Source: Nitrospira sp. (GTDB lineage Bacteria > Nitrospirota > Nitrospiria > SBBL01 > JAADHI01). From it: DNA of 64,000 nucleotides. Location: positions 5,795 through 69,794 of the forward strand of contig JALUVJ010000093.1 of the NCBI GenBank assembly GCA_027020665.1, in the 5' to 3' direction. Each line of letters begins with the position of its first letter. Positions within the stretch are counted from its first letter, which is position 1. Positions 1 through 64,000 of the stretch are shown here, one piece after another. The position numbers were made by a program, and so were the translations under genes. The notes under the pieces are model-generated. The model was not told the origin of the DNA. It saw only the letters and a list, made by a program, of their open reading frames with translations, and ran no database searches.

Positions 1-1
1 C

Positions 2-445
2 GCTCCCGATCCGATCATGCAAAAACTCGTGATCGCAAAACAGGCCTCGGATCTGCACACCAATCCGTTTGCACAATGTGTCATGCACCAATACTTGCGC
101 GACAATGATTTGGACGCGCATATCGCAAAAATCGTGACGGCCTACAGTGCGCAAAAAGAAGTCATGCGAAACAGCATCCTGCGGCATTTCCCGGCAGAGG
201 TCACATCCACCAACCCGGAAGGCGGCATGTTTCTTTGGCTCACGCTGCCGCAAGGGGCTTCCGCGCTCGATCTCCTTGCGCTTGCAAAAAAAGATAAGGT
301 GTGCTTTGTGCCGGGAGACCCTTTTTACATCAATCAATCACACCGCAACACCCTTCGTTTAAACTATTCCTGTGCCGACATCGAAACCATCGAAACAGGC
401 ATGGGAAAACTCGCCAATGCAATCAAAACCCTGCTTGCACGATAA
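2..445 (+). CDS. PLP-dependent aminotransferase, class I/II fold (C-terminal part; 5' end lies off the window)
   Basis: The frame is open to the left edge. The C-terminal motifs NPEGGMFLWLTLP...VCFVPGDPFY...LRLNYS are typical of MocR/2-aminoadipate-type aminotransferases. Stop is TAA at 443-445. Confidence 0.75.
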   Translation, partial: APDPIMQKLVIAKQASDLHTNPFAQCVMHQYLRDNDLDAHIAKIVTAYSAQKEVMRNSILRHFPAEVTSTNPEGGMFLWLTLPQGASALDLLALAKKDKVCFVPGDPFYINQSHRNTLRLNYSCADIETIETGMGKLANAIKTLLAR

Positions 446-466
446 AGACAGCGCACAGGTTTATTC

Positions 467-1186
467 ATGAATCACGGCATCCAACTCATCCCCTTTTTAA
501 ACCTTGCGCTTGCGTTTATCCCTGCCGCAGTGGTGGTGGTCATTTTTTTGAAGTGGTCTTTGGATTTTCGCGAGAGTCTGCACGCCATCACGCGCATGCT
601 GGCGCAGCTGCTGCTGGTCGGTTATTTTTTAGCCTTCATTTTTGAATCGGACAACGCCTTCATCGTGCTCGGCGTCTTGACCCTGATGCTCTTCGCTTCA
701 AGCTGGATCGCGCTTCGCACCATCAAGCTTGAACGCAAGCACCTTTTTTTAAAGGCCTTCTCTGCGATTTTTTGCGGCGGGAGCCTGACTTTATTTTTGA
801 TTAGCCAAGGGGTTCTGGATTTAAGCCCCTGGTACAACCCGCGTTACCTGATTCCTTTGGCCGGGATGATTTTTTCTCAGGCAATGAACAGCGTCTCGCT
901 CGCGGCGGAGCGGATGCGTGCCGAAAGCGACCGCGGCATCGCTTACAAGAAGGCCCGGGGGATTGCGCTGCGCGCTTCGCTCATTCCCATTACCAATTCG
1001 CTTTTTGCCGTGGGATTGGTCTCACTGCCGGGCATGATGACGGGGCAGATCCTCTCCGGCGTCTCGCCCTTCATTGCCGTGCGTTATCAGGTCATGGTGA
1101 TGTGCATGGTTTACGGAGCTTCCGGCATCGCTTCGGCCTTGTTTCTCATTTGGTCGAAACCTCGGACGGCAGAAAACCCGCCCTGA
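467..1186 (+). CDS. fetB: FetB/YbbM-family ABC-type iron-export permease (UPF0014)
   Basis: A 239-aa multi-TM protein. The blocks LLLVGYFL..IF, IPLAGMI, ASLIPITNS, VGLVSLPGMMTGQI and RYQVMVM match what I remember of E. coli FetB. No fetA ATPase gene is adjacent. Confidence 0.7.
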   Translation: MNHGIQLIPFLNLALAFIPAAVVVVIFLKWSLDFRESLHAITRMLAQLLLVGYFLAFIFESDNAFIVLGVLTLMLFASSWIALRTIKLERKHLFLKAFSAIFCGGSLTLFLISQGVLDLSPWYNPRYLIPLAGMIFSQAMNSVSLAAERMRAESDRGIAYKKARGIALRASLIPITNSLFAVGLVSLPGMMTGQILSGVSPFIAVRYQVMVMCMVYGASGIASALFLIWSKPRTAENPP

Positions 1187-1200
1187 GAAAAGGGCGTTCT

Positions 1201-2037
1201 TTATTTGCCGGCAAGCGCCAGAAGTGCTTTGTTCTTAAAAATGAGCTGTCCGTTTTCGCAATAAGACAGGCTGAGCTTCTCAACCTCTTTTTTGAGATCA
1301 GCCTGTGCTTCGGCGGAAAATGTATCGAACGGCTCTTTCAAGATGCCCGCCGATGTGCTGATCTCCCAATACGATTCAAAATCATCATAGTGATAATTTA
1401 GAATAAAAGGCGTGATTTCCAGTTTATCTTCCTCAAATCCCGCCTCTTCCAAAAGTGCTTCGAGATCCGTCCGGGCACCCAGCCGACCGATCCTCGGTGC
1501 CGGAGGCCGCTCTTCTTCAGGCATCGCCTTCATCAGCACCTCCCAAATGAGATGCAAGGACGGCACTTCATGAAAGGCCCCCCAAACCGCAACGACCATT
1601 TTACCCCCGTGCCGCAAGACACGTCTCATCTCGGAAACCCCCCGAAGCGGATCATCAAAGAGCATGACTCCGAAACGACTGATGACGCGGTCAAATTGTG
1701 CATTCTCAAAATCAAGGGCTTCGGCTTTCATTTGCCGGAATTTAAGACAAGTCAAGCCTTCAATTTCCGCCTTTTTATTGGCCCGCGCAACCATCGCTTC
1801 CGCGCTGTCAACCCCGACAACTGAAATACCTGCTTTGGCATAACGGCGTGCAAGTGTGAGTGAAGGCTCACCCGTACCCGACGCCACATCTAAAATCGCA
1901 TGGCCTTGCGAAATGTCGGCCATGTCGATGAGGGTTTCCGCGACAGGCTGAATATAAGGCAGCCAGCGATCAAAGGCTTCGGCCATCTCGTTCCAATCAA
2001 TGTTGTTCTCTTGGGAAGATTGATTCTGATTTGACAT
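1201..2037 (-). CDS. class I SAM-dependent methyltransferase
   Basis: Motif I is ILDVASGTGEPSLTLA and the post-I acidic residue is in VVGVDSAEAM. It has a Methyltransf_11-like layout. It lies 93 nt downstream of the GGDEF regulator on the same strand. Confidence 0.8.
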   Translation of the reverse strand: MSNQNQSSQENNIDWNEMAEAFDRWLPYIQPVAETLIDMADISQGHAILDVASGTGEPSLTLARRYAKAGISVVGVDSAEAMVARANKKAEIEGLTCLKFRQMKAEALDFENAQFDRVISRFGVMLFDDPLRGVSEMRRVLRHGGKMVVAVWGAFHEVPSLHLIWEVLMKAMPEEERPPAPRIGRLGARTDLEALLEEAGFEEDKLEITPFILNYHYDDFESYWEISTSAGILKEPFDTFSAEAQADLKKEVEKLSLSYCENGQLIFKNKALLALAGK

Positions 2038-2130
2038 CGCGCCGATTATCGCATGACTTGGGCACGGGCCGTCAAGTGTGACGTGACGCGAGGGAAGCTC
2101 AGCCTTAAAAAAGCTCTGATCCGGAATGCT

Positions 2131-3540
2131 TTAACAAACACAATTCCGGCCCATTTCTTTTGCGCGATACAGGGCGTCATCCGCACGTTTAACAATCACT
2201 TCCGCACCGATCCCGTCGGCAGGGCTTTCAGAAATGCCGAAACTGATCGTCACCGCACCGTCCGGCTGTCGATCGCCATAGGGGAAACGGTGATCCGCAA
2301 CATTTTTACGAATCACTTCCGCAAGACGTTTTGCATCCGTCTTTGTTGTATAAGGCAGGATAATGATAAATTCCTCCCCGCCATAACGGCAGACAATGTC
2401 CGTATCGCGGACGCGGCTTTGCACCAACTCGGCAATCTCCCGGAGCACGACATCGCCCATGAGATGACCGTGGGTGTCATTATATGTTTTAAAATAATCC
2501 ACATCGAAAAAAATCAGGGAAACCGGATGGCGATAGCGTTCCGCGCGCAAGAGCTCGGACTTTAAAACGCTTTCGAAATGCCGTCGGTTATAAAGCCCGG
2601 TCAGGCTGTCCCGTGTTGCTAAGGTTTTCACTTCGTGATAAAGCCGGGCATTTTCAACCGCCACGGCCACGGAAGATGCGAAGCGCGTCAGGATTTCCTT
2701 CTGCCGTTTTGTAAACGGTCTCTTTTTAAGATCAAGAATCGCTAAAACCCCATAAAACATTTGATGGCCCTGAATGGGATGAAAGAGTGCCGTGCCTTGT
2801 TTCACTTTTGAAATTAATTGCTGTTTCAATGCCCTTGAAACACGGGAAACTATTTTGGGAAAACTTAAATCCAGAGACGATGCATCCAACTTCCCCAGCC
2901 TGCAATGACTCTTGAGCAGGAGTTTTCTTCGTGATTTATCAAAAATCCAGAGCAAGGCGGGTTGAAATCCCACCAATTTTGAAACATGCATCACGGAACG
3001 TTGATAGACCTCTTCGAGATCAAGCCCCGCCAGCATTTCCTTTTCCGCAGCATACAGGGCTGAAATATCCAAAGAATACTGGATGATCTTTTTGCGGCTT
3101 TCATCCAAGGCCCTGTTTTTTTCCTGAAGATCTTCAAGCAACTTCTTTTTTTCCGCCTCCAATGAAAGTTTGTCGGAGATACGATTGATGATGGCCAGGA
3201 TCAGTTCAATATCTTCAAGCGGTTTGATCAGATAATCATAGGCCCCCAGTCGCAGGGCCTTAATGGTCGAATCAACCGAAGAGTGACTGGTAATCAGCAC
3301 CACCGTGATTGAGGCATCTTTTTTTTTAATTTCACGTAAAAGGGTGAGGCCGTCGATCCCCGGCATCCGCAGATCGGTAAAAACAATGTCGTAACGCTGC
3401 GTTTCCAATAGCGCCAAGGCCGCTTCGCCCGAATCGGCGCCGATACAAGCGTAGCCGACATCCTCCAGCAAATCGACGACCGCCGAACGAAAAGTGCTTT
3501 CGTCATCAACCACAAGTATGGAAGGTTTCCAGTCTGACAC
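2131..3540 (-). CDS. response regulator, REC - coiled coil - GAF-like - GGDEF diguanylate cyclase (active-site type)
   Basis: REC motifs are VVDDE, FTDLRMPG, ITSHS and LIKP. The GGDEF domain has LTGLYNRR, DVDYFKTYND and GGEEF (nt 2368-2382). An RDTD I-site sits 5 residues upstream. Confidence 0.9.
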   Translation of the reverse strand: MSDWKPSILVVDDESTFRSAVVDLLEDVGYACIGADSGEAALALLETQRYDIVFTDLRMPGIDGLTLLREIKKKDASITVVLITSHSSVDSTIKALRLGAYDYLIKPLEDIELILAIINRISDKLSLEAEKKKLLEDLQEKNRALDESRKKIIQYSLDISALYAAEKEMLAGLDLEEVYQRSVMHVSKLVGFQPALLWIFDKSRRKLLLKSHCRLGKLDASSLDLSFPKIVSRVSRALKQQLISKVKQGTALFHPIQGHQMFYGVLAILDLKKRPFTKRQKEILTRFASSVAVAVENARLYHEVKTLATRDSLTGLYNRRHFESVLKSELLRAERYRHPVSLIFFDVDYFKTYNDTHGHLMGDVVLREIAELVQSRVRDTDIVCRYGGEEFIIILPYTTKTDAKRLAEVIRKNVADHRFPYGDRQPDGAVTISFGISESPADGIGAEVIVKRADDALYRAKEMGRNCVC

Positions 3541-3634
3541 AGCATCAAGCCTATCACAAAGCCCCTAGGCGTCAAGACAGATTCAAGCGCACTAAGGGGA
3601 ATAACCAACTGAAATATATACGTTTATTTTAATA

Positions 3635-5098
3635 TTATGCGTTAAGGCCTTCAGCAGGTTCACGTATAGAAATACGGCTCTCCAAGACCGAAATAAGCTC
3701 CCCGACCGTATCACCATCCTTTGGGTAGGCCGCTTTTTTGAGTTGGCCTTCTCCATATTCGGCGGCAATGTGTTTGGAAACAGCCAAAGATGACATCTGC
3801 CGCTTTAAGAGACGCATCACCTTACGACTTTCCCGATGACTCGTCTCCGGCATCATCACAAATATCTTGTTCCTATCTCGCGCCGCCATATCCGTTGTAC
3901 GAATCCGGCTCAGAATCTGTTTGGCCCATTCCTGTAAAAACGCGCGAACCTCCGGTTTCTTTTCTTCCTCAGGGGGGAAATCCAAAGACAACAGCAAGAG
4001 GGTGAAGGGGTGCCGATAACGCCGCGCGCGCTGGATCTCCAGATTCAGGAGTTCCAAAAAGAAGTCAAAGCGCACAAGGCCCGTCTGCGTATCCTGCAGC
4101 GTTGATATCCCTTTCGTTGCGGGGGGTACTCCGACGACGTCGGGAATATGTGTTGGCGTTCGGGGGGTGTTCATTTCAAAAAAATGAAACATCATTGCCG
4201 TAATCAGGCAAAGATGTACAAAGGTATTTTTTTCATGCACCCTCCAGTTTTTCGGCGCACGATTCATGACCGAGAGCAAACCGTATACCTTCTCTTGATA
4301 GATTAAAGGCTGATGAACCCCGTTTTGGGGGGGCGGGGATTTAAATAATTGATTGAGCTGATTTTTATACGCGCCCTTCCGCATCCAAAGACACAAGGCC
4401 GCATCTGAGCTGCGTAGCGCATCCGAAAGCGGCATCGAAGGCATCGAAGCGGTGCTCAGTCCAATGGTCTTTTGCGCAAGCAGACTTCCTTTTTCCCGAT
4501 GATACAGCCAGATCACCCCGGCATTCCCTTTTAAAAAGAGGGAAAGCCCTTCCTCTAAACGGCCCATTAACTCAGCACGGTTTTTTGATTTTAAGAGACT
4601 TGAAGCAATCTTATAAAAATTCGCAACCGCAATGAGGTCCCGTGCCGCCCGGCTTGCCCCTTGTTCCATCTGCTGATTTTTTTGCGTCGTGCGTGCAAGT
4701 AATGCTCGGTTTTCTTTTTTAAGCTGCTGCTGCGACAAGGCCCGTGCAACAACGATTTCAACATATTCAAGTTCTTCGAAAGGTTTCAGCAAATAGTCAT
4801 ACGCCCCTAAACGGATGGCCTCCAGGGAAGATTCCAGCGAGGCATGGCTGGTCATAATAATCACTTCGGTATCCGGACTTATTTCTTTCACTTTTTTAAG
4901 CAATTCAAGCCCTGTCTGTCCCGCCATGCGAATATCGGAAATGACCAAGTCAAACTGAATCAATGTCATTTTCACCAGTGCGACTTCTACACTGGGGGAT
5001 TCAACAACATCATAATTCAATGCCGTAAAGAGTTCGTTCAAGATCCCCCGGATGGACATTTCATCATCAACCACCAGGATGCGGGGTGATTTATTCAT
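3635..5098 (-). CDS. response regulator, REC - coiled coil - GAF-like - degenerate GGDEF domain (catalytically inactive type, RxxD retained)
   Basis: REC motifs are VVDDE, ISDIRMAG, MTSHA and LLKP. The C-terminal domain aligns to the neighbouring GGDEF paralog (RYRHP shared), but GGEEF is replaced by RNKIF (nt 3860-3874). NRR is lost and DxD-FK-ND is degraded. RTTD (nt 3890-3901) is kept at the I-site spacing. Confidence 0.8.
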   Translation of the reverse strand: MNKSPRILVVDDEMSIRGILNELFTALNYDVVESPSVEVALVKMTLIQFDLVISDIRMAGQTGLELLKKVKEISPDTEVIIMTSHASLESSLEAIRLGAYDYLLKPFEELEYVEIVVARALSQQQLKKENRALLARTTQKNQQMEQGASRAARDLIAVANFYKIASSLLKSKNRAELMGRLEEGLSLFLKGNAGVIWLYHREKGSLLAQKTIGLSTASMPSMPLSDALRSSDAALCLWMRKGAYKNQLNQLFKSPPPQNGVHQPLIYQEKVYGLLSVMNRAPKNWRVHEKNTFVHLCLITAMMFHFFEMNTPRTPTHIPDVVGVPPATKGISTLQDTQTGLVRFDFFLELLNLEIQRARRYRHPFTLLLLSLDFPPEEEKKPEVRAFLQEWAKQILSRIRTTDMAARDRNKIFVMMPETSHRESRKVMRLLKRQMSSLAVSKHIAAEYGEGQLKKAAYPKDGDTVGELISVLESRISIREPAEGLNA

Positions 5099-5112
5099 CA
5101 GTCGCTTCCTCC

Positions 5113-6939
5113 TTAGTTTTCAGGTTTGTCTTCACGCGCCGCATCCATCACGGGAAATGAAAGCGTAAAGGTCGTGCCCTTGCCCGGTTCGCTTTCTAAC
5201 AGAATTTCACCGTAATGATCTTTTACAATGCCGTATGAAACCGAAAGGCCCAAACCCGTGCCTTTCCCGATCGGCTTTGTCGTGAAAAAAGGCTCAAAAA
5301 TTTTTTCCTGAATCTCAGGCGGCATGCCCGGCCCCGTATCGCGGACAGACAAGACCACCTTGTCTTCATCCTGAGCGGTTTCAATGGAAACCGTTCCGCC
5401 TTCCGGCATGGCTTGCTGTGCATTGATCATCAGGTTCATCAAGACTTGCTGAAGCTGATTGGCGTTTCCGCCAATCAGCGGGAGATGCGCGGCAATCTGT
5501 TTTTCGATCCTCACCTTGTTAATCGTCAACTGATGATCCACGATGGCCAGAGCGTCTTCAAGCACGTCATTGAGATTGATCGGCGTCTTTTCCGTTTTTT
5601 CCTGACGGGAGAATTTCATCAGGTTTTCAATAATCGTCTTACAGCGTTTGGTCTCTTTTTCGATAATCCGCAACTGTTTGGCCAATGGGCTGTCTTGCTC
5701 CACCTTTCTCAAAGCCAACTGGGCATAACCTAGAATCCCCGCCAAAGGGTTTTTAACTTCATGGGCGATCCCGGCACCCAGTTGTCCGAAGGCCGCCATT
5801 TTTTCCGATTGCACCAGGGCCGCCTGCGCCGACTTCAAATCAGTCTCACGGGCTTTCAATTCGCCCGCCATCCGGTTGAAGGAATTGGCCAGAAGACCGA
5901 TTTCATCCTTGCTTTTTGTCGTGATCCCGATATCAAAATGCCCGCCTGCGACACGGCGTGTCGCTTCCGAAAGCTGTTTAATGGGCTGTGTCATACCGCG
6001 TGACCACACAAATGCAACGAGCACTGAAAACGCCAGAACCCCCAAAGACACATTCAATAAGGTATCGGTCAAGGCCTTCGCTGCCAAATAAGCCACGGAT
6101 TTCGGGATTTGGGCCACCGCGCCAAAACCGCCGTACTCAATACGGGCATAAGCCCCCAGATAATCATCCCCGTCAATCGTATATTCCAGTGTTTCGGCAA
6201 AGGTTTGCCCGTTCATAAACGCCGCAACCACCGGAATGCCGCTCACATCCTCATGAAAAACTTTTTCGCTGCCCTGCGGTCCCGTATTTGAGCTGGAAAT
6301 AATCATGCCCGCATTGTCGATCAAAAAGGTCTCGAAAACCTTTGATTTCCCGCTTAAGCCCAAGAGTCGATCGAGCTGAATCTCCGCCACGACAAAGAAG
6401 GTTTCATCAAAATGTTCATCGTGCACCCTTCGAACCAAAGTGAAAGAGGGCAATTCCCGCATGAAGGTCGATTGCTGTAAAAAAGGGACGCCTTGTTTCA
6501 AATCCTCAAAAGGAATCGGGTGTTCGGCGCGATAGGCCGTGAGATCTTCCCGTTTCAGATCCGCCGCGCTAAATCGGACCTGATCCAGCAGGGTCACTTC
6601 CTCTTTACCTTTTGCGTTGTACAGTGAAACGGCGATAAAACCTTCAAAGTGCTCAAGCAGCTTTTTGATATAGGTTTCTTTGCCGGACTCCGGGATTTCC
6701 ACGGATAAAAGCGACTGCGCAAAAACTGCCAGGTTTTCATCGTAGTTGCGCAAAATCGTATTGGCTTCCTCCGAAAGATGCAGCGCCGTGACCGCGGTAA
6801 GATCAAAAAGGTAAGTGGTCTTGTCTTTTTGAAACAAGGTCACAATTTTAAAGGTCAGCGTGCTGACCACGGCGGTCACCACCACGAGCATCATGAAGAG
6901 CAGCTTGAGCCGAATTGAAAATTTAACCTGTGACGCCAT
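5113..6939 (-). CDS. sensor histidine kinase (TM - periplasmic Cache-like domain - TM - HAMP - HisKA - HATPase_c)
   Basis: The N-terminal TM is LLFMMLVVVTAVVSTL, followed by a roughly 260-aa extracytoplasmic segment and a second TM. HAMP is PIKQLSEATRRVAGGHFD...LANSFNRMAGEL. The H-box is AHEVKNPL (His codon 5761-5763). N/G boxes are NLMINAQQA, DTGPGM and GTGLGL. Confidence 0.9.
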   Translation of the reverse strand: MASQVKFSIRLKLLFMMLVVVTAVVSTLTFKIVTLFQKDKTTYLFDLTAVTALHLSEEANTILRNYDENLAVFAQSLLSVEIPESGKETYIKKLLEHFEGFIAVSLYNAKGKEEVTLLDQVRFSAADLKREDLTAYRAEHPIPFEDLKQGVPFLQQSTFMRELPSFTLVRRVHDEHFDETFFVVAEIQLDRLLGLSGKSKVFETFLIDNAGMIISSSNTGPQGSEKVFHEDVSGIPVVAAFMNGQTFAETLEYTIDGDDYLGAYARIEYGGFGAVAQIPKSVAYLAAKALTDTLLNVSLGVLAFSVLVAFVWSRGMTQPIKQLSEATRRVAGGHFDIGITTKSKDEIGLLANSFNRMAGELKARETDLKSAQAALVQSEKMAAFGQLGAGIAHEVKNPLAGILGYAQLALRKVEQDSPLAKQLRIIEKETKRCKTIIENLMKFSRQEKTEKTPINLNDVLEDALAIVDHQLTINKVRIEKQIAAHLPLIGGNANQLQQVLMNLMINAQQAMPEGGTVSIETAQDEDKVVLSVRDTGPGMPPEIQEKIFEPFFTTKPIGKGTGLGLSVSYGIVKDHYGEILLESEPGKGTTFTLSFPVMDAAREDKPEN

Positions 6940-6955
6940 CCCAGAAACCGCCTTT

Positions 6956-8317
6956 TTAAAATTTTCTGCTAATCAACCTTCTTTCAAAACTCACATTTCC
7001 GGCCTGATCTACCGATTCGACCAAAATCAGGTTGACCCCTTTTTTAAGAGGCAATTCATGTGCAAAACCTTCCGCATCGCGTTGTGCGGGGGCATTCCCG
7101 TTGATATAAATTTTGGCCGCCGCATCCGAGACGCCGCGCACAACAATCACCGCCTCATTCATGATTCCGTCTTTTTTAGGAAAGAGGACCTCCAATTTCG
7201 GCGGTTTTAAAAGCTGCACCACTTCAATCTTCCGCACAGCACTCCACGCACCCTGCACGCCCTTGCCGTCCACGGCGGCCACGCGCCAAAAATAAACCCC
7301 TTTTTTCAAATTGCCGTAAAGGAATCGGGTTTTGGACAGGCGTTCATTGAGGATAAGACCGACAAAACGCGGTTTTTTTGCAATTTGCAATTGATAGTGC
7401 TGGCTTTTTTTATTCTCTTGCCAGGCGAATAAAATTTCAGGCGGAAAATTCCGATAATAATAAATTTTTTTCGCAGCCGGGCTTTTCAAAGCCGGCGGCT
7501 CTAAAATCCGTAGCGGCGCGGACGGGGCAGCCACCTTTTCAATTTTTGTGGCTTCATTGGCCTTTACTTCCACGGTCTTGCCATTCGCGCGGACTTTGGC
7601 CACCCCTTTAAAAACCGTGACCGTGCTGGATTTATCCGGCAGCACATTAATTTCAAATTCGGTTTTTTGATCCAGACTGTCCCGCGTGTCGATTTCGGTT
7701 AAACCCGAAGGCAGGGCGATTTGCAGATTGACGTTGCCCGAACCGCTGCCGTCGATCCGCCCGCGTAAACGGCCGTTTACAAGCACCCGAAAGGACCGTC
7801 GGCTTCTCAGAATCCGACTTCCGCCCAAACGCCGGATAATTACCAATGAATTTTCATCCATTTCCAAAACGTTTTCTGCGTCAAAGGCAATTGTCGCCCG
7901 CGCATTGTTCAGGGTCTGCACCGCGTCCCGCTCAAAGAGACTCAAACCCGCCGCCGCCCCTTCCCAAACGATGCCCTTGGCCCGCTTATACTTCACCTCG
8001 TTTTCCAGTCGGCTTAATTGCGCCACCGCTTCGGCCTTCCCGGAAAAATCCGCTGCATCGCCATCGTTTGCAAAATCCATTTGAAAACGGCCTTCGCTCT
8101 TTTCAAGCGAAACCGGAGTAAACCTGCCGCCGACTTCAAAAAAAGACAGGCCGGGTGCGCCCTCTGGAAACAATTGTTTTAAACCGGCCAGTAAAAAAAC
8201 CGCGCAGATCAAGAAAGCCGTGAGCGCCCAAACGGCCTCCGCACCCAGCGTGCCGACCCAAAACAGCACACGCCGAATCCCCCGGGCCTTTTTAGATTGA
8301 ATCTCCCCTGCGGTCAT
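6956..8317 (-). CDS. membrane-anchored FecR-like protein with C-terminal FN3-like and Ig-like modules
   Basis: It has a short cytoplasmic N-terminus and one TM (VLFWVGTLGAEAVWALTAFLICAVFLLAGL). A FecR-type beta-rich region follows (ATIAFDAENVLEMDENSLVII ... TVTVFKGVAKVRANGKTVEVKANEATKI), then GVYFWRVAAVDGKGVQGAWS (FN3-like) and a terminal Ig-like module. Its ATG shares one nucleotide with the giant ORF's TAA (TAATG at 8315-8319). Confidence 0.6.
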   Translation of the reverse strand: MTAGEIQSKKARGIRRVLFWVGTLGAEAVWALTAFLICAVFLLAGLKQLFPEGAPGLSFFEVGGRFTPVSLEKSEGRFQMDFANDGDAADFSGKAEAVAQLSRLENEVKYKRAKGIVWEGAAAGLSLFERDAVQTLNNARATIAFDAENVLEMDENSLVIIRRLGGSRILRSRRSFRVLVNGRLRGRIDGSGSGNVNLQIALPSGLTEIDTRDSLDQKTEFEINVLPDKSSTVTVFKGVAKVRANGKTVEVKANEATKIEKVAAPSAPLRILEPPALKSPAAKKIYYYRNFPPEILFAWQENKKSQHYQLQIAKKPRFVGLILNERLSKTRFLYGNLKKGVYFWRVAAVDGKGVQGAWSAVRKIEVVQLLKPPKLEVLFPKKDGIMNEAVIVVRGVSDAAAKIYINGNAPAQRDAEGFAHELPLKKGVNLILVESVDQAGNVSFERRLISRKF

Positions 8318-11300
8318 TAATATTTCCCCTGGACGCGGATGAACCAGCCGCGCGCATCATAATTGTTGTCGGAAAATTCATTGTCCGTGAAGCGGCTGAA
8401 ATTGTAGCCCACACCGAAACGAAAATGTTTCGCCAGGGCACGATTCACTTCGACAGCGTAACCTTCGAGCTGGTCGTTTGCCTGAAACTGTTTCAGGATG
8501 CGGTATTCTCCCGCGATATCCCACCGTTTCGTCACATGAAAATTAAGACGATTAATCCAAAGATCGGTCCGGCTTTTCAAATCCGGACGCGGGCTTTGGC
8601 GTTCTTTCTTGAGTTTAACCGCGTATTTTTCGACCCATTGAAAATACCGCGAGATGTCGTAGATAATTTCCACGGACGTCACATGGGATGCGGTTTTCAG
8701 CATCGGGCCGCTTGCATCGGGTTTTTGATCCATCAGAAAGGTATATTTTGAAATAAAATTCACCCGGTCAAAGGCAATGGGCCGATAGGCCACCCCGCCC
8801 CCGGCTTCTGTAAAACGCGCCTCGAGGCGATTTTGTGTGCGATTTTTTGTATCGCTGAAATTAAATTTCCCAAACAAGGTCAGTCCCGAAAGTATTTTCA
8901 GCTCGCCCTGATGGGTCGTGAGACGGTGTATTTTTTTGTCCGTGCCTTTTTCAAGCCGCAGTTCAACACGGTGCGCGGAACGGCTGCCGTCCGGACGCAG
9001 GTAGCGCAGACTCAAGGCGGCGGCATCCCGCGTGGTGTTCCGGGTCAGTCCTTTGAGGTAACTGCGTTCGTAGTTCAGATTGATTTTCCATTTTTTATCA
9101 TCGCCGAAACGCTGATCCAAGCCCCAAAGGGAGCGGGTTTGATTTATAGGCCCGCGCTCTTCACCGTATTCGCCGTAAAGTTTCAGACGCGGCGTCAACA
9201 TGCGGTCGCCCCCGGCGACGGAAGCCCAGGTCGCCTCTTCACCCTCTTTTTTCTTAAAGGTCTCATTAATATAAAGTGTGGAGCGATCGTCAATGCGTGC
9301 GCTCAAGCCCAGCAGGGCCGTATCGGCGGCATTTGAAAAGGATCCCTCGGCGACCCCGTCGAGCCAATCCGCAAGCCCGGCCTTCAACCCCAAGGTGCTG
9401 CGATAACGATCCGCACCGCGAATCAATTGCTGATGTTTGAGCAAGGCCGAAAAACGCTCATGGACCTGCCAATTCACCGCACCGGCAAGTTGTTGCTCCA
9501 CTTTGGAAACACCGCCGCCTTCATCAATGCGTTTATCCTGAAAACCCGCCGTAAATAAAAACGGCCCCCGGCGATGCCCGTATTCAAGTTCTTTCATAAG
9601 CACCTGCTTCGCACCGACCTGATTCGCCGAAACCGCGTTCGCATTGGCAATCACTTCCTGAAAATCGTAACGCAAGCGCAGGGTATCCTGCTTGTTCAAG
9701 ACGGCTTTCAGACCGCCCCCGTATTTTAAAGTGCCCTGTTCCAACAAGGTGCCGTTTGAGAAGAAACCGGGCGAAAGGCGTTTGTAATAGGCATTCCCCA
9801 GCAGACGCGCTTTTGCGCCAAACCATTCGGAGAGATTGCTGCGTACCGCCGCCTTGTAGGCCGATCCCGAGTCCGCTACGGTCGCGGCAAGGGGTGTGAA
9901 GCTGATGCCCCCGTCTTCACTGATCAAAGTCGCGCTGTTTTTCCCCCGGCTTTGCGCATATTCCCCGACCAGCGTCGTATCCCGGCCCAAACGGAGTTCC
10001 GCGTCCGCCGCCTTCAGTGCGTAATCACCGGCCTCCGCCGCGTCTTCGATGGCCGTACCCCCAATCGCAAGATGATCCCCCACCTGTTGGCGCACCCGGC
10101 CGCCCACCGCCCTTTTATCAAAATTCTGCGCCTCGTATTCAAAATCGACCAGGACAAATACGGGATGTCCCTGCAAAGAAGCTTGCGCCAAAAGCAGGTC
10201 ATTCGAGACGACGCCGGATATCGGACGCCGGAATAAAATGCGACCCTCTTCATATTTAAAACTGTAATCGGCATCCCGAACCTGGTCAATTTTGGCCAGG
10301 ACCAGACCGGTATTCTGATCCCGCACTTCAATGCGCACCTGCTCGCTGCCTTCAATGACATTTTTTTCGGAAAGGTAGTAGAGTGAGCCGCCCGTCGCCC
10401 GGAAGGTGTTTTGCACATGGGCCTGACGCACCTCTGCACCAAAAACGATCACTTTGGTATCGTGTGCGCCGTACCGCGTTTTTGAAAGGGATCGGTATTC
10501 GGCACGTGCGCCGTATAAAGTGCGGTTAAAGGCCGCAAGCTCCGTATCGTTCAAATCGGTTTTATAATTGCCGACAAGCACATTCAAGTCCTCGCCTTCG
10601 ATGGCAAGATAAAACTTGCCCCGGCTTTGTGCGTCGTATACAATCGTGCTCTCATCGCCGTAAACCGGGTAGAATTTATCCGGATCGATATTCGTAAAAA
10701 AGCGGTCGGTTTCCGCCTGATTCAGATTTTGAAACATCCGCTCAAATTCATTTTTTCCCGTGTCAAAGGCGGAGGTGATGAGATACTTGCCCAGAATTTT
10801 CCCCTTTAAATAATAAGCCAGTCGTCCCTTTGCATAATAATCCTTCCGCTGATCGGCACCGGCCCCTTCCAAATAACCCGAAGTCGAAATTCGACCGAAC
10901 TCCCCGTCGGCCAGCGCCATCAAAAAGAAAGGGGCCTCATTCACTGTCACTTCGCGTTCAATGCGACTGCTGTAACCTTCGGCATCCACGACTTTGATGA
11001 CCAAGGTATTTTTGCCGGATTGAAGCTCGGCCCTTGTGCTAAAGGTCCCGTTTTCCGCCACCGCAATTTTTGTTTCATTCACCCAAACGGCATTGCCCGG
11101 ATCGGTCATCCCACGCAGCGGCAATTGCGTATGCGATAAAACCTTGCCTTTTGGCGGCAAGAGCACCGAAATTTGCGGGATGGGTTTGATCGCCATCATG
11201 ACCCGCCCTTGTTCGTCTTTATCGGAAAGATGTATTTTGAGCGTCATCATGCGACTCACCCGTTGAGGATTTGCCGCCACAATCGTGAACAGGTTTTCCC

Positions 11301-14300
11301 CGATTTTCAGCAGGATATCCGTTTCAAAGCGACCCTCCATACCGACTTTCACGGCTTTGCCATCCACCCAGACCTGATTTTCCGCCTCCGTTTTGCCCTG
11401 AAGACGATAAGACGCCACCGGAAGCCCGGCTGTTTTTTCACCGCCTTTGGGCAGAGGCAACGCCAGGTAACGCGCATTGGGTTCTCCAAAAACCAAGATT
11501 TCTTGCCCCGCAGGGGCAAGAATTTCAACCTTCGGGAAAATGAGTGTTGTTTTCAGCACTTCGCCGCCGGAACCAGCCATTTCCAGTATCAGTGTTTCCA
11601 CGTCTTGCCTCAGCTTGGTGGAAAAACGATCTCCCGTCTCCGTTTCCACCGGGAGACCGTTAATCCTCATCACCGCTTCGGAACGCGGATGATTGAAGAT
11701 TTTTGCCGTTTTTACTTCCTTGATCGTGCCGACAATCTCAACCCGCCGATTGACGGCACGCCCTTCTTCAACACCGTTGCTGGCAATGGGCTTCCCTTCG
11801 CCAAACCATTTGAGCGAGAAGCGTTTTTTGTCGATGGCCTTCTTTTCAACCAGGTAATGCATCGCGGTTTCCGCGCGGGCCTTTGAAAGCTGAAGATTAA
11901 AATCATCATTGCCTGTATTGTCCGTATGGCCTTCGATCGTAATGGGTTCGTTCGGATATTTTTTCAGGGTTTCCGCTAATTCATCCAGCACTTTTTCCGT
12001 CTTCTCATTAATTTCAGCCGAACCGACAGCAAAGGCCGAACCCAGCAAATTAAGCGATACCGCCGAAGTTTTATTCACCCCAAAGAGCCGACGCGTGCTG
12101 GCCGCAGCAGAGCCGTCCTTGTAATCGACTTTAAATTGGTACGAATAGACCGCACCCCCTTCCATGAGCTTTTGCGCGGCGTCTTTGCCGTCCCAGCGAA
12201 TCTCTTCCGGCGGAGCGCCTTGGCCTTGCAAGAGGCGGAATATCCCGCCCTCCGCATCTTTGATTTCCAAGCGCCAGGATTTCACGCGGTCCGGCATCTC
12301 CGGCACAATCGAAAACAAAATGGGTTGGATAAGATTTTCACCAATAATTTCAACAACTTCTTTAATTTCACTCACACCCAGATGGGCCTGATTTACAGGC
12401 AACTTCACATCGTCGCCGTTGACCAGCACTTGCATGGCCTGCAAATGACCCGTAATTTGCGTCGGCTCGATTTCAAGCTGCGGAGAAACGGCAAGGCCTT
12501 CTTTGCCCGGGCGCCCGATATGTTCCGTTTCAATATCGTAAACCACACCAAAATTAACCTTGGTTAAAAGGCCGCGACTCACTTCCGCAATACGTGCTTC
12601 TTCCGTCGTCACGGTGGTGCCCGGCGGCAGAGTGGCGGTATGGATCTTCAAAAGCCGCTGTCCGGGTTTCACGCCGGGGAAATGATAGCGCCCGGCATCA
12701 TCGGTCACGACGTAGGTTCCGTTATCCAAGGCCACCCGGACACCGGCAATGCCCGCTTCACCGCGATCCTGATAACCGTTTTGGTTCTTATCGAAAAAGA
12801 CCTTCCCAATGACGGTGCTCAAGTCAAAAATCGGATCGTAATCGACACGAACCTTGACACGGGACTGATTTGAAATCGCCGCAAAATCCACGGCCTGTGC
12901 CAAATTGACATGCGCTCCGGGTTTGACCCCCGATCCGATCACCAATTGATAGGACAGCGTTATATTCCCCGCATCCCCCGTATCGGCCAAACCGTTTCCA
13001 TTTTGATCCACCCAAGCAGCAATAGTGCCCAAATTAAAGGCACGGGTTTGATTGCCCGAAGGATCAGCCGCAGGCTGACCGTTGACCAGGCTTGAACCCT
13101 GTAGATACTTAAATCCGGGTGGAATTTTGTCATTCAAGGTCACAGAGGACACATCCTGTGTCGTGGTATTCTGAATCGCCACTTCATAGGTAATCACATC
13201 GCCGATTACGGCTGATTTTTTATTTGCGGTTTTGCTGATTTTCAGCACTTCTCCGGCGGTAAAGGTTACCGTCTGTGCAGACTGAAGCAGTACCCCGTTC
13301 ACGGTCGCGTTTACCGCCGCGATGCCGGAGATAGCGGAACTCAATTGCGCACTGTAGGTCCCGTCTCCATTATCGACAACCGCCGTCATACTGCCAAAAG
13401 GATCTCCGGCGGCTTCTTTCACCCCGGCCGGTTTTCCGGAGGGTGCGGCCGCTTCGACAACAGAAATAACGACATTCAAACCCGAACCCAAATCGAGACC
13501 GGCGGGATCTTTCGGCGTAATCGTAATCGTGCTGTAAGGATTGCCGTCCCCGTCGCGGTCAATTTCAATCAAGCTCGGCGCGGCAGAAACAAGGGACTGC
13601 GCCGTATCAATGCTTTGCACGGTAACGGACAGACTGTTCGCATCCTCCGAATCCCCGTCGGCATTCCCTTCTGCCGCCGACTGCGGCGCCACCGCTGCGG
13701 TCGCCGTATCGTTAAATTTGGCCAGAAAGCTTGCACTGTCTGAGACGCCTGGGGTATCGGCCGTAAAACGGATTTGAACATTGCTCGATGAAGTCAGGAG
13801 CTTGCTGCCCAGTGTTACCGTCATGACTTGAGCCGAAACACCGGCACAATATTCCCCGGCGCCCGGCGTCGGACACGTGATACTGGCGGTTTGATTCGCC
13901 CCTGCGACCGAAACGCCGGTCACATTCAAATTGGCATAGGCACTCGGGGCAGTCAACTCAAGTTGATCAATGCCGGTATCCGCGGCATTAATCGCGGGCA
14001 GTATATCCAAAATAAAGGCACGGGTTGTCGTACTCATGACCACCGTATTCGGACTGATTTCCGAGAGCGCCGAAGTCGCCGCCAAGTCCCCCGTCGCCAC
14101 CGCAATGCTGTCGGCATCGGCGGCATCCCCGTCCGCATTGCCCGCCGTGATCGCTTGCGCCGCCGTAATCGTCGCCGCATCGTCCACCGTCGCGGTCACA
14201 TTCCCGCTGCCCACGGTTGACGGCGCATCGGCGGTGAAGGTGATGCGGATATTCGTGAGCGAGGTCGTGACGGCAGTCCCCAAGGTGAGCGTGATGACTT

Positions 14301-17300
14301 GACCGGAAACCGTGCTGCAATATTCGCCCGCTGCGGGCGTGGGGCAGCCCGAACCCGCCGTCTGCGCCGTGCCGCCCACCGAAACCCCCGTCACGGAAAG
14401 GTTGCTGTGTCCCGCAGGCACGGTGAGGGCGATTTGATTGATCCCTGTGTCCCCGGCATTGATCGTGGGCAGCATGTCGTAGGCAAAGCTGTTCCCCGTC
14501 GAATTGATCGGCACGGCATTCGGCGAAACCTCCGCAAGGACCGATGTCACGGCGCGTCCCACCACCTGCACCGTGATGCTGTTGTTATCTCCCGCGTCGC
14601 CGTCCGCGTTACCCGCCGCCGCGGCCTGTGCGGCGACGCCTGTGCTTGTATCGTCGAAGGTGCTTGTAAAATCGGCGCCGCCCACCGTCGTCGGCGCGTC
14701 GGCGGTGAGGGTGAGCCGGATGTTGCTGAGGGTCGTCGTCACCTTTGTGCCGAGCGTCACCGTGATGACTTGCCCGGAAATCGAGGCGCAGTATTCCCCG
14801 GCCCCGAGCCCGACGCAGTCCGGTATTTGCGCCGTCCCGCCCACGCTGACGCCGTTGAGAACAAGATTGCCGTAGCCCGCCGGCACGCTCAAGATGATTT
14901 GATCAATGCCGGTGTCCGAGCCGCCGATGGTCGGCAGCAGATCGTAGGTGAAGGCATTGCCCGTGCTGCCGACGGCCACCGCGTTGGGGGAAATTTCCAC
15001 CGCGGCGGAGGTGGCCGCCACCGCCGTGCCGAACCATTGGATGTTGTTGCCCGAATCAATCGCATTCGTGGGATTCACCGGAATCAGCGCCGCGTCGGAA
15101 CCTGCGGCGTCCGAGTCCTGCACATCCACAAAATCCACGGATTTTACGGCGCCCGCGCCCAAGACCAGGCTCCATGGATTGCCGGGGCTGTCTGAGACCA
15201 AATTGATGCGATCATCGGCATCCAGACCATTGATTGTGAAAGTCCCGTTGATGGTCTGCGTGGCGGTATTGTCGAAAGTCAGGGTGAGATCGGTCGCGTC
15301 GTTTGCACTGTCTATTTTGCTGAAGTGATTGAAGGTCGTCGAACCCGCAAGGCTTTGATTGCCGCCGTCGAACGTGACCGTATTCGCCCCGGAGGCATAC
15401 GTTCCGCTGTTGCTCCAATTGCCCGCCAGCGTGATGGCATTGCCCGCGCTGTTGAGTGTGCCCGCCGTGATCGTCAGGTTGCCGTTCACGTCCAAGGCCG
15501 CGTTTTGCGCCCAGGTGCCGCCCGCATTGTTGAATGTCAGATTGGCATAGCTGTTCCCCGCGGCCAGGCCCGCATAAGTGCCGCCGCCGTCATACAACAC
15601 GGTGCTGCCGGAATTCAGCGTCGTCGTGCCCGTCGTCACCGTTTCGCCGCCTTCGAGTTGGAGGGTGCCTGCGGCATTCACCGTGAACACGTCGGGCACG
15701 GTGAGGTTAAAACCGTTGAGGTCGAGTGTGCCTTGGCTGATCGTCAAATCCTGTCCCGCGCCGTCCAGGCCCGTGGCGAAGTTTGCGAGCAGGATCACCG
15801 TGCCGGAAGTCTTGTTGATTGTGAAAGTGCCGTCCGGCAGATCGCCCGTGACATTGATATTTTGCGTGCCCGTCCCATCCAGGGTGACGGCCGTCGTGCC
15901 GTCGACGGCGGCATCGGCACTCGTGAGATTTCCGGCCACCGTCATCGTGCCCCCGCTGATATTTCCCGCATCGCTGAGCGTGAGGTTTCCGTTGATATCC
16001 ATTGTGCCGACAATCGTGACCGCATTGCCGTTGTTGGACAATTCGACATCATTGAAGCGCATGGCGCCGGAACTGATGGTGTGGGGATAGAAGGCGTCAA
16101 AACGCACAGTGCTTGTTCCGGCATTCACCGTGCCCGCCGTGTAAGTCCAATCCGCCGTCTCAATCGTCCCCTCCAGCGTCAAGGTGCCCCCCGTTTTATT
16201 GATGGCGATATTGGGAAAGTCACCCGTGCTGGAAAGCACACCCAGCGTTTGATTGCCACCGCCGTCCAGTAAAATCGTGGCCGTGCCGACGATATCGGTA
16301 TCGGTACTGGTCGCATTGCCCGCCACGGCGATCGTGCCGCCATCAATTCCGGCAAGTGAGGTGACGGCGAAATCGCCATCCACGTCCACAGTGCCCGTCA
16401 CGGTCAAAGTCCCGGTTCCGATCGCAAGGCTCAGGTCGTTGAGAATGGCCGAGCCGATATTGATCGTCGCACTGCCCGTGTCAAAAGCGACGGTTCCGGC
16501 ATTGTGGGTAAAAGTGCCGCCTGAAATCGTAAAGCCCGTGCCGATGGACAAGGTGCCGCTGGTCGCCGTAAACGCACCGGCAGTCAACTGCAAAGCCCCG
16601 TTCACGTCAATGGTGCCGCTGCCGCCAACAAAAGTACCTAAGTTCTCCATTGCCGGTGTCGTCACATTGCCGCCCGGTGTAAAACTGTGGTTTAAGGGGA
16701 TGTATAACTCCGTCCCGGCCCCGCTGACGGTGAGATTGCCGCTTGCGACCGAGTAGAGGAGATCCGTATCTGAGAATGCACCCAGGGCGGTATCCATATT
16801 GGCATTGCTGAGACTGCGGCTGTTATCGTGGCGGGCAATGACATGGCCCGCATAAATATCGAATCCGGCCAGTGCCGTACCGTCCGAAACGGTCACCGCC
16901 ACACCATCGGAAGCATGATTGTCGATGTAGACTAAGATGGCATCACCCGCACTGAGTGCCCCGGAAGGAATGGCATAAGCACCCGTCGTTGTCGTGTCTG
17001 TGCCGACACTCACCCCATTCACCAAGAGGCGAACGATTGCGCCGTCGGCAATCGGCGTCGTGCCTTCGTCGGTGTAGACCGTGCCGGTGATCTGTACCGA
17101 AAAAATCCAATGCGGACTGGCGGCGGCATCGTCATTGTTGCCGCTGTTTGTTGAAAGGTTGGCGGTGATATTGTTCGTGCCCGCGTCGGAATATTGCACG
17201 TCTACGAAACTTACGGTCTGCGCGCCGCCCGTCACGTCCAATACGTATTGGCTCGCATTCGTCGAGCGCAGGACGACTTCCGTGCCCGCGGCCTGCCCGT

Positions 17301-20300
17301 TGAGATTCAATGTGCCGCTGATGGTATTTGTTGTGCCTCCGGTGAAGCGCAACTGCGTATTCGGCGTCACCGCCGTGAAGTTGCCGGTGCTGAGGGCGTC
17401 CGAAAAAGTCACAACATTCGAGGCATTCGTGATCGTCAAATTATTAAATGTACTGCCGCCGCTGGTGATGCTTTGCGTGCCCGTGCCGTCGAAGGTCACG
17501 GTGTTGGCGCCGGACGTCAAGGTGCCCGCGTTCGTCCAATCGCCCGCGACGTCGATGTCAAAGCCTGCCGCATTCAATGTGGCGTTGGCGTCGATGTTCA
17601 GATTTCCGCTCAAACCGTTCACACCGCTCAAAGCAGCGCCGAGCGAATACGTTGTCGCCGCCGTCGGCGTCAGTCTCAAACTGCTGTAGGGCAGGGTGGC
17701 GATGTTCACGCCCGCGCCCGTGCCCGTGTATTGCACCGTCGAAGTGCCCGCCGTAAAAGTCCCGCTGTTTGAAAGAGGCGTGCCCGTGCCGTCGATCTCC
17801 AGCGTGTAGCCCGAAGCCCCCAAGTCGAGTGTGCCGGCCGTCACGGTCAGGGTTTGCACTTTCGTCGATGCGCCCAAAGTCAGGCTCGTGCCGTTCACCA
17901 CCACGTCTTCCAAATCCTGCGGGCCGCCGCCGGAGCTGTCGCTCAGGGTCGTCGTGCCGTCGAAAGTCCAGTCGGCCGTTCGACTGGTCACGTCGATGGA
18001 ACCGTTGCTTGCAATCGTGACATTGCCCGCCGTGTTGACCGTCGGATTGTTGGTGCCGATGTCGAGATCGCCGTCCGTGATCGTGAGATTGCCGTTGATG
18101 TCGAGGGCGTCGGCGATGATGACATCGTCGCTGCCGCTGCCGCCGGTATTGTTGAGCGTAAGGTGGTTGAAGGCGGCACCGCCGCTGGTGATTGTTTGGT
18201 CGGCCGTGCCGTTGAAGGTCACCGTGCCCGTGCTCGTAAACACACCGCCCGTGGCGTCCCAATTCCCCGACACGTTGACCGCAAAGGCGGCGGGGTTGAA
18301 GGTGCCGTTGATGTCCATATCCACGGCGGTCACGTTGCCGCCCGGTGTGAAGCTGTGCCCCGTCAAGACATGCAGTTCGTGGTTGCCCGAAACCGTGAGG
18401 TTGCCGCCCGAAACCGTGTATTGAATGTCGGTATCCCCGTTCGTTGCGGTGGAAAGATTCGCATTCGTGAGTGCGCCGCTGTTGTCCTGGCGCGTCACGA
18501 CATGGTTTTGATAAATGTTGAAGTTGGAAAAACTGCCGCCGTTGGAGACCGTCACCGTCGTCCCGTCTTCCGTTTCGTTGTCGATAAAGGCCAAAACCGT
18601 GTCGCCCACCGAAGGGGTCGCCGCGATGGAATACACGCCGGCGCCGTTCGTTACGGCCGTGCCGACGCTCGCGCCGTTGACCAGAAGTCGAATCACCTTC
18701 CCCGAAAGCGGCGTCGCTTCATCATCGTCGGTGTAGACCGTGCCGGTCACGCCGGTGAACCATTGGATGTTGTTGCCGGAATCCACGGAACTTGCGGGAT
18801 TCACGGGCAGTTGCGCGGCATTGGAGCCTGCGGCATCCGAATCCTGCACGTCCACAAAGTCGATGGCCTTCGTGGCGGACGCGCCCAAAACCAAGTCCCA
18901 CTGCGTGCCGGGGCTGTCGGAGACGAGGTTGATGCGGTCGTCGGCATCCAGGCCGTCCAAGGTGAGGGTGCCGTTGATCGTCTGCGTCGCCGTGTTGTCG
19001 AAGGTGAGGGTGACATCCGTCGCATCGTTCGTGCTTTCGGTTTTTGTGAAGTTGTTGAAGGTCGTGGAACCCGTCAGCGTTTGATTCGTGCCGTCGAAGA
19101 CGACGGTGCCGGAACGCGGTGTAAACGTCCCGCCGTTGCTCCAATTGCCCGCGACGTTGACCGGGTAGTTCGTGCCGGAGACGTCCAAAGTCCCCGCCGT
19201 GATCGTGAGGTTGCCGTTGACGTCGAGGGCGGCATCGAGCGTCCACGTGCCGGATCCGTTGAAGGTGAGCTTGGAATAGGTGTCGCCCGCGGCCAAGCCG
19301 GTGTAAGTGCCGCCGCCATCGTACAGCACGGTGCTGCCCGTGTTGAGGGTGGTGGTTGTGGTCGTCACCGTTTCGCCGCCTTCCAATTGCAAAGTTTCGG
19401 TCGCCCCGACGGTCAAGACATCCGGCACGGTGAGGTTGAAGCCGTTCAAATCCAGGGTGCCGCCGGACAGGGTGAGATCTTGCCCCGCCGCATCCAACCC
19501 GGTCGTAAAGTTCGCTGTTAAAACCGCCGTGCCCGACGCTTTGTTGATGGTGAAGGTGCCGTCCGGCAAGTCGCCGGTCACGTTGATATTCTGTGTGCCC
19601 GTGCCGTCGAGGGTGATCGCCGCCGTGCCGAAAATTTCAACATCGGCGGAGGTGAGATTGCCGGCCACGGTGAAGGTGCCGGTGTTGACATTCGAAGCCG
19701 AAGTAAAAGTGAGGTTGCCGTTGATGTCCATCGTGCCGGTGACGGTAATCGAAAACCCACCTTTGTCGAACTCAACATCGTTGAAAGCCATTGTGCCCGA
19801 ATTAACACTGGTGCTTTGCGTGCCCGCATCGTTGTTAAAGCTGACCGTGCTGCTTCCGGCGGAAACATTGCCCAAGGTCCGCGTCCAGTTGCGGCTGACA
19901 TGGATCGTGTCTTGAAGCGTGAGTGTGCCGCCGCCTTTGTTGATGTCCACGCTCGGCAAGCCCCCCGTGCCGCCCGCGGCACCCAAAATCTGTGCCCCGG
20001 CGCCATTGAACAACACCGTAGCGTCACCCCCGACGGCGCTGTCCGTCGTTGTGAGGTTCCCGGCCACGGCGACCGTGCCGGTGTTGAGATTGCCCAACCC
20101 CGAAATCGTGAGGTTGCCGTCGATGTCCATCGTACCCGTCACGGTCAAGCTAGAGCTGCCTTTGTCAAAAATGACGTTGTTAAAGGCCATGCCCGGCGCC
20201 GAAATGTTGCCGGAAATCGCTGAGGCATCGTTGTTGAAACTGACGGTGCTCGTCCCCGCCGACACCGTTCCTGCGGTATGCGTCCAGTCCTTGTGCACGC

Positions 20301-23300
20301 TGATCGTATCTTGCAGCGTGAGGGTGCCGCCGCCTTTGTTGATGACGATCGACGGTACGCCCACCGTGCCGCCGCCTCCACCCGCGTCCAGGGTTTGCGC
20401 CCCGCCGCCGTCGAGGGTGATATTCCCGTTGCCGCCGACGGTGCCGTCGGTCCCCGTGACATTCCCTGCCACGGTGAGCGTGCCATCGATCGACCCCACG
20501 CTGTTGATCGTGAGGTTGCCGTTCACATCCATCGTGCCGCTGATGTTGAAATTAAATCCGGCTTTCGTAAGCTGGACATGGTTAAATTGCTCAGAGCCGG
20601 TGCTGATATTCGAAGTGATCCCCGTCCCGTCAAAGTGCACCGTCCCGCTGTTGTGGACGAAACTGCCGCCGGAGATCGTGATGTCATCCACAATCGTCAT
20701 CGTGCCGGAGGTACTCGTAAAGCCGCCGCCGCCGACAATCAAATCACCGTTGATGTCGATAGCGACAGCGCCGCCGTTGAAGGTCCCGAGGCTTTCCATG
20801 TTGGTGGTCGTGACGTTGCCGCCCGGCGTGAAGCTGTGGCCGGAGGGAATGTAGAGTTCATCGCTCCCCGTCACACTCAGGTTCCCGCCGGAGACGGTGT
20901 AGCGGATATCGGTATCTCCATTCGTCGCCGTGCCCATGTCGGCGTTCGTGAGCGCACCCCCGTTGTCGTGGCGGACGACCACATGGTTTTGATAAATATT
21001 CAGGCCGGAGATCGCGCCGCCGTTGGAAACACTGACCGTCGTACCGAAGTTGCCGCCGTTGCTGTCCAGGTAGACCAAGAGCGTTTGACCCGTGTTGGGC
21101 GCGGCGTTGATCGTGTAGTTGCCGGAGCCGTCGGTCACCGCCGTACCCACGCTGCTGCCGTTGACCAAGAGACGCACGGTTTCGCCCACCATGGCGGTCG
21201 CTTCGTCATCGTTCGTGTACACGGTTCCGGAGATGGCGACGGTGAATCCCCAGTTCAGATTGTTCCCGCCGTCCGTGCTGCTGCTGTGCACAATCGTCAA
21301 GCCGCCGGAGGCGTCGCTGTCCGTGGGGCGCACGTTGTCGATGGCGAAGGTGCCGTTGGCCGTGAGGCCCCATTGGTTGCCGGGGCTGTCGGAAACAAGC
21401 AAAATGCGGTCGTCGGCATCGAGTCCATCCAAAGTCAACAAGCCGTTGATCGTCTGCGTCGCCGTGTTGTCGAAGGTGAGGGTGACGTCCGTCGCATCGT
21501 TCGTGCTTTCGGTTTTTGAAAAGTTGTTGAAGGTCGTGGAACCCGTCAGCGTTTGATTCGTGCCGTCGAAGACGACGGTGCCCGAACGCGGTGTAAACGT
21601 CCCGCCGTTGCTCCAATTGCCCGCGACGTTGACTGGGTAGTTCGTGCCGGAGACGTCCAAAGTCCCCGCCGTGATCGTGAGGTTGCCGTTGACGTCGAGG
21701 GCGGCATCGAGCGTCCACGTGCCGGAGCCGTTGAAGGTGAGCTTGGAATAGGCGTCGCCCGCGGCCAGGCCGGTGTAAGTGCCGCCGCCATCGTACAGCA
21801 CGGTGCTGCCCGTGTTGAGGGTGGTGGTTGTGGTTGTGACGGTTTCGCCGCCTTCCAATTGCAAAGTTTCGGTCGCCCCGACGGTCAAGACATCCGGCAC
21901 GGTGAGGTTGAAGCCGTTCAAATCCAGGGTGCCGCCGGACAGGGTGAGGTCTTGCCCCGCCGCATCCAACCCGGTCGTAAAGTTCGCTGTTAAAACCGCC
22001 GTGCCCGATGCTTTGTTGATGGTGAAGGTGCCGTCCGGCAGGTCGCCGGTCACGTTGATGTTTTGCGTGCCCGTGCCGTCGAGGGTGATCGCCGCCGTGC
22101 CGAAAATTTCAACATCGGCGGAGGTGAGATTGCCGGCCACGGTGAAGGTGCCGGTGTTGACCGCCTGGGCCGAGATGAAGGTGAGATTCCCGTCGATATT
22201 CATCGTACCGGTGACGGTGATGTCGAAAGCCCCTTTATCAAACTCCACATGATTAAAGGCCATCGCGCCCGAATTGATGCTGCTGGCCTGAGTTTCATTC
22301 TGTTGAAAACTCACCGTGCTGCTGCCAGCGTTCACCGTGCCCGCGGTGTAGGTCCAGTCGCGCTCGATCACGATGGTGTCCTGAAGGGTCACGGTGTCGC
22401 TTTTATTGATCGTCAGCGAGGGCAGACCCGCCGTACCGCCTCCCCCGCCCGCACCCACGACCTGCGCACCGCTGCCGTCCAGCACGATGACGCTGGTGCC
22501 GCCGACCACTGCATCCGTGCTGGTCACATTCCCCGCCACGTTGATGTTGCCGCCGAGGATTCTGTCCACACTGTTGATGACGAGGTTGCCGTTGACATCC
22601 AAGGCCCCCGTAATCGTCACCGGCGTCGCCCCTTTTGAGAAGGTGAGGTGATTCAACACGGTCGCACCAATATCCATCACCGGGGAGCCGATGCCCAGTC
22701 CGTCAATGTGGATTGTACCGTTGTTGTGTATAAAGCTACCGCCGGAAATGGTGAAGTCATCCACCACGCTCATCGTACCGCTTGTGGCAGTAAAGGTCCC
22801 GCCGCCGAGGATAAAATAATCGCTGATGTCGATCGTGATTGCGCCACCGTTGAAAGTGCCGCGGCTTTCCAGACTCGGTGTCGTGACATTGCCGCCCGGC
22901 GTGTAGCTGTGGCCGGCGGGCAGAAAGAGTTCGTGGCTGCCGGTCACGGTGAGGTTGTTGCTGCCGTCCACGGAATACTGAATATCCGCGTCCCCGTTGG
23001 TCGCGGTGCTCAGGTTGGCGTTTGAAAGCACGCCGCCGTTGTCGTGGCGGACGACGACATGGTTTTGATAAATATTTAAGGCCGAAAGTGTGCCGCCGTT
23101 TGAAACGGTGACCGTTGTGCCGTCTTCCGTTTCGTTGTCGAGATAGACGAGCAGGGTGTTCCCGGTATTCGGCGCGGCGTTGATCGTATAATTCCCGGAG
23201 CCGTCCGTCGTGGCGGTCAGGCCGCTGTCCGTGCCGTTCACAAGCAAGCGGACGAGTTTGCCGGTCAAGGGGGTCAACTCATCGTCGTCCGTGTAGACTG

Positions 23301-24906
23301 TGCCGGAAATCGTGGTGGGTGCAAAAATCCAGCGGGGGCTGGCCTCCGCATCGTCGTTTCCGCCGTTGTTTACGGCGTCGTTGGCCGTAATGTCTCCATC
23401 CGTCGCATCGGCGTCCTGCACATTCACAAATTGCACATCTTTCGTCACGGCGGCGGGCACACTGAGATTCCATCGTGTCGGACTACTGGAAGATCTCAGG
23501 CTCAGCAATTGCCCCGAGGCCCCTTTCAAGGTCAGCGAACCGCCGGTCGCGATCGTCTGCGTGCCGCTTGCGGGAAAGGTAAGCGTATCGGTGCTCGTCA
23601 CGGTTTTGTTGAGGTTGTAAAAGGTCGTCGATCCGCTGAGGGTCTGGCCCGTGCCGTCCAGATTTACCGTGGAGGTGCCTGCGTTGATCGTGGCGCCCCC
23701 GCTCGTCCAATCGCTCGACAGATTCACGGTCGCAGAACCCATGTTGACCGTGCCGCCCGTGAGATTGATGTTGTCATCCGCATCCAGGGTGTTCACGAGG
23801 TTGAGCGTGCCGGCGGATACCAACAGCCCGTCGCCGGTATTGGCGCCAATTTTATTTGCTCGGAAACTGCCGGACATGCCCAGGGTCAGTGTCGCGCTGG
23901 AATTGATGACCCGGATGCCGCCCCCGCCGTTCGGAATCGAACCCGTTCCATCGGCGCGTGTGCCGATGTAGTTGCCTTCGGCGGTGACGCTGCTTGAAAA
24001 TTGTGAGTCGAGGCCGACGGTCGCGTTTCCGGAGATCACATTGCCTTCGCCGACGGCCGAGCCGCCTAAGATGTTGTTGGTTGCATTAAAAAACGTAATG
24101 CCCTGATTGCCGTTGCCTAAGGCCGCGGTCCCGGCCGCGTTGGTGCCGATATAGTTCCCGATGATGGTCGCGGCGGTATCGATCAGCGGTCCGCCGCCCC
24201 ATACCCCGATATGAATACCCAAGTCCGTATTGCCCGAAACGACATTGCCCAGGCCCGCGCTGCTGCCGCCAACGGTGGCGCCGCTCGCGTGAATCCAGAT
24301 GCCGACCACGCTATTGCCCAAACCGCCCGTGCTGTTTTGGTCGGTCCCGACGTAGTTTCCCGTAATCGTCACGCCGCCGCCCGTGTAGTCGATGCCGGTC
24401 CCGTTCGATACAAGCACGTTGCCCTCGCCGGAAGGCCCGCTACCCGTGGTATTGTTGCCGCCGATTGTGATGCCGGTGCCGCTCGTGATCTCGATGGCGT
24501 CGTCCGTGAAATTCTGAATGCGAAGCCCCTTGACGACATTGTTGTTCGACGTGATGCTGATGCCGTCGGTCACCGTGCCGCCGCCGTCCAAAATGACCCC
24601 GGCGTTGGAGGCGTCGATCGTAACCGATCCCGCACTCATCGCGGGCAGGGCGCCGGATACGGTGATGGTCGCCGGGGAAGCTGTAGGAAAGGTCGTGGTA
24701 TTGAAAACGATGGTGTCGGTCGCGGCGGCTGCGGTCATGGCCTCGCGTAAGGAACAATCCGCATCGCAGGTGCCGTCGTTGGTATCTGCTGTTTTTGTGA
24801 CGGTCAGCGTCGCGGCCATTGCTTTTGAAGCAAACAAGGAAACCGTCAGCAATATGAAAATTAAAAAAAGCGGTGCTTTGATAATTTTGAAAACCTTTTT
24901 CAACAT
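8317..24906 (-). CDS. giant (5,529 aa) secreted repetitive surface/outer-membrane protein: CSLREA/beta-helix N-terminus, four beta-helix super-repeats, 3x157-aa repeats, Ig-like, DUF11-like, SdrD-B-like, OmpA-like, C-terminal barrel-like region
   Basis: A single ORF of 16,590 nt with no stop. It has a Sec signal peptide and Gly/Thr/Asn/Val-rich beta-helix-type repeats. Recognisable motif blocks are listed as sub-features. The sequence ends ...RGWFIRVQGKY with a terminal aromatic residue, typical of OMP barrels. Confidence 0.9.
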   Translation of the reverse strand: MLKKVFKIIKAPLFLIFILLTVSLFASKAMAATLTVTKTADTNDGTCDADCSLREAMTAAAATDTIVFNTTTFPTASPATITVSGALPAMSAGSVTIDASNAGVILDGGGTVTDGISITSNNNVVKGLRIQNFTDDAIEITSGTGITIGGNNTTGSGPSGEGNVLVSNGTGIDYTGGGVTITGNYVGTDQNSTGGLGNSVVGIWIHASGATVGGSSAGLGNVVSGNTDLGIHIGVWGGGPLIDTAATIIGNYIGTNAAGTAALGNGNQGITFFNATNNILGGSAVGEGNVISGNATVGLDSQFSSSVTAEGNYIGTRADGTGSIPNGGGGIRVINSSATLTLGMSGSFRANKIGANTGDGLLVSAGTLNLVNTLDADDNINLTGGTVNMGSATVNLSSDWTSGGATINAGTSTVNLDGTGQTLSGSTTFYNLNKTVTSTDTLTFPASGTQTIATGGSLTLKGASGQLLSLRSSSSPTRWNLSVPAAVTKDVQFVNVQDADATDGDITANDAVNNGGNDDAEASPRWIFAPTTISGTVYTDDDELTPLTGKLVRLLVNGTDSGLTATTDGSGNYTINAAPNTGNTLLVYLDNETEDGTTVTVSNGGTLSALNIYQNHVVVRHDNGGVLSNANLSTATNGDADIQYSVDGSNNLTVTGSHELFLPAGHSYTPGGNVTTPSLESRGTFNGGAITIDISDYFILGGGTFTATSGTMSVVDDFTISGGSFIHNNGTIHIDGLGIGSPVMDIGATVLNHLTFSKGATPVTITGALDVNGNLVINSVDRILGGNINVAGNVTSTDAVVGGTSVIVLDGSGAQVVGAGGGGGTAGLPSLTINKSDTVTLQDTIVIERDWTYTAGTVNAGSSTVSFQQNETQASSINSGAMAFNHVEFDKGAFDITVTGTMNIDGNLTFISAQAVNTGTFTVAGNLTSADVEIFGTAAITLDGTGTQNINVTGDLPDGTFTINKASGTAVLTANFTTGLDAAGQDLTLSGGTLDLNGFNLTVPDVLTVGATETLQLEGGETVTTTTTTLNTGSTVLYDGGGTYTGLAAGDAYSKLTFNGSGTWTLDAALDVNGNLTITAGTLDVSGTNYPVNVAGNWSNGGTFTPRSGTVVFDGTNQTLTGSTTFNNFSKTESTNDATDVTLTFDNTATQTINGLLTLDGLDADDRILLVSDSPGNQWGLTANGTFAIDNVRPTDSDASGGLTIVHSSSTDGGNNLNWGFTVAISGTVYTNDDEATAMVGETVRLLVNGSSVGTAVTDGSGNYTINAAPNTGQTLLVYLDSNGGNFGTTVSVSNGGAISGLNIYQNHVVVRHDNGGALTNADMGTATNGDTDIRYTVSGGNLSVTGSDELYIPSGHSFTPGGNVTTTNMESLGTFNGGAVAIDINGDLIVGGGGFTSTSGTMTIVDDITISGGSFVHNSGTVHFDGTGITSNISTGSEQFNHVQLTKAGFNFNISGTMDVNGNLTINSVGSIDGTLTVAGNVTGTDGTVGGNGNITLDGGGAQTLDAGGGGGTVGVPSIVINKGGGTLTLQDTISVHKDWTHTAGTVSAGTSTVSFNNDASAISGNISAPGMAFNNVIFDKGSSSLTVTGTMDIDGNLTISGLGNLNTGTVAVAGNLTTTDSAVGGDATVLFNGAGAQILGAAGGTGGLPSVDINKGGGTLTLQDTIHVSRNWTRTLGNVSAGSSTVSFNNDAGTQSTSVNSGTMAFNDVEFDKGGFSITVTGTMDINGNLTFTSASNVNTGTFTVAGNLTSADVEIFGTAAITLDGTGTQNINVTGDLPDGTFTINKASGTAVLTANFTTGLDAAGQDLTLSGGTLDLNGFNLTVPDVLTVGATETLQLEGGETVTTTTTTLNTGSTVLYDGGGTYTGLAAGDTYSKLTFNGSGTWTLDAALDVNGNLTITAGTLDVSGTNYPVNVAGNWSNGGTFTPRSGTVVFDGTNQTLTGSTTFNNFTKTESTNDATDVTLTFDNTATQTINGTLTLDGLDADDRINLVSDSPGTQWDLVLGASATKAIDFVDVQDSDAAGSNAAQLPVNPASSVDSGNNIQWFTGVTGTVYTDDDEATPLSGKVIRLLVNGASVGTAVTNGAGVYSIAATPSVGDTVLAFIDNETEDGTTVTVSNGGSFSNFNIYQNHVVTRQDNSGALTNANLSTATNGDTDIQYTVSGGNLTVSGNHELHVLTGHSFTPGGNVTAVDMDINGTFNPAAFAVNVSGNWDATGGVFTSTGTVTFNGTADQTITSGGAAFNHLTLNNTGGSGSDDVIIADALDINGNLTITDGDLDIGTNNPTVNTAGNVTIASNGSIDVTSRTADWTFDGTTTLSDSSGGGPQDLEDVVVNGTSLTLGASTKVQTLTVTAGTLDLGASGYTLEIDGTGTPLSNSGTFTAGTSTVQYTGTGAGVNIATLPYSSLRLTPTAATTYSLGAALSGVNGLSGNLNIDANATLNAAGFDIDVAGDWTNAGTLTSGANTVTFDGTGTQSITSGGSTFNNLTITNASNVVTFSDALSTGNFTAVTPNTQLRFTGGTTNTISGTLNLNGQAAGTEVVLRSTNASQYVLDVTGGAQTVSFVDVQYSDAGTNNITANLSTNSGNNDDAAASPHWIFSVQITGTVYTDEGTTPIADGAIVRLLVNGVSVGTDTTTTGAYAIPSGALSAGDAILVYIDNHASDGVAVTVSDGTALAGFDIYAGHVIARHDNSRSLSNANMDTALGAFSDTDLLYSVASGNLTVSGAGTELYIPLNHSFTPGGNVTTPAMENLGTFVGGSGTIDVNGALQLTAGAFTATSGTLSIGTGFTISGGTFTHNAGTVAFDTGSATINIGSAILNDLSLAIGTGTLTVTGTVDVDGDFAVTSLAGIDGGTIAVAGNATSTDTDIVGTATILLDGGGNQTLGVLSSTGDFPNIAINKTGGTLTLEGTIETADWTYTAGTVNAGTSTVRFDAFYPHTISSGAMRFNDVELSNNGNAVTIVGTMDINGNLTLSDAGNISGGTMTVAGNLTSADAAVDGTTAVTLDGTGTQNINVTGDLPDGTFTINKTSGTVILLANFATGLDGAGQDLTISQGTLDLNGFNLTVPDVFTVNAAGTLQLEGGETVTTGTTTLNSGSTVLYDGGGTYAGLAAGNSYANLTFNNAGGTWAQNAALDVNGNLTITAGTLNSAGNAITLAGNWSNSGTYASGANTVTFDGGNQSLAGSTTFNHFSKIDSANDATDLTLTFDNTATQTINGTFTINGLDADDRINLVSDSPGNPWSLVLGAGAVKSVDFVDVQDSDAAGSDAALIPVNPTNAIDSGNNIQWFGTAVAATSAAVEISPNAVAVGSTGNAFTYDLLPTIGGSDTGIDQIILSVPAGYGNLVLNGVSVGGTAQIPDCVGLGAGEYCASISGQVITVTLGTKVTTTLSNIRLTLTADAPTTVGGADFTSTFDDTSTGVAAQAAAAGNADGDAGDNNSITVQVVGRAVTSVLAEVSPNAVPINSTGNSFAYDMLPTINAGDTGINQIALTVPAGHSNLSVTGVSVGGTAQTAGSGCPTPAAGEYCSTVSGQVITLTLGTAVTTSLTNIRITFTADAPSTVGSGNVTATVDDAATITAAQAITAGNADGDAADADSIAVATGDLAATSALSEISPNTVVMSTTTRAFILDILPAINAADTGIDQLELTAPSAYANLNVTGVSVAGANQTASITCPTPGAGEYCAGVSAQVMTVTLGSKLLTSSSNVQIRFTADTPGVSDSASFLAKFNDTATAAVAPQSAAEGNADGDSEDANSLSVTVQSIDTAQSLVSAAPSLIEIDRDGDGNPYSTITITPKDPAGLDLGSGLNVVISVVEAAAPSGKPAGVKEAAGDPFGSMTAVVDNGDGTYSAQLSSAISGIAAVNATVNGVLLQSAQTVTFTAGEVLKISKTANKKSAVIGDVITYEVAIQNTTTQDVSSVTLNDKIPPGFKYLQGSSLVNGQPAADPSGNQTRAFNLGTIAAWVDQNGNGLADTGDAGNITLSYQLVIGSGVKPGAHVNLAQAVDFAAISNQSRVKVRVDYDPIFDLSTVIGKVFFDKNQNGYQDRGEAGIAGVRVALDNGTYVVTDDAGRYHFPGVKPGQRLLKIHTATLPPGTTVTTEEARIAEVSRGLLTKVNFGVVYDIETEHIGRPGKEGLAVSPQLEIEPTQITGHLQAMQVLVNGDDVKLPVNQAHLGVSEIKEVVEIIGENLIQPILFSIVPEMPDRVKSWRLEIKDAEGGIFRLLQGQGAPPEEIRWDGKDAAQKLMEGGAVYSYQFKVDYKDGSAAASTRRLFGVNKTSAVSLNLLGSAFAVGSAEINEKTEKVLDELAETLKKYPNEPITIEGHTDNTGNDDFNLQLSKARAETAMHYLVEKKAIDKKRFSLKWFGEGKPIASNGVEEGRAVNRRVEIVGTIKEVKTAKIFNHPRSEAVMRINGLPVETETGDRFSTKLRQDVETLILEMAGSGGEVLKTTLIFPKVEILAPAGQEILVFGEPNARYLALPLPKGGEKTAGLPVASYRLQGKTEAENQVWVDGKAVKVGMEGRFETDILLKIGENLFTIVAANPQRVSRMMTLKIHLSDKDEQGRVMMAIKPIPQISVLLPPKGKVLSHTQLPLRGMTDPGNAVWVNETKIAVAENGTFSTRAELQSGKNTLVIKVVDAEGYSSRIEREVTVNEAPFFLMALADGEFGRISTSGYLEGAGADQRKDYYAKGRLAYYLKGKILGKYLITSAFDTGKNEFERMFQNLNQAETDRFFTNIDPDKFYPVYGDESTIVYDAQSRGKFYLAIEGEDLNVLVGNYKTDLNDTELAAFNRTLYGARAEYRSLSKTRYGAHDTKVIVFGAEVRQAHVQNTFRATGGSLYYLSEKNVIEGSEQVRIEVRDQNTGLVLAKIDQVRDADYSFKYEEGRILFRRPISGVVSNDLLLAQASLQGHPVFVLVDFEYEAQNFDKRAVGGRVRQQVGDHLAIGGTAIEDAAEAGDYALKAADAELRLGRDTTLVGEYAQSRGKNSATLISEDGGISFTPLAATVADSGSAYKAAVRSNLSEWFGAKARLLGNAYYKRLSPGFFSNGTLLEQGTLKYGGGLKAVLNKQDTLRLRYDFQEVIANANAVSANQVGAKQVLMKELEYGHRRGPFLFTAGFQDKRIDEGGGVSKVEQQLAGAVNWQVHERFSALLKHQQLIRGADRYRSTLGLKAGLADWLDGVAEGSFSNAADTALLGLSARIDDRSTLYINETFKKKEGEEATWASVAGGDRMLTPRLKLYGEYGEERGPINQTRSLWGLDQRFGDDKKWKINLNYERSYLKGLTRNTTRDAAALSLRYLRPDGSRSAHRVELRLEKGTDKKIHRLTTHQGELKILSGLTLFGKFNFSDTKNRTQNRLEARFTEAGGGVAYRPIAFDRVNFISKYTFLMDQKPDASGPMLKTASHVTSVEIIYDISRYFQWVEKYAVKLKKERQSPRPDLKSRTDLWINRLNFHVTKRWDIAGEYRILKQFQANDQLEGYAVEVNRALAKHFRFGVGYNFSRFTDNEFSDNNYDARGWFIRVQGKY
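8320..10940 (-). other. C-terminal ~870-aa region with outer-membrane beta-barrel character
   Basis: Starting at APFFLMALADGEFGR there are long runs of alternating hydrophobic/polar short strands rich in Y/G/R/D/N. There are no repeats or Cys. It ends with FIRVQGKY. This is an inference from composition only. Confidence 0.5.
11728..12040 (-). other. OmpA-like peptidoglycan-binding domain embedded in the giant protein
   Basis: LDELAETLKKYPNEPITIEGHTDNTGNDDFNLQLSKARAETAMHYLVEKKAIDKKRFSLKWFGEGKPIASN....GRAVNRRVEIV is a canonical OmpA_C motif set (TD..G....N..LS..RA, NRRVE). Confidence 0.85.
12637..12815 (-). other. SdrD B-like / Cna-B-type domain
   Basis: GKVFFDKNQNGYQDRGEAGIAGVRVALDNGTYVVTDDAGRYHFPGVKPG is the classic G.V..D.N.NG..D.GE.G..GV.V.L......T.TD..G.Y.F signature. 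Confidence 0.7.
12878..13246 (-). other. DUF11-like (conserved repeat) domain
   Basis: LKISKTANKKSAVIGDVITYEVAIQNTTTQDVSSVTLNDKIPPGFKYL...ITLSYQLVIG matches the DUF11 pattern as I remember it. Confidence 0.6.
13615..15027 (-). repeat. three tandem coding repeats of about 157 aa with a conserved Cys pair
   Basis: Units start near nt 15027, 14555 and 14085 (..E[IV]SPN.V.......F..D.LP.I...DTGI[DN]Q..L..P....NL...GVSV.G). Each contains C....AGEYC...S.QV.TVTLG. Confidence 0.85.
18970..19689. repeat. 720-bp near-identical intragenic repeat, copy A
   Basis: It aligns without gaps to 21442-22161 at an offset of exactly 2472 nt. I counted 17 mismatches by eye (about 97.6% identity). The flanks diverge sharply. 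Confidence 0.9.
21442..22161. repeat. 720-bp near-identical intragenic repeat, copy B
   Basis: Partner of 18970-19689. A third, much more diverged copy lies at about 15240-15960. Confidence 0.9.
23317..24813 (-). other. N-terminal CSLREA motif plus parallel beta-helix (PbH1-like) region
   Basis: DGTCDADCSLREAMTAAAA carries CSLREA at nt 24739-24756, the signature that names the TIGRFAMs CSLREA N-terminal domain (from memory). It is followed by repeated GNxIGxxxxGxGNxxxGI turns typical of right-handed beta-helices. Confidence 0.6.
24814..24906 (-). other. Sec signal peptide of the giant protein
   Basis: MLKKVFKIIKAPLFLIFILLTVSLFASKAMA|ATLTV has a basic n-region, a hydrophobic core and an AxA cleavage motif. 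Confidence 0.8.
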
Positions 24907-25037
24907 TCAAACCTGTTTCTAAATCAGTGCCAAGGCGCCCACGGGATTCTACGGTTTGTATGGCTTGGATTTTCTCCTTGCGCTTCCTAGCAATGAAGCC
25001 CGCTTCAGGGCGCACCAGTGGCATCCTAATGATGGTT

Positions 25038-25053
25038 TGCAGAAACGGGGCCA
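25038..25053 (-). promoter_or_regulatory. weak candidate sigma54-type -24/-12 element upstream of the giant gene
   Basis: The minus strand reads TGGCCCCGTTTCTGCA versus the consensus TGGCACG-N4-TTGCW, with GG and GC at the correct 10-nt spacing and 13 of 16 positions matching. It lies about 135 nt upstream of the ATG. No enhancer-binding protein gene is nearby. Confidence 0.2.
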
Positions 25054-25242
25054 AAGCCCAAGAAGCATTTCTAATCTTGCCCAACGTTAAAGATCCGGGG
25101 CAAAACGGCGAACGCTCAGGGGCAATCCGGCACAAGTGATTGATTTAAAAGGGAATACCTAGGAGATGATGACAGAATAAAGCTGAGGAAACTTCAGGTA
25201 AAAAATTTCTCATAAAGAAAGAGGGCTTAAAAAGGTTTCATT

Positions 25243-25281
25243 TTGACGCAAGTGTGACAAAACTTGTCACACTTGCGTCAA
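25243..25281 (-). terminator. 17-bp perfect stem-loop downstream of msrB (probable terminator; also sits in the upstream region of the giant gene)
   Basis: TTGACGCAAGTGTGACA (25243-25259), a 5-nt loop, then TGTCACACTTGCGTCAA (25265-25281). On the minus strand a TTTTT run follows about 10 nt after the stem. Confidence 0.55.
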
Positions 25282-25353
25282 GAACCCATCGGTCAGGAAT
25301 CACTTTTTCCTTAAATATTCATCCCTTGGATGTGATACCCGGATACCGGCCGG

Positions 25354-25851
25354 TCAATTTATTTTCGTTCTTTCCGGCATAAACCGCAGCGCAACTCCAT
25401 TATTGCACCAACGTTTTCCGGTTGGCGCCGGGCCATCATCGAAGACATGGCCCTGATGCCCGCCGCAACGAGCGCAATGATATTCAGTCCGGGGATAAAG
25501 GTGTTTAAAATCGGTTTTTGTTTCAAGATGATCAGGGATTGATTCGAAGAAGCTGGGCCAACCCGTCCCGCTATCGTACTTCGCCTCCGAAGTAAACAAA
25601 TCAAAGCCGCAGCCCGCACAGGAATAAATTCCGGATCGATATTCACTATTCAACGGACTTGAAAATGGACGCTCCGTGCCCTCATCGCGTAAGACATGAT
25701 ATTGTGCCGGAGATAAGATCTGAAGCCATTCCGCGTCGCTCTTCATGATTTTTTGTATGCCTTTTTGATGTGTTTTAGCTAAAAGGTGTGGTGCGGTCAA
25801 CAAGAGTCCGAAAAAAGCACCCGCCTTAATGATAAACGCTCTTCTATGCAT
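25354..25851 (-). CDS. msrB: peptide-methionine (R)-S-oxide reductase MsrB with Tat-type signal peptide
   Basis: It carries two CxxC pairs (CAGCG, CARCGG), GTGWPSF and HQGHVFDDGP. The N-terminus MHRRAFIIKAGAFFGLLLTAPHLLA matches the twin-arginine pattern RRxF[LI]K. Confidence 0.9.
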   Translation of the reverse strand: MHRRAFIIKAGAFFGLLLTAPHLLAKTHQKGIQKIMKSDAEWLQILSPAQYHVLRDEGTERPFSSPLNSEYRSGIYSCAGCGFDLFTSEAKYDSGTGWPSFFESIPDHLETKTDFKHLYPRTEYHCARCGGHQGHVFDDGPAPTGKRWCNNGVALRFMPERTKIN

Positions 25852-25854
25852 GAT

Positions 25855-26481
25855 TTATTCTCCCGCCGAGGGCTCGAAGTTTCCCCAGAGGGCTTCTAAA
25901 CGTTGATCCCGTCCACAACTAAATCGGTATAATTTATAGCGTACGGGATTTTTGCGGTGAAAATTCTGGTGATAGTCTTCTGCGGGGTAAAAATGTGAGG
26001 CGGCCGTAATTTCGGTGACGATGCTTTCCTGAAAAGGTTTTGTTTTTTCCAAGGACTTTTTTGAAGCCAAGGCAAGTCTTTTTTGTTGTTCGTCGTGATA
26101 AAAAATTGCACTGCGGTATTGATTGCCGCGGTCGCAAAATTGCTGATCTTTCACAGTGGGATCAATACTCACCCAGAAGATATTCAGCAATGCGGCATAA
26201 CTGATTTTTATAGGATCGAAAACAACTTGTACCACCTCGGTATGCCCTGTTACACCTGCGGAAACCTCTTGATAAGTCGGATTTCTTTTATGTCCCCCCA
26301 TGTAACCTGAAGTGGTTGAAATAACACCGGGCACTTCATCAAAATCATGTTCCGTGCACCAAAAACAGCCGCCCCCGAAAGTTGCTGTCTCAAAGTTTTC
26401 CGCCCTGCTTGATATTGCCCCGAAAATCAACAAAAAGGCAGCAAAAAAAACAGCACGGCCCATTTTTATGGTTCGCTTCAT
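25855..26481 (-). CDS. msrA: peptide-methionine (S)-S-oxide reductase MsrA with Sec-type signal peptide
   Basis: The active site is GGGCFWC. I moved the start to ATG 26481 (MKRTIKMGRAVFFAAFLLIFGAISSRA) because GGGAG lies 6 nt upstream; the ORF track extends to 26508. The stop is 3 nt before the msrB ATG. Confidence 0.9.
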   Translation of the reverse strand: MKRTIKMGRAVFFAAFLLIFGAISSRAENFETATFGGGCFWCTEHDFDEVPGVISTTSGYMGGHKRNPTYQEVSAGVTGHTEVVQVVFDPIKISYAALLNIFWVSIDPTVKDQQFCDRGNQYRSAIFYHDEQQKRLALASKKSLEKTKPFQESIVTEITAASHFYPAEDYHQNFHRKNPVRYKLYRFSCGRDQRLEALWGNFEPSAGE

Positions 26482-26812
26482 TTTATCTCCCTCGCACCAA
26501 GGAAACACCGACCGGATCAGCGTTTCCTAAATAATGACAGCATGACAGAAATGCTTCAAGCACGTATCACGAAAAGACCACAATTCAGGAAGCGCTGATT
26601 TAAGTCCGGGTTGAATTTTTTAGGAAGAGAAGATGGGGCGATTCAATGCACAAATCTCAATGACGGAAAACTCGACACTCAAAAGAAGTCAAGCACGGAT
26701 ATTCTTAGAATAAAGTAACAATAATGATGTATTGGTAGGGTTAGCTCAATTATTTCTTTTTCACAACAGATGACTTGAGAAATGGTCTTAAGTTTAAAAA
26801 AGGTACGCGCTT

Positions 26813-27079
26813 TTATGTAAGGGGGTAGGCATGTTTAATCGATATGAAGGAAGGAGGCAGTGTTGTGAGTCCAAGATATCTTCCAACACTGGACGAAACA
26901 AGGTTTGACACAAGTTTTGATATTGTATCCGCAGCGCTTTTTTTGAAATCAGCGGCATGGGCGGCGGAAATTTTACCCCCAGGGAAAGAATCAAAATCCG
27001 AGTAACAGGTAAAAGCGGCGGGGGTGAAACGATATTTAATGATACCGTCTTCCTCGGCATTGATACCTTTGCGTTTCAT
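26813..27079 (-). CDS. hypothetical small protein (88 aa), uncertain
   Basis: The ATG has AGGAAG 7 nt upstream. I recognised no family. It lies in an AT-rich, ORF-poor islet and conflicts with plus-strand reading frames over the same DNA. Confidence 0.3.
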   Translation of the reverse strand: MKRKGINAEEDGIIKYRFTPAAFTCYSDFDSFPGGKISAAHAADFKKSAADTISKLVSNLVSSSVGRYLGLTTLPPSFISIKHAYPLT

Positions 27080-27216
27080 TTAACTGCTTCCTGGTTGGAT
27101 TGGGTCGATGATGGAAGGCCAGAACAGTCGCCATTGCTGTGAACAGAAGCGGATTCGACAATGATTTCAGAATAAGACAGGCCAGCCTGCTGCTTGAAGC
27201 ACAAGCTCCTGCGCCT

Positions 27217-27297
27217 GTGCCGGAACCCGCTTCTCTTGTATGATTCGGTTCGGGTCTTGCGCTCGATCGGCTGAATCGATCCGCTGAGGTTTACTGA
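27217..27297 (+). pseudogene. possible PEP-CTERM sorting-signal remnant interrupted by an in-frame TGA
   Basis: The plus frame reads PAPVPEPASLV*FGSGLALDRLNRSAEVY*, compared with the usual VPEPxSLxLLGxGLxGLxxxRRR. The upstream frame is broken (stop at 27109, frame change near 27140). Confidence 0.3.
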
Positions 27298-27341
27298 CAC
27301 GAACACCCTCACGAACCTTTGGGATTGACTTAAAAGAAAGC

Positions 27342-28127
27342 TCAATATGAGGGAGATGAGAGACTGTCTGAATTTCGGTTGTCCTTCATCATCTCTTCGA
27401 TGGGTAAAAAATATTTTTCAAGATCAATTTTAATCGGCATGAAATAAGCATTGCCGCCGTTTGTCAGGCAAAAATTAAGGACCTTTTGTGCGAAGGCGAT
27501 ATTCCATGCATAAGTCGGTTTAAAGTCGCCGGGAAAAATCACCTGATTCATTTTTTCCCAATACGCTCGACTTTTATCCGTCACAATCGGGCTAATACCC
27601 CAATAGGCTTTTTCTTTTGGAATGAGTTCACTGAAAACTTCAAGCAGCCGGATATCAAAAAAAGGCTGCGACATCAGATAATCTGCCCCCACATCCAACT
27701 TCTTCAACGCGTAATCCCGTTCTTTTTTTGCGCTGCTGCGATAGGGGTCAAGTGCCGCAAAAATAGTAATCTTGGGAAAAGCAATCCGTACTTTGGCAAT
27801 CATATCCAATAGCCGGGTATCGTAGATGAGGTGGGACATATCCGGTGGAGGATCTCCTGAAACCAGCAAAACCGTATCCAGTTCAAAATCATGAATCAGT
27901 TGTTCCAGTCGTGTTTTTTTAAGATCAAAATCAATGGCCCGCAAATGCGGAATAAAGCAATATTGATCACGCGGGACGTATTCTCCGGAAGCCCAACTTC
28001 GAATCGGAAGGCGCAGCAGATCAGGCACATTGATGGTATCCACAAAAGGGAGGTGCTGTTTAACAAAATCGAGCTGCGTTTTTAGGGATTGCGCGTCTCG
28101 GGGCACGACTTCAAATGAGATATGCAT
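27342..28127 (-). CDS. methylenetetrahydrofolate reductase (MetF)-family protein, short form
   Basis: The N-terminal ISFEVVPRDAQS parallels the MetF VSFEFFPPRT, and LLVSGDPP parallels ALRGDLP. It is 261 aa and visibly AT-richer than its surroundings. Confidence 0.6.
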   Translation of the reverse strand: MHISFEVVPRDAQSLKTQLDFVKQHLPFVDTINVPDLLRLPIRSWASGEYVPRDQYCFIPHLRAIDFDLKKTRLEQLIHDFELDTVLLVSGDPPPDMSHLIYDTRLLDMIAKVRIAFPKITIFAALDPYRSSAKKERDYALKKLDVGADYLMSQPFFDIRLLEVFSELIPKEKAYWGISPIVTDKSRAYWEKMNQVIFPGDFKPTYAWNIAFAQKVLNFCLTNGGNAYFMPIKIDLEKYFLPIEEMMKDNRNSDSLSSPSY

Positions 28128-28431
28128 AGGGGATTCGATCCTTTTTTAAAGGTTTGGCTTGGTATTATTTTTCTATTCTAACCGCAGCAGTGTTTTTTTG
28201 AAAGCCTCAAGGAAGCTCTGAATCGGTCTTGAGGTCGAGGGTATTTACATGAGATATGCCGCTTAAGAATATTGTTGGCAGGTTGAGCATGTGGAGGCTA
28301 AGGGGCGTTCTCAATAATCCATTCCAATGCAGCACGGAGTCTGAACAATAGGGAAGATGTGCTGTGGGTGCACGCCCATGGTGACATTGGAAGATGGAAA
28401 AGAAATCTGGAAGGAAAAATTTGTGAATTGA

Positions 28432-28482
28432 ATTTGACCTGACAGACCCTTCTTCAAAACCGGTACCTGTCAGGTCAAATTG
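28432..28482. repeat. 15-bp perfect inverted repeat with 21-nt spacer
   Basis: AATTTGACCTGACAG (28432-28446) pairs with CTGTCAGGTCAAATT (28468-28482). It lies 98 nt downstream of the LuxR-family stop and inside the 450-nt ORF-free region upstream of the MTHFR-like gene. Confidence 0.85.
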
Positions 28483-28579
28483 AAACGACTACAAAAGAAT
28501 CGCCCTTTTCAAAAGCAAGCGCTTCCTTAAAAAACAGATCCCTGTGTGTTTCTTGAACATACCTCTTTTTTGTTCCAAA

Positions 28580-29275
28580 TCACCGAAAGGTCGCTTTATT
28601 TTCTTCCAGTTTTCCAACAATGCCGGTACGCGTATGCACATTGACTTTTTTCATAATGCGTTTCACATGGTCTTTTACGGTGTGTACGCCGATCTTCAAG
28701 ACGCAGGCAATTTCTTTATTGGTAAAACCTTTTTTCACGTAACGCAGCACCGCGTGTTCGCGGGGTGTAAAACCGGGCAAGCATTGTGTTTCGTTTTTCC
28801 GGACATTGCGTTTGACTTTTTCGATGAAGATCATGACGAAAGCTTGCGACTGCATCGTGCCCTTGAGGCGCAATCCCCGAAGCAAAACCGCTTGCTCCCG
28901 AAAAGCAAAGAGGGCTGTCGGCTGTCCGATGCCCTCTTTATTGCCGCTGCCTTCCGTTTGAAGTAAGACAGCCCTGCGCAAATGCTGAAGCGTTTGCCGG
29001 AGTTGAAGCCTTGCTTCTCGTTCTTCGGGGCTTTGCAAAGCGGTTTCGAGTAATCTCAAAATGGATGAACTCCCGTGGCTGATCCATAAAATTTCACCCT
29101 GATGACTGATGATCAAAACATCCGGCGCATTTCGGCGTTTAATCAAATCAGCGTACTCCGCTTGCCGGATGCCGGCAAGTATATTTCCGTTTCCCGATGT
29201 TCCGGCATCACATTCACCTAAGTAAAATCCGGATGCCGGCCTATGGCCGATTTGTTCTAAAATAGCAGGTTGCAT
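28580..29275 (-). CDS. LuxR/GerE-family transcriptional regulator
   Basis: The C-terminal HTH is FTPREHAVLRYVKKGFTNKEIACVLKIGVHTVKDHVKRIMKKVNVHTRTGIV. I chose the start at ATG 29275 (MQPAILEQ) because GGAG lies 6 nt upstream; the ORF track extends to 29332. Confidence 0.85.
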   Translation of the reverse strand: MQPAILEQIGHRPASGFYLGECDAGTSGNGNILAGIRQAEYADLIKRRNAPDVLIISHQGEILWISHGSSSILRLLETALQSPEEREARLQLRQTLQHLRRAVLLQTEGSGNKEGIGQPTALFAFREQAVLLRGLRLKGTMQSQAFVMIFIEKVKRNVRKNETQCLPGFTPREHAVLRYVKKGFTNKEIACVLKIGVHTVKDHVKRIMKKVNVHTRTGIVGKLEENKATFR

Positions 29276-29304
29276 GCTTTGCTCCTGAGTATTGATTGTA
29301 TAAT

Positions 29305-29772
29305 TTAGAGCTGGATTTGATACACATTGCATCCGTGTTTTAGTGTACCCAATGCCTCTTGCATCATCCTCAACTCCTTTGTTAAACGCTGTCTTTGATC
29401 TGATTCGGTCTGGTCAAGAATTTCATCAATGAGTTTCAACAGACCGCGTACCCATTGCGGGTTCAGCTGTAAATTAAATGCGAGCATTTCCAATTCCCGG
29501 CGCATTTCATCTAAATGCGCGCCTGCGTCTTTTTTGGAGAGTTCGATATTGTATAAACGTCTATAAAGCTGGCGCCGGTACACTTTCGGGCAACGTTGCC
29601 AGGTCTCAATTTTTTTCAGAAGATGCTGTTTTTGTTCTTGTAAGTTCCGAAGTAAGTCGGGTTTATGTGTGACTTTTTTGCTGGATTTAGCCGCCTGTTT
29701 TCCTAATAAACTGGATAAATCTTGAAATTTGTATTCAATACCGTTTTTAAAACGGACTTCACTTCCTGTCAT
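29305..29772 (-). CDS. hypothetical protein (basic, helical), upstream partner of the LuxR-family gene
   Basis: I recognised no family. The track ORF begins with TTG at 29874. I prefer ATG 29772 (MTGSEVRF), which is preceded by GGGGGAAGG. Confidence 0.5.
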   Translation of the reverse strand: MTGSEVRFKNGIEYKFQDLSSLLGKQAAKSSKKVTHKPDLLRNLQEQKQHLLKKIETWQRCPKVYRRQLYRRLYNIELSKKDAGAHLDEMRRELEMLAFNLQLNPQWVRGLLKLIDEILDQTESDQRQRLTKELRMMQEALGTLKHGCNVYQIQL

Positions 29773-29929
29773 GCCTTCCCCCTTTTTCGGTGAATGGCTC
29801 TCCACCATCGCGTGTTGATTTTTCGCTACGGTGCGAGAGAAAAGCAATTCGTGTGCCTCATTGAGAGAAGGCAACGCTTAGATAAAATACAAAATTAATT
29901 AATTTTTTATGTAGGATTTTTTGTGTTGA

Positions 29930-29975
29930 TTCCGGATTCCGGAAGGAGTTTTGGAGGCCGTTCCGGATTCCGGAA
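29930..29975. promoter_or_regulatory. two exact copies of TTCCGGATTCCGGAA, 31 nt apart (operator-like)
   Basis: Copies are at 29930-29944 and 29961-29975. Each is a tandem of the palindrome TCCGGA. They sit in the divergent region between the hypothetical/LuxR pair and smc. Confidence 0.6.
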
Positions 29976-30209
29976 TAAGCTAATGAGGGGGCATCTTTAT
30001 CTTGTGATACACTTTAAGCAAGCGCGTGCTTGTCGCGATGTCGTTTTTAGGACTTCAATGAATTCCGAAAACGTGTTCTGTGTGCAAAGTCTTTCTTTAC
30101 AAGCCTTAGAGCTTATGTTATTTAAGGAAGCTCTGATTAAGCCTTCCATCTTTGTTTTTTTCAAGATGACATCTGTTATCATATTGATCACATTATTCCG
30201 AGATGATCC

Positions 30210-33200
30210 ATGCGACTCAAGCGGTTAGAAGTTTTTGGTTTTAAATCTTTTTTTGACAAAACGGTGATTACTTTTCAAAAAGGCATTACCGGCATTGTCG
30301 GTCCAAACGGCTGCGGTAAAAGCAACTTTGCCGATGCGATTCTCTGGGTTTTGGGGGAACAGAGCCCCAAAAGTTTGCGGGGCGAACGGATGGAGGATAT
30401 CATTTTTAGCGGAACGGATCAGCGAAAAGCCCTTTCCGTTGCCGAAGTGACTTTGACAATTGGAGACATTACCAACGAACTCCCGCCGCCGTATACACCC
30501 TATGCGGAATTGACCTTCAGCCGAAGGCTGTATCGTTCCGGGGAAAGTGAATATCTCATTAATAAAAACCCCTGTCGCTTGAAAGACATCCGGGATTTGC
30601 TCATCGACATCGGTGCCGGTTACCACGCGCATACGATCATTGAGCAGGGCAAGGTGGACGACATCATTACGGCATCACCCATGCAGCGCCGGGAAATTGT
30701 TGAAGAAGCGGCGGGCATTGCAAAATATCGGCTGCGCAAGGCCGAAGCCTTGCGCAAGCTTGACGCAACGGAACGAAACCTGACCCGTGTCACCGATATC
30801 ATCGGCGAAATCAAACGACAGCGCAACGCCCTGGATCGTCAAGCCAAAAAGGCTGAAAAAGTACAAGAAATGAGCGCGATACTTAAAACCCTCGACTTGC
30901 AGGTGGCGCATCACGAATGGACGACATGGAAAAATGAGCAGGCGGAGCTTGAAAGGGAAGAAGCCGAACTTCAAGCGCAATCGGATAACCGTTCAAGTCA
31001 ACTGAACCGCCTGGAAACCGATTATGCCGGCAACAAGCTCCAAATGACGGAAAAAGAACAGGGGCTTTCTGAACTAGGCCGTGAATTGGCTGAGGTCGAA
31101 AAAAATATTCAGCGATGGGAAGGCAAGCTTGAAACCCTGCATGTGCAGCAACAGGAGTGGCGTGAGGCCCGGGCTCGGACGGATCAGGACATTTTGAGTT
31201 TAAAAACCGCTTTAGCCGCGCTCGAAAAAGAAGGGTGCATCTTGGACGAAGAGGCGGCGGGGATCGCAAAAACCCTGCCCGAAGCGGAAACGGCCCTGGC
31301 CGAACACGATAAACTCACCCGTCAAGTCGAGGAAGCCGTACTGGATCTCAGTACCGATCTGGAGCGGTGCAAAGTCAGTCTTTTTGATCTCTCCGCGCAG
31401 ATCACGACTTCGAAAAACAACCTCGTTCATTTTGAAACACGAAAAGACGGTTTACTGAAGCAGCAAGAACGACTGCGTCTTGAGCAGGAAACGATTGAGG
31501 AAAAATTGGAACAATCAGAGCGTGCCTTGCAGGGCTTTAAAACAGCGGAGCAGAAAAACGCCGAGCAGCTTGCCTTGTTAAAGACGGCGCGCCGCGACAC
31601 CGTTTCGCATTTGGAAAAAACGGAAGAAGCGATTCAAAATAAAGAAGAGCAGCTGCAATCCCTCAAAGAAGCGTCAGTGGATGTTAAAGCCCGTGTGGCC
31701 TCACATGAGGGTTTTTATCGGGGTTTTCTTAATAAACGGGAAGGCACGGAAAACCCGCTCTTGCAGCTTGAGGGACTTAAAGGCATGGTCGCGGATCTCA
31801 TCGAGGTGCCGCCTGCTTATGAACTGGCGCTGGAGGCGGTACTTGAAACCAAACTCCGGGGCATTGTTGTTGAAAACCATGCGGAAATTCAAAAAGGCAT
31901 CCGGTATCTGCGCGAGGCAGAGTTGGGACGCGGCACCTTCTTCCCGCGCCGTCCGCGTGCCGCAAAAAATAAGAACATACGTTCTCTTGCAACGGAGGCC
32001 TTTGAAGGCATGATCGGCCTTGCGCGTGACCTTGTTTCGGTGCGACCCGGTGACGATGCCGTTGCCGATGCCCTGTTGGGCGGCATCGTGATCATGAAAG
32101 ACCTTGAAGCCCTATTCAAAGCCTGGGAAGGTATGCCGGAAGTAGCCCTGTGGGTAACGCTTAAGGGCGAAGTCGTAGACGGTTTTGGGGTCGTCTCCGG
32201 AGGAGAACAGGGGAAAAAAGGCTTGTTGGGGCAAAAACGTGAGCTGCAGCATCTGAGTGATCAAGCCGAAAAACTTCAAAATGAAGCGGACGCGTGTCAG
32301 GTAGACATTGTCCGACTTCAAGAAAGTGTGGAAAGCGCCCGTCAGAAAATCGCGCACATATCCGAGGAAATACGCGCCTTAGATCTTGAACAACTTAAGG
32401 TCCAAAATGAGCAAAAGACCCTGACATACGAAGTCGAGCGGCTTAAGGGGGAACGTGAAACCGTCCTTTTTGAGCAGGAAGAAGGGCTAAACGAACAAGA
32501 AACCCTGATTGCCTCCGAAGAAGCCGAGCATCGTCGTATTGCCGAAGCGCACGCGGAGCAAGCAAAAAAAGAAACAGCACTTGAGACCTTGAAGCAGACC
32601 TTGCATGAGAAACGCGAGCAACTGGCCGCGCTCAGCGAAACCGTTGTTCAGCTTAGAATGAAGAGCAATTCATTGAAGGAACAACAACGACATCTGTTTG
32701 AAAAACAAGCCCGGCTTCTTCGTGAAAAAGAGACCCTTGCCGGTCGAATCAACGAAAAACATGCGCTCGAAGGGGTCTTACAGGAAAAATTATCGGCGGG
32801 AAAAATCGAGGAGGCCGAAGCCGAAACGGCGATCTCGGCCCTGTCTGAGGAACGGCTCACATGTGAAAAAGCCCTTCGGGACGCCCGAGAATCACACGCC
32901 GCCCTGCTTTCGCACATGCAAGAGGAAGAGCAACAGATGGCAAGCCTGCGCTCAAAATTCAATCAAATCCACGAAATGCTGCAAGAGAAGGCCCTCAAGA
33001 AGGTGACCGTGAGCATGCAGTGCCAAAAAGTCGAAGAATCCGTTTTATCGCGGTATCAGATCGAAATCGCCGATGTGGAGGATGCCGATTCGGAAATGCC
33101 GATTGAGGCCGCACGAGAAGAAGCCGGTCGGCTCCGTGAAAAAATAGAGGGCATGGGCCCGGTCAATCTGGCGGCCATCGAAGAATACAAGGAACTGGAT

Positions 33201-33788
33201 GCCCGCTTCCGGTTTTTGAGTACGCAGGAAGAAGATCTGACCCGGTCGATCGAAAGCCTGCGTGAAGCGATTTCCAAGATTAATAAAACAACGCGGGGCC
33301 TCTTCGTGGACACCTTTCATACCTTGAATCAAAAATTTTCCGAGATGTTTTCTTCCTTTTTCGGCGGCGGCACTGCGGAACTGGTCTTGCTGGATGAAGC
33401 CCATCCCCTGGAGTCGGGCATCGAAATGATGGCCCAGCCCCCCGGAAAAGGCAGACGCAGTTTGCTGCTGCTTTCCGGAGGAGAAAAGGCATTGACCGCG
33501 ATTTCACTGCTTTTTGCGACCTTCCTCATTCATCCCACGCCCTTTTGTCTTTTGGATGAAATCGACGCCCCGCTGGATGAAGAAAACACCCGCCGCTTTT
33601 CACAGGCCCTCATCAAAATGTCCGGTCAAACCCAGTTTATCATTGTCACGCACAATCGTTTTACGATGGAAATCGCCGATGTGTTGTACGGCGTTACGAT
33701 GGAGGAAACCGGGATTTCCAAACTCGTTTCAGTCAACCTGAGCACGCCAAGCGACGAAAACGAAACCGCCTCGACCGTAGCAGGTTGA
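30210..33788 (+). CDS. smc: chromosome segregation protein SMC
   Basis: It has the Walker A GPNGCGKSN, long coiled coils, a hinge, the signature LSGGEKALTA and Walker B FCLLDEIDAPLD. Confidence 0.95.
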   Translation: MRLKRLEVFGFKSFFDKTVITFQKGITGIVGPNGCGKSNFADAILWVLGEQSPKSLRGERMEDIIFSGTDQRKALSVAEVTLTIGDITNELPPPYTPYAELTFSRRLYRSGESEYLINKNPCRLKDIRDLLIDIGAGYHAHTIIEQGKVDDIITASPMQRREIVEEAAGIAKYRLRKAEALRKLDATERNLTRVTDIIGEIKRQRNALDRQAKKAEKVQEMSAILKTLDLQVAHHEWTTWKNEQAELEREEAELQAQSDNRSSQLNRLETDYAGNKLQMTEKEQGLSELGRELAEVEKNIQRWEGKLETLHVQQQEWREARARTDQDILSLKTALAALEKEGCILDEEAAGIAKTLPEAETALAEHDKLTRQVEEAVLDLSTDLERCKVSLFDLSAQITTSKNNLVHFETRKDGLLKQQERLRLEQETIEEKLEQSERALQGFKTAEQKNAEQLALLKTARRDTVSHLEKTEEAIQNKEEQLQSLKEASVDVKARVASHEGFYRGFLNKREGTENPLLQLEGLKGMVADLIEVPPAYELALEAVLETKLRGIVVENHAEIQKGIRYLREAELGRGTFFPRRPRAAKNKNIRSLATEAFEGMIGLARDLVSVRPGDDAVADALLGGIVIMKDLEALFKAWEGMPEVALWVTLKGEVVDGFGVVSGGEQGKKGLLGQKRELQHLSDQAEKLQNEADACQVDIVRLQESVESARQKIAHISEEIRALDLEQLKVQNEQKTLTYEVERLKGERETVLFEQEEGLNEQETLIASEEAEHRRIAEAHAEQAKKETALETLKQTLHEKREQLAALSETVVQLRMKSNSLKEQQRHLFEKQARLLREKETLAGRINEKHALEGVLQEKLSAGKIEEAEAETAISALSEERLTCEKALRDARESHAALLSHMQEEEQQMASLRSKFNQIHEMLQEKALKKVTVSMQCQKVEESVLSRYQIEIADVEDADSEMPIEAAREEAGRLREKIEGMGPVNLAAIEEYKELDARFRFLSTQEEDLTRSIESLREAISKINKTTRGLFVDTFHTLNQKFSEMFSSFFGGGTAELVLLDEAHPLESGIEMMAQPPGKGRRSLLLLSGGEKALTAISLLFATFLIHPTPFCLLDEIDAPLDEENTRRFSQALIKMSGQTQFIIVTHNRFTMEIADVLYGVTMEETGISKLVSVNLSTPSDENETASTVAG

Positions 33789-33871
33789 TCTTATTCAAAC
33801 CTCACAACGTTGAGCCGGGCGGTGTTTTTCGGTTTTTTTGTCTGTAGAAGGAGGACAGAAGCAGAGCTTTC

Positions 33872-34882
33872 TCATGTCCTTCTGCCGGTAGAAAAATGAT
33901 CGTATCCCTTCGGGACAATTTTTCGGGTGCTTCCATCGGCCGCCCGTATACGCATGCCTTCTCTTTTTAAGAGGATCGTTCCAATGCGTGTGGCCTGAAT
34001 GCGGCCGGTTTTAATCAGGTGTTTCAATTTTTTTTCTTTGTTTTCAGGCACGGAAAAAAGCAATTCGTAGTCTTCTCCCCCGTAGAGCGCAAAATCGAGT
34101 GCGCTCACCTTGTTTTGTTTTGCATAGCGTTTAAGCGCGGGAGAAAGCGGAATCCGGCTAAGATCAAGCGCCGCGCCGACACCGCTTTGTATTAGGACAT
34201 GGTTGAGGTCGGCTGTCAGTCCGTCCGAAAGATCAATCATGGACGATGCCCCGGCCCGGACGATGATCGGCCCTTCTACCGTGCGGGCCTTTGGAAGCCG
34301 GTGTCTTCGGATTAAAGCGGTGTTTCCCCTGATCGCCCGACCTTTTTTTAAACAATCGAGACCCGCCGCCGCGTCACCCAGTGTGCCGGTGACATAAATG
34401 GCATCTCCGGGTTTTGCGCCGCTGCGCCGAATCATCTGATTTTTTACAACTTCTCCGTAGAGCGTGATGGAAATGAAAAAAGGACCCTGAGTGCATGTGG
34501 TATTTCCACCAATGAGCGCAATATTGGCCGCGCGGCCGGCCTTGGCAATACCGCGATAGAGCTGTTTTAAATCAGGCAGTGCCATGTCGTCCGGAATGCC
34601 GAGCGATATTAAAAAAGCGCGCGGCCGACCGCCCATCGCGGCGATGTCACTTAAATTCACAGCCACGGCCTTCATCCCGACCTGCTCAAAAGAGCTGTAG
34701 TTGCGACTGAAGTGTGTGCCTGAAATGAGAGTGTCGGTGGTCAGGAGGCCGTAGATGCCCCGGCCGGGTTTGAAGGCCGCCGCATCATCTCCGATGCCGA
34801 GCGAGACAAAGGCCTGTGAGGTGGAAAACTGTTTCCGTATCTGCGCAATAAAGCCGAATTCACCGATTTCCGCCAAGGGCAT
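33872..34882 (-). CDS. thiL: thiamine-monophosphate kinase
   Basis: GEFGFIAQI...GIGDDAAAF...[13 protein letters not shown] is AIR-synthase-related PurM-like. Its ATG shares one nucleotide with the lon stop. Confidence 0.9.
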
Positions 34883-37308
34883 CAGGAGGCTCTTGCGGTC
34901 GCCCGGGGCCTTTTCACGGTCTTATTGGATTTGGCCGAAGCCGGTTTTTTAGGCCCTCTTTTTTTACGGAAAACATGTTTGAAAACGGTATCAACTTGCT
35001 CGGCAAAAACAAATTCAAGGCCTTTTTGCAGATGTTTGGGCACTTCTTCAAGATCTTTTTCGTTCCGCTTCGGGAAGATGATGGTCTTCATGCCTGCGCG
35101 TTTTGCCGCCAAAATTTTTTCTTTCAGGCCGCCGATGGGCAAGACCCGGCCCCGGAGTGTGATTTCTCCGGTCATGGCAACATCCCGTCGCACCGGCACC
35201 CCCGTAAAGGCCGAAGTGAGGGCCGTTGCCAGGGTGATACCCGCAGAAGGGCCGTCTTTTGGAATTGCACCCGCCGGCACGTGGATGTGGATGTCGTTTT
35301 TTGCAAAAAGTGCGGGTTTGATTTTGAGGGCTTTTTCCTGAGAACGAATATAGGAAAGAGCGGCTTGTGCGGACTCTTTCATGACCTTACCCAGAGAACC
35401 CGTGAGAATTAATTCCCCTTTGCCCTTCATGAGCGTGGCTTCGATCTGCAAAACGTCTCCACCGGTGGGCGTCCAGGCCAGACCCGTTGCGACGCCGATG
35501 CTATCCGATTCGGCCTCCGCTTCGGGAATAAATTTTGGAATACCCAGAAATTGATGCAGGTTTGAAGGCGTGACACGAATGACTTTTTTTCCGCCTTCGG
35601 CGATTTTACGTGCGATTTTGCGAAGCACGCGGGCGATTTCCCGCTCCAGATTTCGCACACCGGCTTCCCGGGTGTAATGGGTGACGATCTGATCCAGGGC
35701 GGCATCCGAAATTTTGACGAGGGCGGGGGCGGTGCCGTGTTCTTCCAGTTGCCGGGGCAGGAGAAAGTTTTTTGCAATGCCGACTTTTTCTTCCACGGTG
35801 TAGCCCGAAAGCTCGATCATCTCCATCCGGTCGCGAAGAGGAAGCGGAATCGGGTCAATCTGATTCGCCGTGGTGATAAACATGACGTTTGAAAGATTAA
35901 AAGGCACACCCAGGTAGTGATCCGAAAAACTGTGATTCTGTTCGGGGTCGAGCACTTCCAGGAGCGCGGAGGAGGGGTCGCCGCGAAAGTCGGTACCGAT
36001 TTTATCAATTTCGTCCATCATAAAAACGGGGTTGGCTGTGCCCGCCTGTTTCATGCCCTGAATCAAGCGTCCCGGCAATGCGCCGACATAGGTGCGCCGG
36101 TGGCCCCGGATTTCGGCCTCGTCATGCACACCGCCCAGGGAAATGCGGACAAATTTCCGTCCAAGGGATCGCGCGATGGATTTTCCGAGAGAGGTTTTAC
36201 CGACACCCGGCGGACCCACAAAACACAAAATCGGCCCTTTCAGTTTGCCTTTCATTTTTCTGACAGCGAGATATTCCAAAATACGTTCCTTGATGCGTTC
36301 CAGATCGTAATGGTCTTCGTCCAGAATTTTCTTCGCCGCGCTAATATCCAAGCGGTCTTTCGTTTGCTTGCTCCAAGGCAGTTCAACCATCCATTCCAAA
36401 TAGGTGCGTACAGTTACGGCTTCGGCGGCATCGGGATGCATGCGTTCCAGGCGACGGAGCTGTTTCATGGCTTCTTTTTCGACTTTTTTTGTCATTTTTG
36501 CTGCGGCGATTTTCTCCCGGAAATCGTCGATTTCTTCCGAGCGATCGTCTGATTCGCCCAGTTCTTTCTGAATGGCCTTGAGTTGTTCCCTAAGAAAATA
36601 TTCGCGTTGGACTTTGTCCATCTCTCCTTTGGCTTCGGACTGAATTTTTTGCTGCATGATTAAAACATGCAGTTCCTTGCCCAGGATATCACTGGCTTTT
36701 TTAAGTCGCTCAACCGGATCAATTGTCTCAAGCACGTCCTGCGCGACATCTACTTTAAGTCCCAGATTGGAAACCACAAGATCGGCGAGGCGGCCGGGAT
36801 CATCCAGGTTCTCAATCAGCGCGACCACGTCGGGCATGAGGAATTTTCCAAAGGAGATGGCTTTTTCCATTTGTTCTTTTACGGCGCGCACCGTGGCTTC
36901 AACTTCGGCTGAAATTTGCGTTAAGACGGGTTCTTCCAAGGTTTCGATCTCGACTTCGTAATAGGGCGCGGTTTGGGAAAAAGAAAGAATTTTGGCTTTT
37001 TTGATGCCCTGCACCAGGATTTTAATCCTGCCATCGGAGAGTCTGAGCATGCGCATGATGGTGCCCACGGTGCCCAGCGTGTAAATGTCCTTTGCTTTGG
37101 GGTCTTCCACGTCCAAAGATTTCTGGGCGGCGAGCAAGACCAATTTCTTCTCGGAAACGGCTTTTTCAATGGCCTTTACGGACAAGTCGCGGCCGACAAA
37201 AAGCGGCAGCACCATCTGGGGAAAAACAACAATGTCCCGGACCGGCAACAAAGGCAGTTTGCCGGGAATTTTCGTTTTCACATTCTTTTTTTCAGGGGAT
37301 TCGGGCAC
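34882..37308 (-). CDS. lon: ATP-dependent Lon protease
   Basis: It has the LON N-domain, the Walker [10 protein letters not shown] and the catalytic DGPSAGIT...K. The start is GTG with GGAG 6 nt upstream. Confidence 0.95.
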
Positions 37309-37373
37309 AAAAAACTCCTTTTATAAGGACGGGGCTCCCTTGTAGTCGGTTCTAATTGAAATGCAATGGCAGA

Positions 37374-37403
37374 AAATAGGGCTTTGCGCTATTTTTTGTC
37401 AAC
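37374..37403 (-). promoter_or_regulatory. candidate heat-shock (sigma32-like) / sigma70 promoter for lon
   Basis: The minus strand reads TTGACAA-N14-CCCTATTT, compared with the E. coli sigma32 consensus CTTGAAA-N13-15-CCCCATNT. It can also be read as TTGACA-N19-TATTTT. It lies about 66 nt upstream of the lon start. Confidence 0.35.
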
Positions 37404-37405
37404 TC

Positions 37406-38290
37406 TTATAGGGACAGACCTTTCAAATAGGTTTTAAATGCTTTTCCTAAAGTCGGGTTCTTAAGCCCCATTTCGACGGTGGCTTGCAGGAAGCCGAGCT
37501 TATCCCCTGCATCATAGCGGTTGCCTTTGATCAGATAACCATACATGGTTCTAAAGGCGGAGAGGTCATTTAAGGCATCCGTGAGTTGAATCTCGTTGCC
37601 TTTCCCCGGTTTTGTCTTTTCAAGCATTTCGAATATTTCCGGGATGAGCAGATAACGACCGATGACGGCGAGGTTTGAAGGCGCCTCTTCGGCAGAAGGT
37701 TTTTCAACCAAGTGGTCGATTTTGTGCAGCCCATCAATGGCTTGCGAGGCATCCAGGATGCCGTACTGATGGACTTCGCTGTCGTTAACACGCTGCACGC
37801 CGATTAAAGGTGCGGGCGTGCGTTCATAGACATCAATCATTTGTTTCAAGGCGGGAGTGCGATGATCGACGATGTCGTCTCCAAGCAGGACGGCAAAGGC
37901 TTCGTCGCCAATCAGGTGTTTTGCGCACAAGAGCGCGTGCCCTAAGCCTTGCGGTTTGCTCTGCCGGATGAAACAAAAATCGGCCATCTCGGAAATCTTC
38001 CTTAAGCCCGGGATGTGATGCGCTTTGCCTGTTTGTTTTAGGGTTTCTTCCAGCTCGAATGAAATATCGAAATGGTCTTCAATCGCCCGTTTTCCCCGGC
38101 CGGTAATGATGATGATTTGACGAATTCCGGCGGAAACGGCTTCTTCGACGACATATTGGATCAGCGGTTTGTCCACAAGCGGTAACATTTCTTTAGGGGA
38201 TGCTTTGGTGGCCGGTAAAAAGCGTGTGCCCATACCGGCGGCGGGAATAACGGCTTTTGTAATCCTTTCTCTGCGCATTCTTTTCTCCAA
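37406..38290 (-). CDS. galU: UTP--glucose-1-phosphate uridylyltransferase
   Basis: KAVIPAAGMGTRFLPATKASPKEMLPLVDKPLIQY is the canonical GalU N-terminus. Confidence 0.95.
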   Translation of the reverse strand: MEKRMRRERITKAVIPAAGMGTRFLPATKASPKEMLPLVDKPLIQYVVEEAVSAGIRQIIIITGRGKRAIEDHFDISFELEETLKQTGKAHHIPGLRKISEMADFCFIRQSKPQGLGHALLCAKHLIGDEAFAVLLGDDIVDHRTPALKQMIDVYERTPAPLIGVQRVNDSEVHQYGILDASQAIDGLHKIDHLVEKPSAEEAPSNLAVIGRYLLIPEIFEMLEKTKPGKGNEIQLTDALNDLSAFRTMYGYLIKGNRYDAGDKLGFLQATVEMGLKNPTLGKAFKTYLKGLSL

Positions 38291-38376
38291 GGTGAAATTT
38301 TATTCGGCCTGCGTCGACAAAGTCAAGGAGAAGCGTTCGCCTAAATTCCGCAATCGCGGATTTTAGAGCTCGGCTT

Positions 38377-39039
38377 TCAGGCAGGGGTTTCGGGTTCTAT
38401 ATCAGCGGCTTTTTTCAAAAGCCGCTGATATATTGCGTGCACTTCGTCTTTCAGTGCATCAAGGGATTTATTGTTGTCAATGATTTCATCGGCAAAGCGG
38501 CGCTTTTCATCGAGCGGCATTTGCGCCGCAATGCGAAGCGTCGCTTCGGCGGGTGTAAGTCCCCGGTGCCGGATAAGGCGCCGGTGTTGTGTTTTACGAT
38601 CAACATAGACGAGGAGGACCCGGTCCATTTTTTTATAGGCTTGCGTTTCGATAAGCAAGGGCGCATCGAAGATAAGAACGCGATGCGGCGCTTCGCGGGC
38701 AATACGTTGTTTTTCAGTATCAAGTTGCGCGAAGACAAGGGGATGCAGGATTTGATTTAAATGTTCACGTGCTTGCGCATCTTTAAATACGATGTTTCCC
38801 AGCTTTTTTCGGTTAATTTCACCCTCTGAATTCAGGATTTGTGTGCCGAACGCGGAAATCACCTTTGAATAAGCTTTGTGCCCTTTAAGGATGAGTGTAT
38901 GGCAGATCTCATCTGCATCCACGATAACGGCGCCTTCTTTCTGTAAAAATCCGGAGACAATGCTTTTCCCGCTTGCAATACCGCCTGTCAAACCGACTAA
39001 AATCACCCCCGCCCTCCGTTTATTTTCAAAAGGCATCAT
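38377..39039 (-). CDS. coaE: dephospho-CoA kinase
   Basis: It has the P-loop GLTGGIASGKS and a CoaE-type layout. Confidence 0.9.
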   Translation of the reverse strand: MMPFENKRRAGVILVGLTGGIASGKSIVSGFLQKEGAVIVDADEICHTLILKGHKAYSKVISAFGTQILNSEGEINRKKLGNIVFKDAQAREHLNQILHPLVFAQLDTEKQRIAREAPHRVLIFDAPLLIETQAYKKMDRVLLVYVDRKTQHRRLIRHRGLTPAEATLRIAAQMPLDEKRRFADEIIDNNKSLDALKDEVHAIYQRLLKKAADIEPETPA

Positions 39040-39128
39040 AGCACAGCGGATGCGGTTTCCCCCAAGTCATCGGGAAGCATCCTTCGGGAAATCAAACATA
39101 AGGAAGCCCAGATGAAGTCTGGGTTTCC

Positions 39129-39527
39129 TTAACGGCCCTGCATACGAATGATGATAAAAATCGCCAGGGTCGAGATGTGGTAGTTGATGATGCCTTGCAA
39201 GGCTTGCAGCTGTTCATCCGTTGTCGCGACGAGTTCCGGAAAACCTGCATAAAGCGCCAGTTGCGAAAAAGCGGTGATAAAAAAAAGGATGATGCCCCAG
39301 GAGCGGCGCATCCAAAGCCCGACTGCGCTGAAGGCAAATAGTTGCGCATAAATGAGGCTTGCGGTTTTTGCCTCCCCCGTCAGATCTTCCAGCGGGATCT
39401 GACCGTATCCGAGCAAGTTGGCAAAATGCAGCCCGGACAAGGCCAGATAAGTGACGCCAAGCAGCCGCAGGTAGATGCCCATCCAGGGGGTTTCACCGGC
39501 CCGGAGTAATGCCTTGAGTTTATTCAT
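39129..39527 (-). CDS. hypothetical integral membrane protein
   Basis: 132 aa with about 4 hydrophobic segments. I recognised no family. Confidence 0.6.
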   Translation of the reverse strand: MNKLKALLRAGETPWMGIYLRLLGVTYLALSGLHFANLLGYGQIPLEDLTGEAKTASLIYAQLFAFSAVGLWMRRSWGIILFFITAFSQLALYAGFPELVATTDEQLQALQGIINYHISTLAIFIIIRMQGR

Positions 39528-39606
39528 GTGTGTTTCCTGTCGTCCCCCGGATTTTTATCGTGCACATCTTAACGGGCTGTTCCCGGATTATCAATCGTAA
39601 AAAGCC

Positions 39607-40176
39607 TTAAAAAAAGAGGACCATCCCGCCCGAAAAAAGATGAATGTCTGAGGTATTCCGGTCCCCGATGTCCGAAAACTGTTCCCACATCGCCCGCAAG
39701 CGCATGTCTTCTGTGAACCGAAAAACCATGCCGGCGCCAAAGGTGAAATCCGTACCGTCTTGTGTTTGCCTTTGTGTTGCAAACCTCCCGAAACGCGCGG
39801 CTTCGATCTGCCACCGAAACAACCCGGCCTTGGCGAAAAAATCGAATTTTTTTGAAAGCGGTACGGTCCCTGCGCCTGAAAGCGTGAAGCCTTCGATTCT
39901 GGCAGTGATGGACGGTGTGCCGCTTGAGGACAGCGCAGCGGTGACTTGGCCCAGATCGACATATGCGGCTTCAAGACCCCAGTGCCGTGAAATTTGAAAG
40001 CCGCCGAAGACCTTCAGTCCAACATCGCTGTCGTCGCAGTCCGAGCGGACGCGCTTGCAAGCCTCGGAAACCGTTGTTTCCCCCAGCGCGATGCCCGCGT
40101 AAAAACGGCCTGCGGCTTCGGCACTGACGACAGACATCAAGAAAATCAGGGTGAAAATCAGGTGGCGTTTTTTCAT
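39607..40176 (-). CDS. small outer-membrane beta-barrel protein (OmpA-N/OmpW-like, 8-strand type)
   Basis: It has a signal peptide MKKRHLIFTLIFLMSVVSAEA, an alternating strand pattern and a C-terminal ...GGMVLFF. Confidence 0.75.
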   Translation of the reverse strand: MKKRHLIFTLIFLMSVVSAEAAGRFYAGIALGETTVSEACKRVRSDCDDSDVGLKVFGGFQISRHWGLEAAYVDLGQVTAALSSSGTPSITARIEGFTLSGAGTVPLSKKFDFFAKAGLFRWQIEAARFGRFATQRQTQDGTDFTFGAGMVFRFTEDMRLRAMWEQFSDIGDRNTSDIHLFSGGMVLFF

Positions 40177-40440
40177 GAGACCCTGTATGGATTTTTGTTG
40201 CGGTTATTATATTCTATTGCGTTTTCGGGAGTTATCCGAAAGACACCTCTTTTTTGACTTTTTTCATTAGGGCTGCAATCATATCAAAAAACCCTGAACA
40301 TCGCCGTGCGATGTTCAGGAATGAGACATTCCGCCTTTTTTGAGATGGATGTGAGTAAACAGGAAGACGATACAGAAGGCAAAAGTCCCGATCGCGGGCT
40401 GCGAGGCTGCGGTACCTCAGAAAATAAGGAGAGGTTCTCC

Positions 40441-41244
40441 GTGACGGATCTTGAGAAAAAAGAACGCATTCAGGCGATTTTTAATGATGTTGCAAAGCGA
40501 TATGACGGCAACCGTTTTTTTTCGATTTCAGCCGAACACCTCTTGGATTGCGCGAATTTTGAAGGGGAGGGCCGCATGCTCGATGTTTGCACGGGCACGG
40601 GAAGCGTTGCCCTGTATGCCGCGCAACGTTGGCCGGATTTAAATATCAAAGGCCTTGATTTGTCCGAAGGCATGCTGTCTCAAGCCCGAAAAAAGGCCCG
40701 AAATCTGGGCTTAAAAAACATCGATTTTGTACGACAGGACGCCGAAACCCTGACAGAAGATGCAGCAGGTTTTGCGCTGATTACCTGCGCCTACGGGCTT
40801 TTTTTCTTCCCCGACATTGAAGGCACCTTCAGAAAAATCGTGGGTCGGCTCAAACCCGGCGGGGTTTTTGTTTTTTCCAGTTTTACAAAAACCGCCTTTA
40901 GCCCTTATAACGACCTGTTTCTTGAACAGTTAAAACCCTACGGCATAGAACCACCCAAACCTGTAATAACACGCCTGCAAAGTCCGGAGGAAATTCGGGA
41001 CTTGTGTCATGCCGCAGGGGTGGACGATGTGGATATTGTCTGCCGCAAAATCCGCTATGCAATCACTTTGCACGATTGGTGGGCCTTGATCTGCAGCGCG
41101 GGATACAAAGGTTTATTGGATGAATTGGGGCCGGAGCGCCTGCCTGCTTTCAAAACGGCGCATTTTGAAGCACTCGAAAAAATCGCTCCGAAAGGAACAC
41201 TCCTGTTAATCGCGGATTCCCTGTACGGCATTGTGCGTCAATAA
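40441..41244 (+). CDS. class I SAM-dependent methyltransferase
   Basis: It has MLDVCTGTGSVAL and GLDLSEGML. I chose the GTG at 40441 because AGGAGAGG lies 7 nt upstream and the N-terminus IQAIFNDVAKRYD fits the family. The track ATG at 40306 would add 45 implausible residues. Confidence 0.8.
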   Translation: MTDLEKKERIQAIFNDVAKRYDGNRFFSISAEHLLDCANFEGEGRMLDVCTGTGSVALYAAQRWPDLNIKGLDLSEGMLSQARKKARNLGLKNIDFVRQDAETLTEDAAGFALITCAYGLFFFPDIEGTFRKIVGRLKPGGVFVFSSFTKTAFSPYNDLFLEQLKPYGIEPPKPVITRLQSPEEIRDLCHAAGVDDVDIVCRKIRYAITLHDWWALICSAGYKGLLDELGPERLPAFKTAHFEALEKIAPKGTLLLIADSLYGIVRQ

Positions 41245-41282
41245 GAAGCACAAGCGGCCCGCTTAAAATTAAGGATAAACAC

Positions 41283-41861
41283 ATGCGCATTTCAAAAGTC
41301 TACACCCGCACCGGAGACAAAGGCACCACCCGCTTGGCGGGCGGCCAGAAAATCGCCAAAGATCATCTTCGTATTGAAACCTACGGCACGGTCGATGAAC
41401 TCAATTCAATCGTCGGTTTGGCGCGGGCTTTTAATGAAAACGGCGGCCTCGCCGAAACCGCAAAACTGGATGAATGGCTGCACACGATTCAAGACCGGCT
41501 CTTTGATATTGGCAGCATCCTGGCAACACCGCCGGGCCGGGAATCCGCAGCGATGAAAACGATTTTGTCCAAAGAAATTACGGCTTTGGAACAATTAATG
41601 GATGACTGCCAGAAGAAACTAAACCCGCTGAAAGAATTCATCCTGCCCGGCGGCGGAAAAGTCGGAGCTTTTTTACATCAAAGCCGCACAGTCTGCCGAA
41701 GAGCCGAGCGCCTCTGCGTGCGGCTCAATAAAGAAGAGCCCGTGCCGGAGGAAGTTTTACGTTACATCAATCGCCTGAGCGATGCTTTTTTCGTGCTCTC
41801 TCGCTGGATCGCGCAAGCGCAAAATGAAAATGAAACCCTCTGGCAACGGCATAAAGGCTGA
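41283..41861 (+). CDS. pduO: ATP:cob(I)alamin adenosyltransferase, PduO type
   Basis: VYTRTGDKGTTRL...YGTVDELNSIVG...LPGG matches the PduO/MMAB N-terminal domain. Confidence 0.9.
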   Translation: MRISKVYTRTGDKGTTRLAGGQKIAKDHLRIETYGTVDELNSIVGLARAFNENGGLAETAKLDEWLHTIQDRLFDIGSILATPPGRESAAMKTILSKEITALEQLMDDCQKKLNPLKEFILPGGGKVGAFLHQSRTVCRRAERLCVRLNKEEPVPEEVLRYINRLSDAFFVLSRWIAQAQNENETLWQRHKG

Positions 41862-41933
41862 GTGAGCGATGCGCCGCCCATTCTCACACATCTTTTTGTG
41901 TGCTAACATGTGTTAATGGAAGTGTGAAAGATA

Positions 41934-42029
41934 GCAACAAATCTTGCAATTGATACCGCACTTATTGAGCAGGCATTAACGCTCGAGGGGCTTAAAACCA
42001 ATAAAGACGCCGATTTTTACGACCGATAA
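41934..42029 (+). pseudogene. remnant of a VapB/DUF2191-type (RHH) antitoxin gene
   Basis: It reads ATNLAIDTALIEQALTLEGLKTNKDADFYDR*, matching the usual M.TN..ID..L...AL...GLKTK.EAV start of this family. It is truncated after about 31 codons. An ATG at 41916 is followed by an in-frame TGA at 41925. No toxin gene follows. Confidence 0.45.
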
Positions 42030-42077
42030 GGATTTTTATTTGTATCGGCAACACATTCCAATCCGGTACTACCGACA

Positions 42078-43610
42078 ATGAGAACAAAACCCCAATTCCT
42101 CATGATTCAAGGTACGGGCTCTCACGTCGGCAAGAGTGTCATCACGGCTGCGCTTTGCCGGATTTTTGCAAATCAGGGTCTTCGTATTGCGCCTTTTAAA
42201 GCACAAAACATGGCGCTTAATTCCTATGTGACGTCGGACGGATGTGAAGTAGGCCGCTCGACGGCGCTGCAAGCGATGGCCGCGCGCACGGCACTGACCA
42301 TCGAAATGAACCCCATCTTGCTCAAACCCACGGCGGAGAAAAACGCGCAGTTGATTTTAAAAGGAAAACCTTATGCGGATGTGGCCGCCTTGGATCAATT
42401 TCATCAAAACAAGGCCCTTCGGGCTTTAAAGTGGGATGTGATTCGGGATGCCTTGTCTGTCTTATCGGAGGACTACGACCTGATTGTTATCGAAGGTGCG
42501 GGCAGTCCGGCGGAGGTAAATCTGCGTGAATTTGATATTGTGAATATGGAAGTCGCACGGCATACAGGTGCGCCCGTACTCTTGGTGACGGATATCGACA
42601 AAGGCGGCAGCCTTGCGTCTTTGGTGGGCACGCTGGAACTCTTGCCCGAAGCGGAACGTGCGCACGTGCAGGGTTTTATCTTTAATAAGTTTCGGGGCGA
42701 TGCACGCCTTTTTGATGCGGCGATTGAATTTATGACGAACAAAACCGGCTGCCCCACGCTCGGCCTTATCCCCTTTGATACGACGCTCAATCTCATGGAA
42801 GAAGACGCCTTGCGTTGGGAAAACCATGTGAACGGTGATCCTGAAATTGATATTGCCATCATTGCGCATCCTTATCTTTCCAATTTTACGGATTTTGATC
42901 CTTTGATGCTGGAGCCGGGAGTCATGCTGCGATTTGTACGTTCGGCAGCGCAATTGGGTCAACCCGATGCCGTAATCCTGCCCGGCTCCAAAAATACGAT
43001 GGGCGATTTGCAACAGCTTGTTCATTCGGGATTGGCGCAATGCATTCAAGATCTTGCGAAAGAAGGCCTGCCGATTGTCGGGATTTGCGGCGGTTATCAG
43101 ATGCTGGGCAGGGAATTATTTGATCCGGACGAGGTCGAATCGAATCAGGCGGTGATCGAAGGACTTGCATTGCTCGATATCGTAACCGAATTTCAAAAAG
43201 AAAAAATCACCCGACAGGTTAAGCTGCACTTGTCCGGGCAGCCGCCTTTTTTTGAGGATGCGGAGGAAACGGTTGCAGGTTATGAAATTCACTGCGGCCG
43301 GACACAACCGGTGAGCGCGATTAGCAATCCCGCTTTTTTCAGCCCCTTGTCTCAAGCGGAGGAAGGGGCCGTGAGCGATGACGGGTTGATTTTCGGCACG
43401 GCCCTGCACGGTCTTTTCGAAAATGACCTTTTTCGACGACGTTTTGTGAACGTGCTGCGCATCCGAAAGGGTTTGCCCCCTTTGCCCAAAGCCCTTGTTT
43501 CATTTCGAAATATTGAAGAAGAACAGATTGAAAACTGGGCGAGCTTCGTCGCGGCGCATTTGAATTTGGAAAAATTACAGTTGATTTTGGATGATTTTAG
43601 GAAGCTCTGA
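42078..43610 (+). CDS. cobQ: cobyric acid synthase
   Basis: The N-terminal part (GTGSHVGKSV...APFKAQNM) is CobQ/CobB/MinD/ParA-like. The C-terminal GATase has PGSKNT...GICGGYQMLG. Confidence 0.95.
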   Translation: MRTKPQFLMIQGTGSHVGKSVITAALCRIFANQGLRIAPFKAQNMALNSYVTSDGCEVGRSTALQAMAARTALTIEMNPILLKPTAEKNAQLILKGKPYADVAALDQFHQNKALRALKWDVIRDALSVLSEDYDLIVIEGAGSPAEVNLREFDIVNMEVARHTGAPVLLVTDIDKGGSLASLVGTLELLPEAERAHVQGFIFNKFRGDARLFDAAIEFMTNKTGCPTLGLIPFDTTLNLMEEDALRWENHVNGDPEIDIAIIAHPYLSNFTDFDPLMLEPGVMLRFVRSAAQLGQPDAVILPGSKNTMGDLQQLVHSGLAQCIQDLAKEGLPIVGICGGYQMLGRELFDPDEVESNQAVIEGLALLDIVTEFQKEKITRQVKLHLSGQPPFFEDAEETVAGYEIHCGRTQPVSAISNPAFFSPLSQAEEGAVSDDGLIFGTALHGLFENDLFRRRFVNVLRIRKGLPPLPKALVSFRNIEEEQIENWASFVAAHLNLEKLQLILDDFRKL

Positions 43611-43766
43611 TAAAGTCCGCTCTCTTTTTGTAGTTTTTCAATGTTTCTTGCTCTTCATCTTTTCTCTCGTTTCTTTCCTCAAGTTTTAAAGCCGACACAC
43701 CGATAAAAGACACAGAGACAAACATTTAAATCGAACCCTTCGGGGTTTTTGTAAGGAGTGTCTGTT

Positions 43767-44702
43767 ATGGCGTCGATCTCGCACCAGTTGCCCGATTTTT
43801 CATCTTTTAATCCGTTGCTCTCGAATAGAGAGTCCTCCAATAAAACACAATCTTCCAGCGCCGCGCTGCAAGTCCGGCAAAGCTCGGACATCACACTCTT
43901 TACGGAGGAGGGCGACAAGGTCACGCTTTCTTCCGCCTCACGTTTTGAAGCCGGTTATGCCATCTATTCCAGTCAGGGCGTGATTGACGGCAAGGCCTCT
44001 CAGGTGGATGCGGAAGCCTTTTCCGTGAGCAAAGCGTCTGTTTTTGAACTTTCTGTTGAGGGCGATCTCAACAAGCAAGAGTTGAAAGACATCGAAAAAG
44101 CCCTGAAGACGATTGAAAAACTCACGACGGATTTCTTTTCCGGAAACACGGATAAAGCCGTCGATCGCGCAAGCCGCATTGCAAAACTCGATTCCATCGC
44201 AAGTTTTGAAGCCGTGTTGCAATACAGTAAAAGTCTTTCCGCCAAAGCGGCGGTAACCGAAACGGCCCCCGCACAACCTGAAATCTCCCCGCAGACGCCA
44301 CCTCTTGATTCGTTTGTTGCACCTCCGGAAGCACTCCCACTTCCCGAGGTCTTGCAGCAAACGAAGGCGACGCATAACGCTCCTCCAATCCCGGGGCCAC
44401 TCTCTACAGCAAAACCATCGACTGAGCCGTCTGAGCAGGTAAAACCCTTGCTTGAAGAGATGAGCGATGCGGTTTTAGACAGCCAGGTTGCGCCCTCTAA
44501 AATCGCAAATCAACTGGATGCTTTTTTAGACCGCCTCTTCGTGAAACTCGCACGCGGCGACCGAATGGATCTTCAGGACTTGAAGCTGGCCAAAGAAATT
44601 CAGCTTGAATTCTCCTCTAAGATGACAGAGGCGGCTGAGGCGGAAGCCGGCGAACAAACAGCAGAAGTTGAAAATCATAAAGAATCTCACAGCGAATCTT
44701 AA
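43767..44702 (+). CDS. hypothetical acidic Ser/Ala/Pro/Glu-rich protein
   Basis: The ATG at 43767 has AGGAG 8 nt upstream; the track start is 43758. I saw no TM segment or signal peptide and recognised no family. Confidence 0.6.
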   Translation: MASISHQLPDFSSFNPLLSNRESSNKTQSSSAALQVRQSSDITLFTEEGDKVTLSSASRFEAGYAIYSSQGVIDGKASQVDAEAFSVSKASVFELSVEGDLNKQELKDIEKALKTIEKLTTDFFSGNTDKAVDRASRIAKLDSIASFEAVLQYSKSLSAKAAVTETAPAQPEISPQTPPLDSFVAPPEALPLPEVLQQTKATHNAPPIPGPLSTAKPSTEPSEQVKPLLEEMSDAVLDSQVAPSKIANQLDAFLDRLFVKLARGDRMDLQDLKLAKEIQLEFSSKMTEAAEAEAGEQTAEVENHKESHSES

Positions 44703-44787
44703 TCGGTACTTCATTAAAGCGGATATTTTTATAAATGTGTTGTTGCCGGGGCGTGTTGGTCCGCGTCTTTAAGAAAAAGGGCTTAAG

Positions 44788-45822
44788 GTGATTTCATTTT
44801 TCATTGCGATTTGGGTGCTTTCTCTCGTTTTTTTTGCGGGCTATGTTTGGCTGCTCGTGCTGGCGTTCAAAAAAAGTACGCGCTGGGGTTTGGCGGTCTT
44901 TTTTATCCCTTTTGTTTCGTTCTATTTTTCAGCCAAATTTTGGGCCGAAACCAAGCGGCCCTTCCTGATTCATTCCGGCGCGTCCGCCGCACTGATTCTC
45001 GTCGCGCTCGCATTTGCCTTCTTTGCTGCGAGTGAAAGTCCGCCGGGAGCATTCAATGTTCGTCTCTCTCAGCCTTCAATGGAAGCCATATCCGCATCGC
45101 CGCAAAAGACACTGACGCAAGAAGAAGAGATGGCACTTACTTTTATGGAAAAAACCATCGAAGTGATGGAAAAATTGCCCCGCAGCGAAAAACAGCAGGA
45201 AATGTTGAAGGTGATGCGCAGGTTTATTGATTTTCAACGGACGGATTTTTCGGCGGCGGAAGTGCGTGAATATCGCGAGGCGATCGAGCAGGTTCTAAAC
45301 CGCACGGACCTCAATAAAAGCCAACGTGAAAATCTTGAAAAGATGCACACCGCGGTGGTAAAAAAAGACGCCCCGATTGTCGCAGGGCTCGAGGCGCGGC
45401 CCGACGGCGTGACTGAAGCCGGGCGCGTGAATGATGCGGATCATTCACCTCAGGGCCGAAAGCCCTCGGTGACAAGCGGGGCCGCATCACTTTCCGCCTC
45501 GCTCCAAAATGAGGCGCTTTCGCCGAAACAAGCCGAAGCGGCGGTTTCCGCTTTAAGGCCGGGGGCGCAGTCGGCGGTTTCGGATTTTTCGGGTTTCGCG
45601 CGCCGGGAAGCGGCCCCGCAGTATCGTCGCACTTCTTTTGATCAGGCCAAAAACCATATTGGCGCGCCGGTACGATTTAAGGGCCCGAAAGGGGAAGAAA
45701 AAGACTGTATTCTTATGGGTATTTCCCGGAAAAACCTGCATTGCAGGAAAGAATTTTCTTCGGGAAGCTTTTCATTCTCTTACCATGAAAAAGAAATCAA
45801 AGCCCTGAAAATCCTTCGTTAA
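44788..45822 (+). CDS. hypothetical membrane protein (3 N-terminal TM segments, soluble C-terminal part)
   Basis: Hydrophobic segments occupy aa 1-95. I recognised no family. Confidence 0.6.
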   Translation: MISFFIAIWVLSLVFFAGYVWLLVLAFKKSTRWGLAVFFIPFVSFYFSAKFWAETKRPFLIHSGASAALILVALAFAFFAASESPPGAFNVRLSQPSMEAISASPQKTLTQEEEMALTFMEKTIEVMEKLPRSEKQQEMLKVMRRFIDFQRTDFSAAEVREYREAIEQVLNRTDLNKSQRENLEKMHTAVVKKDAPIVAGLEARPDGVTEAGRVNDADHSPQGRKPSVTSGAASLSASLQNEALSPKQAEAAVSALRPGAQSAVSDFSGFARREAAPQYRRTSFDQAKNHIGAPVRFKGPKGEEKDCILMGISRKNLHCRKEFSSGSFSFSYHEKEIKALKILR

Positions 45823-45875
45823 AGAAACAGTTTCCGTGTGAAAACAACACCTTCCATCCTGAATGTCGACACACC

Positions 45876-46241
45876 CTAATCGGGAATATGCTGTTTTCCT
45901 AAGTCTTTTAAATATTCGTAGAGCCTCGGATGACGTGAGGCCATGTCCCGGAATTCCAACCCCACTGCATATTTTTTCTCTTCATTCATCAGCTTGACCC
46001 AGATAATCTGCCCCATGAGTGTGGCTTGAATGACCCCCGAATCCTCACCCGGTAAATCGAGTTTTACCTTCACGAGCATCATATCGCCTTTTTGACAGGC
46101 ATGATCCACGTAACAGCCCATGCCTTCGGTGGACAAGTCGCGCACCATGACCTCGCTGCCTTTTTGCAGGCCGTGTGGTGTGATGTGTGCAATCGTGGCA
46201 ATGGGAATTCTAATGTTTTTGCGTTTATTTTCCATCTTCAT
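45876..46241 (-). CDS. single-domain PilZ protein (c-di-GMP receptor type)
   Basis: Both halves of the PilZ signature are present: RKNIR (RxxxR) and DLSTEGMG (D/NxSxxG). Confidence 0.8.
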   Translation of the reverse strand: MKMENKRKNIRIPIATIAHITPHGLQKGSEVMVRDLSTEGMGCYVDHACQKGDMMLVKVKLDLPGEDSGVIQATLMGQIIWVKLMNEEKKYAVGLEFRDMASRHPRLYEYLKDLGKQHIPD

Positions 46242-46367
46242 CCCTCCAGTTCGGGGGTTTTCAAATGCGGTCTGATTTTAATCTTACCACTTTATTTTCA
46301 TCTCACCAGTGCCTGTGCCGCCGCACAAAACCCTTTTTCCCGCATTTCCTTGGGGCGGTCCAGAATA

Positions 46368-46399
46368 TTGCGTAAAAAGAGAACACTGTGTTATATAAA
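46368..46399 (+). promoter_or_regulatory. candidate sigma70 promoter for argD-argF-argG
   Basis: TTGCGT (46368-46373), a 17-18 nt spacer, then TTATATAAA (46391-46399). It lies about 30 nt upstream of the first in-frame ATG. Confidence 0.35.
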
Positions 46400-46425
46400 C
46401 CTCTTTTTCTTTCAGTGACTTATAA

Positions 46426-47652
46426 ATGCAAAACCGTACAGAAAAATGGATGGCGGAAGGGGAGCAGGTCTTGATGCCGACCTACGCCCGCTTCCCGCTG
46501 GTATTGAAGCAGGGCTCCGGTGCCACGCTGAGGGATGTGGACGGCAAGGCCTACCTTGATTTTGTCAGTGGCGTTGCGGTCAATGCCTTGGGGCACTGTG
46601 ATCCCGTTCTGGTGCAAGCGGTGCAACAGCAGGCTGCAACCCTGCTGCATGTTTCAAACCTTTATTACAACCTGCCGCAGATTGAGCTTGCAAAAATCCT
46701 TGTACAGCATTCGTTTGCGGACAAAGTCTTTTTTTGCAACAGCGGTGCGGAGGCCGTGGAAGCTGCGATCAAACTTGCGCGAAAGTTTGCCAAGGAAAAA
46801 CGGCCCGGTGACCGTTTTGAAATCATCACAGCCGAAAGCGCCTTTCACGGCCGCACGATGGCCGCGCTTGCGGCGACAGGGCAAGCAAAGTATCAGGCGG
46901 GTTTTGAACCCGTTCTTTCCGGTTTCCGGCAAGTGCCTTTTGACAATGCGGATGTGATTGCCAACGCCGTCAACGCGCATACGGCCGCCGTGCTGCTGGA
47001 ACCCGTTCAGGGGGAAGGCGGCGTGCGGATTCCCAAACCCGGCTATCTTGCCGCCGTGCGAAAGATTTGTGATAATGCGGGGGTTTTATTGATTTTGGAT
47101 GAAGTGCAAACCGGCATCGGGCGCACGGGGCACCTTTTTGCCCATCAGGCCGCTGGCATCGTACCCGACATCATGAGCATCGCAAAGGGTTTGGGCGGCG
47201 GACTGCCCGTGGGGGCCATCCTGGCAAAGGATGCCGTGGCCTCGGTGTTTCAACCCGGCAGCCATGCGTCGACTTTCGGCGGCAATCCCCTTGTTTGCAG
47301 CGCGGGCCTTGCCGTGCTCAAACGGCTGACCGAAGAGGCCTCTTTTTTAGAAGCCGTCCTGGAAAAAGGGGATTATCTGATCGCCGCTTTAAAACAACTT
47401 CAAACCGCATGCCCCTTGATTAAAGCCGTACGGGGCCGCGGACTCATGATTGCGCTTGATTTGACGATTCCTGCACAGGACGTCATTGAAGCTGCCCTGG
47501 CCGATGGACTCTTGCTGAATCGCACCTCTGAAAACACGCTCCGGTTGATTCCGCCCTTAACCATTCGGCAGGAAGAGATTGAGCGCATGTTGGCCGTTTT
47601 ATCCAAAATTTTAAAGGCGAAACCCGATAAGGAGGAGCATGCCGAAACGTGA
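46426..47652 (+). CDS. argD: acetylornithine aminotransferase
   Basis: It has LMPTYARFPL, the class-III aminotransferase motif DEVQTGIGRTG and the PLP Lys in SIAKGLGGG. The start is uncertain (ATG at 46426, 46450 or 46474). Confidence 0.9.
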   Translation: MQNRTEKWMAEGEQVLMPTYARFPLVLKQGSGATLRDVDGKAYLDFVSGVAVNALGHCDPVLVQAVQQQAATLLHVSNLYYNLPQIELAKILVQHSFADKVFFCNSGAEAVEAAIKLARKFAKEKRPGDRFEIITAESAFHGRTMAALAATGQAKYQAGFEPVLSGFRQVPFDNADVIANAVNAHTAAVLLEPVQGEGGVRIPKPGYLAAVRKICDNAGVLLILDEVQTGIGRTGHLFAHQAAGIVPDIMSIAKGLGGGLPVGAILAKDAVASVFQPGSHASTFGGNPLVCSAGLAVLKRLTEEASFLEAVLEKGDYLIAALKQLQTACPLIKAVRGRGLMIALDLTIPAQDVIEAALADGLLLNRTSENTLRLIPPLTIRQEEIERMLAVLSKILKAKPDKEEHAET

Positions 47653-48556
47653 CTTTCTGAGCCTCGCACCGCTTTCCCTCAAAGACTTTAACTGGCTTTT
47701 AGGCCGTGCGGAGGAATACAAAAAAGACTTCGTCTTATTGCGTTCGCTGGAAAATCAAGTGGTGGGGCTGCTCTTTGAAAAAGCCTCGACGCGCACACGC
47801 GTTTCTTTTGAAGTGGCGATTACCCGGCTGGGCGGCCATTCCATCTTTCTTTCGAGCGACGACATGCAGGTTAAACGCGGAGAAAGCATCGCAGACACGG
47901 CGCGTGTTTTGTCGGCTTATCTGGATTGCCTCGTCATACGCACTTTTAAACAACAGGATCTGGAAACTTGGGCTCAATATGCCTCGATTCCCGTGATTAA
48001 CGGCCTCACCGATCTTTATCACCCCTGCCAAATTCTGACGGATCTTTTCACCATTTACCAAAAGCGCGGGGCTTTGAAAGGACTGAAGCTGGCTTATATC
48101 GGCGACGGCAATAACATCGCCCATTCTCTGATGATCGGAGGCGCCAAAACAGGCATGCATGTCGCCATTGCCTCGCCAAAAACCCGGCAGCCGAACAAAG
48201 CGATTTTTACGCAGGCCGCCCGGCTCGCAGGGGAATCCGAGGGCAGCGTGAGCATTGGCAGCGATCCGAAAGAAGCCGCGCAAGAGGCCGACATCCTCTA
48301 CACCGACGTTTGGGTTTCAATGGGGGACGAGAATAAAAAAGCGTCCCTAATAAAAAAACTCACCCCCTATCAAATAAACGAAACCCTGCTTGAACAGGCC
48401 AACGCGGATTGTTTGGTGATGCACTGCCTGCCTGCCCACCGCGGTGAAGAAATTACCGACGCCGTGATGGAAGGACCCAATTCCGTTATTTTTGAACAGG
48501 CGGCCAATCGACTGCCCGTGCAACAGGCCATATTGGAGTTATTGCTGAATCGATGA
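47639..48556 (+). CDS. argF: ornithine carbamoyltransferase
   Basis: It has the STRTR motif ([13 protein letters not shown]), HPCQ and [16 protein letters not shown] lies upstream of the ATG. Confidence 0.95.
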
Positions 48557-49773
48557 GCACACAAAGCATTCAAAAAGCCGTCCTGGCTTATTCGGGCGGA
48601 CTCGATACTTCCGTCATTATTTGCTGGCTGAAAGAAACCTACGGCTGCGAAGTCATTGCTTATTGTGCCGACTTGGGACAAGGCGAAGAATTGGCACCAT
48701 TGACACAAAAGGCAAAAAAAACAGGGGCCTCAAAGGTTTATATTTCAGATCTTAGGGAGACCTTTGCCGAAGACTACATTTTCCCCATGCTGCGTGCGAA
48801 TGCGGTTTATGAGGATGTTTATCTTTTGGGCACGGCCATCGCCCGGCCGCTGATTGCAAAACGGCAGATGGAAATCGCCAAAGAAGAAGGAGCCGACGCC
48901 GTTTCCCACGGCGCGACGGGAAAAGGCAACGACCAGGTGCGTTTTGAACTGGCCTATCTCGCCATCGACCCTAAGATTAAGATTGTTGCCCCGTGGCGGG
49001 ATTGGCGCTTTCAGTCGCGTTCCGATTTGATTGCGTATACCGCAAAGCACAATATCCCCGTTGAAGCGACGGCGGACAAACCCTACAGCATCGACCGTAA
49101 TTTACTGCACGTCAGTTACGAAGGCGGCATCCTGGAAGATCCCTGGACGGCGCCGCAGGAAGCCATGTTTGCGACAACGGTTTCACCCGAAGCCGCACCG
49201 GATGAGGCCGCAACGATTGAAATCGAATACAAAGCAGGCAACCCCGTTGCGCTTGACGGCAGAAGGTATTCCCCGGCGGCCCTCATCGAAAAATTGAACC
49301 AACTCGGCGGCATGCACGGCATTGGCCGTGTGGACTTGGTGGAAAACCGCTACGTGGGTATGAAGTCACGCGGAATTTACGAAACACCGGGCGGCACCAT
49401 TCTGCATGCCGCGCACCGCGCCATCGAATCGCTCACGCTCGACCGGGAAGTGCAGCACCTGCGTGACAGTCTCATTCCGCAATATGCGTCGATGGTGTAC
49501 AACGGCTATTGGTTTTCCCCCGAACGCGAAATGCTGCAAACAATGATGGACGCGGCACAAAAAGGTGTAACCGGCATCGCACGCCTCAAATTATACAAAG
49601 GCAATGTGACCGTTATGGGCCGCAGGGCCCCGCACTCCCTCTATCGCCCCGAAATTTCCACCTTCGAAAAAGACACGGTCTATGTGCAAAAAGAAGCCGA
49701 AGGTTTTATCCGCTTGAACGCATTAAGATTAAAATTAGCGGCAATGCAGGGAATACGATCGGAGTCGGATTAG
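48553..49773 (+). CDS. argG: argininosuccinate synthase
   Basis: It has AYSGGLDTS and [13 protein letters not shown]. It overlaps the argF stop in an ATGA arrangement. Confidence 0.95.
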
Positions 49774-50046
49774 GAAAACGCAGTGCCTTCAAGTTTTAAT
49801 GCGCAATGTTTAAGCGCATTTAACAAACTGCTGAACCCCACGCATCGCCTCGGCGTCTTCAGGTGATATTTTTCACGTGTCTCAAACCCGGGTGCTCGGT
49901 AAAATCCGCCACTTCATTGGCGTCTTGTGCGGTCTTTTTTTCAAAACTTCCTGAAGCAGCCCCGCCGTCATGGACAAGACACCGGCTTTTAAAACACCGT
50001 GTTCATCGCCTCGGGCTTTGTCTTTCAGGCGACTTGACGGTTTCTT

Positions 50047-50072
50047 CCCCAAATCAATCGCCGATCTTGGGG
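50047..50072. repeat. intergenic palindromic motif, copy 1
   Basis: CCCCAAATCAATCGCCGATCTTGGGG. See copies 2 and 3. Confidence 0.7.
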
Positions 50073-50207
50073 TTGGGATCAAGATTGATATTTTAAAAGG
50101 CTTACTTTAGTATTCACGTTTCGCCTTTTAGTCGAATAACTGTAAATCGGGTGTTTAATGTTTTTGAATCGCCGCTTTTTATCCCTGCTTAACGTCCTTC
50201 TTTTCGC

Positions 50208-53096
50208 ATGACACGTCTGCTCTGTACGATTTTTTTGATTTCGGGGGCCTCCGCCCTGATGTTTCAAGCCCTTTGGTTTCGGCAGGCGGGACTGGCTTTT
50301 GGCAACAGTATCTGGGCCTCCAGCCTTGTGCTTTCGGGTTTTATGGGCGGACTGGCGCTGGGAAACGGTTTGGCCGCCCTGGAGCGGGGACGTCTGAAAC
50401 ATCCCATCGCCTGTTATGCCCTTATGGAGCTGCTCATCGGCCTTGCGGGCGTGGCCCTGGTCTACCTGCTGCCGGAGCTGGGGCAATGGCTTGCGCCGCT
50501 GTTTTTTCCGCTGCTGGATCAGCCCTGGATGCTGAATGGACTCCGGCTGCTCTTTGCTTTTCTCTTGCTGCTCATTCCTTCAACAGCAATGGGCTTGACC
50601 CTGCCTGTGCTGACAAAGGCGCTTTCGGCGCAAGATCCGGTTTTTGGCCGTGTGCTAGGACGGCTTTACGGGTGGAATACCCTTGGGGCCGTATTCGGGG
50701 TGCTGCTGACGGAGTTTGTCCTCATTGAAGCGGTCGGTGTGCATGCGACGGCCTGGTTTGCCGGTATTCTGAATGTCTTGGTGGCGGCCATCGCTTGGCG
50801 CTTGGATAAACGCACGGTGCCTGCGGTCGTTTCCCCGAAGGCTGCGCCGCTCAAGGCGCAGCCTTCACCCGCAGGGCTGCAACAGGCGCCCGATGCGCGT
50901 GACCGCGCGGCTGCGTTACGGCGTTTTTTGTCGGCGGCCTTTTTGTCCGGTTTTTGTCTTTTGGCCCTGGAAATCATTTGGTTCCGTTTTTTGATGCTTT
51001 TTATTTCCGGACACTCGACTTCTTTTTCGCTGATGCTGGCCGTTGTGTTGGCAGGTATTGCTCTGGGCGGTTTTGCCGCTTCGGGTATTTTAAAAAAGCA
51101 GCCCCGTTTTGCACAGCAAGGGGCAACAGCGGCTTTTATTTTAAGCGTGCTCTCTATGCTCACGTATGCCCTCTTCCCCAATGTGGTGAAGCCTTATACG
51201 CAGGCGGTCATCACGCAGGCGACGGGCATTTTGAATGTCGGCATACCGCTCATGTTTCCTGTTTCTTTTATGTCCGGGCTCTTTTTCACACTCATCGGCA
51301 CGGCCCTGCGGGATTATCTTGCTTCCGAGACGGCAACGGCCGGAGCCCTCACACTTGCGAATACCACGGGTGCGGCGCTGGGGGCCTTCAGCGCCGGTTT
51401 TTTTTTGTTGCCGGTCTTCGGGATAGAACGGTCTCTTTTTTTTATGGCCGCGCTCTACGGCCTGATCGGGCTGTTGCTGATGAGCGGCAAGGCCAAGGTG
51501 CCGGCCATGAGCTATGCGGGGGCCGGGCTTGTTGCTTTGGGGCTCCTGATTTTTCCTGCGGGCGATATGGAGAAATATCATCTCCGGGTGCCGAGTCAAC
51601 GGCTGATTTCACCGGAAGGCGCGGGCATCATCACCGAAACGCGTGAAGGCTTGATTGAAACCATTACTTATTTAGAGCAACAGTGGCAGGAAAAACCGCT
51701 TTTTTATCGTTTAATTACCAATTCCTATTCCATGTCGAGCACGGACTTCCGCTCGCGGCGCTATATGAAACTCTTTGTTTATTGGCCCTTGGCCGTTCAC
51801 CCTGATCCGAGGGATGTGCTCTTGATTTCATATGGCGTCGGCAGCACGGCGAAGGCCTTGACCGATTCAAAAATGTTGCAAAAAATCGATGTCGTCGATA
51901 TTTCCAGGGATATTCTGGAAATGAACGACAATGTATATCCCGACCCCGCGACATTGCCGCTGAATGATCCGCGTGTTGCGGTGCATATTGAAGATGCACG
52001 TTATTTTTTGCAGACGACGGATCGACGCTTTGATCTGATTACGGCGGAGCCTCCGCCGCCTGAAGTTGCGGGCGTCGTGAATCTTTACACACGGGAATAT
52101 TTTCAATTGCTCTATGATCGCCTGAATGAAGGCGGCATTGCCACCTATTGGTTGCCGCTGCATGCAATGGATGCCATGAGCGTCAAAGCCATTCTCCGGG
52201 CGTTTTGCGACGTTTTTGAGGATTGCTCCCTGTGGCACGGTCAGTGGTTGGATCTGATGATCGTAGGCACCCGAAATGCCCAAGGCCCGGTCTCGGAATC
52301 TGTCTTCATGCGGCAATGGCAAGACCCGATTGTTTCAAAAGAATTGATTGATCTGGGTTTGGAGCGGCCGGAGCAACTCGGCCCGCTTTTCATCGGGGAT
52401 GCCGCTTATTTGAATGAAATCACCCAAGGGGCACCGCCACTTGTGGATAATTTTCCAAAGCGGGTGAGGTCTTCTTCGGGGCCGCGCATGGGCCTGGTGA
52501 AATTAATCGATCAATGGATGGATATCAGCACAGCTCAGGCCCGTTTTATGAAAAGCCCGCTGATCGCCCGGCTCTGGCCCGAACGGCTTCGACAAGACTC
52601 TCTGGCCTATTTTGCGTTTCAGGACATTTTAAATCGCCACTGGTTTGGTTTCAGAGATCCGGGCATGCCGGTGATTGCGGATTTGGATCGGGTTTTAAAC
52701 GGGGCTTCACTCAAAACCTTGCCGCTCTGGCTCATGGGCAGCAATGCCGATTATCAGCGTATTGTGCGTGCGGCCGACCCGGAAGCACGAGAAAGCCCGA
52801 TGATGCAGGTGCATTTGGCCATGCGGCAGATGGCTGATCGAGACTACGAATCGGCCGTGGCCTCTTTCACACGGGCGGAGGCCGACCCCACGCTCAGAGG
52901 TGATGCCTTCAGTTATAAAATCTATGCACTGTCCAATTTGGGGCGCACGGCAGAAGCGCGGGTTTTGGTTAAGGAAGAAATGGCCGGGTTTCTCAAAAAT
53001 CGGAAAGACGCGGCGGACGAACGGCCCCCGCTCTCGCCTTTCTGGTCGTGGATGAAAGAAGCGCGCGGCATCGATCCTTTCGACGGTGCCGAATAA
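50208..53096 (+). CDS. fused polytopic membrane domain / spermidine-synthase-like methyltransferase-fold protein with C-terminal helical (TPR-like) region
   Basis: About 12 TM segments occupy aa 1-450. These are followed by VLLISYGVGSTAKAL...IDVVDISRDILEM...VHIEDARYFL...FDLITAEPPPP, a spermine/spermidine synthase-like fold. Confidence 0.6.
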   Translation: MTRLLCTIFLISGASALMFQALWFRQAGLAFGNSIWASSLVLSGFMGGLALGNGLAALERGRLKHPIACYALMELLIGLAGVALVYLLPELGQWLAPLFFPLLDQPWMLNGLRLLFAFLLLLIPSTAMGLTLPVLTKALSAQDPVFGRVLGRLYGWNTLGAVFGVLLTEFVLIEAVGVHATAWFAGILNVLVAAIAWRLDKRTVPAVVSPKAAPLKAQPSPAGLQQAPDARDRAAALRRFLSAAFLSGFCLLALEIIWFRFLMLFISGHSTSFSLMLAVVLAGIALGGFAASGILKKQPRFAQQGATAAFILSVLSMLTYALFPNVVKPYTQAVITQATGILNVGIPLMFPVSFMSGLFFTLIGTALRDYLASETATAGALTLANTTGAALGAFSAGFFLLPVFGIERSLFFMAALYGLIGLLLMSGKAKVPAMSYAGAGLVALGLLIFPAGDMEKYHLRVPSQRLISPEGAGIITETREGLIETITYLEQQWQEKPLFYRLITNSYSMSSTDFRSRRYMKLFVYWPLAVHPDPRDVLLISYGVGSTAKALTDSKMLQKIDVVDISRDILEMNDNVYPDPATLPLNDPRVAVHIEDARYFLQTTDRRFDLITAEPPPPEVAGVVNLYTREYFQLLYDRLNEGGIATYWLPLHAMDAMSVKAILRAFCDVFEDCSLWHGQWLDLMIVGTRNAQGPVSESVFMRQWQDPIVSKELIDLGLERPEQLGPLFIGDAAYLNEITQGAPPLVDNFPKRVRSSSGPRMGLVKLIDQWMDISTAQARFMKSPLIARLWPERLRQDSLAYFAFQDILNRHWFGFRDPGMPVIADLDRVLNGASLKTLPLWLMGSNADYQRIVRAADPEARESPMMQVHLAMRQMADRDYESAVASFTRAEADPTLRGDAFSYKIYALSNLGRTAEARVLVKEEMAGFLKNRKDAADERPPLSPFWSWMKEARGIDPFDGAE

Positions 53097-53141
53097 GGCT
53101 TCCCGCTTAAAAGCGACGGTCTATCGCTGAGGGCTTAAAAT

Positions 53142-53819
53142 CTAAAGGCGTTCTTCTTTGATTGTGACAGCCGCGTTTTTTTTGAGTGAAGTGATGTAGG
53201 CTCTAACGGCGCGTTCACGCTTGCGGGAAAGACGGTCTTCGATGATTTTGTCGGGATCGCCCTTTGCCGGATCGCTTTCTTCCGCGTCTTTGATCTCGGC
53301 GGGCGTCAACCAAACCCCGTTTTTTACGAGCAGTTGGGCTTTTTTGACCAAGAGGGCCTCGCGTTGTCCGGCTTCAAAGCGTTCCGGTGTTAAGCGCTCG
53401 GAAGAGAGAATGCGTTGATAGCGTTCGGGGTCAAATCGGCCGTCTTTCTGGAATCCGGCCATTGCGGTGATGTTTTCCCGCAGGCTCTCATCGCTGACGG
53501 AAATCCGCATTTTCCGGGCTTCCTGAATCCAAAGTCTGCGTTCAACCAATTCATTCATCACCTGCTTGCGCAAGGCTTCATCGTCGTAATCCTCTTGAAA
53601 GAGCTCACGATAAAATCGCGAAGCATTCCGATAGGCCCGCTGGTATTCGTCCATCAGGATGCGGTCCTCGCCCACTTCGGCAAGCACGTTTTCCGGGTTT
53701 TCGCGATCCCCGAAACCCCACCAGCCCATTGAAACGGCAAAGACGGCGGCAATGCCCAACATGATGATTCGAAAAAACCAAGGGTTATCAATCGCCCCTT
53801 CTCTGATGTGCTTCAGCAT
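53142..53819 (-). CDS. SurA-N/PpiD-like periplasmic chaperone domain protein lacking a PPIase domain
   Basis: It has an N-terminal anchor FFRIIMLGIAAVFAVSMGWW followed by SurA_N-type helices (VLAEVGEDRILMDEYQRAY...). At 225 aa it has no parvulin segment. Confidence 0.55.
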   Translation of the reverse strand: MLKHIREGAIDNPWFFRIIMLGIAAVFAVSMGWWGFGDRENPENVLAEVGEDRILMDEYQRAYRNASRFYRELFQEDYDDEALRKQVMNELVERRLWIQEARKMRISVSDESLRENITAMAGFQKDGRFDPERYQRILSSERLTPERFEAGQREALLVKKAQLLVKNGVWLTPAEIKDAEESDPAKGDPDKIIEDRLSRKRERAVRAYITSLKKNAAVTIKEERL

Positions 53820-53896
53820 AAGAACACCTCAAAACGGTTGTTATAACAGGATTTAAAATAACATCCACATGGACAAAAATCAATGTAGGGCTTAAT

Positions 53897-53921
53897 CCCA
53901 AAATCAATCGCTGATCTTGGG
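53897..53921. repeat. intergenic palindromic motif, copy 2
   Basis: CCCAAAATCAATCGCTGATCTTGGG. Confidence 0.7.
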
Positions 53922-53936
53922 TTAATCAGAGCTTCC

Positions 53937-54524
53937 TTAAGCACACCGGGTCAAGCGGTTTTGGTCGGTATGATGGAACAAGGCTTCCCGGCCGTGTATT
54001 TTCAAGACGGTATCTTCCGTGTAACTGAAGCTGCCGTCTTCGTGTAAGGTCAGTCTCAAATCATAACGTACGGTTTTAAAGGCCTCATCCAAGAAAGGAT
54101 TGGATAGAATGCCGTAGGTTTCCGATCCGGCTTCGGCGGACAACTCGATGCTTGTGCTGTGTAAATCCGAATGGCCTCCTGCGTTGACCACAACCCCGCG
54201 CGGCACAATAAAACAACGCATGGCTTGTTGCTCCTTGGCATCCCAGAGCCAATATCCCGTTTCTTCGTGAAAGGCTTTTTCTTCTCCGAGCGGCCAGGCC
54301 GTTGTTGCGTATCTCAGGCCGTAAAGCACTTGCGGGCCGTTGATGACCGGGCCCATGGGTTCAAGAATGAGGCGTTCCCGGAAGCGCGTTTCGACGGGAC
54401 CCGTTTTTGCGGGGGCAATATCAATGCCCTTGTCGCCCTCCCAGGTGCCGGCCAATGGACTGAAGGGTCCCAGGTTTTTGATAATATCATGGTCAACGCC
54501 GCTTGGTTTTTCGAATACGTTCAT
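53937..54524 (-). CDS. heme-binding beta-barrel (nitrobindin/THAP4-like, DUF1794) family protein
   Basis: LGPFSPLAGTWEGDKGIDIAP plus lipocalin-like strand periodicity. The assignment is from memory of the family signature. Confidence 0.45.
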   Translation of the reverse strand: MNVFEKPSGVDHDIIKNLGPFSPLAGTWEGDKGIDIAPAKTGPVETRFRERLILEPMGPVINGPQVLYGLRYATTAWPLGEEKAFHEETGYWLWDAKEQQAMRCFIVPRGVVVNAGGHSDLHSTSIELSAEAGSETYGILSNPFLDEAFKTVRYDLRLTLHEDGSFSYTEDTVLKIHGREALFHHTDQNRLTRCA

Positions 54525-54553
54525 GGTTTTTCCTCCATAAGGATTTGAATTCT

Positions 54554-55474
54554 CTAAGATTTTCGCGGATGGGATTGATCGTATACCTGCATCAGGTGAT
54601 CTGTTTGCAGATGCGTGTAACGCTGCGTGGTGGAAAGGCTTGCGTGCCCCAACAGCTCTTGCACGGCACGCAAATCGGCTCCTCCTTCAAGTAAATGGGT
54701 GGCGTAAGTGTGGCGAAGGGTGTGCGGACTTGCGCCGGGCCGGTCGATTTGACGAAGGTAGGATTTGACGATGCGGCTGACACCGCGGGCGGTCAAGCGT
54801 CCGCCGCGATGATTGGAAAAAAGGCCCTTTGCGCCGACCGGCCGTGCCCTGAGATAAGCCTGAATGGCTTCAACTGCCTTTGCACCGATGGGCACAATGC
54901 GTTCCTTTCGGCCTTTGCCCAAAACACGAATGATGCCGGAAGGCATGTGAAGATCACGGTCCGAGAGGCCGACCAATTCCGAAATCCGGATACCGGTGGA
55001 ATAAAAGGTCTCCAAAATCGCCCGGTCACGCAAGTTGCGCCAACCCTCGCCCTTGGGCAATACAACAAGGGTGCAGGCCTGATCCACGGTTAAAAATTCA
55101 GGCAGGGGTTTTTCCGCTTTCGGACTTGAAACCTGCTTTGCGGGATTGCCTGAAAGCCGACCTTTTCGGACGAGGTAATCAAAAAAAGTACGCAAGACCG
55201 TAAGTTTGCGCGCCATCGAGCTTTTTTGCAGGCCCTTTTTTCGCTGGGCGGCGAGAAAACCCCGGATGATCAAATAATCGATTTTTGTGAGATCCACGTG
55301 AAGCGGTTTTTTTTCGCCTGTTTGCGGGGCTGTGTTTTGGCACAATGCCCTTTGTTGTGAAAGCAGATGGGCGCGAAATGCCGCAAGGTCTGAAAGATAG
55401 CTCCGTAAGGTGTGCGGCGAAACATTCCGCTCTATTTTGAGATGGTGTTCAAAATCCCGTATTGCGTGATCCAT
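54554..55474 (-). CDS. xerC: tyrosine recombinase XerC/XerD family
   Basis: It has RDRAILETFYSTGIRISEL, HTLRHTYATHLLEGGADLRAVQELLGHASLSTTQRYTH and the catalytic residues R..H.R..Y. It lies directly downstream of trmFO, as in the Bacillus gid-codV arrangement. Confidence 0.85.
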   Translation of the reverse strand: MDHAIRDFEHHLKIERNVSPHTLRSYLSDLAAFRAHLLSQQRALCQNTAPQTGEKKPLHVDLTKIDYLIIRGFLAAQRKKGLQKSSMARKLTVLRTFFDYLVRKGRLSGNPAKQVSSPKAEKPLPEFLTVDQACTLVVLPKGEGWRNLRDRAILETFYSTGIRISELVGLSDRDLHMPSGIIRVLGKGRKERIVPIGAKAVEAIQAYLRARPVGAKGLFSNHRGGRLTARGVSRIVKSYLRQIDRPGASPHTLRHTYATHLLEGGADLRAVQELLGHASLSTTQRYTHLQTDHLMQVYDQSHPRKS

Positions 55475-56799
55475 AAGGAGAGCTCATCCAATGCGCGGGT
55501 CACGATCTTTTGATTGCGTTCCGCTTTTTTCATTTTGTAACGGCCTTTTTTGAGCGGTGCGACAGGTGGAAAAAGCCCAAAATTACTGTTAATCGGTTGA
55601 AAAAACGCCGGATCGCTCTTTGTGATGTATTGAATGAGTGCCCCGTGCGCAGTGCTTTCCGGCGGCACGGCAGCTTTTTCTCCCGATAAAATCCGCGCGG
55701 CGTTCATGCCCGCGAGATAACCCATTGACGCAGACTCAACATAGCCTTCCACGCCGACGATTTGCCCTGCCAAAAACAAACCGGGTTGCGTGCGAAGTTG
55801 CAGGGTTTCGGTCAAAATCCGGGGGGAATTCAAAAAGGTGTTGCGATGCAGGCTGCCAAGACGCAGGAAGGAGGCGCTTTCAAGGCCCGGAATCATGCTG
55901 AAAATACGGCGCTGTGCAGGCCAGGTCATCTTGGTTTGAAAGCCGACCAGGCTGTAAGCGGTGCCAAAACGGTTTTCCGCACGGAGTTGAACGACGGCAA
56001 AAGGTTGTTGTCCCGTTCGGGGATCAATCAGTCCGACGGGTTTCATCGGCCCGAAAAGCGGTGTTTTTTTTCCCCGCTCAGCCAAGACTTCGATGGGCAG
56101 ACAGCCTTCAAAATAGTTGATTTTTTCAAAAGGTTTTGCCTTGACCCGTTCGCCCGCCATGAGGGCCGCGTGAAAACGGTCGTACTCGGCCCCGGTCATG
56201 GGGCAATTGAGGTAATCGGCGCCGCCTTTGTTATAGCGGGAGGCGCGGAAAACGATCTCCATGTTGATGCTGTCGGCTTCGAGAATGGGTGAAATCGCAT
56301 CATAAAAATAAAGATGTTCCGTTTGCGCCGCCTGTTGTAAGGACTCTGTCAAGGGTTCGGAGGTGAGCGGTCCGGAGGAAACAATTGCGACCGTGCCTTC
56401 GGGCGGCATCTCCTTAACTTCTTCGTGCAGCACGGTAATACGGGGATGCGTTTTAATCGCTTCTGAAACCGCAGCAGAAAACCGATCGCGGTCCACCGCC
56501 AAGGCGCCGCCTGCGGGCACGGCGGTTTCTTCCGCTGTGCGGATGATGAGTGAGCCGAGTCGGCGCATCTCTTCTTTTAAGAGTCCGGGTGCGCTGACGG
56601 CGTTGAGCGAGCCGAGGGAGTTGCTGCAAACGAGTTCCGCCAGTTGTCCTGTTTCATGTGCGGGTGTGAGTTTGACGGGGCGCATTTCATAGAGCGTAAC
56701 CTCGACGCCGCGTTCGGCGGCTTGCCACGCCGCTTCGGAACCGGCGAGACCGCCGCCCACGACGATCAGTTTTTTGTTATGAGCTGAGATGGAATTCAT
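55432..56799 (-). CDS. trmFO: methylenetetrahydrofolate--tRNA-(uracil-5-)-methyltransferase TrmFO
   Basis: It has the FAD motif VVGGGLAGSEAAWQAA and is Gid/TrmFO-like throughout. Confidence 0.9.
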   Translation of the reverse strand: MNSISAHNKKLIVVGGGLAGSEAAWQAAERGVEVTLYEMRPVKLTPAHETGQLAELVCSNSLGSLNAVSAPGLLKEEMRRLGSLIIRTAEETAVPAGGALAVDRDRFSAAVSEAIKTHPRITVLHEEVKEMPPEGTVAIVSSGPLTSEPLTESLQQAAQTEHLYFYDAISPILEADSINMEIVFRASRYNKGGADYLNCPMTGAEYDRFHAALMAGERVKAKPFEKINYFEGCLPIEVLAERGKKTPLFGPMKPVGLIDPRTGQQPFAVVQLRAENRFGTAYSLVGFQTKMTWPAQRRIFSMIPGLESASFLRLGSLHRNTFLNSPRILTETLQLRTQPGLFLAGQIVGVEGYVESASMGYLAGMNAARILSGEKAAVPPESTAHGALIQYITKSDPAFFQPINSNFGLFPPVAPLKKGRYKMKKAERNQKIVTRALDELSLWITQYGILNTISK

Positions 56800-57602
56800 T
56801 CGTAGCCTTCTGCTTCGTTTGGAAATTTACCGGTGCGCACGTCTGAGCCATAACGGGAAAAGGCTTCCTTGGCGATGGCTGTAAAATCGGCATACCGCCG
56901 GACAAATTTGGGATGAAAACGGGTAAAAAGCCCCAGCAGGTCGTGCATGACAAGCACCTGTCCATCGCAGTGCGGGCCTGCGCCGATGCCGATGGTGGGA
57001 ATGCGGAGGGTTTCGCTGATCGTTTTCGCAAGCGCATTGGGCATGCCTTCCAGCACAATCGAGAAGGCGCCTGCGGATTCGAGTTGTTTGGCGTCATCAA
57101 TCAATTGCCGGGCTTGCCCCGCACTGCGTCCCTGCACCTTGTAGCCGCCCATGCGATGAACGGATTGCGGTGTGAGTCCGATATGGGCCATCACGGGCAT
57201 GTCGTAACGGCTGAGCATTTCCACACGGTCGGTGATACCGACACCGCCCTCAAACTTCACTGCGGCCGCGCCGCCTTCTTTCATCAGGCGCCCTGCGTTT
57301 TTGAGTGTGTCTTCCATGCCGCTTTGATAAGACATAAAAGGCATGTCTGCAACGACCAGGGCTTGTTTTGCAGCGCGGGCGACCATCCGGGTGTGATAGA
57401 CCATCTGATCCATTGTAACCGGCAGCGTGCTTTCCTGCCCCTGTACCACGATGCCGAGCGTGTCCCCGACCAGGATGATGTCCATGCCTGCTTCGTCGGC
57501 CAATTTTGCGAAAGGAAAGTCGTAAGCCGTCAGCACGACGATTTTTTCGCCGTCTTCTTTTTTTTTCAGAAGTGCCGGCACGGTGATGTGTTTCTTGTTC
57601 AT
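56796..57602 (-). CDS. panB: 3-methyl-2-oxobutanoate hydroxymethyltransferase
   Basis: It has KIVVLTAYDFPFAKLADEAGMDIILVGDTLG. I prefer the ATG at 57602; the track start at 57647 is a GTG that would overlap folD. Confidence 0.9.
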   Translation of the reverse strand: MNKKHITVPALLKKKEDGEKIVVLTAYDFPFAKLADEAGMDIILVGDTLGIVVQGQESTLPVTMDQMVYHTRMVARAAKQALVVADMPFMSYQSGMEDTLKNAGRLMKEGGAAAVKFEGGVGITDRVEMLSRYDMPVMAHIGLTPQSVHRMGGYKVQGRSAGQARQLIDDAKQLESAGAFSIVLEGMPNALAKTISETLRIPTIGIGAGPHCDGQVLVMHDLLGLFTRFHPKFVRRYADFTAIAKEAFSRYGSDVRTGKFPNEAEGYE

Positions 57603-57606
57603 GATT

Positions 57607-58494
57607 TTATTCTTTTGTATGTCCGCGCTTTCCGGAGGGTTTCGCACGGGCTTCCGCCCATTTTGCAGACTGAAGCGTGTTGGAAAGCAGCATGGCGATG
57701 GTCATCGGTCCGACACCGCCGGGCACGGGTGTAATTGCCCCGGCCACTTGACTTACGGGATCGTAATCAACATCGCCCGAGAGATGGCCGTCCGGCAGCC
57801 GGTTGATGCCGACGTCGATGACGGTTGCGCCCGGTTTTACCATTTTTTCGGTGATAAACTGCGGCCGCCCAATCGCGGCAACAAGGATATCGGCTTCGCG
57901 GCAGACTGCGGCTAAATCACGCGTTTTGGAATGACAGAGTGTTACCGTCGCATGACGATGCAGCAGCAACAACGCCGCCGGTTTCCCGACGATGTCGCTT
58001 CGTCCGACAACAACGGCATGTGCGCCCTTAATTTCAATTTTAGAACGCTCGAGCAATTCGATAATGCCCAAGGGCGTGCAGGAGACAAAACCCGGGCGAT
58101 TGGCGACTAACTTGCCGACATTCAAATAATGGAAACCGTCCACATCTTTCTCGGGGCTGACGGCGTCCAGGATGCGGCGCGAATCAATTTGTTTCGGAAG
58201 CGGCAACTGGACTAAAATACCGTGGATTTTTGTGTTTTGATTCAAATCTTCAACTAAGTGCAAGACTTCGGATTCCGAACTGTCTTCCGGCAGCGTATAC
58301 TGTTCCGAGTAAATGCCGACGGCGTCACACATTTTTCTTTTATTGCGCACATAAATTGTAGACGCGGGATCCTCACCTACCAGGATGACGGCAAGTCCCG
58401 GGGTCTCTTTTATCGCCTGGGTCTCGATTTCTCGTTGAATCTCTTCGCGCACGGCCTGTGCGATCAGTTTGCCATTAATTTTCATTGCGGTCAC
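57607..58494 (-). CDS. folD: bifunctional methylenetetrahydrofolate dehydrogenase / methenyl-THF cyclohydrolase
   Basis: It has PGLAVILVGEDPASTIYVRNK, GILVQLPLP, GRSDIVGKP and PVPGGVGPMT. Confidence 0.95.
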   Translation of the reverse strand: MTAMKINGKLIAQAVREEIQREIETQAIKETPGLAVILVGEDPASTIYVRNKRKMCDAVGIYSEQYTLPEDSSESEVLHLVEDLNQNTKIHGILVQLPLPKQIDSRRILDAVSPEKDVDGFHYLNVGKLVANRPGFVSCTPLGIIELLERSKIEIKGAHAVVVGRSDIVGKPAALLLLHRHATVTLCHSKTRDLAAVCREADILVAAIGRPQFITEKMVKPGATVIDVGINRLPDGHLSGDVDYDPVSQVAGAITPVPGGVGPMTIAMLLSNTLQSAKWAEARAKPSGKRGHTKE

Positions 58495-58508
58495 GGATTG
58501 TTTCCTCC

Positions 58509-59189
58509 TTAATCAGCGGGTCTTCTACATACGATGGTGCGTTTTTCTGTAATAACATAATCCACAGGCACATCGCTTGTTTCAACAGGGAGATGCGGGA
58601 TGATTTGGATTTCAAATGCAAGTCCGACCCGCGGTTTGTCGATATTTTGAAGGACGTGGTCATAATAGCCTCCGCCCTGTCCCAGGCGGTTGCCCTGGAG
58701 GTCAAATCCGACCCCCGGCATAATCCAAAGGTCGATGCTTTTCGGATCGACCCTTTTTTGAAAATCCGTGCGGGGCTGACGAATTTTAAATGGTCCCGGC
58801 TCCAACACGTCGGAATCCAGGACCTTTAATTCGGAAAACCGGAGCGATTTTTTTTGAAGTTCTATCACCGGAACGGCGACCTGTTTGTTCATGCGGCGCG
58901 CGAGATGAAAGAGCGTGTCCGTTTCGACTTCTGTGGCATGTGAAAGATAAAGGTGGATGACTCGCGCTTCTCGAAATTGATGAAGTTGCAGTAATAATTG
59001 CAATACGCCCCGGCTTTTTTGCTGGCGCTCCGCCGCACTGAGCGCGCGCTTTCGAAGCAACAGTTCCGCTCGAATCGATTGCTTGAGTGTTGTGTATTGC
59101 AAAGGCAAATTCTTCTCAAAATCAGAGTAGCAACCTCCCAAACAGCTTGTCAAGGAGACAGGAAGGTCGCAGGCGCAGGCCGACGGCAT
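58509..59189 (-). CDS. 5-formyltetrahydrofolate cyclo-ligase
   Basis: It has IRAELLLRKRALS..., VAVPV and PGVGFDLQGNRLGQGGGYYD. The start is uncertain. The ATG at 59189 is preceded by GAGGGGGGAG; the track extends to 59324. Confidence 0.8.
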   Translation of the reverse strand: MPSACACDLPVSLTSCLGGCYSDFEKNLPLQYTTLKQSIRAELLLRKRALSAAERQQKSRGVLQLLLQLHQFREARVIHLYLSHATEVETDTLFHLARRMNKQVAVPVIELQKKSLRFSELKVLDSDVLEPGPFKIRQPRTDFQKRVDPKSIDLWIMPGVGFDLQGNRLGQGGGYYDHVLQNIDKPRVGLAFEIQIIPHLPVETSDVPVDYVITEKRTIVCRRPAD

Positions 59190-59435
59190 GGGCTCCCCCC
59201 TCGTTTGAAGGTATTGTATCGTTTTAGGGCTTAGGTTACAATTCGATCTTATGTCCCAGGATCGGCGATAGGAATTGGAGATGGGACAAGTGTTCATCAT
59301 CCGAGCATTCAAAATACCTACCAAGCTGACGGGGTTTTTTCATGAACGCTTTCATTCAACCGCTTATTTGGGGTTAAGTTTGGAAAAGCCTTGTCCATTC
59401 AAAAAGATGTTTCAAAACGGGCATAGACAGGCCAT

Positions 59436-59460
59436 CCCCAAAATCAGCGATTGATTTTGG
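59436..59460. repeat. intergenic palindromic motif, copy 3 (opposite orientation)
   Basis: CCCCAAAATCAGCGATTGATTTTGG has a perfect 9-bp stem, CCAAAATCA/TGATTTTGG, with a 5-nt loop. Confidence 0.7.
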
Positions 59461-59575
59461 CCGCCCCCTTAAAATTGAAAGTTCATCCTGCTTTTGATAT
59501 TCTCCCATCGCGGCGGTGCATACTTGCACTGCCCGCCCAAACAAAAGCGCATTGCGGTTTTTCTGCGTCAGAGGG

Positions 59576-61087
59576 ATGATGTTCAAGCTCTGCAAGATCT
59601 GCTTTTTTTTTCTCGCAATTTATTGTGTGCGCGACGCAGGCACGCTCCGCACGGCAAAAGCCGCATCCCCGCTTTCTTTATCGCTTGCGGAAGCCGTGAA
59701 AACCGCACTCCATAATAACATCGGCATCCAGGCCGAGCGTGAAAATGTGCGCTTGCAGGACTCGGCCTTCGCCTGGGAAGCGGCTCAGTTTGATCCCGCA
59801 CTTTCTTTTGATCTCCGTGCGGACCGCACTATACGCAGTTCAAGCTCCCTGATTGAAACAGGACCCAGCGGCACCACCCGTATTATCCAGGAAAATCAAC
59901 GCTTTAACGCGGGTATCAACCGGCGATTCCGTTCCGGGGGAAAGGCCGACCTCGTCTTTCGGCAATTCCGATCCAAGGCGTCTTTTCAAGCCGTGAATCC
60001 GACCTTTCGCGGCGATCTCGTGCTCTCCTTCACGCAACCGCTTCTGAAAGATTTCGGCGTGGAAGTGACCGAAGCCCCCCTGCGACTGGCCAATACGAAT
60101 ATCGCTATTTCAGAGACTGCTTTTGAATTGCAGGTCACACGCCTTATTTTAGATGTCAGCACAGCGTACTGGGATCTGGTGTTTCAAATCAAAAACCTTC
60201 AAGTCCGGAAGCAAACCCTGGACTCGGCGAAACAACTCCTGCGCTCCGGTCGGGCCAAAGTCGAACTGGGGCTGCTGCCCCCCATCGAAATTCTCGTTTC
60301 GGAAGCCGGAGTCGCCTCTCGCGAAGAAGCGGTTTTTGTTGCGGAAAAGGGTGTGCATGATACGGAAGACCGGCTCCGGGTTTTGCTGAACCTGCCCGGA
60401 CAGGCCCTGATCGCACCGCCGTCCATTTTTCCGACGGATCAGCCCGTCGAGGCCCGCCAAGTCCTCGACGCAGCAAGCTTGCTTGAATCGGCGGTCACCC
60501 AACGCCCTGAAATTGAAGAGAATGAACTCATGCTTCACAACCAGCGGCTTTCCGCAAAAATTGCAAAAAACCGGCTCTTTCCCTCGCTCGATCTGGTGGG
60601 CAGCGTCGGCTTAAACGGCCTCGGCAAAGATCTCCCGGATGAAGCGGAGCAAATCGAATCCGGCCGTTTTCGTCAATGGGAAGCGGGACTGGTGCTCTCT
60701 TTTCCCATCGGCAACCAGGCGGCACGCGCCGACCTGCAACGCGAACGGATCAAATTGAAGCAGGTGCTCTTTGACCGGCAAAAGCGCATCCAGCAAATTA
60801 CCCTGGAAACCAAGGAGGGCCTGCGCCGCGTGCAAACCGACTTACAACGCATCAAGGCGACCAAACGGGCACGGGAACTGGCACAAGAACAGCTTGCCGC
60901 AGGCAATGAGCGTTTTAAGTTGGGCTTGATCAGCAGCCATGATTTGCTCGAATTTCAGGACGATCTCGCCGACGCAAAGGGCAATGAATTGAAGGCCGTC
61001 ATTGACTACAACAAATCACTCGCCAACCTGGCCTATGTCACCGGCACGCTGAAAGAGAAATACCAAATCGAAACCGTTTCAAGGTGA
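59576..61087 (+). CDS. TolC-family outer-membrane efflux protein
   Basis: It has the signal peptide MMFKLCKICFFFLAIYC and LSLAEAVKTALHNNIGIQ, followed by two OEP repeats. I chose the start at ATG 59576; the track has 59516. Confidence 0.85.
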   Translation: MMFKLCKICFFFLAIYCVRDAGTLRTAKAASPLSLSLAEAVKTALHNNIGIQAERENVRLQDSAFAWEAAQFDPALSFDLRADRTIRSSSSLIETGPSGTTRIIQENQRFNAGINRRFRSGGKADLVFRQFRSKASFQAVNPTFRGDLVLSFTQPLLKDFGVEVTEAPLRLANTNIAISETAFELQVTRLILDVSTAYWDLVFQIKNLQVRKQTLDSAKQLLRSGRAKVELGLLPPIEILVSEAGVASREEAVFVAEKGVHDTEDRLRVLLNLPGQALIAPPSIFPTDQPVEARQVLDAASLLESAVTQRPEIEENELMLHNQRLSAKIAKNRLFPSLDLVGSVGLNGLGKDLPDEAEQIESGRFRQWEAGLVLSFPIGNQAARADLQRERIKLKQVLFDRQKRIQQITLETKEGLRRVQTDLQRIKATKRARELAQEQLAAGNERFKLGLISSHDLLEFQDDLADAKGNELKAVIDYNKSLANLAYVTGTLKEKYQIETVSR

Positions 61088-61119
61088 GAACAATCTGCGC
61101 AAATAAAATCTAAAACCGC

Positions 61120-64000
61120 TTATCCGTTTTCCCGGTCTGCGCGGAAATACTTCGCCTCCGGATGATGAAAGACCATCGCAGAAACCGAGGCCTCCGGGTC
61201 CATCATAAATCCTTCGGTCAAATGCACACCGATTTCATGCTCCGCATTTAAGAGCCGGAAGAGCTTTTCCTGGTCAGACATATCCGGACAGGCCGGGTAG
61301 CCGAAACTGACACGAATGCCCTGATATTTGTTTTTTAAGATTTCACGTACTGTTATATCTTCCGGGTCGGGCAGACCCCAGCCGGCACGAATTTTTTGAT
61401 GCATCCATTCGGCAAACCCTTCCGCGCCCTCAATCGCCAGGGCCTGTAAGAGGTGGGACCGCAAATAGTCCCCCGCCGTCTTCCACTTCTCCGAAAGCGC
61501 ACGCACGCCGCGGCCCAGCGTCACCACGAAGAGGGCGACGGAATCCTGCTCTTCCGAAGCGGTTTCTCGACAGTAATCCGAAAGGCAAAGATGCTCGCCG
61601 CCCTGCTGCCTCGGAAAGTGAAAGCGTTCCAGTACCCGTTCACGATTTTCGGGGTCATAGATCAGCAGGTCGTTTCCATCGGCCTGAGAGGGGAAATAAC
61701 GGTACAAACCCTGTGCGCTGAGAAGACCTTCGTTCAGCACTTCTTTTTTCATCGCCTCGACCGATTTAAACAATTTTGTTGCTTTTTCGTCGCCTTCGGA
61801 ACGCAGCCGTTCCGGATTGCCTTTCAAACCCAGATGATTGCCGTAAAGCATGGACGGATTAATGAGGGAAAAAATTTCCGAAAGCGCGCCGTTTCGAATC
61901 ACATGCGGCTCAAAATCCGGCGCCTTAGGCAGCGGCACATCACGGCGCACCTTTGAGCGCAAGGGCGCTGTCGGGGGCCCGGTTTCGGCAAGTGATTTTT
62001 TCTTTTTCGCGTCACGGTCGTTTGCGATCTGCGCCGTTTCGGCCGCCAGCTTTTCGAGTAGCGCCGGACGCTCCGAATCATCGGAAAGCCGATTGGCCAA
62101 AGCCAGTCCGTCCATTGCGTCTTTGGCGTACAAGACCGGACCGACATATTCACTTGCAATTTTAAGATTCGTAAAACGTCGCGTCAGCGCCGCACCACCC
62201 ACGAGGATGGGAAGATCAATACCCGCTTGTTTTAAGTCTTTTGCCGTGGTGACCATTTGGTGCGCCGATTTCACAAGCAGCCCTGAAAGCCCGATCATGT
62301 CGGGCTTATTTTCGCGCACGGCGGTCACTAAGGTTTCCGGCGGGACTTTAATGCCCAGGTTCACCACTTCAAAACCGTTATTTGAAAGAATGATTTCGAC
62401 CAGGTTTTTGCCGATGTCGTGCACGTCACCTTTTACGGTTGCAAGAATCACTTTGCCCCGGCTGCCGGTATCCCCTTTTTCCATTAAGGGCTCAAGGTAT
62501 TTGACCGCCGCCTTCATGGCCTCGGCCGACTGAAGCACTTCGGCAACGATCAATTCGTTGGCATTAAAGAGTCGTCCGACTTCGGCCATGCCCGCCATCA
62601 AGGGGCCGTTAATAATGTCCAGCGGCTTCATTTCTTTGAGCTTCAGGTTTAAATCGTCAATCAGGCCGTCCTTCGAGCCTTCGACGATGTATTGCGACAA
62701 GCGTTCATCCAGCGGCAGCTTGGGTTTGTCTTGTCGGGCCACAGTTTTTTTTGTTTTGAAATGCGCGGCGAAGGCCGCGACAGGATCATCGCCCCGCCAA
62801 AAAAGCAGGTCTTCAGAAAGCTTGCGCTCGTAAGCGGGAATCGAGGGATAACGTTCCAATTTCTCCGAATTCACGATGGCGTAGTCGAGACCCGCCTGAA
62901 CCGTGTGATAAAGAAAGACAGCGTTGAGCACTTCGCGACCTGCGGGTGGCAAACCAAAAGAAACATTGCTGATGCCTAAAACAGTCTTCACTTCAGGAAA
63001 TGCGGTTTTGATGAGGCGAATGCCTTCAATGGTTTCCGCCGCGGAACCGATGTAGTTGTCATCGCCCGTGCCGACGGGAAAAACAAGCGGATCAAAAATG
63101 ATGTCGTTCGGCGCGATGCCGTATTTCTCTGTGAGCAAGCGATACGAACGCTCGGCGATCTCCATTTTGCGCTTCCGCGTCACCCCCATGCCCTGATCGG
63201 GATCTTCATCGATGCAGCCCACCACGACTGCGCCGCCGTATTTTTTGAGCAGCGGCACAATTTGCTCAAAGCGGCTTTCGCCTTCTTCCAGATTGATCGA
63301 GTTGATGATGCACTTGCCCTGACAATGTTTGAGCGCGATCTCCGTGACTTCGGCATCGGTCGAGTCGATCATGATCGGGGCTTTGACTTTTTTATTCAGC
63401 TCCTGAATAAAAACATCAAAATCGGCGGCTTCATCCCGATCGGGATTGGCCATGCAGACATCAATCACCTGTGCCCCGGTTTTGACCTGCGCGCGCCCGA
63501 TTTCAGCGCCTTCCTCGATCTTGCCTTCGATGATGAGCCGTTTAAATTTCCGGCTGCCGATAACATTGGTGCGCTCTCCCACGATAATCGGCCGCATTTC
63601 ATCTTCGATTTGCAAAAAATCGATGCCCGAAACGCTCGTGCGTTTCACCGGATTTGCAACACGCGGGGCTCGGCCCCGGACCATGTTTGCAATCCGGGCA
63701 ATATGTGCCGGCGTGGTGCCACAGCAGCCGCCGATAATATTGACCCAGCCTTCGTCCACAAAACGGGACAGTTTTTGCGCAAGCCCTTCCGGTGATTCTT
63801 CGTATTGACCGTCTTCATTGGGCAGGCCCGCATTGGGGTATACGCTGACGAAACATGAGGCCATCCCGGAAAGTGCGCGAATATGATCGGTCATAAATTC
63901 TGGACCTGTCGCGCAATTCAATCCGATGGAAAACAAGGGGAAATGTTCGAGCGCAGTGTAAAGCGCCTCAACGCCCTGACCCGCCAACATTGTTCCGGTC
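61120..64000 (-). CDS. metH: cobalamin-dependent methionine synthase (N-terminus off the window)
   Basis: The end of the Hcy-binding domain (GLNCATGP, GGCCGTTP), a pterin-binding domain, the B12-binding DVHDIGKN and the activation domain are all present. The frame is open to the right edge. Confidence 0.95.
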   Translation of the reverse strand, partial: TGTMLAGQGVEALYTALEHFPLFSIGLNCATGPEFMTDHIRALSGMASCFVSVYPNAGLPNEDGQYEESPEGLAQKLSRFVDEGWVNIIGGCCGTTPAHIARIANMVRGRAPRVANPVKRTSVSGIDFLQIEDEMRPIIVGERTNVIGSRKFKRLIIEGKIEEGAEIGRAQVKTGAQVIDVCMANPDRDEAADFDVFIQELNKKVKAPIMIDSTDAEVTEIALKHCQGKCIINSINLEEGESRFEQIVPLLKKYGGAVVVGCIDEDPDQGMGVTRKRKMEIAERSYRLLTEKYGIAPNDIIFDPLVFPVGTGDDNYIGSAAETIEGIRLIKTAFPEVKTVLGISNVSFGLPPAGREVLNAVFLYHTVQAGLDYAIVNSEKLERYPSIPAYERKLSEDLLFWRGDDPVAAFAAHFKTKKTVARQDKPKLPLDERLSQYIVEGSKDGLIDDLNLKLKEMKPLDIINGPLMAGMAEVGRLFNANELIVAEVLQSAEAMKAAVKYLEPLMEKGDTGSRGKVILATVKGDVHDIGKNLVEIILSNNGFEVVNLGIKVPPETLVTAVRENKPDMIGLSGLLVKSAHQMVTTAKDLKQAGIDLPILVGGAALTRRFTNLKIASEYVGPVLYAKDAMDGLALANRLSDDSERPALLEKLAAETAQIANDRDAKKKKSLAETGPPTAPLRSKVRRDVPLPKAPDFEPHVIRNGALSEIFSLINPSMLYGNHLGLKGNPERLRSEGDEKATKLFKSVEAMKKEVLNEGLLSAQGLYRYFPSQADGNDLLIYDPENRERVLERFHFPRQQGGEHLCLSDYCRETASEEQDSVALFVVTLGRGVRALSEKWKTAGDYLRSHLLQALAIEGAEGFAEWMHQKIRAGWGLPDPEDITVREILKNKYQGIRVSFGYPACPDMSDQEKLFRLLNAEHEIGVHLTEGFMMDPEASVSAMVFHHPEAKYFRADRENG

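Follow-up and report, generated by a model that had tools for sequence, protein, structure and literature searches.

A conserved gene cluster of an outer-membrane barrel, a FecR-like protein and a histidine kinase as a possible relay from the outer membrane to c-di-GMP

Five adjoining genes of the window, the 64-kb stretch of DNA analysed here, are one lineage's form of a gene cluster that is widespread among uncultured bacteria and so far uncharacterised, and that may act as a relay from the outer membrane to c-di-GMP, a reading to which we give even chances. The conserved order of a barrel gene, a FecR-like gene and a kinase gene, usually accompanied by a REC-GGDEF gene, suggests signalling across the envelope that is independent of a sigma factor. 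Three components make up the invariant core of the cluster. The first is an outer-membrane protein predicted to be exported by Sec, which ends in a very large putative barrel and also carries an OmpA-like domain and periplasmic modules of Ig-like type. The second spans the inner membrane once, and its part in the periplasm consists of a FecR beta-sandwich and then Fn3-like and Ig-like domains. The third is a predicted Cache-like/HAMP histidine kinase, for which a REC-GGDEF response regulator appears to be the usual output.

All features described here lie on the minus strand. The block consists of the giant ORF (8317-24906, 5,529 aa), which runs from a Sec signal peptide through beta-helix-like repeats, an Ig-like stalk, an OmpA-like domain and further Ig-like modules to a predicted, very large beta-barrel at its C-terminus, followed by the FecR-like gene (6956-8317, 453 aa, a bitopic membrane protein), the sensor histidine kinase gene (5113-6939, 608 aa) and the genes of two response regulators, RR1 (3635-5098, 487 aa) and RR2 (2131-3540, 469 aa, GTG start). 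The TAA of the giant ORF and the ATG of the FecR-like gene overlap by one base (ttaATGacc), and the subsequent spacers measure 16 nt (FecR-like/kinase), 14 nt (kinase/RR1) and 94 nt (RR1/RR2). The coordinates, strand, TAATG overlap and gaps that an earlier note on this DNA had given are exact, and its domain calls for the five genes are borne out by Pfam and NCBIfam matches. Its view of the block as operon-like also holds, given the overlap, the short gaps and the lack of any terminator-like or strong promoter-like site between the genes on the minus strand; a single promoter-like 9/12 match inside RR1 and a single weak hairpin were seen, both classes being rarer than expected from shuffled sequence. 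Feedback through a c-di-GMP riboswitch ahead of the giant gene was considered as well, but Rfam gave no match at gathering thresholds anywhere in the window. The 448-nt leader of the giant gene was rejected as a riboswitch candidate; Rfam returned just chance miRNA hairpin models on a palindrome.

Is this arrangement a peculiarity of one genome? The key test among those that the earlier note named is synteny in relatives, and the gene order is indeed conserved. Each of 31 relatives (31 of 31) has the kinase gene immediately 3' of the FecR-like gene, an OmpA/barrel gene lies directly 5' of the FecR-like gene in 22 of the 24 loci with enough upstream sequence, and a REC-GGDEF gene is found at most about 1.2 kb from the kinase gene in 19 of 24 loci. 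The genome scan was run with 12 closer FecR-like sequences, the 26-sequence alignment (A1) being too diverse. The loci span Nitrospirota, Desulfobacterota, Gammaproteobacteria, Acidiferrobacterales, Tenderia, Chromatiaceae, Geobacteraceae and Eisenbacteria, and since the order recurs across phyla it reflects more than chance. Moreover, the reciprocal test starting from barrel homologues found a gene for a ~440-450-aa protein and then a HAMP kinase gene downstream in five of five cases. The stop/start overlap between the barrel gene and the FecR-like gene is shared by the window with L002, L037 and L038, short spacers being found elsewhere. The clusters of relatives are larger, with a beta-helix/LamG protein and two to four paralogous small DUF11-like secreted proteins encoded upstream of the barrel gene. 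Every homologue stems from a metagenome or a metagenome-assembled genome and bears the annotation 'hypothetical', and no cultured host was found. No REC-GGDEF gene lies by the kinase gene in 5 of 24 loci (as listed, L003-5, L014, L018, L022 and L034), and L014 and L030 carry the FecR-like and kinase genes without an adjoining barrel gene; both kinds of locus count against a relay.

The giant size of the window's outer-membrane protein is not part of what is conserved. Its core (8320..14082, aa 3609-5529) corresponds to the ~1,900-aa OmpA/barrel proteins of relatives and is 73% identical to that of L006 over 1,921 aa; homologues of the core number more than 712, with a typical length of about 1,790 aa. 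In the closest relatives (L006, L007 and L002), four separate genes for a beta-helix protein, two small DUF11-like proteins and the ~1,900-aa OmpA/barrel protein stand where the window has a single ORF. The N-terminal part of the giant (15031..24906, aa 1-3292), comprising a CSLREA N-terminus (aa 35-60; TIGR04214, E=1.4e-7) and a repetitive beta-helix-like region, is 61% identical to an upstream 839-aa ORF of L007 and 58% to a 707-aa ORF of L006; it contains internal DNA repeats up to 92% identical (92% over 300 nt) and has a GC content of ~0.60 as compared with 0.50 in the flanks. The fusion junction region (13702..14997, aa ~3304-3735) is a threefold tandem of the first module of the OmpA/barrel protein, which relatives have only once: residues 61-190 of the L006 protein (L006_omp1982) match giant aa 3304-3422 (55%), 3450-3576 (67%) and 3609 onward (73%). 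On these sequence comparisons, the 5,529-aa giant reads as a lineage-specific fusion with the upstream beta-helix protein. The giant surface protein that the earlier note had proposed as signalling partner is therefore to be replaced by a conserved OmpA/barrel partner of ~1,200-2,000 aa.

Alternatively, the giant ORF could be an assembly chimera of a repeat-rich contig, the real locus having separate genes as in L006, L007 and L002. The contig does come from a short-read metagenome and the N-terminal part does hold near-identical repeats, but the ORF runs without interruption over 16.6 kb, the 64-kb window holds no homologues of the relatives' small DUF11-like genes, and the two extra copies of the first module at the junction have diverged, which looks like evolutionary duplication and not like repeat collapse. 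We consider a chimera improbable, and even a true one would not touch the FecR-like, kinase and regulator genes or their link with the barrel gene.

According to Pfam and NCBIfam, the giant carries, in order, CSLREA, Invasin_D3 (aa 3767-3885), DUF11 (aa 3888-3964), SdrD_B (aa 4035-4103), OmpA and Glucodextran_B domains, preceded by a Sec signal peptide (…SKAMA|A, read from the sequence). The OmpA-like peptidoglycan-binding domain (11746..12033, aa 4292-4387; PF00691, E=1.6e-21) also matches the NCBIfam models of YiaD, Pal and YfiB, and the profile of the OmpA/barrel family (alignment A3) matches OmpA-family solved structures. Since the score with the YfiB model is below the cut-off (70.8 bits, E=1e-19, cut-off 128 bits), the domain is OmpA-like and no YfiB equivalog; a lipobox is absent. 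Two Glucodextran_B-like Ig domains lie between OmpA and barrel, one of them at 10939..11178 (aa 4577-4656; PF09136, E=1.9e-11, 2 stretches). It is homologous to the C-terminal domain of the FecR-like protein, and in many loci this region cross-matches the C-termini of the FecR-like proteins at 27-35% identity; Ig domains of this type are common to both proteins, which was counted in favour of a relay.

The predicted outer-membrane beta-barrel itself (8320..10839, aa ~4690-5529, ~830 aa) has no credible Pfam match even at E<=10 and no NCBIfam match. In the PDB, neither a sequence search nor a profile search yielded anything for the barrel itself, the matches being confined to the OmpA tail and to an Ig domain of a glucodextranase. 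The AlphaFold2 (AF2) model (mean pLDDT 78) contains about 34 or more long consecutive strands at model residues 414-1028, with pLDDT ~80-90, and Foldseek related it only to generic large outer-membrane barrels (LptD, SlpA, TonB-dependent transporters, FimD, SprA) at TM-scores of at most 0.25. The protein ends in the aromatic sequence …GWFIRVQGKY (family consensus GWFxRxQGxY), and an invariant motif, DPDxxYPVYGD, stands directly before the barrel (10654..10686, aa 4741-4751; columns D241 to D251 of alignment A3), inside the stretch 219-263 modelled with low confidence. With its signal peptide, aromatic beta-signal and predicted strands, the C-terminus has the marks of an outer-membrane beta-barrel, of which closure and strand number are model predictions. 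No TonB_dep_Rec, Plug or STN domain was matched by Pfam in the giant even at E<=10.

The FecR-like protein comprises a cytoplasmic tail of ~20 aa, a transmembrane helix, a disordered linker (aa 52-94), the FecR beta-sandwich (aa ~99-260; domain at 7538..8023), an Fn3-like domain (aa 277-368) and an Ig-like domain (aa 373-452). The earlier note's FecR-like call needs qualification for the window protein, whose match to PF04773 (aa 132-240) takes in the whole profile (positions 2-96 of 97) but stays under the threshold, with 15.1 bits (E=0.033) where the cut-off is 24, a score that counts against a relay. The call stands for the family, as PF04773 matches 21 of 26 homologues at E<=0.1 (best 2e-7) and the AF2 model shows a beta-sandwich at aa 99-260 and a single transmembrane helix (helix 9-49). 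In addition, the RDAVQT…ENSLVII motifs are conserved in the alignment. Foldseek with the whole model returned mostly generic Fn3/Ig structures, and the putative FecR-type anti-sigma factor 4m0n appeared only at rank 41. Just ~20 residues precede the transmembrane helix in the window protein, too few to accommodate an anti-sigma domain, and the 26 aligned homologues are all alike in this; on this point sequence and AF2 model uphold the earlier note. The profile search over 1.84 billion representatives gave 48,380 matches at E<=0.001, a number inflated by Fn3/Ig repeats in giant proteins; countable members of the family are ~90 single-stretch, full-length proteins of ~420-460 aa among the best 150 matches.

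An ECF sigma factor gene, which the earlier note had found missing from the block, is absent by two approaches: the Pfam tables of the window's neighbouring genes and of nine related neighbourhoods contain no Sigma70_r2/r4, and tblastn with RpoE found none in the window (best E=1.7) nor in 38 related loci. What adjoins instead is the kinase, with TM1, a ~255-aa periplasmic Cache-like domain (dCache_1 match weak, 21.5 bits, cut-off 45), TM2, HAMP, HisKA and HATPase_c. It is the most conserved component, with 41-80% identity over the full length and 24-76% in the periplasmic domain across phyla, consistent with a cluster-specific sensor. This periplasmic domain could also bind a ligand independently, which counts against a relay. 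Pfam matched neither a LysM domain on the FecR-like protein nor a CHASE2 domain on the kinase.

RR2 is a REC-GAF-GGDEF protein (PF00990, E=9e-52) with intact A-site (RYGGEEF), metal-binding DxD…ND region (FFDVDYFKTYND) and RxxD I-site (RDTD), all conserved in orthologues, and by these residues it looks like an active diguanylate cyclase. RR1 has a REC domain, a GAF-like middle region and a degenerate GGDEF domain (E=1e-7), in which the A-site reads RDRNKIF (RD-RNKIF in the alignment) and the metal site is lost, but the I-site (RTTD) is kept in five of five orthologues; A-site and metal site are degenerate in all RR1 orthologues, RxxD and receiver residues being retained. All RR2-type and single regulators carry GGEEF and RxxD except the L023 regulator, where A-site and metal site are degenerate too. 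The residue alignment thus agrees with the earlier division into an active-type RR2 and a degenerate RR1. Of the proposed c-di-GMP output pair, the REC-GGDEF output is usual across relatives, but the pair is a duplication confined to Nitrospirota, the ancestral output being a single REC-GGDEF protein.

How could the state of an outer-membrane protein be converted into a second messenger? By analogy with FecA/FecR, YfiBNR and LysM-FecR plus CHASE2 kinase operons, a trans-envelope relay is plausible. The FecR-like protein would span the periplasm and couple the state of the outer-membrane protein to the kinase, like FecR with FecA and like YfiR between YfiB and YfiN. What is read could be how far the protein is occupied or loaded, or whether it is attached to peptidoglycan or to a surface structure that it carries. 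The kinase would then transfer phosphate to the cyclase's receiver domain, that of RR2 in the window, and c-di-GMP would rise. RR1, duplicated and catalytically dead with receiver and I-site intact, may be a competing phosphate sink or a c-di-GMP-binding effector. A sigma factor would play no part. We infer the protein-protein contacts, the direction of signalling and the stimulus alike.

Parts of such a route have counterparts in known systems. PleD and WspR are REC-GGDEF response regulators, and PopA and PelD are c-di-GMP receptors with degenerate GGDEF domains. RR2 and the single regulators of relatives resemble the former in their REC-GGDEF layout with GGEEF and RxxD I-site, and RR1 resembles PopA as a receiver-containing, catalytically dead GGDEF protein with retained I-site; both RR1 and RR2 differ by an extra GAF-like middle domain, and scores are far under the equivalog cut-offs (237 bits with the PleD model, cut-off 474). 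The YfiN model matches the GGDEF part of RR2 only (125 bits, cut-off 325). In the Rcs envelope-stress relay, RcsF in outer-membrane proteins signals to IgaA and on to RcsC/D/B. Here, too, an outer-membrane-associated sensor and an accessory inner-membrane protein control a histidine-kinase phosphorelay, but not one component is homologous and the output is another. Closer in output is YfiBNR (TpbB) of Pseudomonas aeruginosa, a pathway from envelope state to c-di-GMP (PMC2837407, PMC3375315, PMC4655355, PMC4887326), in which an outer-membrane, peptidoglycan-associated OmpA/Pal-like protein is connected, through a partner in the periplasm, with the making of c-di-GMP at the inner membrane. However, YfiB is a small lipoprotein whereas the partner in the cluster is a barrel protein of 1,800-5,500 aa; YfiR is a soluble periplasmic repressor without FecR domain, whereas the middle component of the cluster is membrane-anchored with FecR, Fn3 and Ig domains; and YfiN is itself the cyclase (periplasmic sensor, HAMP, GGDEF), whereas the cluster interposes a histidine kinase and a separate soluble REC-GGDEF protein. 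FecR domains without sigma factors are known from the operons of COG4254 LysM-FecR proteins and CHASE2 histidine kinases, as in Burkholderia ('BiofilmReg') and the P. aeruginosa PA4035 neighbourhood (PMC5192318), and from clusters of FecR-domain proteins with CHASE2 adenylate cyclases in Campylobacterota (PMC9239204), the evidence for both being likewise mainly genomic (PMC5192318, PMC9239204). In these as in the cluster, the gene of a sigma-independent FecR-domain envelope protein directly adjoins that of a membrane sensor transducer with a short spacer (in the COG4254 operons as in the window it lies upstream of the kinase gene, with 16 nt between the two in the window), the module includes peptidoglycan binding, and there is a link to biofilm. 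They differ in that the sensor is CHASE2 instead of Cache-like/HAMP, that peptidoglycan is bound by LysM on the FecR protein instead of OmpA on the barrel protein, that the output is an OmpR/CreB-type DNA-binding regulator or cAMP instead of REC-GGDEF, and that the giant barrel is absent. Literature searches found no paper on the full set of barrel, FecR-like, kinase and REC-GGDEF genes, so that the earlier note's statement that the set is undescribed holds for the whole, while the LysM-FecR/CHASE2 kinase operons (PMC5192318), the FecR-domain/CHASE2 cyclase clusters (PMC9239204) and YfiBNR are partial precedents.

Other readings of the cluster reverse or relocate the flow of information. The kinase could sense a cue of its own, a small molecule or envelope stress, via the Cache-like domain and set c-di-GMP from the top down, with the FecR-like protein serving the barrel in structure, assembly or gating and not as a relay, e.g., as a periplasmic adaptor for exporting or anchoring the beta-helix and DUF11-like proteins, and the genes would cluster because the regulator controls the structure and not because the structure is sensed. 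This is possible, though rather doubtful in our view. The kinase does hold a complete sensor domain of its own, the predicted barrel is very large, the translational coupling of FecR-like and barrel genes is as expected of stoichiometric structural partners, and the genes for a beta-helix/LamG protein and small secreted proteins upstream of the barrel gene make the relatives' clusters look like surface-structure assembly loci. However, the FecR-like gene is linked more tightly to the kinase (31/31) than to the barrel (22/24) and is kept with the kinase in the barrel-less L014 and L030, and FecR domains are known from signalling contexts (PMC5192318, PMC9239204). Alternatively or in addition, relay and structure could be parts of one envelope machine, in which a peptidoglycan-tethered barrel of ~34-40 strands exports or anchors a beta-helix/LamG adhesin and a DUF11-like fibre and the FecR-like/kinase/cyclase circuit reports occupancy or load as c-di-GMP. 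We hold this for unlikely; if true, the barrel would rank in size with the largest single-chain barrels known, and the in-frame fusion of beta-helix and barrel would be a Rosetta-stone sign that both parts touch.

A signal from the inside out, as with LapD, is more improbable still. In the Lap and Cdr systems c-di-GMP controls giant adhesins, an established principle, and the messenger, once synthesised by RR2, could be read by RR1, which is catalytically dead yet keeps its I-site, and the signal passed outward through the membrane proteins, so that the outer-membrane protein would change its conformation or be retained or gated differently. But RR1 is soluble, without membrane or periplasmic domain, and restricted to a sub-clade of Nitrospirota, and the FecR-like protein offers only its short cytoplasmic tail to take up a signal. 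Moreover, neither the block nor the related neighbourhoods contain a LapG-like protease, a LapD-like GGDEF-EAL receptor, type I secretion genes or a type-I-secreted RTX adhesin with LapE, and a Sec signal peptide and C-terminal barrel take the place of a type I secretion signal in the giant. In FecA/FecR/FecI systems an outer-membrane protein signals through periplasmic FecR, and the cluster shares with them the idea of a trans-envelope relay and a barrel gene adjoining that of a single-pass inner-membrane protein with periplasmic FecR domain. A classical system of this kind, its ECF sigma factor being encoded elsewhere in the genome, is for practical purposes refuted: the ~20-residue tail cannot hold the ~80-aa anti-sigma N-domain, sigma genes are absent from the window and the 38 related loci, the barrel is no TonB-dependent transporter, and a kinase invariably adjoins, the output being a two-component system making c-di-GMP in place of sigma-driven transcription. 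As STN and TonB-dependent-transporter features are lacking, the analogy with FecA is also a loose one for the relay reading.

Taken as plausible by analogy with these partial precedents, the cluster would be a widespread, undescribed variant of envelope-to-c-di-GMP signalling. The barrel family alone has more than 700 members (90% clustering), for which searches of Pfam, NCBIfam and solved structures gave no counterpart, and the conserved triad together with the natural fusion provides specific handles for experiments and multimer modelling. The cluster is common in Woeseiaceae, Nitrospirota and Desulfobacterota, lineages that dominate sediments and groundwater and in which, to our knowledge, the regulation of surface attachment is not understood. 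If the relay reading is true, FecR domains would be general trans-envelope couplers that feed two-component and c-di-GMP signalling beyond ECF sigma factors, and bacteria would have a concrete route by which the condition of a structure on the surface or in the outer membrane is sensed and turned into the second messenger that governs sessile and motile life.

A gene triad that is translationally coupled and phylogenetically persistent encodes an OmpA/barrel protein with a predicted C-terminal outer-membrane beta-barrel, a FecR-domain protein that spans the periplasm, and a sensor kinase; a REC-GGDEF regulator usually accompanies it. In the window this triad heads the block of five minus-strand ORFs described in the earlier note, all coordinates of which proved exact: the giant ORF (8317-24906, 5,529 aa), the FecR-like ORF (6956-8317, 453 aa), the histidine kinase ORF (5113-6939, 608 aa) and the response regulators RR1 (3635-5098, 487 aa) and RR2 (2131-3540, 469 aa, GTG start). 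The junctions are likewise as claimed. The TAA of the giant ORF and the ATG of the FecR-like ORF have one base in common (ttaATGacc), and spacers of 16, 14 and 94 nt separate the FecR-like gene from the kinase gene, the kinase gene from RR1 and RR1 from RR2. In a consensus scan of window positions 1900-8600 promoter-like and terminator-like sites were rarer than in shuffles, and no minus-strand site of either type was found between the genes.

How well is this gene order kept in other genomes? A 90%-clustered collection contained 42 FecR-like homologues, and a genome scan with the family yielded 30 loci, all from MAGs, with the labels Nitrospirota, Thermodesulfovibrionia, Desulfobacterales/Deltaproteobacteria, Geobacteraceae, Acidiferrobacterales, Tenderia, Chromatiaceae and Eisenbacteria. 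Synteny had been set beforehand as a test and was retained when each window protein or domain was compared with the related loci by tblastn. The kinase gene lies directly 3' of the FecR-like gene in 31/31 loci with sequence available, the OmpA/barrel gene directly 5' of it in 22 of the 24 loci with at least 2.3 kb of upstream sequence (the exceptions being loci L014 and L030), and a REC-GGDEF gene within about 1.2 kb of the kinase gene in 19/24. The stop/start overlap between barrel and FecR-like genes recurs in L002, L037 and L038. Starting from the other end, a search with the barrel region gave more than 712 homologues, usually of 1,785-1,799 aa and annotated as 'OmpA family protein', and in all five reverse look-ups (Woeseiaceae, one 2-Mb contig, a Gammaproteobacterium and two shorter variants) a gene of about 440-450 aa followed by a HAMP kinase gene is found directly downstream. 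A profile search at 50% clustering recovered about 90 full-length, single-stretch FecR-like relatives among the top 150 representatives. This conservation puts the finding on much firmer ground than the earlier note could. In L030 (106-13991) FecR-like and kinase genes without an adjoining barrel gene are found together with a gene for a 2,277-aa protein without Pfam match and two additional REC-GGDEF genes in divergent orientation; in L014 (4440-15956) the corresponding pair is surrounded by other two-component genes (REC-kinase hybrids, a sigma-54 activator and a REC-GAF protein).

The giant surface protein, on which the earlier note had centered, is real as an ORF, but its size is a local matter. 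Its Sec signal peptide is followed by a CSLREA domain at the N-terminus (TIGR04214) and a long repetitive Gly/Thr-rich region; further domains are Invasin_D3, DUF11, SdrD_B, OmpA (E=1.6e-21) and a pair of Ig domains of the Glucodextran_B type. The closest relatives by FecR-like identity, L006 (67%), L007 and L002 (both 56%), have four genes in its place: one for a beta-helix protein, two for small proteins with signal peptides (204-258 aa) and one for an OmpA/barrel protein of 1,915-1,982 aa. Residues 1-3292 of the giant are homologous to the relatives' beta-helix gene (identity up to 61%) and residues 3609-5529 are 73% identical to the L006 OmpA/barrel protein across 1,921 aa, with two additional, diverged copies of the first module of the OmpA/barrel protein in between; homologues of the small signal-peptide genes were not found in the 64-kb window. 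Judged from these alignments, the giant is a local fusion, and so its size, the most striking feature of the block, is a local trait. The GC content is about 0.60 over the fused N-terminal part (14000-24000) versus about 0.50 elsewhere in the window, and the same stretch contains long internal repeats of up to 92% identity across 300 nt (18897 vs 21369), which are a sign of recent module duplication and also a risk for short-read assembly.

In other phyla the cluster is larger and runs from a beta-helix/LamG/NosD-like gene through two to four paralogues of about 200 aa to the OmpA/barrel, FecR-like and kinase genes and a single REC-GGDEF gene of about 325 aa; in L039 the stalk is split among separate DUF11/SdrD_B/beta-helix genes of 2,338+ and 1,524 aa. 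The paralogues (L002 2382-4002; L003 1973-3948; L006 2461-4056; L007 2725-4147; L036 7593-9034; L038 1927-3291), situated between the beta-helix and OmpA/barrel genes, have signal peptides, only weak DUF11 similarity and a common motif, LALVKxARDxxGxxL…IYFxLYVxNxT. These proteins may serve as subunits of a fibre or in a pilin-like role.

The about 830 C-terminal residues of the giant, ending in …GWFIRVQGKY, match no Pfam or NCBIfam model. These residues were modelled with AF2 as part of the final 1,029 aa (34-sequence alignment, mean pLDDT 78). The model begins with two Ig-like domains, continues through a low-confidence stretch and a beta-rich region, and ends in about 34 long strands in a row (model residues 414-1028, pLDDT ~80-90), closure of the barrel and strand number being predictions. 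Foldseek returned generic large outer-membrane barrels only (LptD, Deinococcus SlpA, TonB-dependent transporters, FimD, SprA), with TM-scores of at most 0.25. The most conserved motif of the family, DPDxxYPVYGD (giant residues 4741-4751, window 10654-10686, minus strand), is invariant in the 34 sequences and falls directly ahead of the barrel, where the model has its single long segment of low confidence; it might work as a plug, as a latch or in binding a partner.

The FecR-like assignment holds at the level of the family, with 21/26 aligned homologues matching PF04773 at E<=0.1 (best 2e-7), whereas the window protein alone stays below the Pfam cut-off of 24 (15.1 bits, E=0.033), its match covering profile positions 2-96 of 97. 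A separate Woeseiaceae branch has more than 209 members, all 'hypothetical' and most without Pfam match. The AF2 model, built on the homologue alignment (mean pLDDT 81), consists of a long helix (aa 9-49), a disordered linker (52-94), a beta-sandwich (99-260), an Fn3-like domain (277-368) and an Ig-like domain (375-452), and Foldseek against the PDB retrieved mostly Fn3/Ig proteins, with the FecR-type putative anti-sigma factor 4m0n at rank 41. Since only about 20 Lys/Arg-rich residues precede the transmembrane helix, the protein is oriented N-in/C-out and has no space for an anti-sigma domain, as proposed earlier. The claimed lack of an ECF sigma gene was borne out as well: the Pfam tables of the window neighbourhood and related neighbourhoods contain no sigma-70-family gene, and tblastn with an E. 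coli RpoE query found no homologue in the window or 38 related loci.

In the kinase two predicted transmembrane segments enclose about 255 periplasmic residues, at aa ~36-292, with a weak dCache_1 match (21.5 bits, cut-off 45), followed by HAMP, HisKA and HATPase_c domains. It is the best-conserved component, with 41-80% identity over its full length including the periplasmic domain (tblastn, related loci). In L040 a second kinase gene with a CHASE8 sensor domain (9018-10367) directly follows the HAMP kinase gene where REC-GGDEF otherwise stands. RR2 is a REC-GAF-GGDEF protein (GGDEF E=9e-52) with RYGGEEF, the metal region DVDYFKxYND and RDTD all present; RR1, a full-length paralogue of 24% identity across 443 aligned positions, has a REC domain and a weak GGDEF match (E=1e-7), with RD-RNKIF at the A-site, the metal region lost and RTTD retained. 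The receiver residues DD, D and K are present in RR1 and RR2 alike, and the RR1 pattern is the same in 5/5 extracted orthologues. The two-regulator output of the earlier note is a local feature: the pair, GAF-like insert included, occurs only in L012 and in the Nitrospirota sub-clade to which the window belongs, and other loci have a plain REC-GGDEF gene or two instead.

Upstream, a 448-nt spacer separates the giant from msrB/msrA, which are unrelated to the block. A perfect inverted repeat at 25243-25281, TTGACGCAAGTGTGACA(ag ttt)…TGTCACACTTGCGTCAA, with 17-nt arms in the pattern search and 18 pairs when folded as an RNA hairpin (-33.5 kcal/mol, z = -6.7), lies about 70 nt past the msrB stop and about 340 nt ahead of the giant ATG, and was not found in any of 40 related loci. 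Since no T-run comes after it on the minus strand, the repeat may be either an operator or a terminator. About 3.7 kb upstream of the giant a 250-aa protein (28580-29332, minus strand) combines a C-terminal LuxR/GerE helix-turn-helix with an N-terminal region matching no family; relatives do not have it beside the cluster. Downstream, a class-I SAM methyltransferase gene (1201-2037, minus strand) begins 93 nt past RR2 with no terminator-like site in between, follows RR2 also in L002, the 56%-identical relative, and is itself followed by a bidirectional terminator-like hairpin (1179-1196) directly past its stop. The transcription unit in this clade may therefore include the methyltransferase as a sixth gene.

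What could the triad do? In the relay proposed, the FecR-like protein would link the kinase to the outer-membrane protein, the cyclase would be activated by the kinase, and RR1 would serve either as a phosphate sink or as an effector of c-di-GMP. Such a scheme resembles FecA/FecR and YfiB/YfiR/YfiN (PMC2837407, PMC3375315, PMC4887326), and the Rcs system offers the parallel of a kinase under control of an accessory protein. On the genomic level, earlier work describes sigma-independent FecR-domain proteins encoded next to a CHASE2 kinase or cyclase (PMC5192318, PMC9239204). In the main competing reading, the FecR-like protein takes part in assembling or gating a surface-structure machine, and the kinase responds to a different cue. 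Against this, the FecR-like gene is tied slightly more tightly to the kinase (31/31) than to the barrel gene (22/24, L014 and L030 being the exceptions), which favours signalling but is not decisive. An Rfam search of the whole window found no c-di-GMP riboswitch through which the output could feed back on the giant gene.

Fec-type cell-surface signalling is ruled out by the absence of any anti-sigma domain, sigma factor, TonB-dependent-transporter, STN or Plug feature, and identity with YfiBNR, the Lap system or the LysM-FecR/CHASE2 operons was rejected, the block having single features in common with each. Every domain type and the idea of envelope-to-c-di-GMP signalling are already known, and partial precedents exist; the outer-membrane component matches no family model. 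The gene set is real, widespread and apparently undescribed, and every carrier found is uncultured.

Follow-up and report, generated by a model that had tools for sequence, protein, structure and literature searches.

Introduction

Fibrillar adhesins with an OmpA-like anchor, e.g., Acinetobacter silvestris B9T28_05395, combine a signal peptide, repeats, and a CLIPPER-type stalk with an OmpA-like domain (PMC12617251, PMC10952558). In such Gram-negative adhesins, CLIPPER/DUF11 and related stalk domains are described as extracellular and the OmpA-like domain is treated as the C-terminal anchor; the route of the fibre across the outer membrane is left unaddressed (PMC12617251, PMC10952558).

Further systems for comparison are I) the classical (type Va) autotransporters such as NalP and EspP, with a signal peptide, an N-terminal passenger, an alpha-helical linker, and a C-terminal 12-strand barrel; II) the inverse autotransporters intimin/invasin, in which an N-terminal (LysM)-barrel part is followed by a C-terminal passenger; III) two-partner secretion, with POTRA and a 16-strand barrel in TpsB and a TPS domain in TpsA; IV) the chaperone-usher pathway, with the 24-strand ushers FimD and PapC and polymerised subunits; V) the T9SS of Bacteroidota, with the 36-strand SprA and with giant adhesins such as SprB, which is paired with a PorP/SprF barrel; and VI) the SlpA/OmpM connectors, in which SLH and a coiled coil precede a large C-terminal barrel (30- or 16-strand). 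In classical autotransporters, the passenger-proximal segment spans the pore and meets the periplasmic end of strand 1. The plug of ushers sits in a periplasmic turn. For Deinococcus radiodurans, passages of PMC9388160 describe a peptidoglycan-binding domain N-terminal to the 30-strand barrel of SlpA, as well as three predicted 38-strand barrels. Solan et al. 2021 (PMC8346858) predicted a 'superfamily of large OMBBs', whose barrels have 38 and 40 strands.

This study analysed a window of 64,000 nucleotides from a Nitrospira sp. contig (JALUVJ010000093.1), in which an initial annotation had drawn attention to the domain order of a 5,529-aa protein. The domains of this protein, the distribution of its C-terminal barrel, and its likeness to the systems above were assessed.

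Results

Domain organization of the 5,529-aa protein

The protein is encoded by a single ORF at 8317..24906 (-), and its features are collected in Table 1. The N-terminus, MLKKVFKIIKAPLFLIFILLTVSLFASKAMA/ATL, reads by eye from the translation as a Sec signal peptide. The domain order given in the initial annotation was confirmed by Pfam, NCBIfam, and AF2, and the count of two Ig-like modules after OmpA has to be corrected to three small beta domains, as modelled by AF2. Two beta domains between SdrD_B and OmpA (aa 4114-4176 and 4184-4287), seen in the AF2 model, did not appear in the earlier list. With a signal peptide, the stalk domains Invasin_D3, DUF11/CLIPPER, and SdrD_B, and an OmpA anchor, the protein can on its sequence be classed as a fibrillar adhesin with an OmpA-like anchor in the sense of Monzon/Bateman; no adhesive tip domain was recognised in the 5,529 aa.

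Table 1. Features of the adhesin gene and its neighbours in the window
Feature	Residues (aa)	Position (strand)	Evidence and remarks
Sec-type signal peptide	1-31	24814..24906 (-)	Lys-rich n-region, hydrophobic core, AxA site; cut after AMA
Variable adhesin/fibre region	32-3885	13252..24813 (-)	CSLREA_Nterm, Invasin_D3, repeats, acidic composition
CSLREA_Nterm	35-60		NCBIfam
Invasin_D3	3767-3885		Pfam; Ig-like stalk domain
Conserved base module	3888-4287	12046..13245 (-)	DUF11/CLIPPER, SdrD_B, two more beta domains
DUF11 (CLIPPER)	3888-3964		Pfam
SdrD_B	4035-4103		Pfam
OmpA-like peptidoglycan-binding domain	4289-4399	11710..12042 (-)	Pfam, NCBIfam, PDB alignment, AF2
OmpA	4292-4387		Pfam, E 1.4e-21
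Three Ig-like beta domains	4412-4472, 4496-4561, 4571-4655	10942..11673 (-)	Pfam and AF2
Glucodextran_B x2	4577-4656 (best)		Pfam
Predicted C-terminal outer-membrane beta-barrel	4660-5529	8320..10929 (-)	AF2, Foldseek, DCA, homologues
Loop of 49 residues, wall strands 3-4	4716-4764	10615..10761 (-)	AF2 and conservation
Insertion of 104 residues, wall strands 7-8	4827-4930	10117..10428 (-)	DSSP elements 443-502
453-aa gene		6956..8317 (-)	TAATG overlap with adhesin gene, translationally coupled
HAMP histidine kinase; response regulator, weak GGDEF; response regulator, GAF and GGDEF		2131..6939 (-)	Pfam

K-mer and pairwise analysis of the repeats within the protein revealed, between the signal peptide and the base module, four super-repeats of 550-830 aa, each opening with a GTVYTDDDE beta-sandwich, as well as three modules of ~155 aa each. 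This region has a pI of 4.1, and its K+R content is 1.4-3.3% throughout; from aa 3886 onwards the content is 8-16%, with the jump, to 8-12%, falling exactly at aa 3888. Pfam and PDB sequence searches gave no match above threshold across aa 32-3750, the putative beta-helix part of the initial annotation (one CarboxypepD_reg-like match was sub-threshold), and NCBIfam matches the CSLREA motif alone in the N-terminal ~3,700 aa. Its composition and domain type point to an extracellular location. The protein contains a near-identical internal repeat of 253 aa (aa 916-1168 = 1740-1992), and because this repeat is where two short-read assemblies of the locus both break off, the length upstream of ~aa 1990 is that given by the window's assembly only.

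The closest homologues retain the base module, most of its blocks were modelled with a pLDDT of ~85-95 (AF2 model 2), and the second of the two beta domains before OmpA resembles FlgD_ig; this module is the candidate for an outer-membrane-spanning segment. According to AF2 model 2, aa 3888-4660 contain no disordered or helical linker and are all-beta apart from the helices of OmpA, and any membrane crossing must therefore use folded domains. Such a crossing would suit the very wide barrel that is modelled for the C-terminus.

The OmpA-like segment that had been placed at nt 11728-12040 corresponds to aa 4289-4393. Its Pfam score of 77.1 bits (PF00691) exceeds the gathering cut-off of 27.2, many NCBIfam OmpA/Pal/MotB families match it as well, and it aligns over its full length with the solved OmpA-like domains 5wtp, 5u1h, and 3td3. 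AF2 predicts a beta-alpha-beta-alpha fold. The motifs HTDNTG...LSKARA...NRRVEI are kept, of which HTDNTG...LSKARA is aligned with 3td3 and 5u1h. The Asp and Arg of OmpA-like domains reportedly contact diaminopimelate, a finding ascribed to Park et al. in 2012. Both residues are retained here, and the domain is canonical, as first described; the loss of peptidoglycan-binding residues that would have refuted the initial reading was not observed. Of the Ig-like domains that follow, the last two are Glucodextran_B domains in Pfam, and in AF2 models 1 and 2 a 4-residue linker joins the Ig-like domains to strand 1 of the barrel.

The C-terminal region is predicted to form a ~40-strand barrel

The last 870 aa (4660-5529) have no match in Pfam, NCBIfam, or PDB sequences. 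AF2 models them as a meander of ~43 strands (pLDDT 86.3, pTM 0.71), for which the best Foldseek matches are giant outer-membrane barrels, i.e., SlpA, SprA, LptD, and FimD. All structural matches are of this kind, with PapC also among them. The SlpA/OmpM matches 8agd, 7zgx, and 8ae1 rank best, at a TM-score of ~0.2 and an identity below 10%. The FimD and PapC entries in the list are generic fold matches only.

DCA was performed on 286 homologues with gap-poor sequences, the zero-sum gauge, and exclusion of the gap state. The first and last DSSP strands (1-43) coevolve (z 6.9), and strands 7 and 10 are coupled at z 7.0; because of this coupling and that between strands 13 and 15, three DSSP strands leave the wall and 40 remain. 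Many strands have alternating hydrophobic and polar faces (dyad pattern), long loops face one side and short turns the opposite one, and the terminal aromatic of the protein end (...GWFIRVQGKY) is conserved across the barrel family. In this model, the C-terminal 870 aa are a closed antiparallel barrel of ~40 wall strands, with predicted membrane insertion; the closed antiparallel arrangement, even strand number, dyad strands, and C-terminal aromatic that mark outer-membrane barrels are all present. The earlier description of the C-terminal ~870 aa as barrel-like and ending in an aromatic residue thus agrees with AF2, Foldseek, and the coupling of strand 1 with the last strand. The same evidence contradicts the alternative, also raised at that time, that this region is not a barrel. 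To our knowledge, a barrel of ~40 strands exceeds every solved single-chain barrel.

The 49-residue loop carries the most conserved motif of the barrel family, TN[LI]DPDK[FY]YPVYGDxST, with the nearly invariant columns D342, P343, Y347, P348, Y350, G351, D352, and S354. It was modelled by AF2 with low confidence (pLDDT 55-63, model residues 330-360), and strand parity places it on the extracellular side. The 104-residue insertion contains a small beta-sandwich and a conserved motif, EVRDKxTGLVL...DYxIxYxxGRIxFxRP. Its flanking strands are not wall strands, given the strand 7-10 coupling, and it is a candidate cap or plug.

Fused and split forms of the barrel family

Homologues of the barrel amount to 3,108 cluster representatives, all with the barrel at the C-terminus, which stem from at least 582 species genomes; the family extends over Proteobacteria, Nitrospirota, Acidobacteriota, Omnitrophota, and other phyla. 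Many representatives are 3,000-7,600 aa long, and in the smallest (~1,000 aa) a single Ig domain precedes the barrel. Gene arrangement was analysed at 67 loci from other species. The barrel terminates a giant ORF (at least 3,100 aa) in 16 of these loci (fused form), and in 26 the barrel gene directly follows an upstream ORF of 1,000-3,000 aa (split form), in many cases with the upstream stop overlapping the barrel-gene start (ATGA). Where checked, the upstream proteins of the split form carry DUF11/SdrD_B/DUF7933-type stalk domains, and adhesin and barrel protein each have their own signal peptide. Of the 16 fused proteins, 11 contain an internal OmpA-like domain; in the other five no OmpA domain was detectable, and the anchor is therefore optional. 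Split systems carry the OmpA-like domain either at the N-terminus of the barrel protein or at the C-terminus of the adhesin. The domain usually lies at the adhesin/barrel junction, whichever polypeptide bears it.

Cultured carriers of the split form are Pseudomonas kuykendallii, Methylobacillus methanolivorans, Rivihabitans pingtungensis, and Leucothrix arctica, and the split form is also present in Kangiella genomes. Literature searches found no published description of the adhesin-OmpA-barrel architecture. The initial annotation had named a known family with this architecture and a solved topology as grounds for withdrawing its reading: a large family does share the architecture, and a solved topology was not found.

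The protein of the neighbouring 453-aa gene has a TM helix at its N-terminus, followed by periplasmic beta domains and, at the C-terminus, a Glucodextran_B domain, and a homologue lies directly 3' of the barrel gene in 9 related loci. The genes for the kinase and the two response regulators, which lie downstream, are kept together with the adhesin gene within the closest clade (tblastn, related loci).

Comparison with described secretion and anchoring systems

As the initial annotation had recognised, the protein is neither a classical nor an inverse autotransporter, and it has no Autotransporter, IAT_beta, POTRA/ShlB, or Usher match in Pfam. Classical autotransporters (T5aSS) share its order of signal peptide, passenger, and barrel, but were rejected for want of a PF03797 match and because of the ~40 wall strands against 12; moreover, strand 1 is preceded here by an insert of ~370 aa, the putatively periplasmic OmpA and Ig domains, and AF2 model 2 shows no alpha-helical linker. 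Inverse autotransporters (T5eSS) have the opposite order and were rejected on the barrel's position at the extreme C-terminus and the lack of an IAT_beta (PF11924) match. Two-partner secretion (T5bSS) was rejected because neither the window protein nor the split pairs L072 and L063 gave a match to a POTRA, ShlB, or TPS (haemagglutination activity) domain.

Ushers resemble the predicted barrel in that a folded Ig-like fibre would fill a large lumen, that periplasmic Ig-like domains flank the barrel, and that a small beta domain, possibly a plug, is inserted in it. They differ in having 24 strands and polymerised subunits instead of ~40 strands and one polypeptide, and the insertion here is predicted by strand parity to lie on an extracellular loop. 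The chaperone-usher pathway was rejected, as there was no Usher (PF00577) match and no chaperone gene among the neighbours examined. The T9SS offers two parallels: SprA, among the top structural matches, is a very large single-chain barrel sized for folded proteins, and its giant adhesins are likewise encoded with a dedicated outer-membrane barrel gene. The present family spans several phyla instead of Bacteroidota alone, and the barrel is fused to its putative substrate; no SprA, PorP, or T9SS C-terminal-domain family matched in Pfam or NCBIfam, and this system was rejected.

SlpA/OmpM proteins also place a peptidoglycan-binding domain and a periplasmic spacer before a large C-terminal barrel, with SLH and a coiled coil where the window protein has an OmpA-like domain, Ig domains, and a huge N-terminal adhesin. 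A connector of this type was rejected, given no SLH match, no helical segment, and the weak barrel match (TM ~0.2). With the predicted large barrels (PMC8346858, PMC9388160), the present one shares a single chain and ~40 strands, from prediction only and compared by strand count alone; passages of both papers that deal with the 38/40-strand barrels mention neither adhesins nor OmpA. The adhesins of the split systems have exactly the layout of the OmpA-anchored fibrillar adhesins (PMC12617251, PMC10952558), and the window protein differs from these in its covalently attached barrel, which points to the missing component.

Discussion

The order of domains in this protein had been regarded as a topology puzzle, with a peptidoglycan anchor lying between passenger and barrel. 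The unusual order is real, and the puzzle is smaller than stated, since the placement of OmpA fits barrel topology. As a rule, the C-terminus of an outer-membrane barrel is periplasmic; strand 1 is antiparallel to the last strand, and the OmpA and Ig-like domains would therefore hang from its periplasmic end. Being periplasmic by this standard topology, OmpA itself raises no conflict. The linker of classical autotransporters meets strand 1 at the same periplasmic position, so a periplasmic insert there is topologically legal, and the topology proposed here is that of a classical autotransporter in which a large periplasmic insert occupies the turn between linker and strand 1. Among the three alternatives offered originally, passage across the outer membrane by an undescribed route is best supported and retention of the N-terminal part in the periplasm is disfavoured.

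A possible sequence of events is as follows. The chain would be exported by Sec, and its C-terminal 870 aa would be inserted, presumably by BAM, as a closed ~40-strand outer-membrane barrel. The three Ig-like domains and OmpA, at the periplasmic start of strand 1, would fasten both the barrel and the base of the fibre to peptidoglycan, and the acidic, Lys/Arg-poor N-terminal 3,850 aa would lie outside the cell. The chain would then cross the membrane once, probably via the lumen of its own barrel, within the CLIPPER-SdrD_B-beta-beta base (aa ~3886-4288), as a string of folded domains, neither a helix nor an extended linker. In mechanism, this would recall the shaft of a pilus within its usher or a folded substrate inside SprA of the T9SS. 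With a lumen wide enough for folded domains, the hairpin or unfolded-chain mechanism of autotransporters is not implied. A ~40-strand pore needs a seal, and the conserved loops might fill the lumen and exclude a passing chain. The gene has about an even chance of encoding a self-contained, outer-membrane-anchored giant surface fibre, threaded through its own barrel and held at its base by peptidoglycan.

The barrel could instead serve, with OmpA and Ig domains, as a tether or pore between outer membrane and peptidoglycan, an OmpA counterpart of SLH-bearing SlpA/OmpM, with the N-terminal repeats forming a periplasmic wall-associated scaffold and nothing threaded. DUF11-repeat proteins are sometimes non-external, as with chlamydial OmcB, a DUF11 protein that is largely periplasmic. 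The best Foldseek matches are the D. radiodurans SlpA barrel, barrel proteins of the split form that run signal peptide-OmpA-...-barrel would be plausible tethers by themselves, and family members of ~1,000 aa with one Ig domain before the barrel fit as well. However, ~3,850 aa of Lys/Arg-depleted repeats with a pI of 4.1 would far exceed the width of the periplasm, the CLIPPER, SdrD_B, DUF7933, and SpaA-type domains are those of surface-adhesin stalks (PMC12617251), and the consistent fusion or translational coupling of giant adhesin genes with the barrel would be left unexplained, which makes a mere tether unlikely.

Many classical autotransporter passengers are cleaved, and split systems show that adhesin and barrel need not be covalently linked; the barrel might thus be a dedicated translocon through which the fibre does not stay threaded, its passenger being cleaved and released or held non-covalently, with OmpA and Ig domains only positioning the pore. 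This is improbable, as Pfam and NCBIfam searches revealed no protease domain or recognisable cleavage motif, and the very C-terminus of split adhesins still carries an OmpA-like domain, which favours periplasmic retention of this end over release. An assembly or annotation artefact, with two genes merged or repeats mis-joined, is suggested by the near-identical 253-aa repeat, within which both short-read assemblies terminate. It is nevertheless very improbable as an account of the fusion: in both independent assemblies the frame is unbroken over at least 3,560 codons to the gene end and spans the adhesin-OmpA-barrel junction, and in both a gene identical to the 453-aa gene of the window comes next. 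Sixteen fused homologues in other species and the many 3,000-7,600-aa representatives with a C-terminal barrel likewise speak against it. An artefact at the junction was rejected, and doubt is confined to the copy number of the N-terminal repeats.

For the threaded, peptidoglycan-anchored fibre, the fused protein and the ATGA-coupled pairs point to the ~40-strand barrel as the missing component of OmpA-anchored fibres. We know of no explanation so far for how a fibre body exported by Sec, with its C-terminus on peptidoglycan, passes the outer membrane. Somewhat short of an even chance, the barrel family may represent a distinct, unnamed pathway that displays and anchors giant fibrillar adhesins in diderms: a stalk fibre, folded and often of the isopeptide type, would be threaded through a 40-strand barrel from the same chain or a coupled gene, and one or more OmpA-like domains at the junction would bolt its base to peptidoglycan. 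If true, this would explain how the many Gram-negative fibrillar adhesins regarded as 'OmpA-anchored' get to the surface, give a function to a family of ~3,100 sequence clusters and to the largest barrels predicted for a single chain, and provide a new outer-membrane translocation and anchoring route as well as a new surface-display scaffold. The cultured carriers of the split form make the barrel hypothesis testable. The family is widespread and unstudied, and it probably reveals the way in which fibres of this kind pass through the outer membrane and remain attached to it.

Domain organization of the giant protein

The giant ORF runs for 5,529 codons without interruption, on chromosomal DNA of a diderm (the window encodes SMC, Lon, MetH, and a TolC-like OEP protein). 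Pfam and NCBIfam profile searches placed its domains, and AlphaFold2 was run twice with homologue alignments, giving model 1 (aa 4400-5529; pLDDT 86.3, pTM 0.71) and model 2 (aa 3760-4660; pLDDT 83.2). Together with the ORF reading, these confirmed the architecture described in the initial annotation, with minor corrections. The combined models predict a series of folded domains joined by short linkers, in which two beta domains (A and B) missing from the earlier list precede OmpA, and three Ig-like modules follow it instead of the two first described. Judged by eye, the N-terminal sequence (MLKKVFKIIKAPLFLIFILLTVSLFASKAMA|ATL) looks like a Sec signal peptide. The OmpA domain, initially called canonical and placed on nucleotides corresponding to aa 4289-4393, deserves that name: its whole length can be aligned with OmpA-like domains of known structure, and it keeps the motifs HTDNTG...LSKARA...NRRVEI, including the Asp and Arg that are the diaminopimelate-binding residues in A. 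baumannii OmpA.

Features of the giant protein and its surroundings in the window
Feature	aa	Window position (strand)	Source
Giant ORF		8317-24906 (-)
CSLREA motif	35-60		Pfam/NCBIfam
253-aa internal duplication	916-1168 and 1740-1992	18931-22161 (-)
Invasin_D3	3767-3885		Pfam/NCBIfam
DUF11	3888-3964		Pfam/NCBIfam
CLIPPER/DUF11	3888-4024		AlphaFold2
SdrD_B	4035-4103		Pfam/NCBIfam
SdrD_B	4030-4109		AlphaFold2
Beta domain A	4114-4176		AlphaFold2
Beta domain B	4184-4287		AlphaFold2
OmpA	4292-4387		Pfam/NCBIfam, E 1.4e-21
OmpA	4289-4399		AlphaFold2
Ig-like 1	4412-4472		AlphaFold2
Ig-like 2	4496-4561		AlphaFold2
Ig-like 3	4571-4655		AlphaFold2
Glucodextran_B, two copies	best 4577-4656		Pfam/NCBIfam
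49-residue loop	4716-4764	10615-10761 (-)
104-residue insertion	4827-4930
453-aa gene		6956-8317 (-)
Kinase and response-regulator genes		2131-6939 (-)
Inverted repeat		25245-25279
962-aa ORF		50208-53093 (+)

The region aa 32-3750, putatively beta-helical in the initial annotation but without a match in Pfam and PDB sequence searches, consists of four super-repeats of 550-830 aa each (33-64% mutual identity) and additionally holds three modules of ~155 aa. It also contains a near-identical internal duplication. Two public short-read assemblies (ENA ERZ27262676 k141_284114 and Logan SRR8439019) both stop within the second copy of this duplication, so that both the number of repeats and the exact length of the protein depend on the window's assembly alone. 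At aa 3886 the composition shifts abruptly, from Gly/Thr/Ala/Asp-rich and Lys/Arg-poor repeats (aa 32-3885; Lys+Arg 1.4-3.3%, pI 4.1 in every segment) to ordinary composition from CLIPPER onward (Lys+Arg 8-16% in every domain). This change accounts for the GC step inside the gene, from ~0.60 (window 13250-24900) to ~0.52 (8320-13250), and foreign DNA was therefore rejected as its cause.

A closed C-terminal barrel of about 40 strands

The last 870 aa (aa 4660-5529), which end in GWFIRVQGKY, matched no Pfam family, NCBIfam family, or PDB sequence. In the AlphaFold2 model a long antiparallel meander of 43 DSSP strands begins four residues past the third Ig-like domain and ends at the last residue, with alternating hydrophobic and polar faces on many strands. 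The best Foldseek matches in the PDB were very large outer-membrane barrels only, namely D. radiodurans SlpA/SDBC, T9SS SprA, LptD, FimD/PapC, TonB-dependent transporters, and MtrB, all at TM ~0.2 and identity <10%; going by the predicted model, the fold class is clear and no close relative has been solved.

As an independent test, mean-field DCA was applied to the strand columns of 286 aligned homologous barrel domains (Neff 264). Adjacent strands had a mean score of 2.03, versus 1.04 +/- 0.25 for non-neighbours, and the three strongest non-neighbour pairs were 7-10 (z 7.0), 1-43 (z 6.9), and 13-15 (z 5.7). On this covariation, the 1-43 coupling is the predicted barrel closure, while the 7-10 and 13-15 couplings mark DSSP strands 8, 9, and 14 as loop strands, leaving 40 wall strands. 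On that count, the long loops (10, 49, 13, 104, 25, 14, and 15 residues) share one side. Turns on the opposite side mostly have only 2-5 residues, and in two cases 10-11, a distribution to be expected of outer-membrane proteins. Together with the predicted meander, the Foldseek matches, strand faces, DCA closure, and loop sides contradict the initial alternative that this region is not a barrel.

The 49-residue loop carries TN[LI]DPDK[FY]YPVYGDxST, the most invariant motif of the barrel family. It is conserved yet modelled at low confidence (pLDDT 55-63), which suggests a partner- or metal-dependent conformation. The 104-residue insertion contains a small beta-sandwich.

Fused and split forms across the barrel family

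The architecture is no isolated oddity but the trait of a widespread family. With the barrel alone as query, a word-indexed search returned >300 proteins and an exhaustive search 3,108 cluster representatives at E <= 1e-3 (1,126 at E <= 1e-30). Among the full-length matches listed, the barrel forms the extreme C-terminus of proteins of about 1,000 to 7,612 aa. In a genome scan, at least 582 species carried it, among Nitrospirota, Acidobacteriota, Omnitrophota, Myxococcota, Planctomycetota, Bdellovibrionota, Campylobacterota, and Alpha-, Beta-, and Gammaproteobacteria, the closest genomic matches being Nitrospirota MAGs (56% identity to a Candidatus Manganitrophaceae contig).

ORF analysis of 67 barrel loci revealed two arrangements. 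In 16, a giant ORF (3,100 to >4,460 aa) terminates in the barrel; in 26, a barrel protein of 1,200-1,600 aa is directly preceded by an abutting ORF of 1,000-3,000 aa, whose stop overlaps the barrel ATG (ATGA) in many of these split loci. Both split proteins have their own signal peptides at the four junctions checked base by base in isolate genomes (P. kuykendallii, Pseudomonas sp. 286, M. methanolivorans, and R. pingtungensis). The upstream proteins are composed of DUF7933, DUF11/CLIPPER, SdrD_B, SpaA-like, and CarboxypepD_reg domains. The adhesin/barrel junction carries an OmpA-like domain on one chain or the other. Of the 16 fused proteins, 11 have it internally, in one to three copies; most split barrel proteins have it at aa about 90-250, and some split adhesins (Kangiella and loci L028, L045, L061, and L074) at the very C-terminus. 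Many other split adhesins terminate in a degenerate OmpA-like segment. Two or three OmpA-like domains stand in tandem ahead of the barrel in some members, among them the barrel-protein ORFs of loci L066, L075, L083, and L053; in five of the 16 fused giants (L018, L029, L044, L069, and L084) the domain was undetectable. The peptidoglycan anchor thus appears modular and dispensable in some lineages, and the giant protein is a fusion uniting three components found together elsewhere.

Neighbouring genes

The start codon of the 453-aa gene overlaps the stop codon of the giant gene (TAATG). Its product combines a TM helix at the N-terminus with periplasmic beta domains and a Glucodextran_B Ig-like domain like that before the barrel; it may serve at the inner membrane as a partner or a sensor of the fibre base. 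A homologue (27-34% identity) lies directly 3' of the barrel gene in 9 related loci of Nitrospirota, Acidobacteriota, and Terriglobia, and is absent from that position in more distant family members. Downstream of it lie genes for a HAMP histidine kinase and then two response regulators, the first with a weak GGDEF domain and the second with GAF and GGDEF domains. In these 9 loci the kinase is conserved as well (38-48% identity), immediately 3' of the 453-aa gene, and most of the loci also have response-regulator or GGDEF matches nearby, suggesting that adhesin and c-di-GMP signalling genes form a conserved cassette.

Upstream of the giant gene, in an intergenic region of 450 nt, a perfect inverted repeat of 16 bp with a spacer of 3 nt (GACGCAAGTGTGACAA-GTT-TTGTCACACTTGCGTC) lies ~75 nt downstream of msrB. 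It has no adjoining T-run and might be either a variant terminator or a site to which a regulator binds. Elsewhere in the window, the sole domain of a 962-aa ORF is central and spermine/spermidine-synthase-like (aa 519-647 of its product); this architecture is large, unusual, and unrelated to the adhesin-barrel finding.

Topology and possible mode of surface display

The domain order was initially presented as a topology puzzle, which is real but narrower than it seemed, as the OmpA position is compatible with standard barrel topology. The C-terminus of an outer-membrane barrel is periplasmic; because strand 1 runs antiparallel to the last strand, its N-terminal end faces the periplasm as well, and the attached Ig-like domains and OmpA would therefore be periplasmic too. 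In classical autotransporters, the pore-spanning linker meets strand 1 at that same position. The order passenger-OmpA-Ig-barrel is thus topologically legal, provided that the chain crosses the lumen once upstream of OmpA. We infer an extracellular location for the variable acidic part before aa 3886 and a crossing inside the four-domain base (aa 3888-4287). The closest homologues conserve this base; upstream of it, they vary. Classical autotransporters fill their own pore with a disordered or helical linker, whereas the predicted domain chain has none, so that one or more folded domains would occupy the lumen; this would be compatible with a barrel of ~40-strand width. The 36-strand SprA pore lets folded proteins through.

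We see about an even chance that the protein is a self-anchored surface fibre threading its own 40-strand barrel, with the OmpA and Ig-like domains holding its base to peptidoglycan; such a fibre would be autotransporter-like in topology and usher- or SprA-like in mechanics. It is improbable that the entire N-terminal region stays periplasmic, with the barrel merely an SlpA/OmpM-like tether, and equally improbable that the barrel is a translocon from which the passenger is released. That the adhesin-barrel fusion is an assembly artefact is very unlikely: doubt about the assembly does bear on the number of N-terminal repeats, but at the junction two independent assemblies and the 16 fused homologues exclude it.

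Among known systems, assignments to T5a, T5b, T5e, usher, SprA, and SlpA/OmpM were rejected on their defining tests; the giant protein classifies as a protein with an OmpA-like domain, as an outer-membrane barrel, and as a fibrillar adhesin with an OmpA anchor. OmpA-like domains have been reported as C-terminal anchors of Gram-negative fibrillar adhesins (PMC10952558), and DUF11, renamed CLIPPER, is an isopeptide-bonded extracellular stalk domain (PMC12617251). A "superfamily of large OMBBs", of 38 and 40 strands, has been predicted (PMC8346858; cited in bioRxiv 10.1101/2022.10.09.511469), as have three 38-strand barrels in D. radiodurans (PMC9388160). A link between giant barrels and OmpA-anchored adhesins was not found in the literature searched, whose partial coverage makes an earlier description possible. 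A large family of this architecture exists, but no solved topology for passenger-OmpA-Ig-barrel was found in the same partial coverage.

The interest of the finding has moved: the fusion points to a candidate for the dedicated conduit and anchor of giant fibrillar adhesins in the outer membrane. Display of the giant protein would be autotransporter- or usher-like, with a substantial chance that it merits the rank of a separate system.
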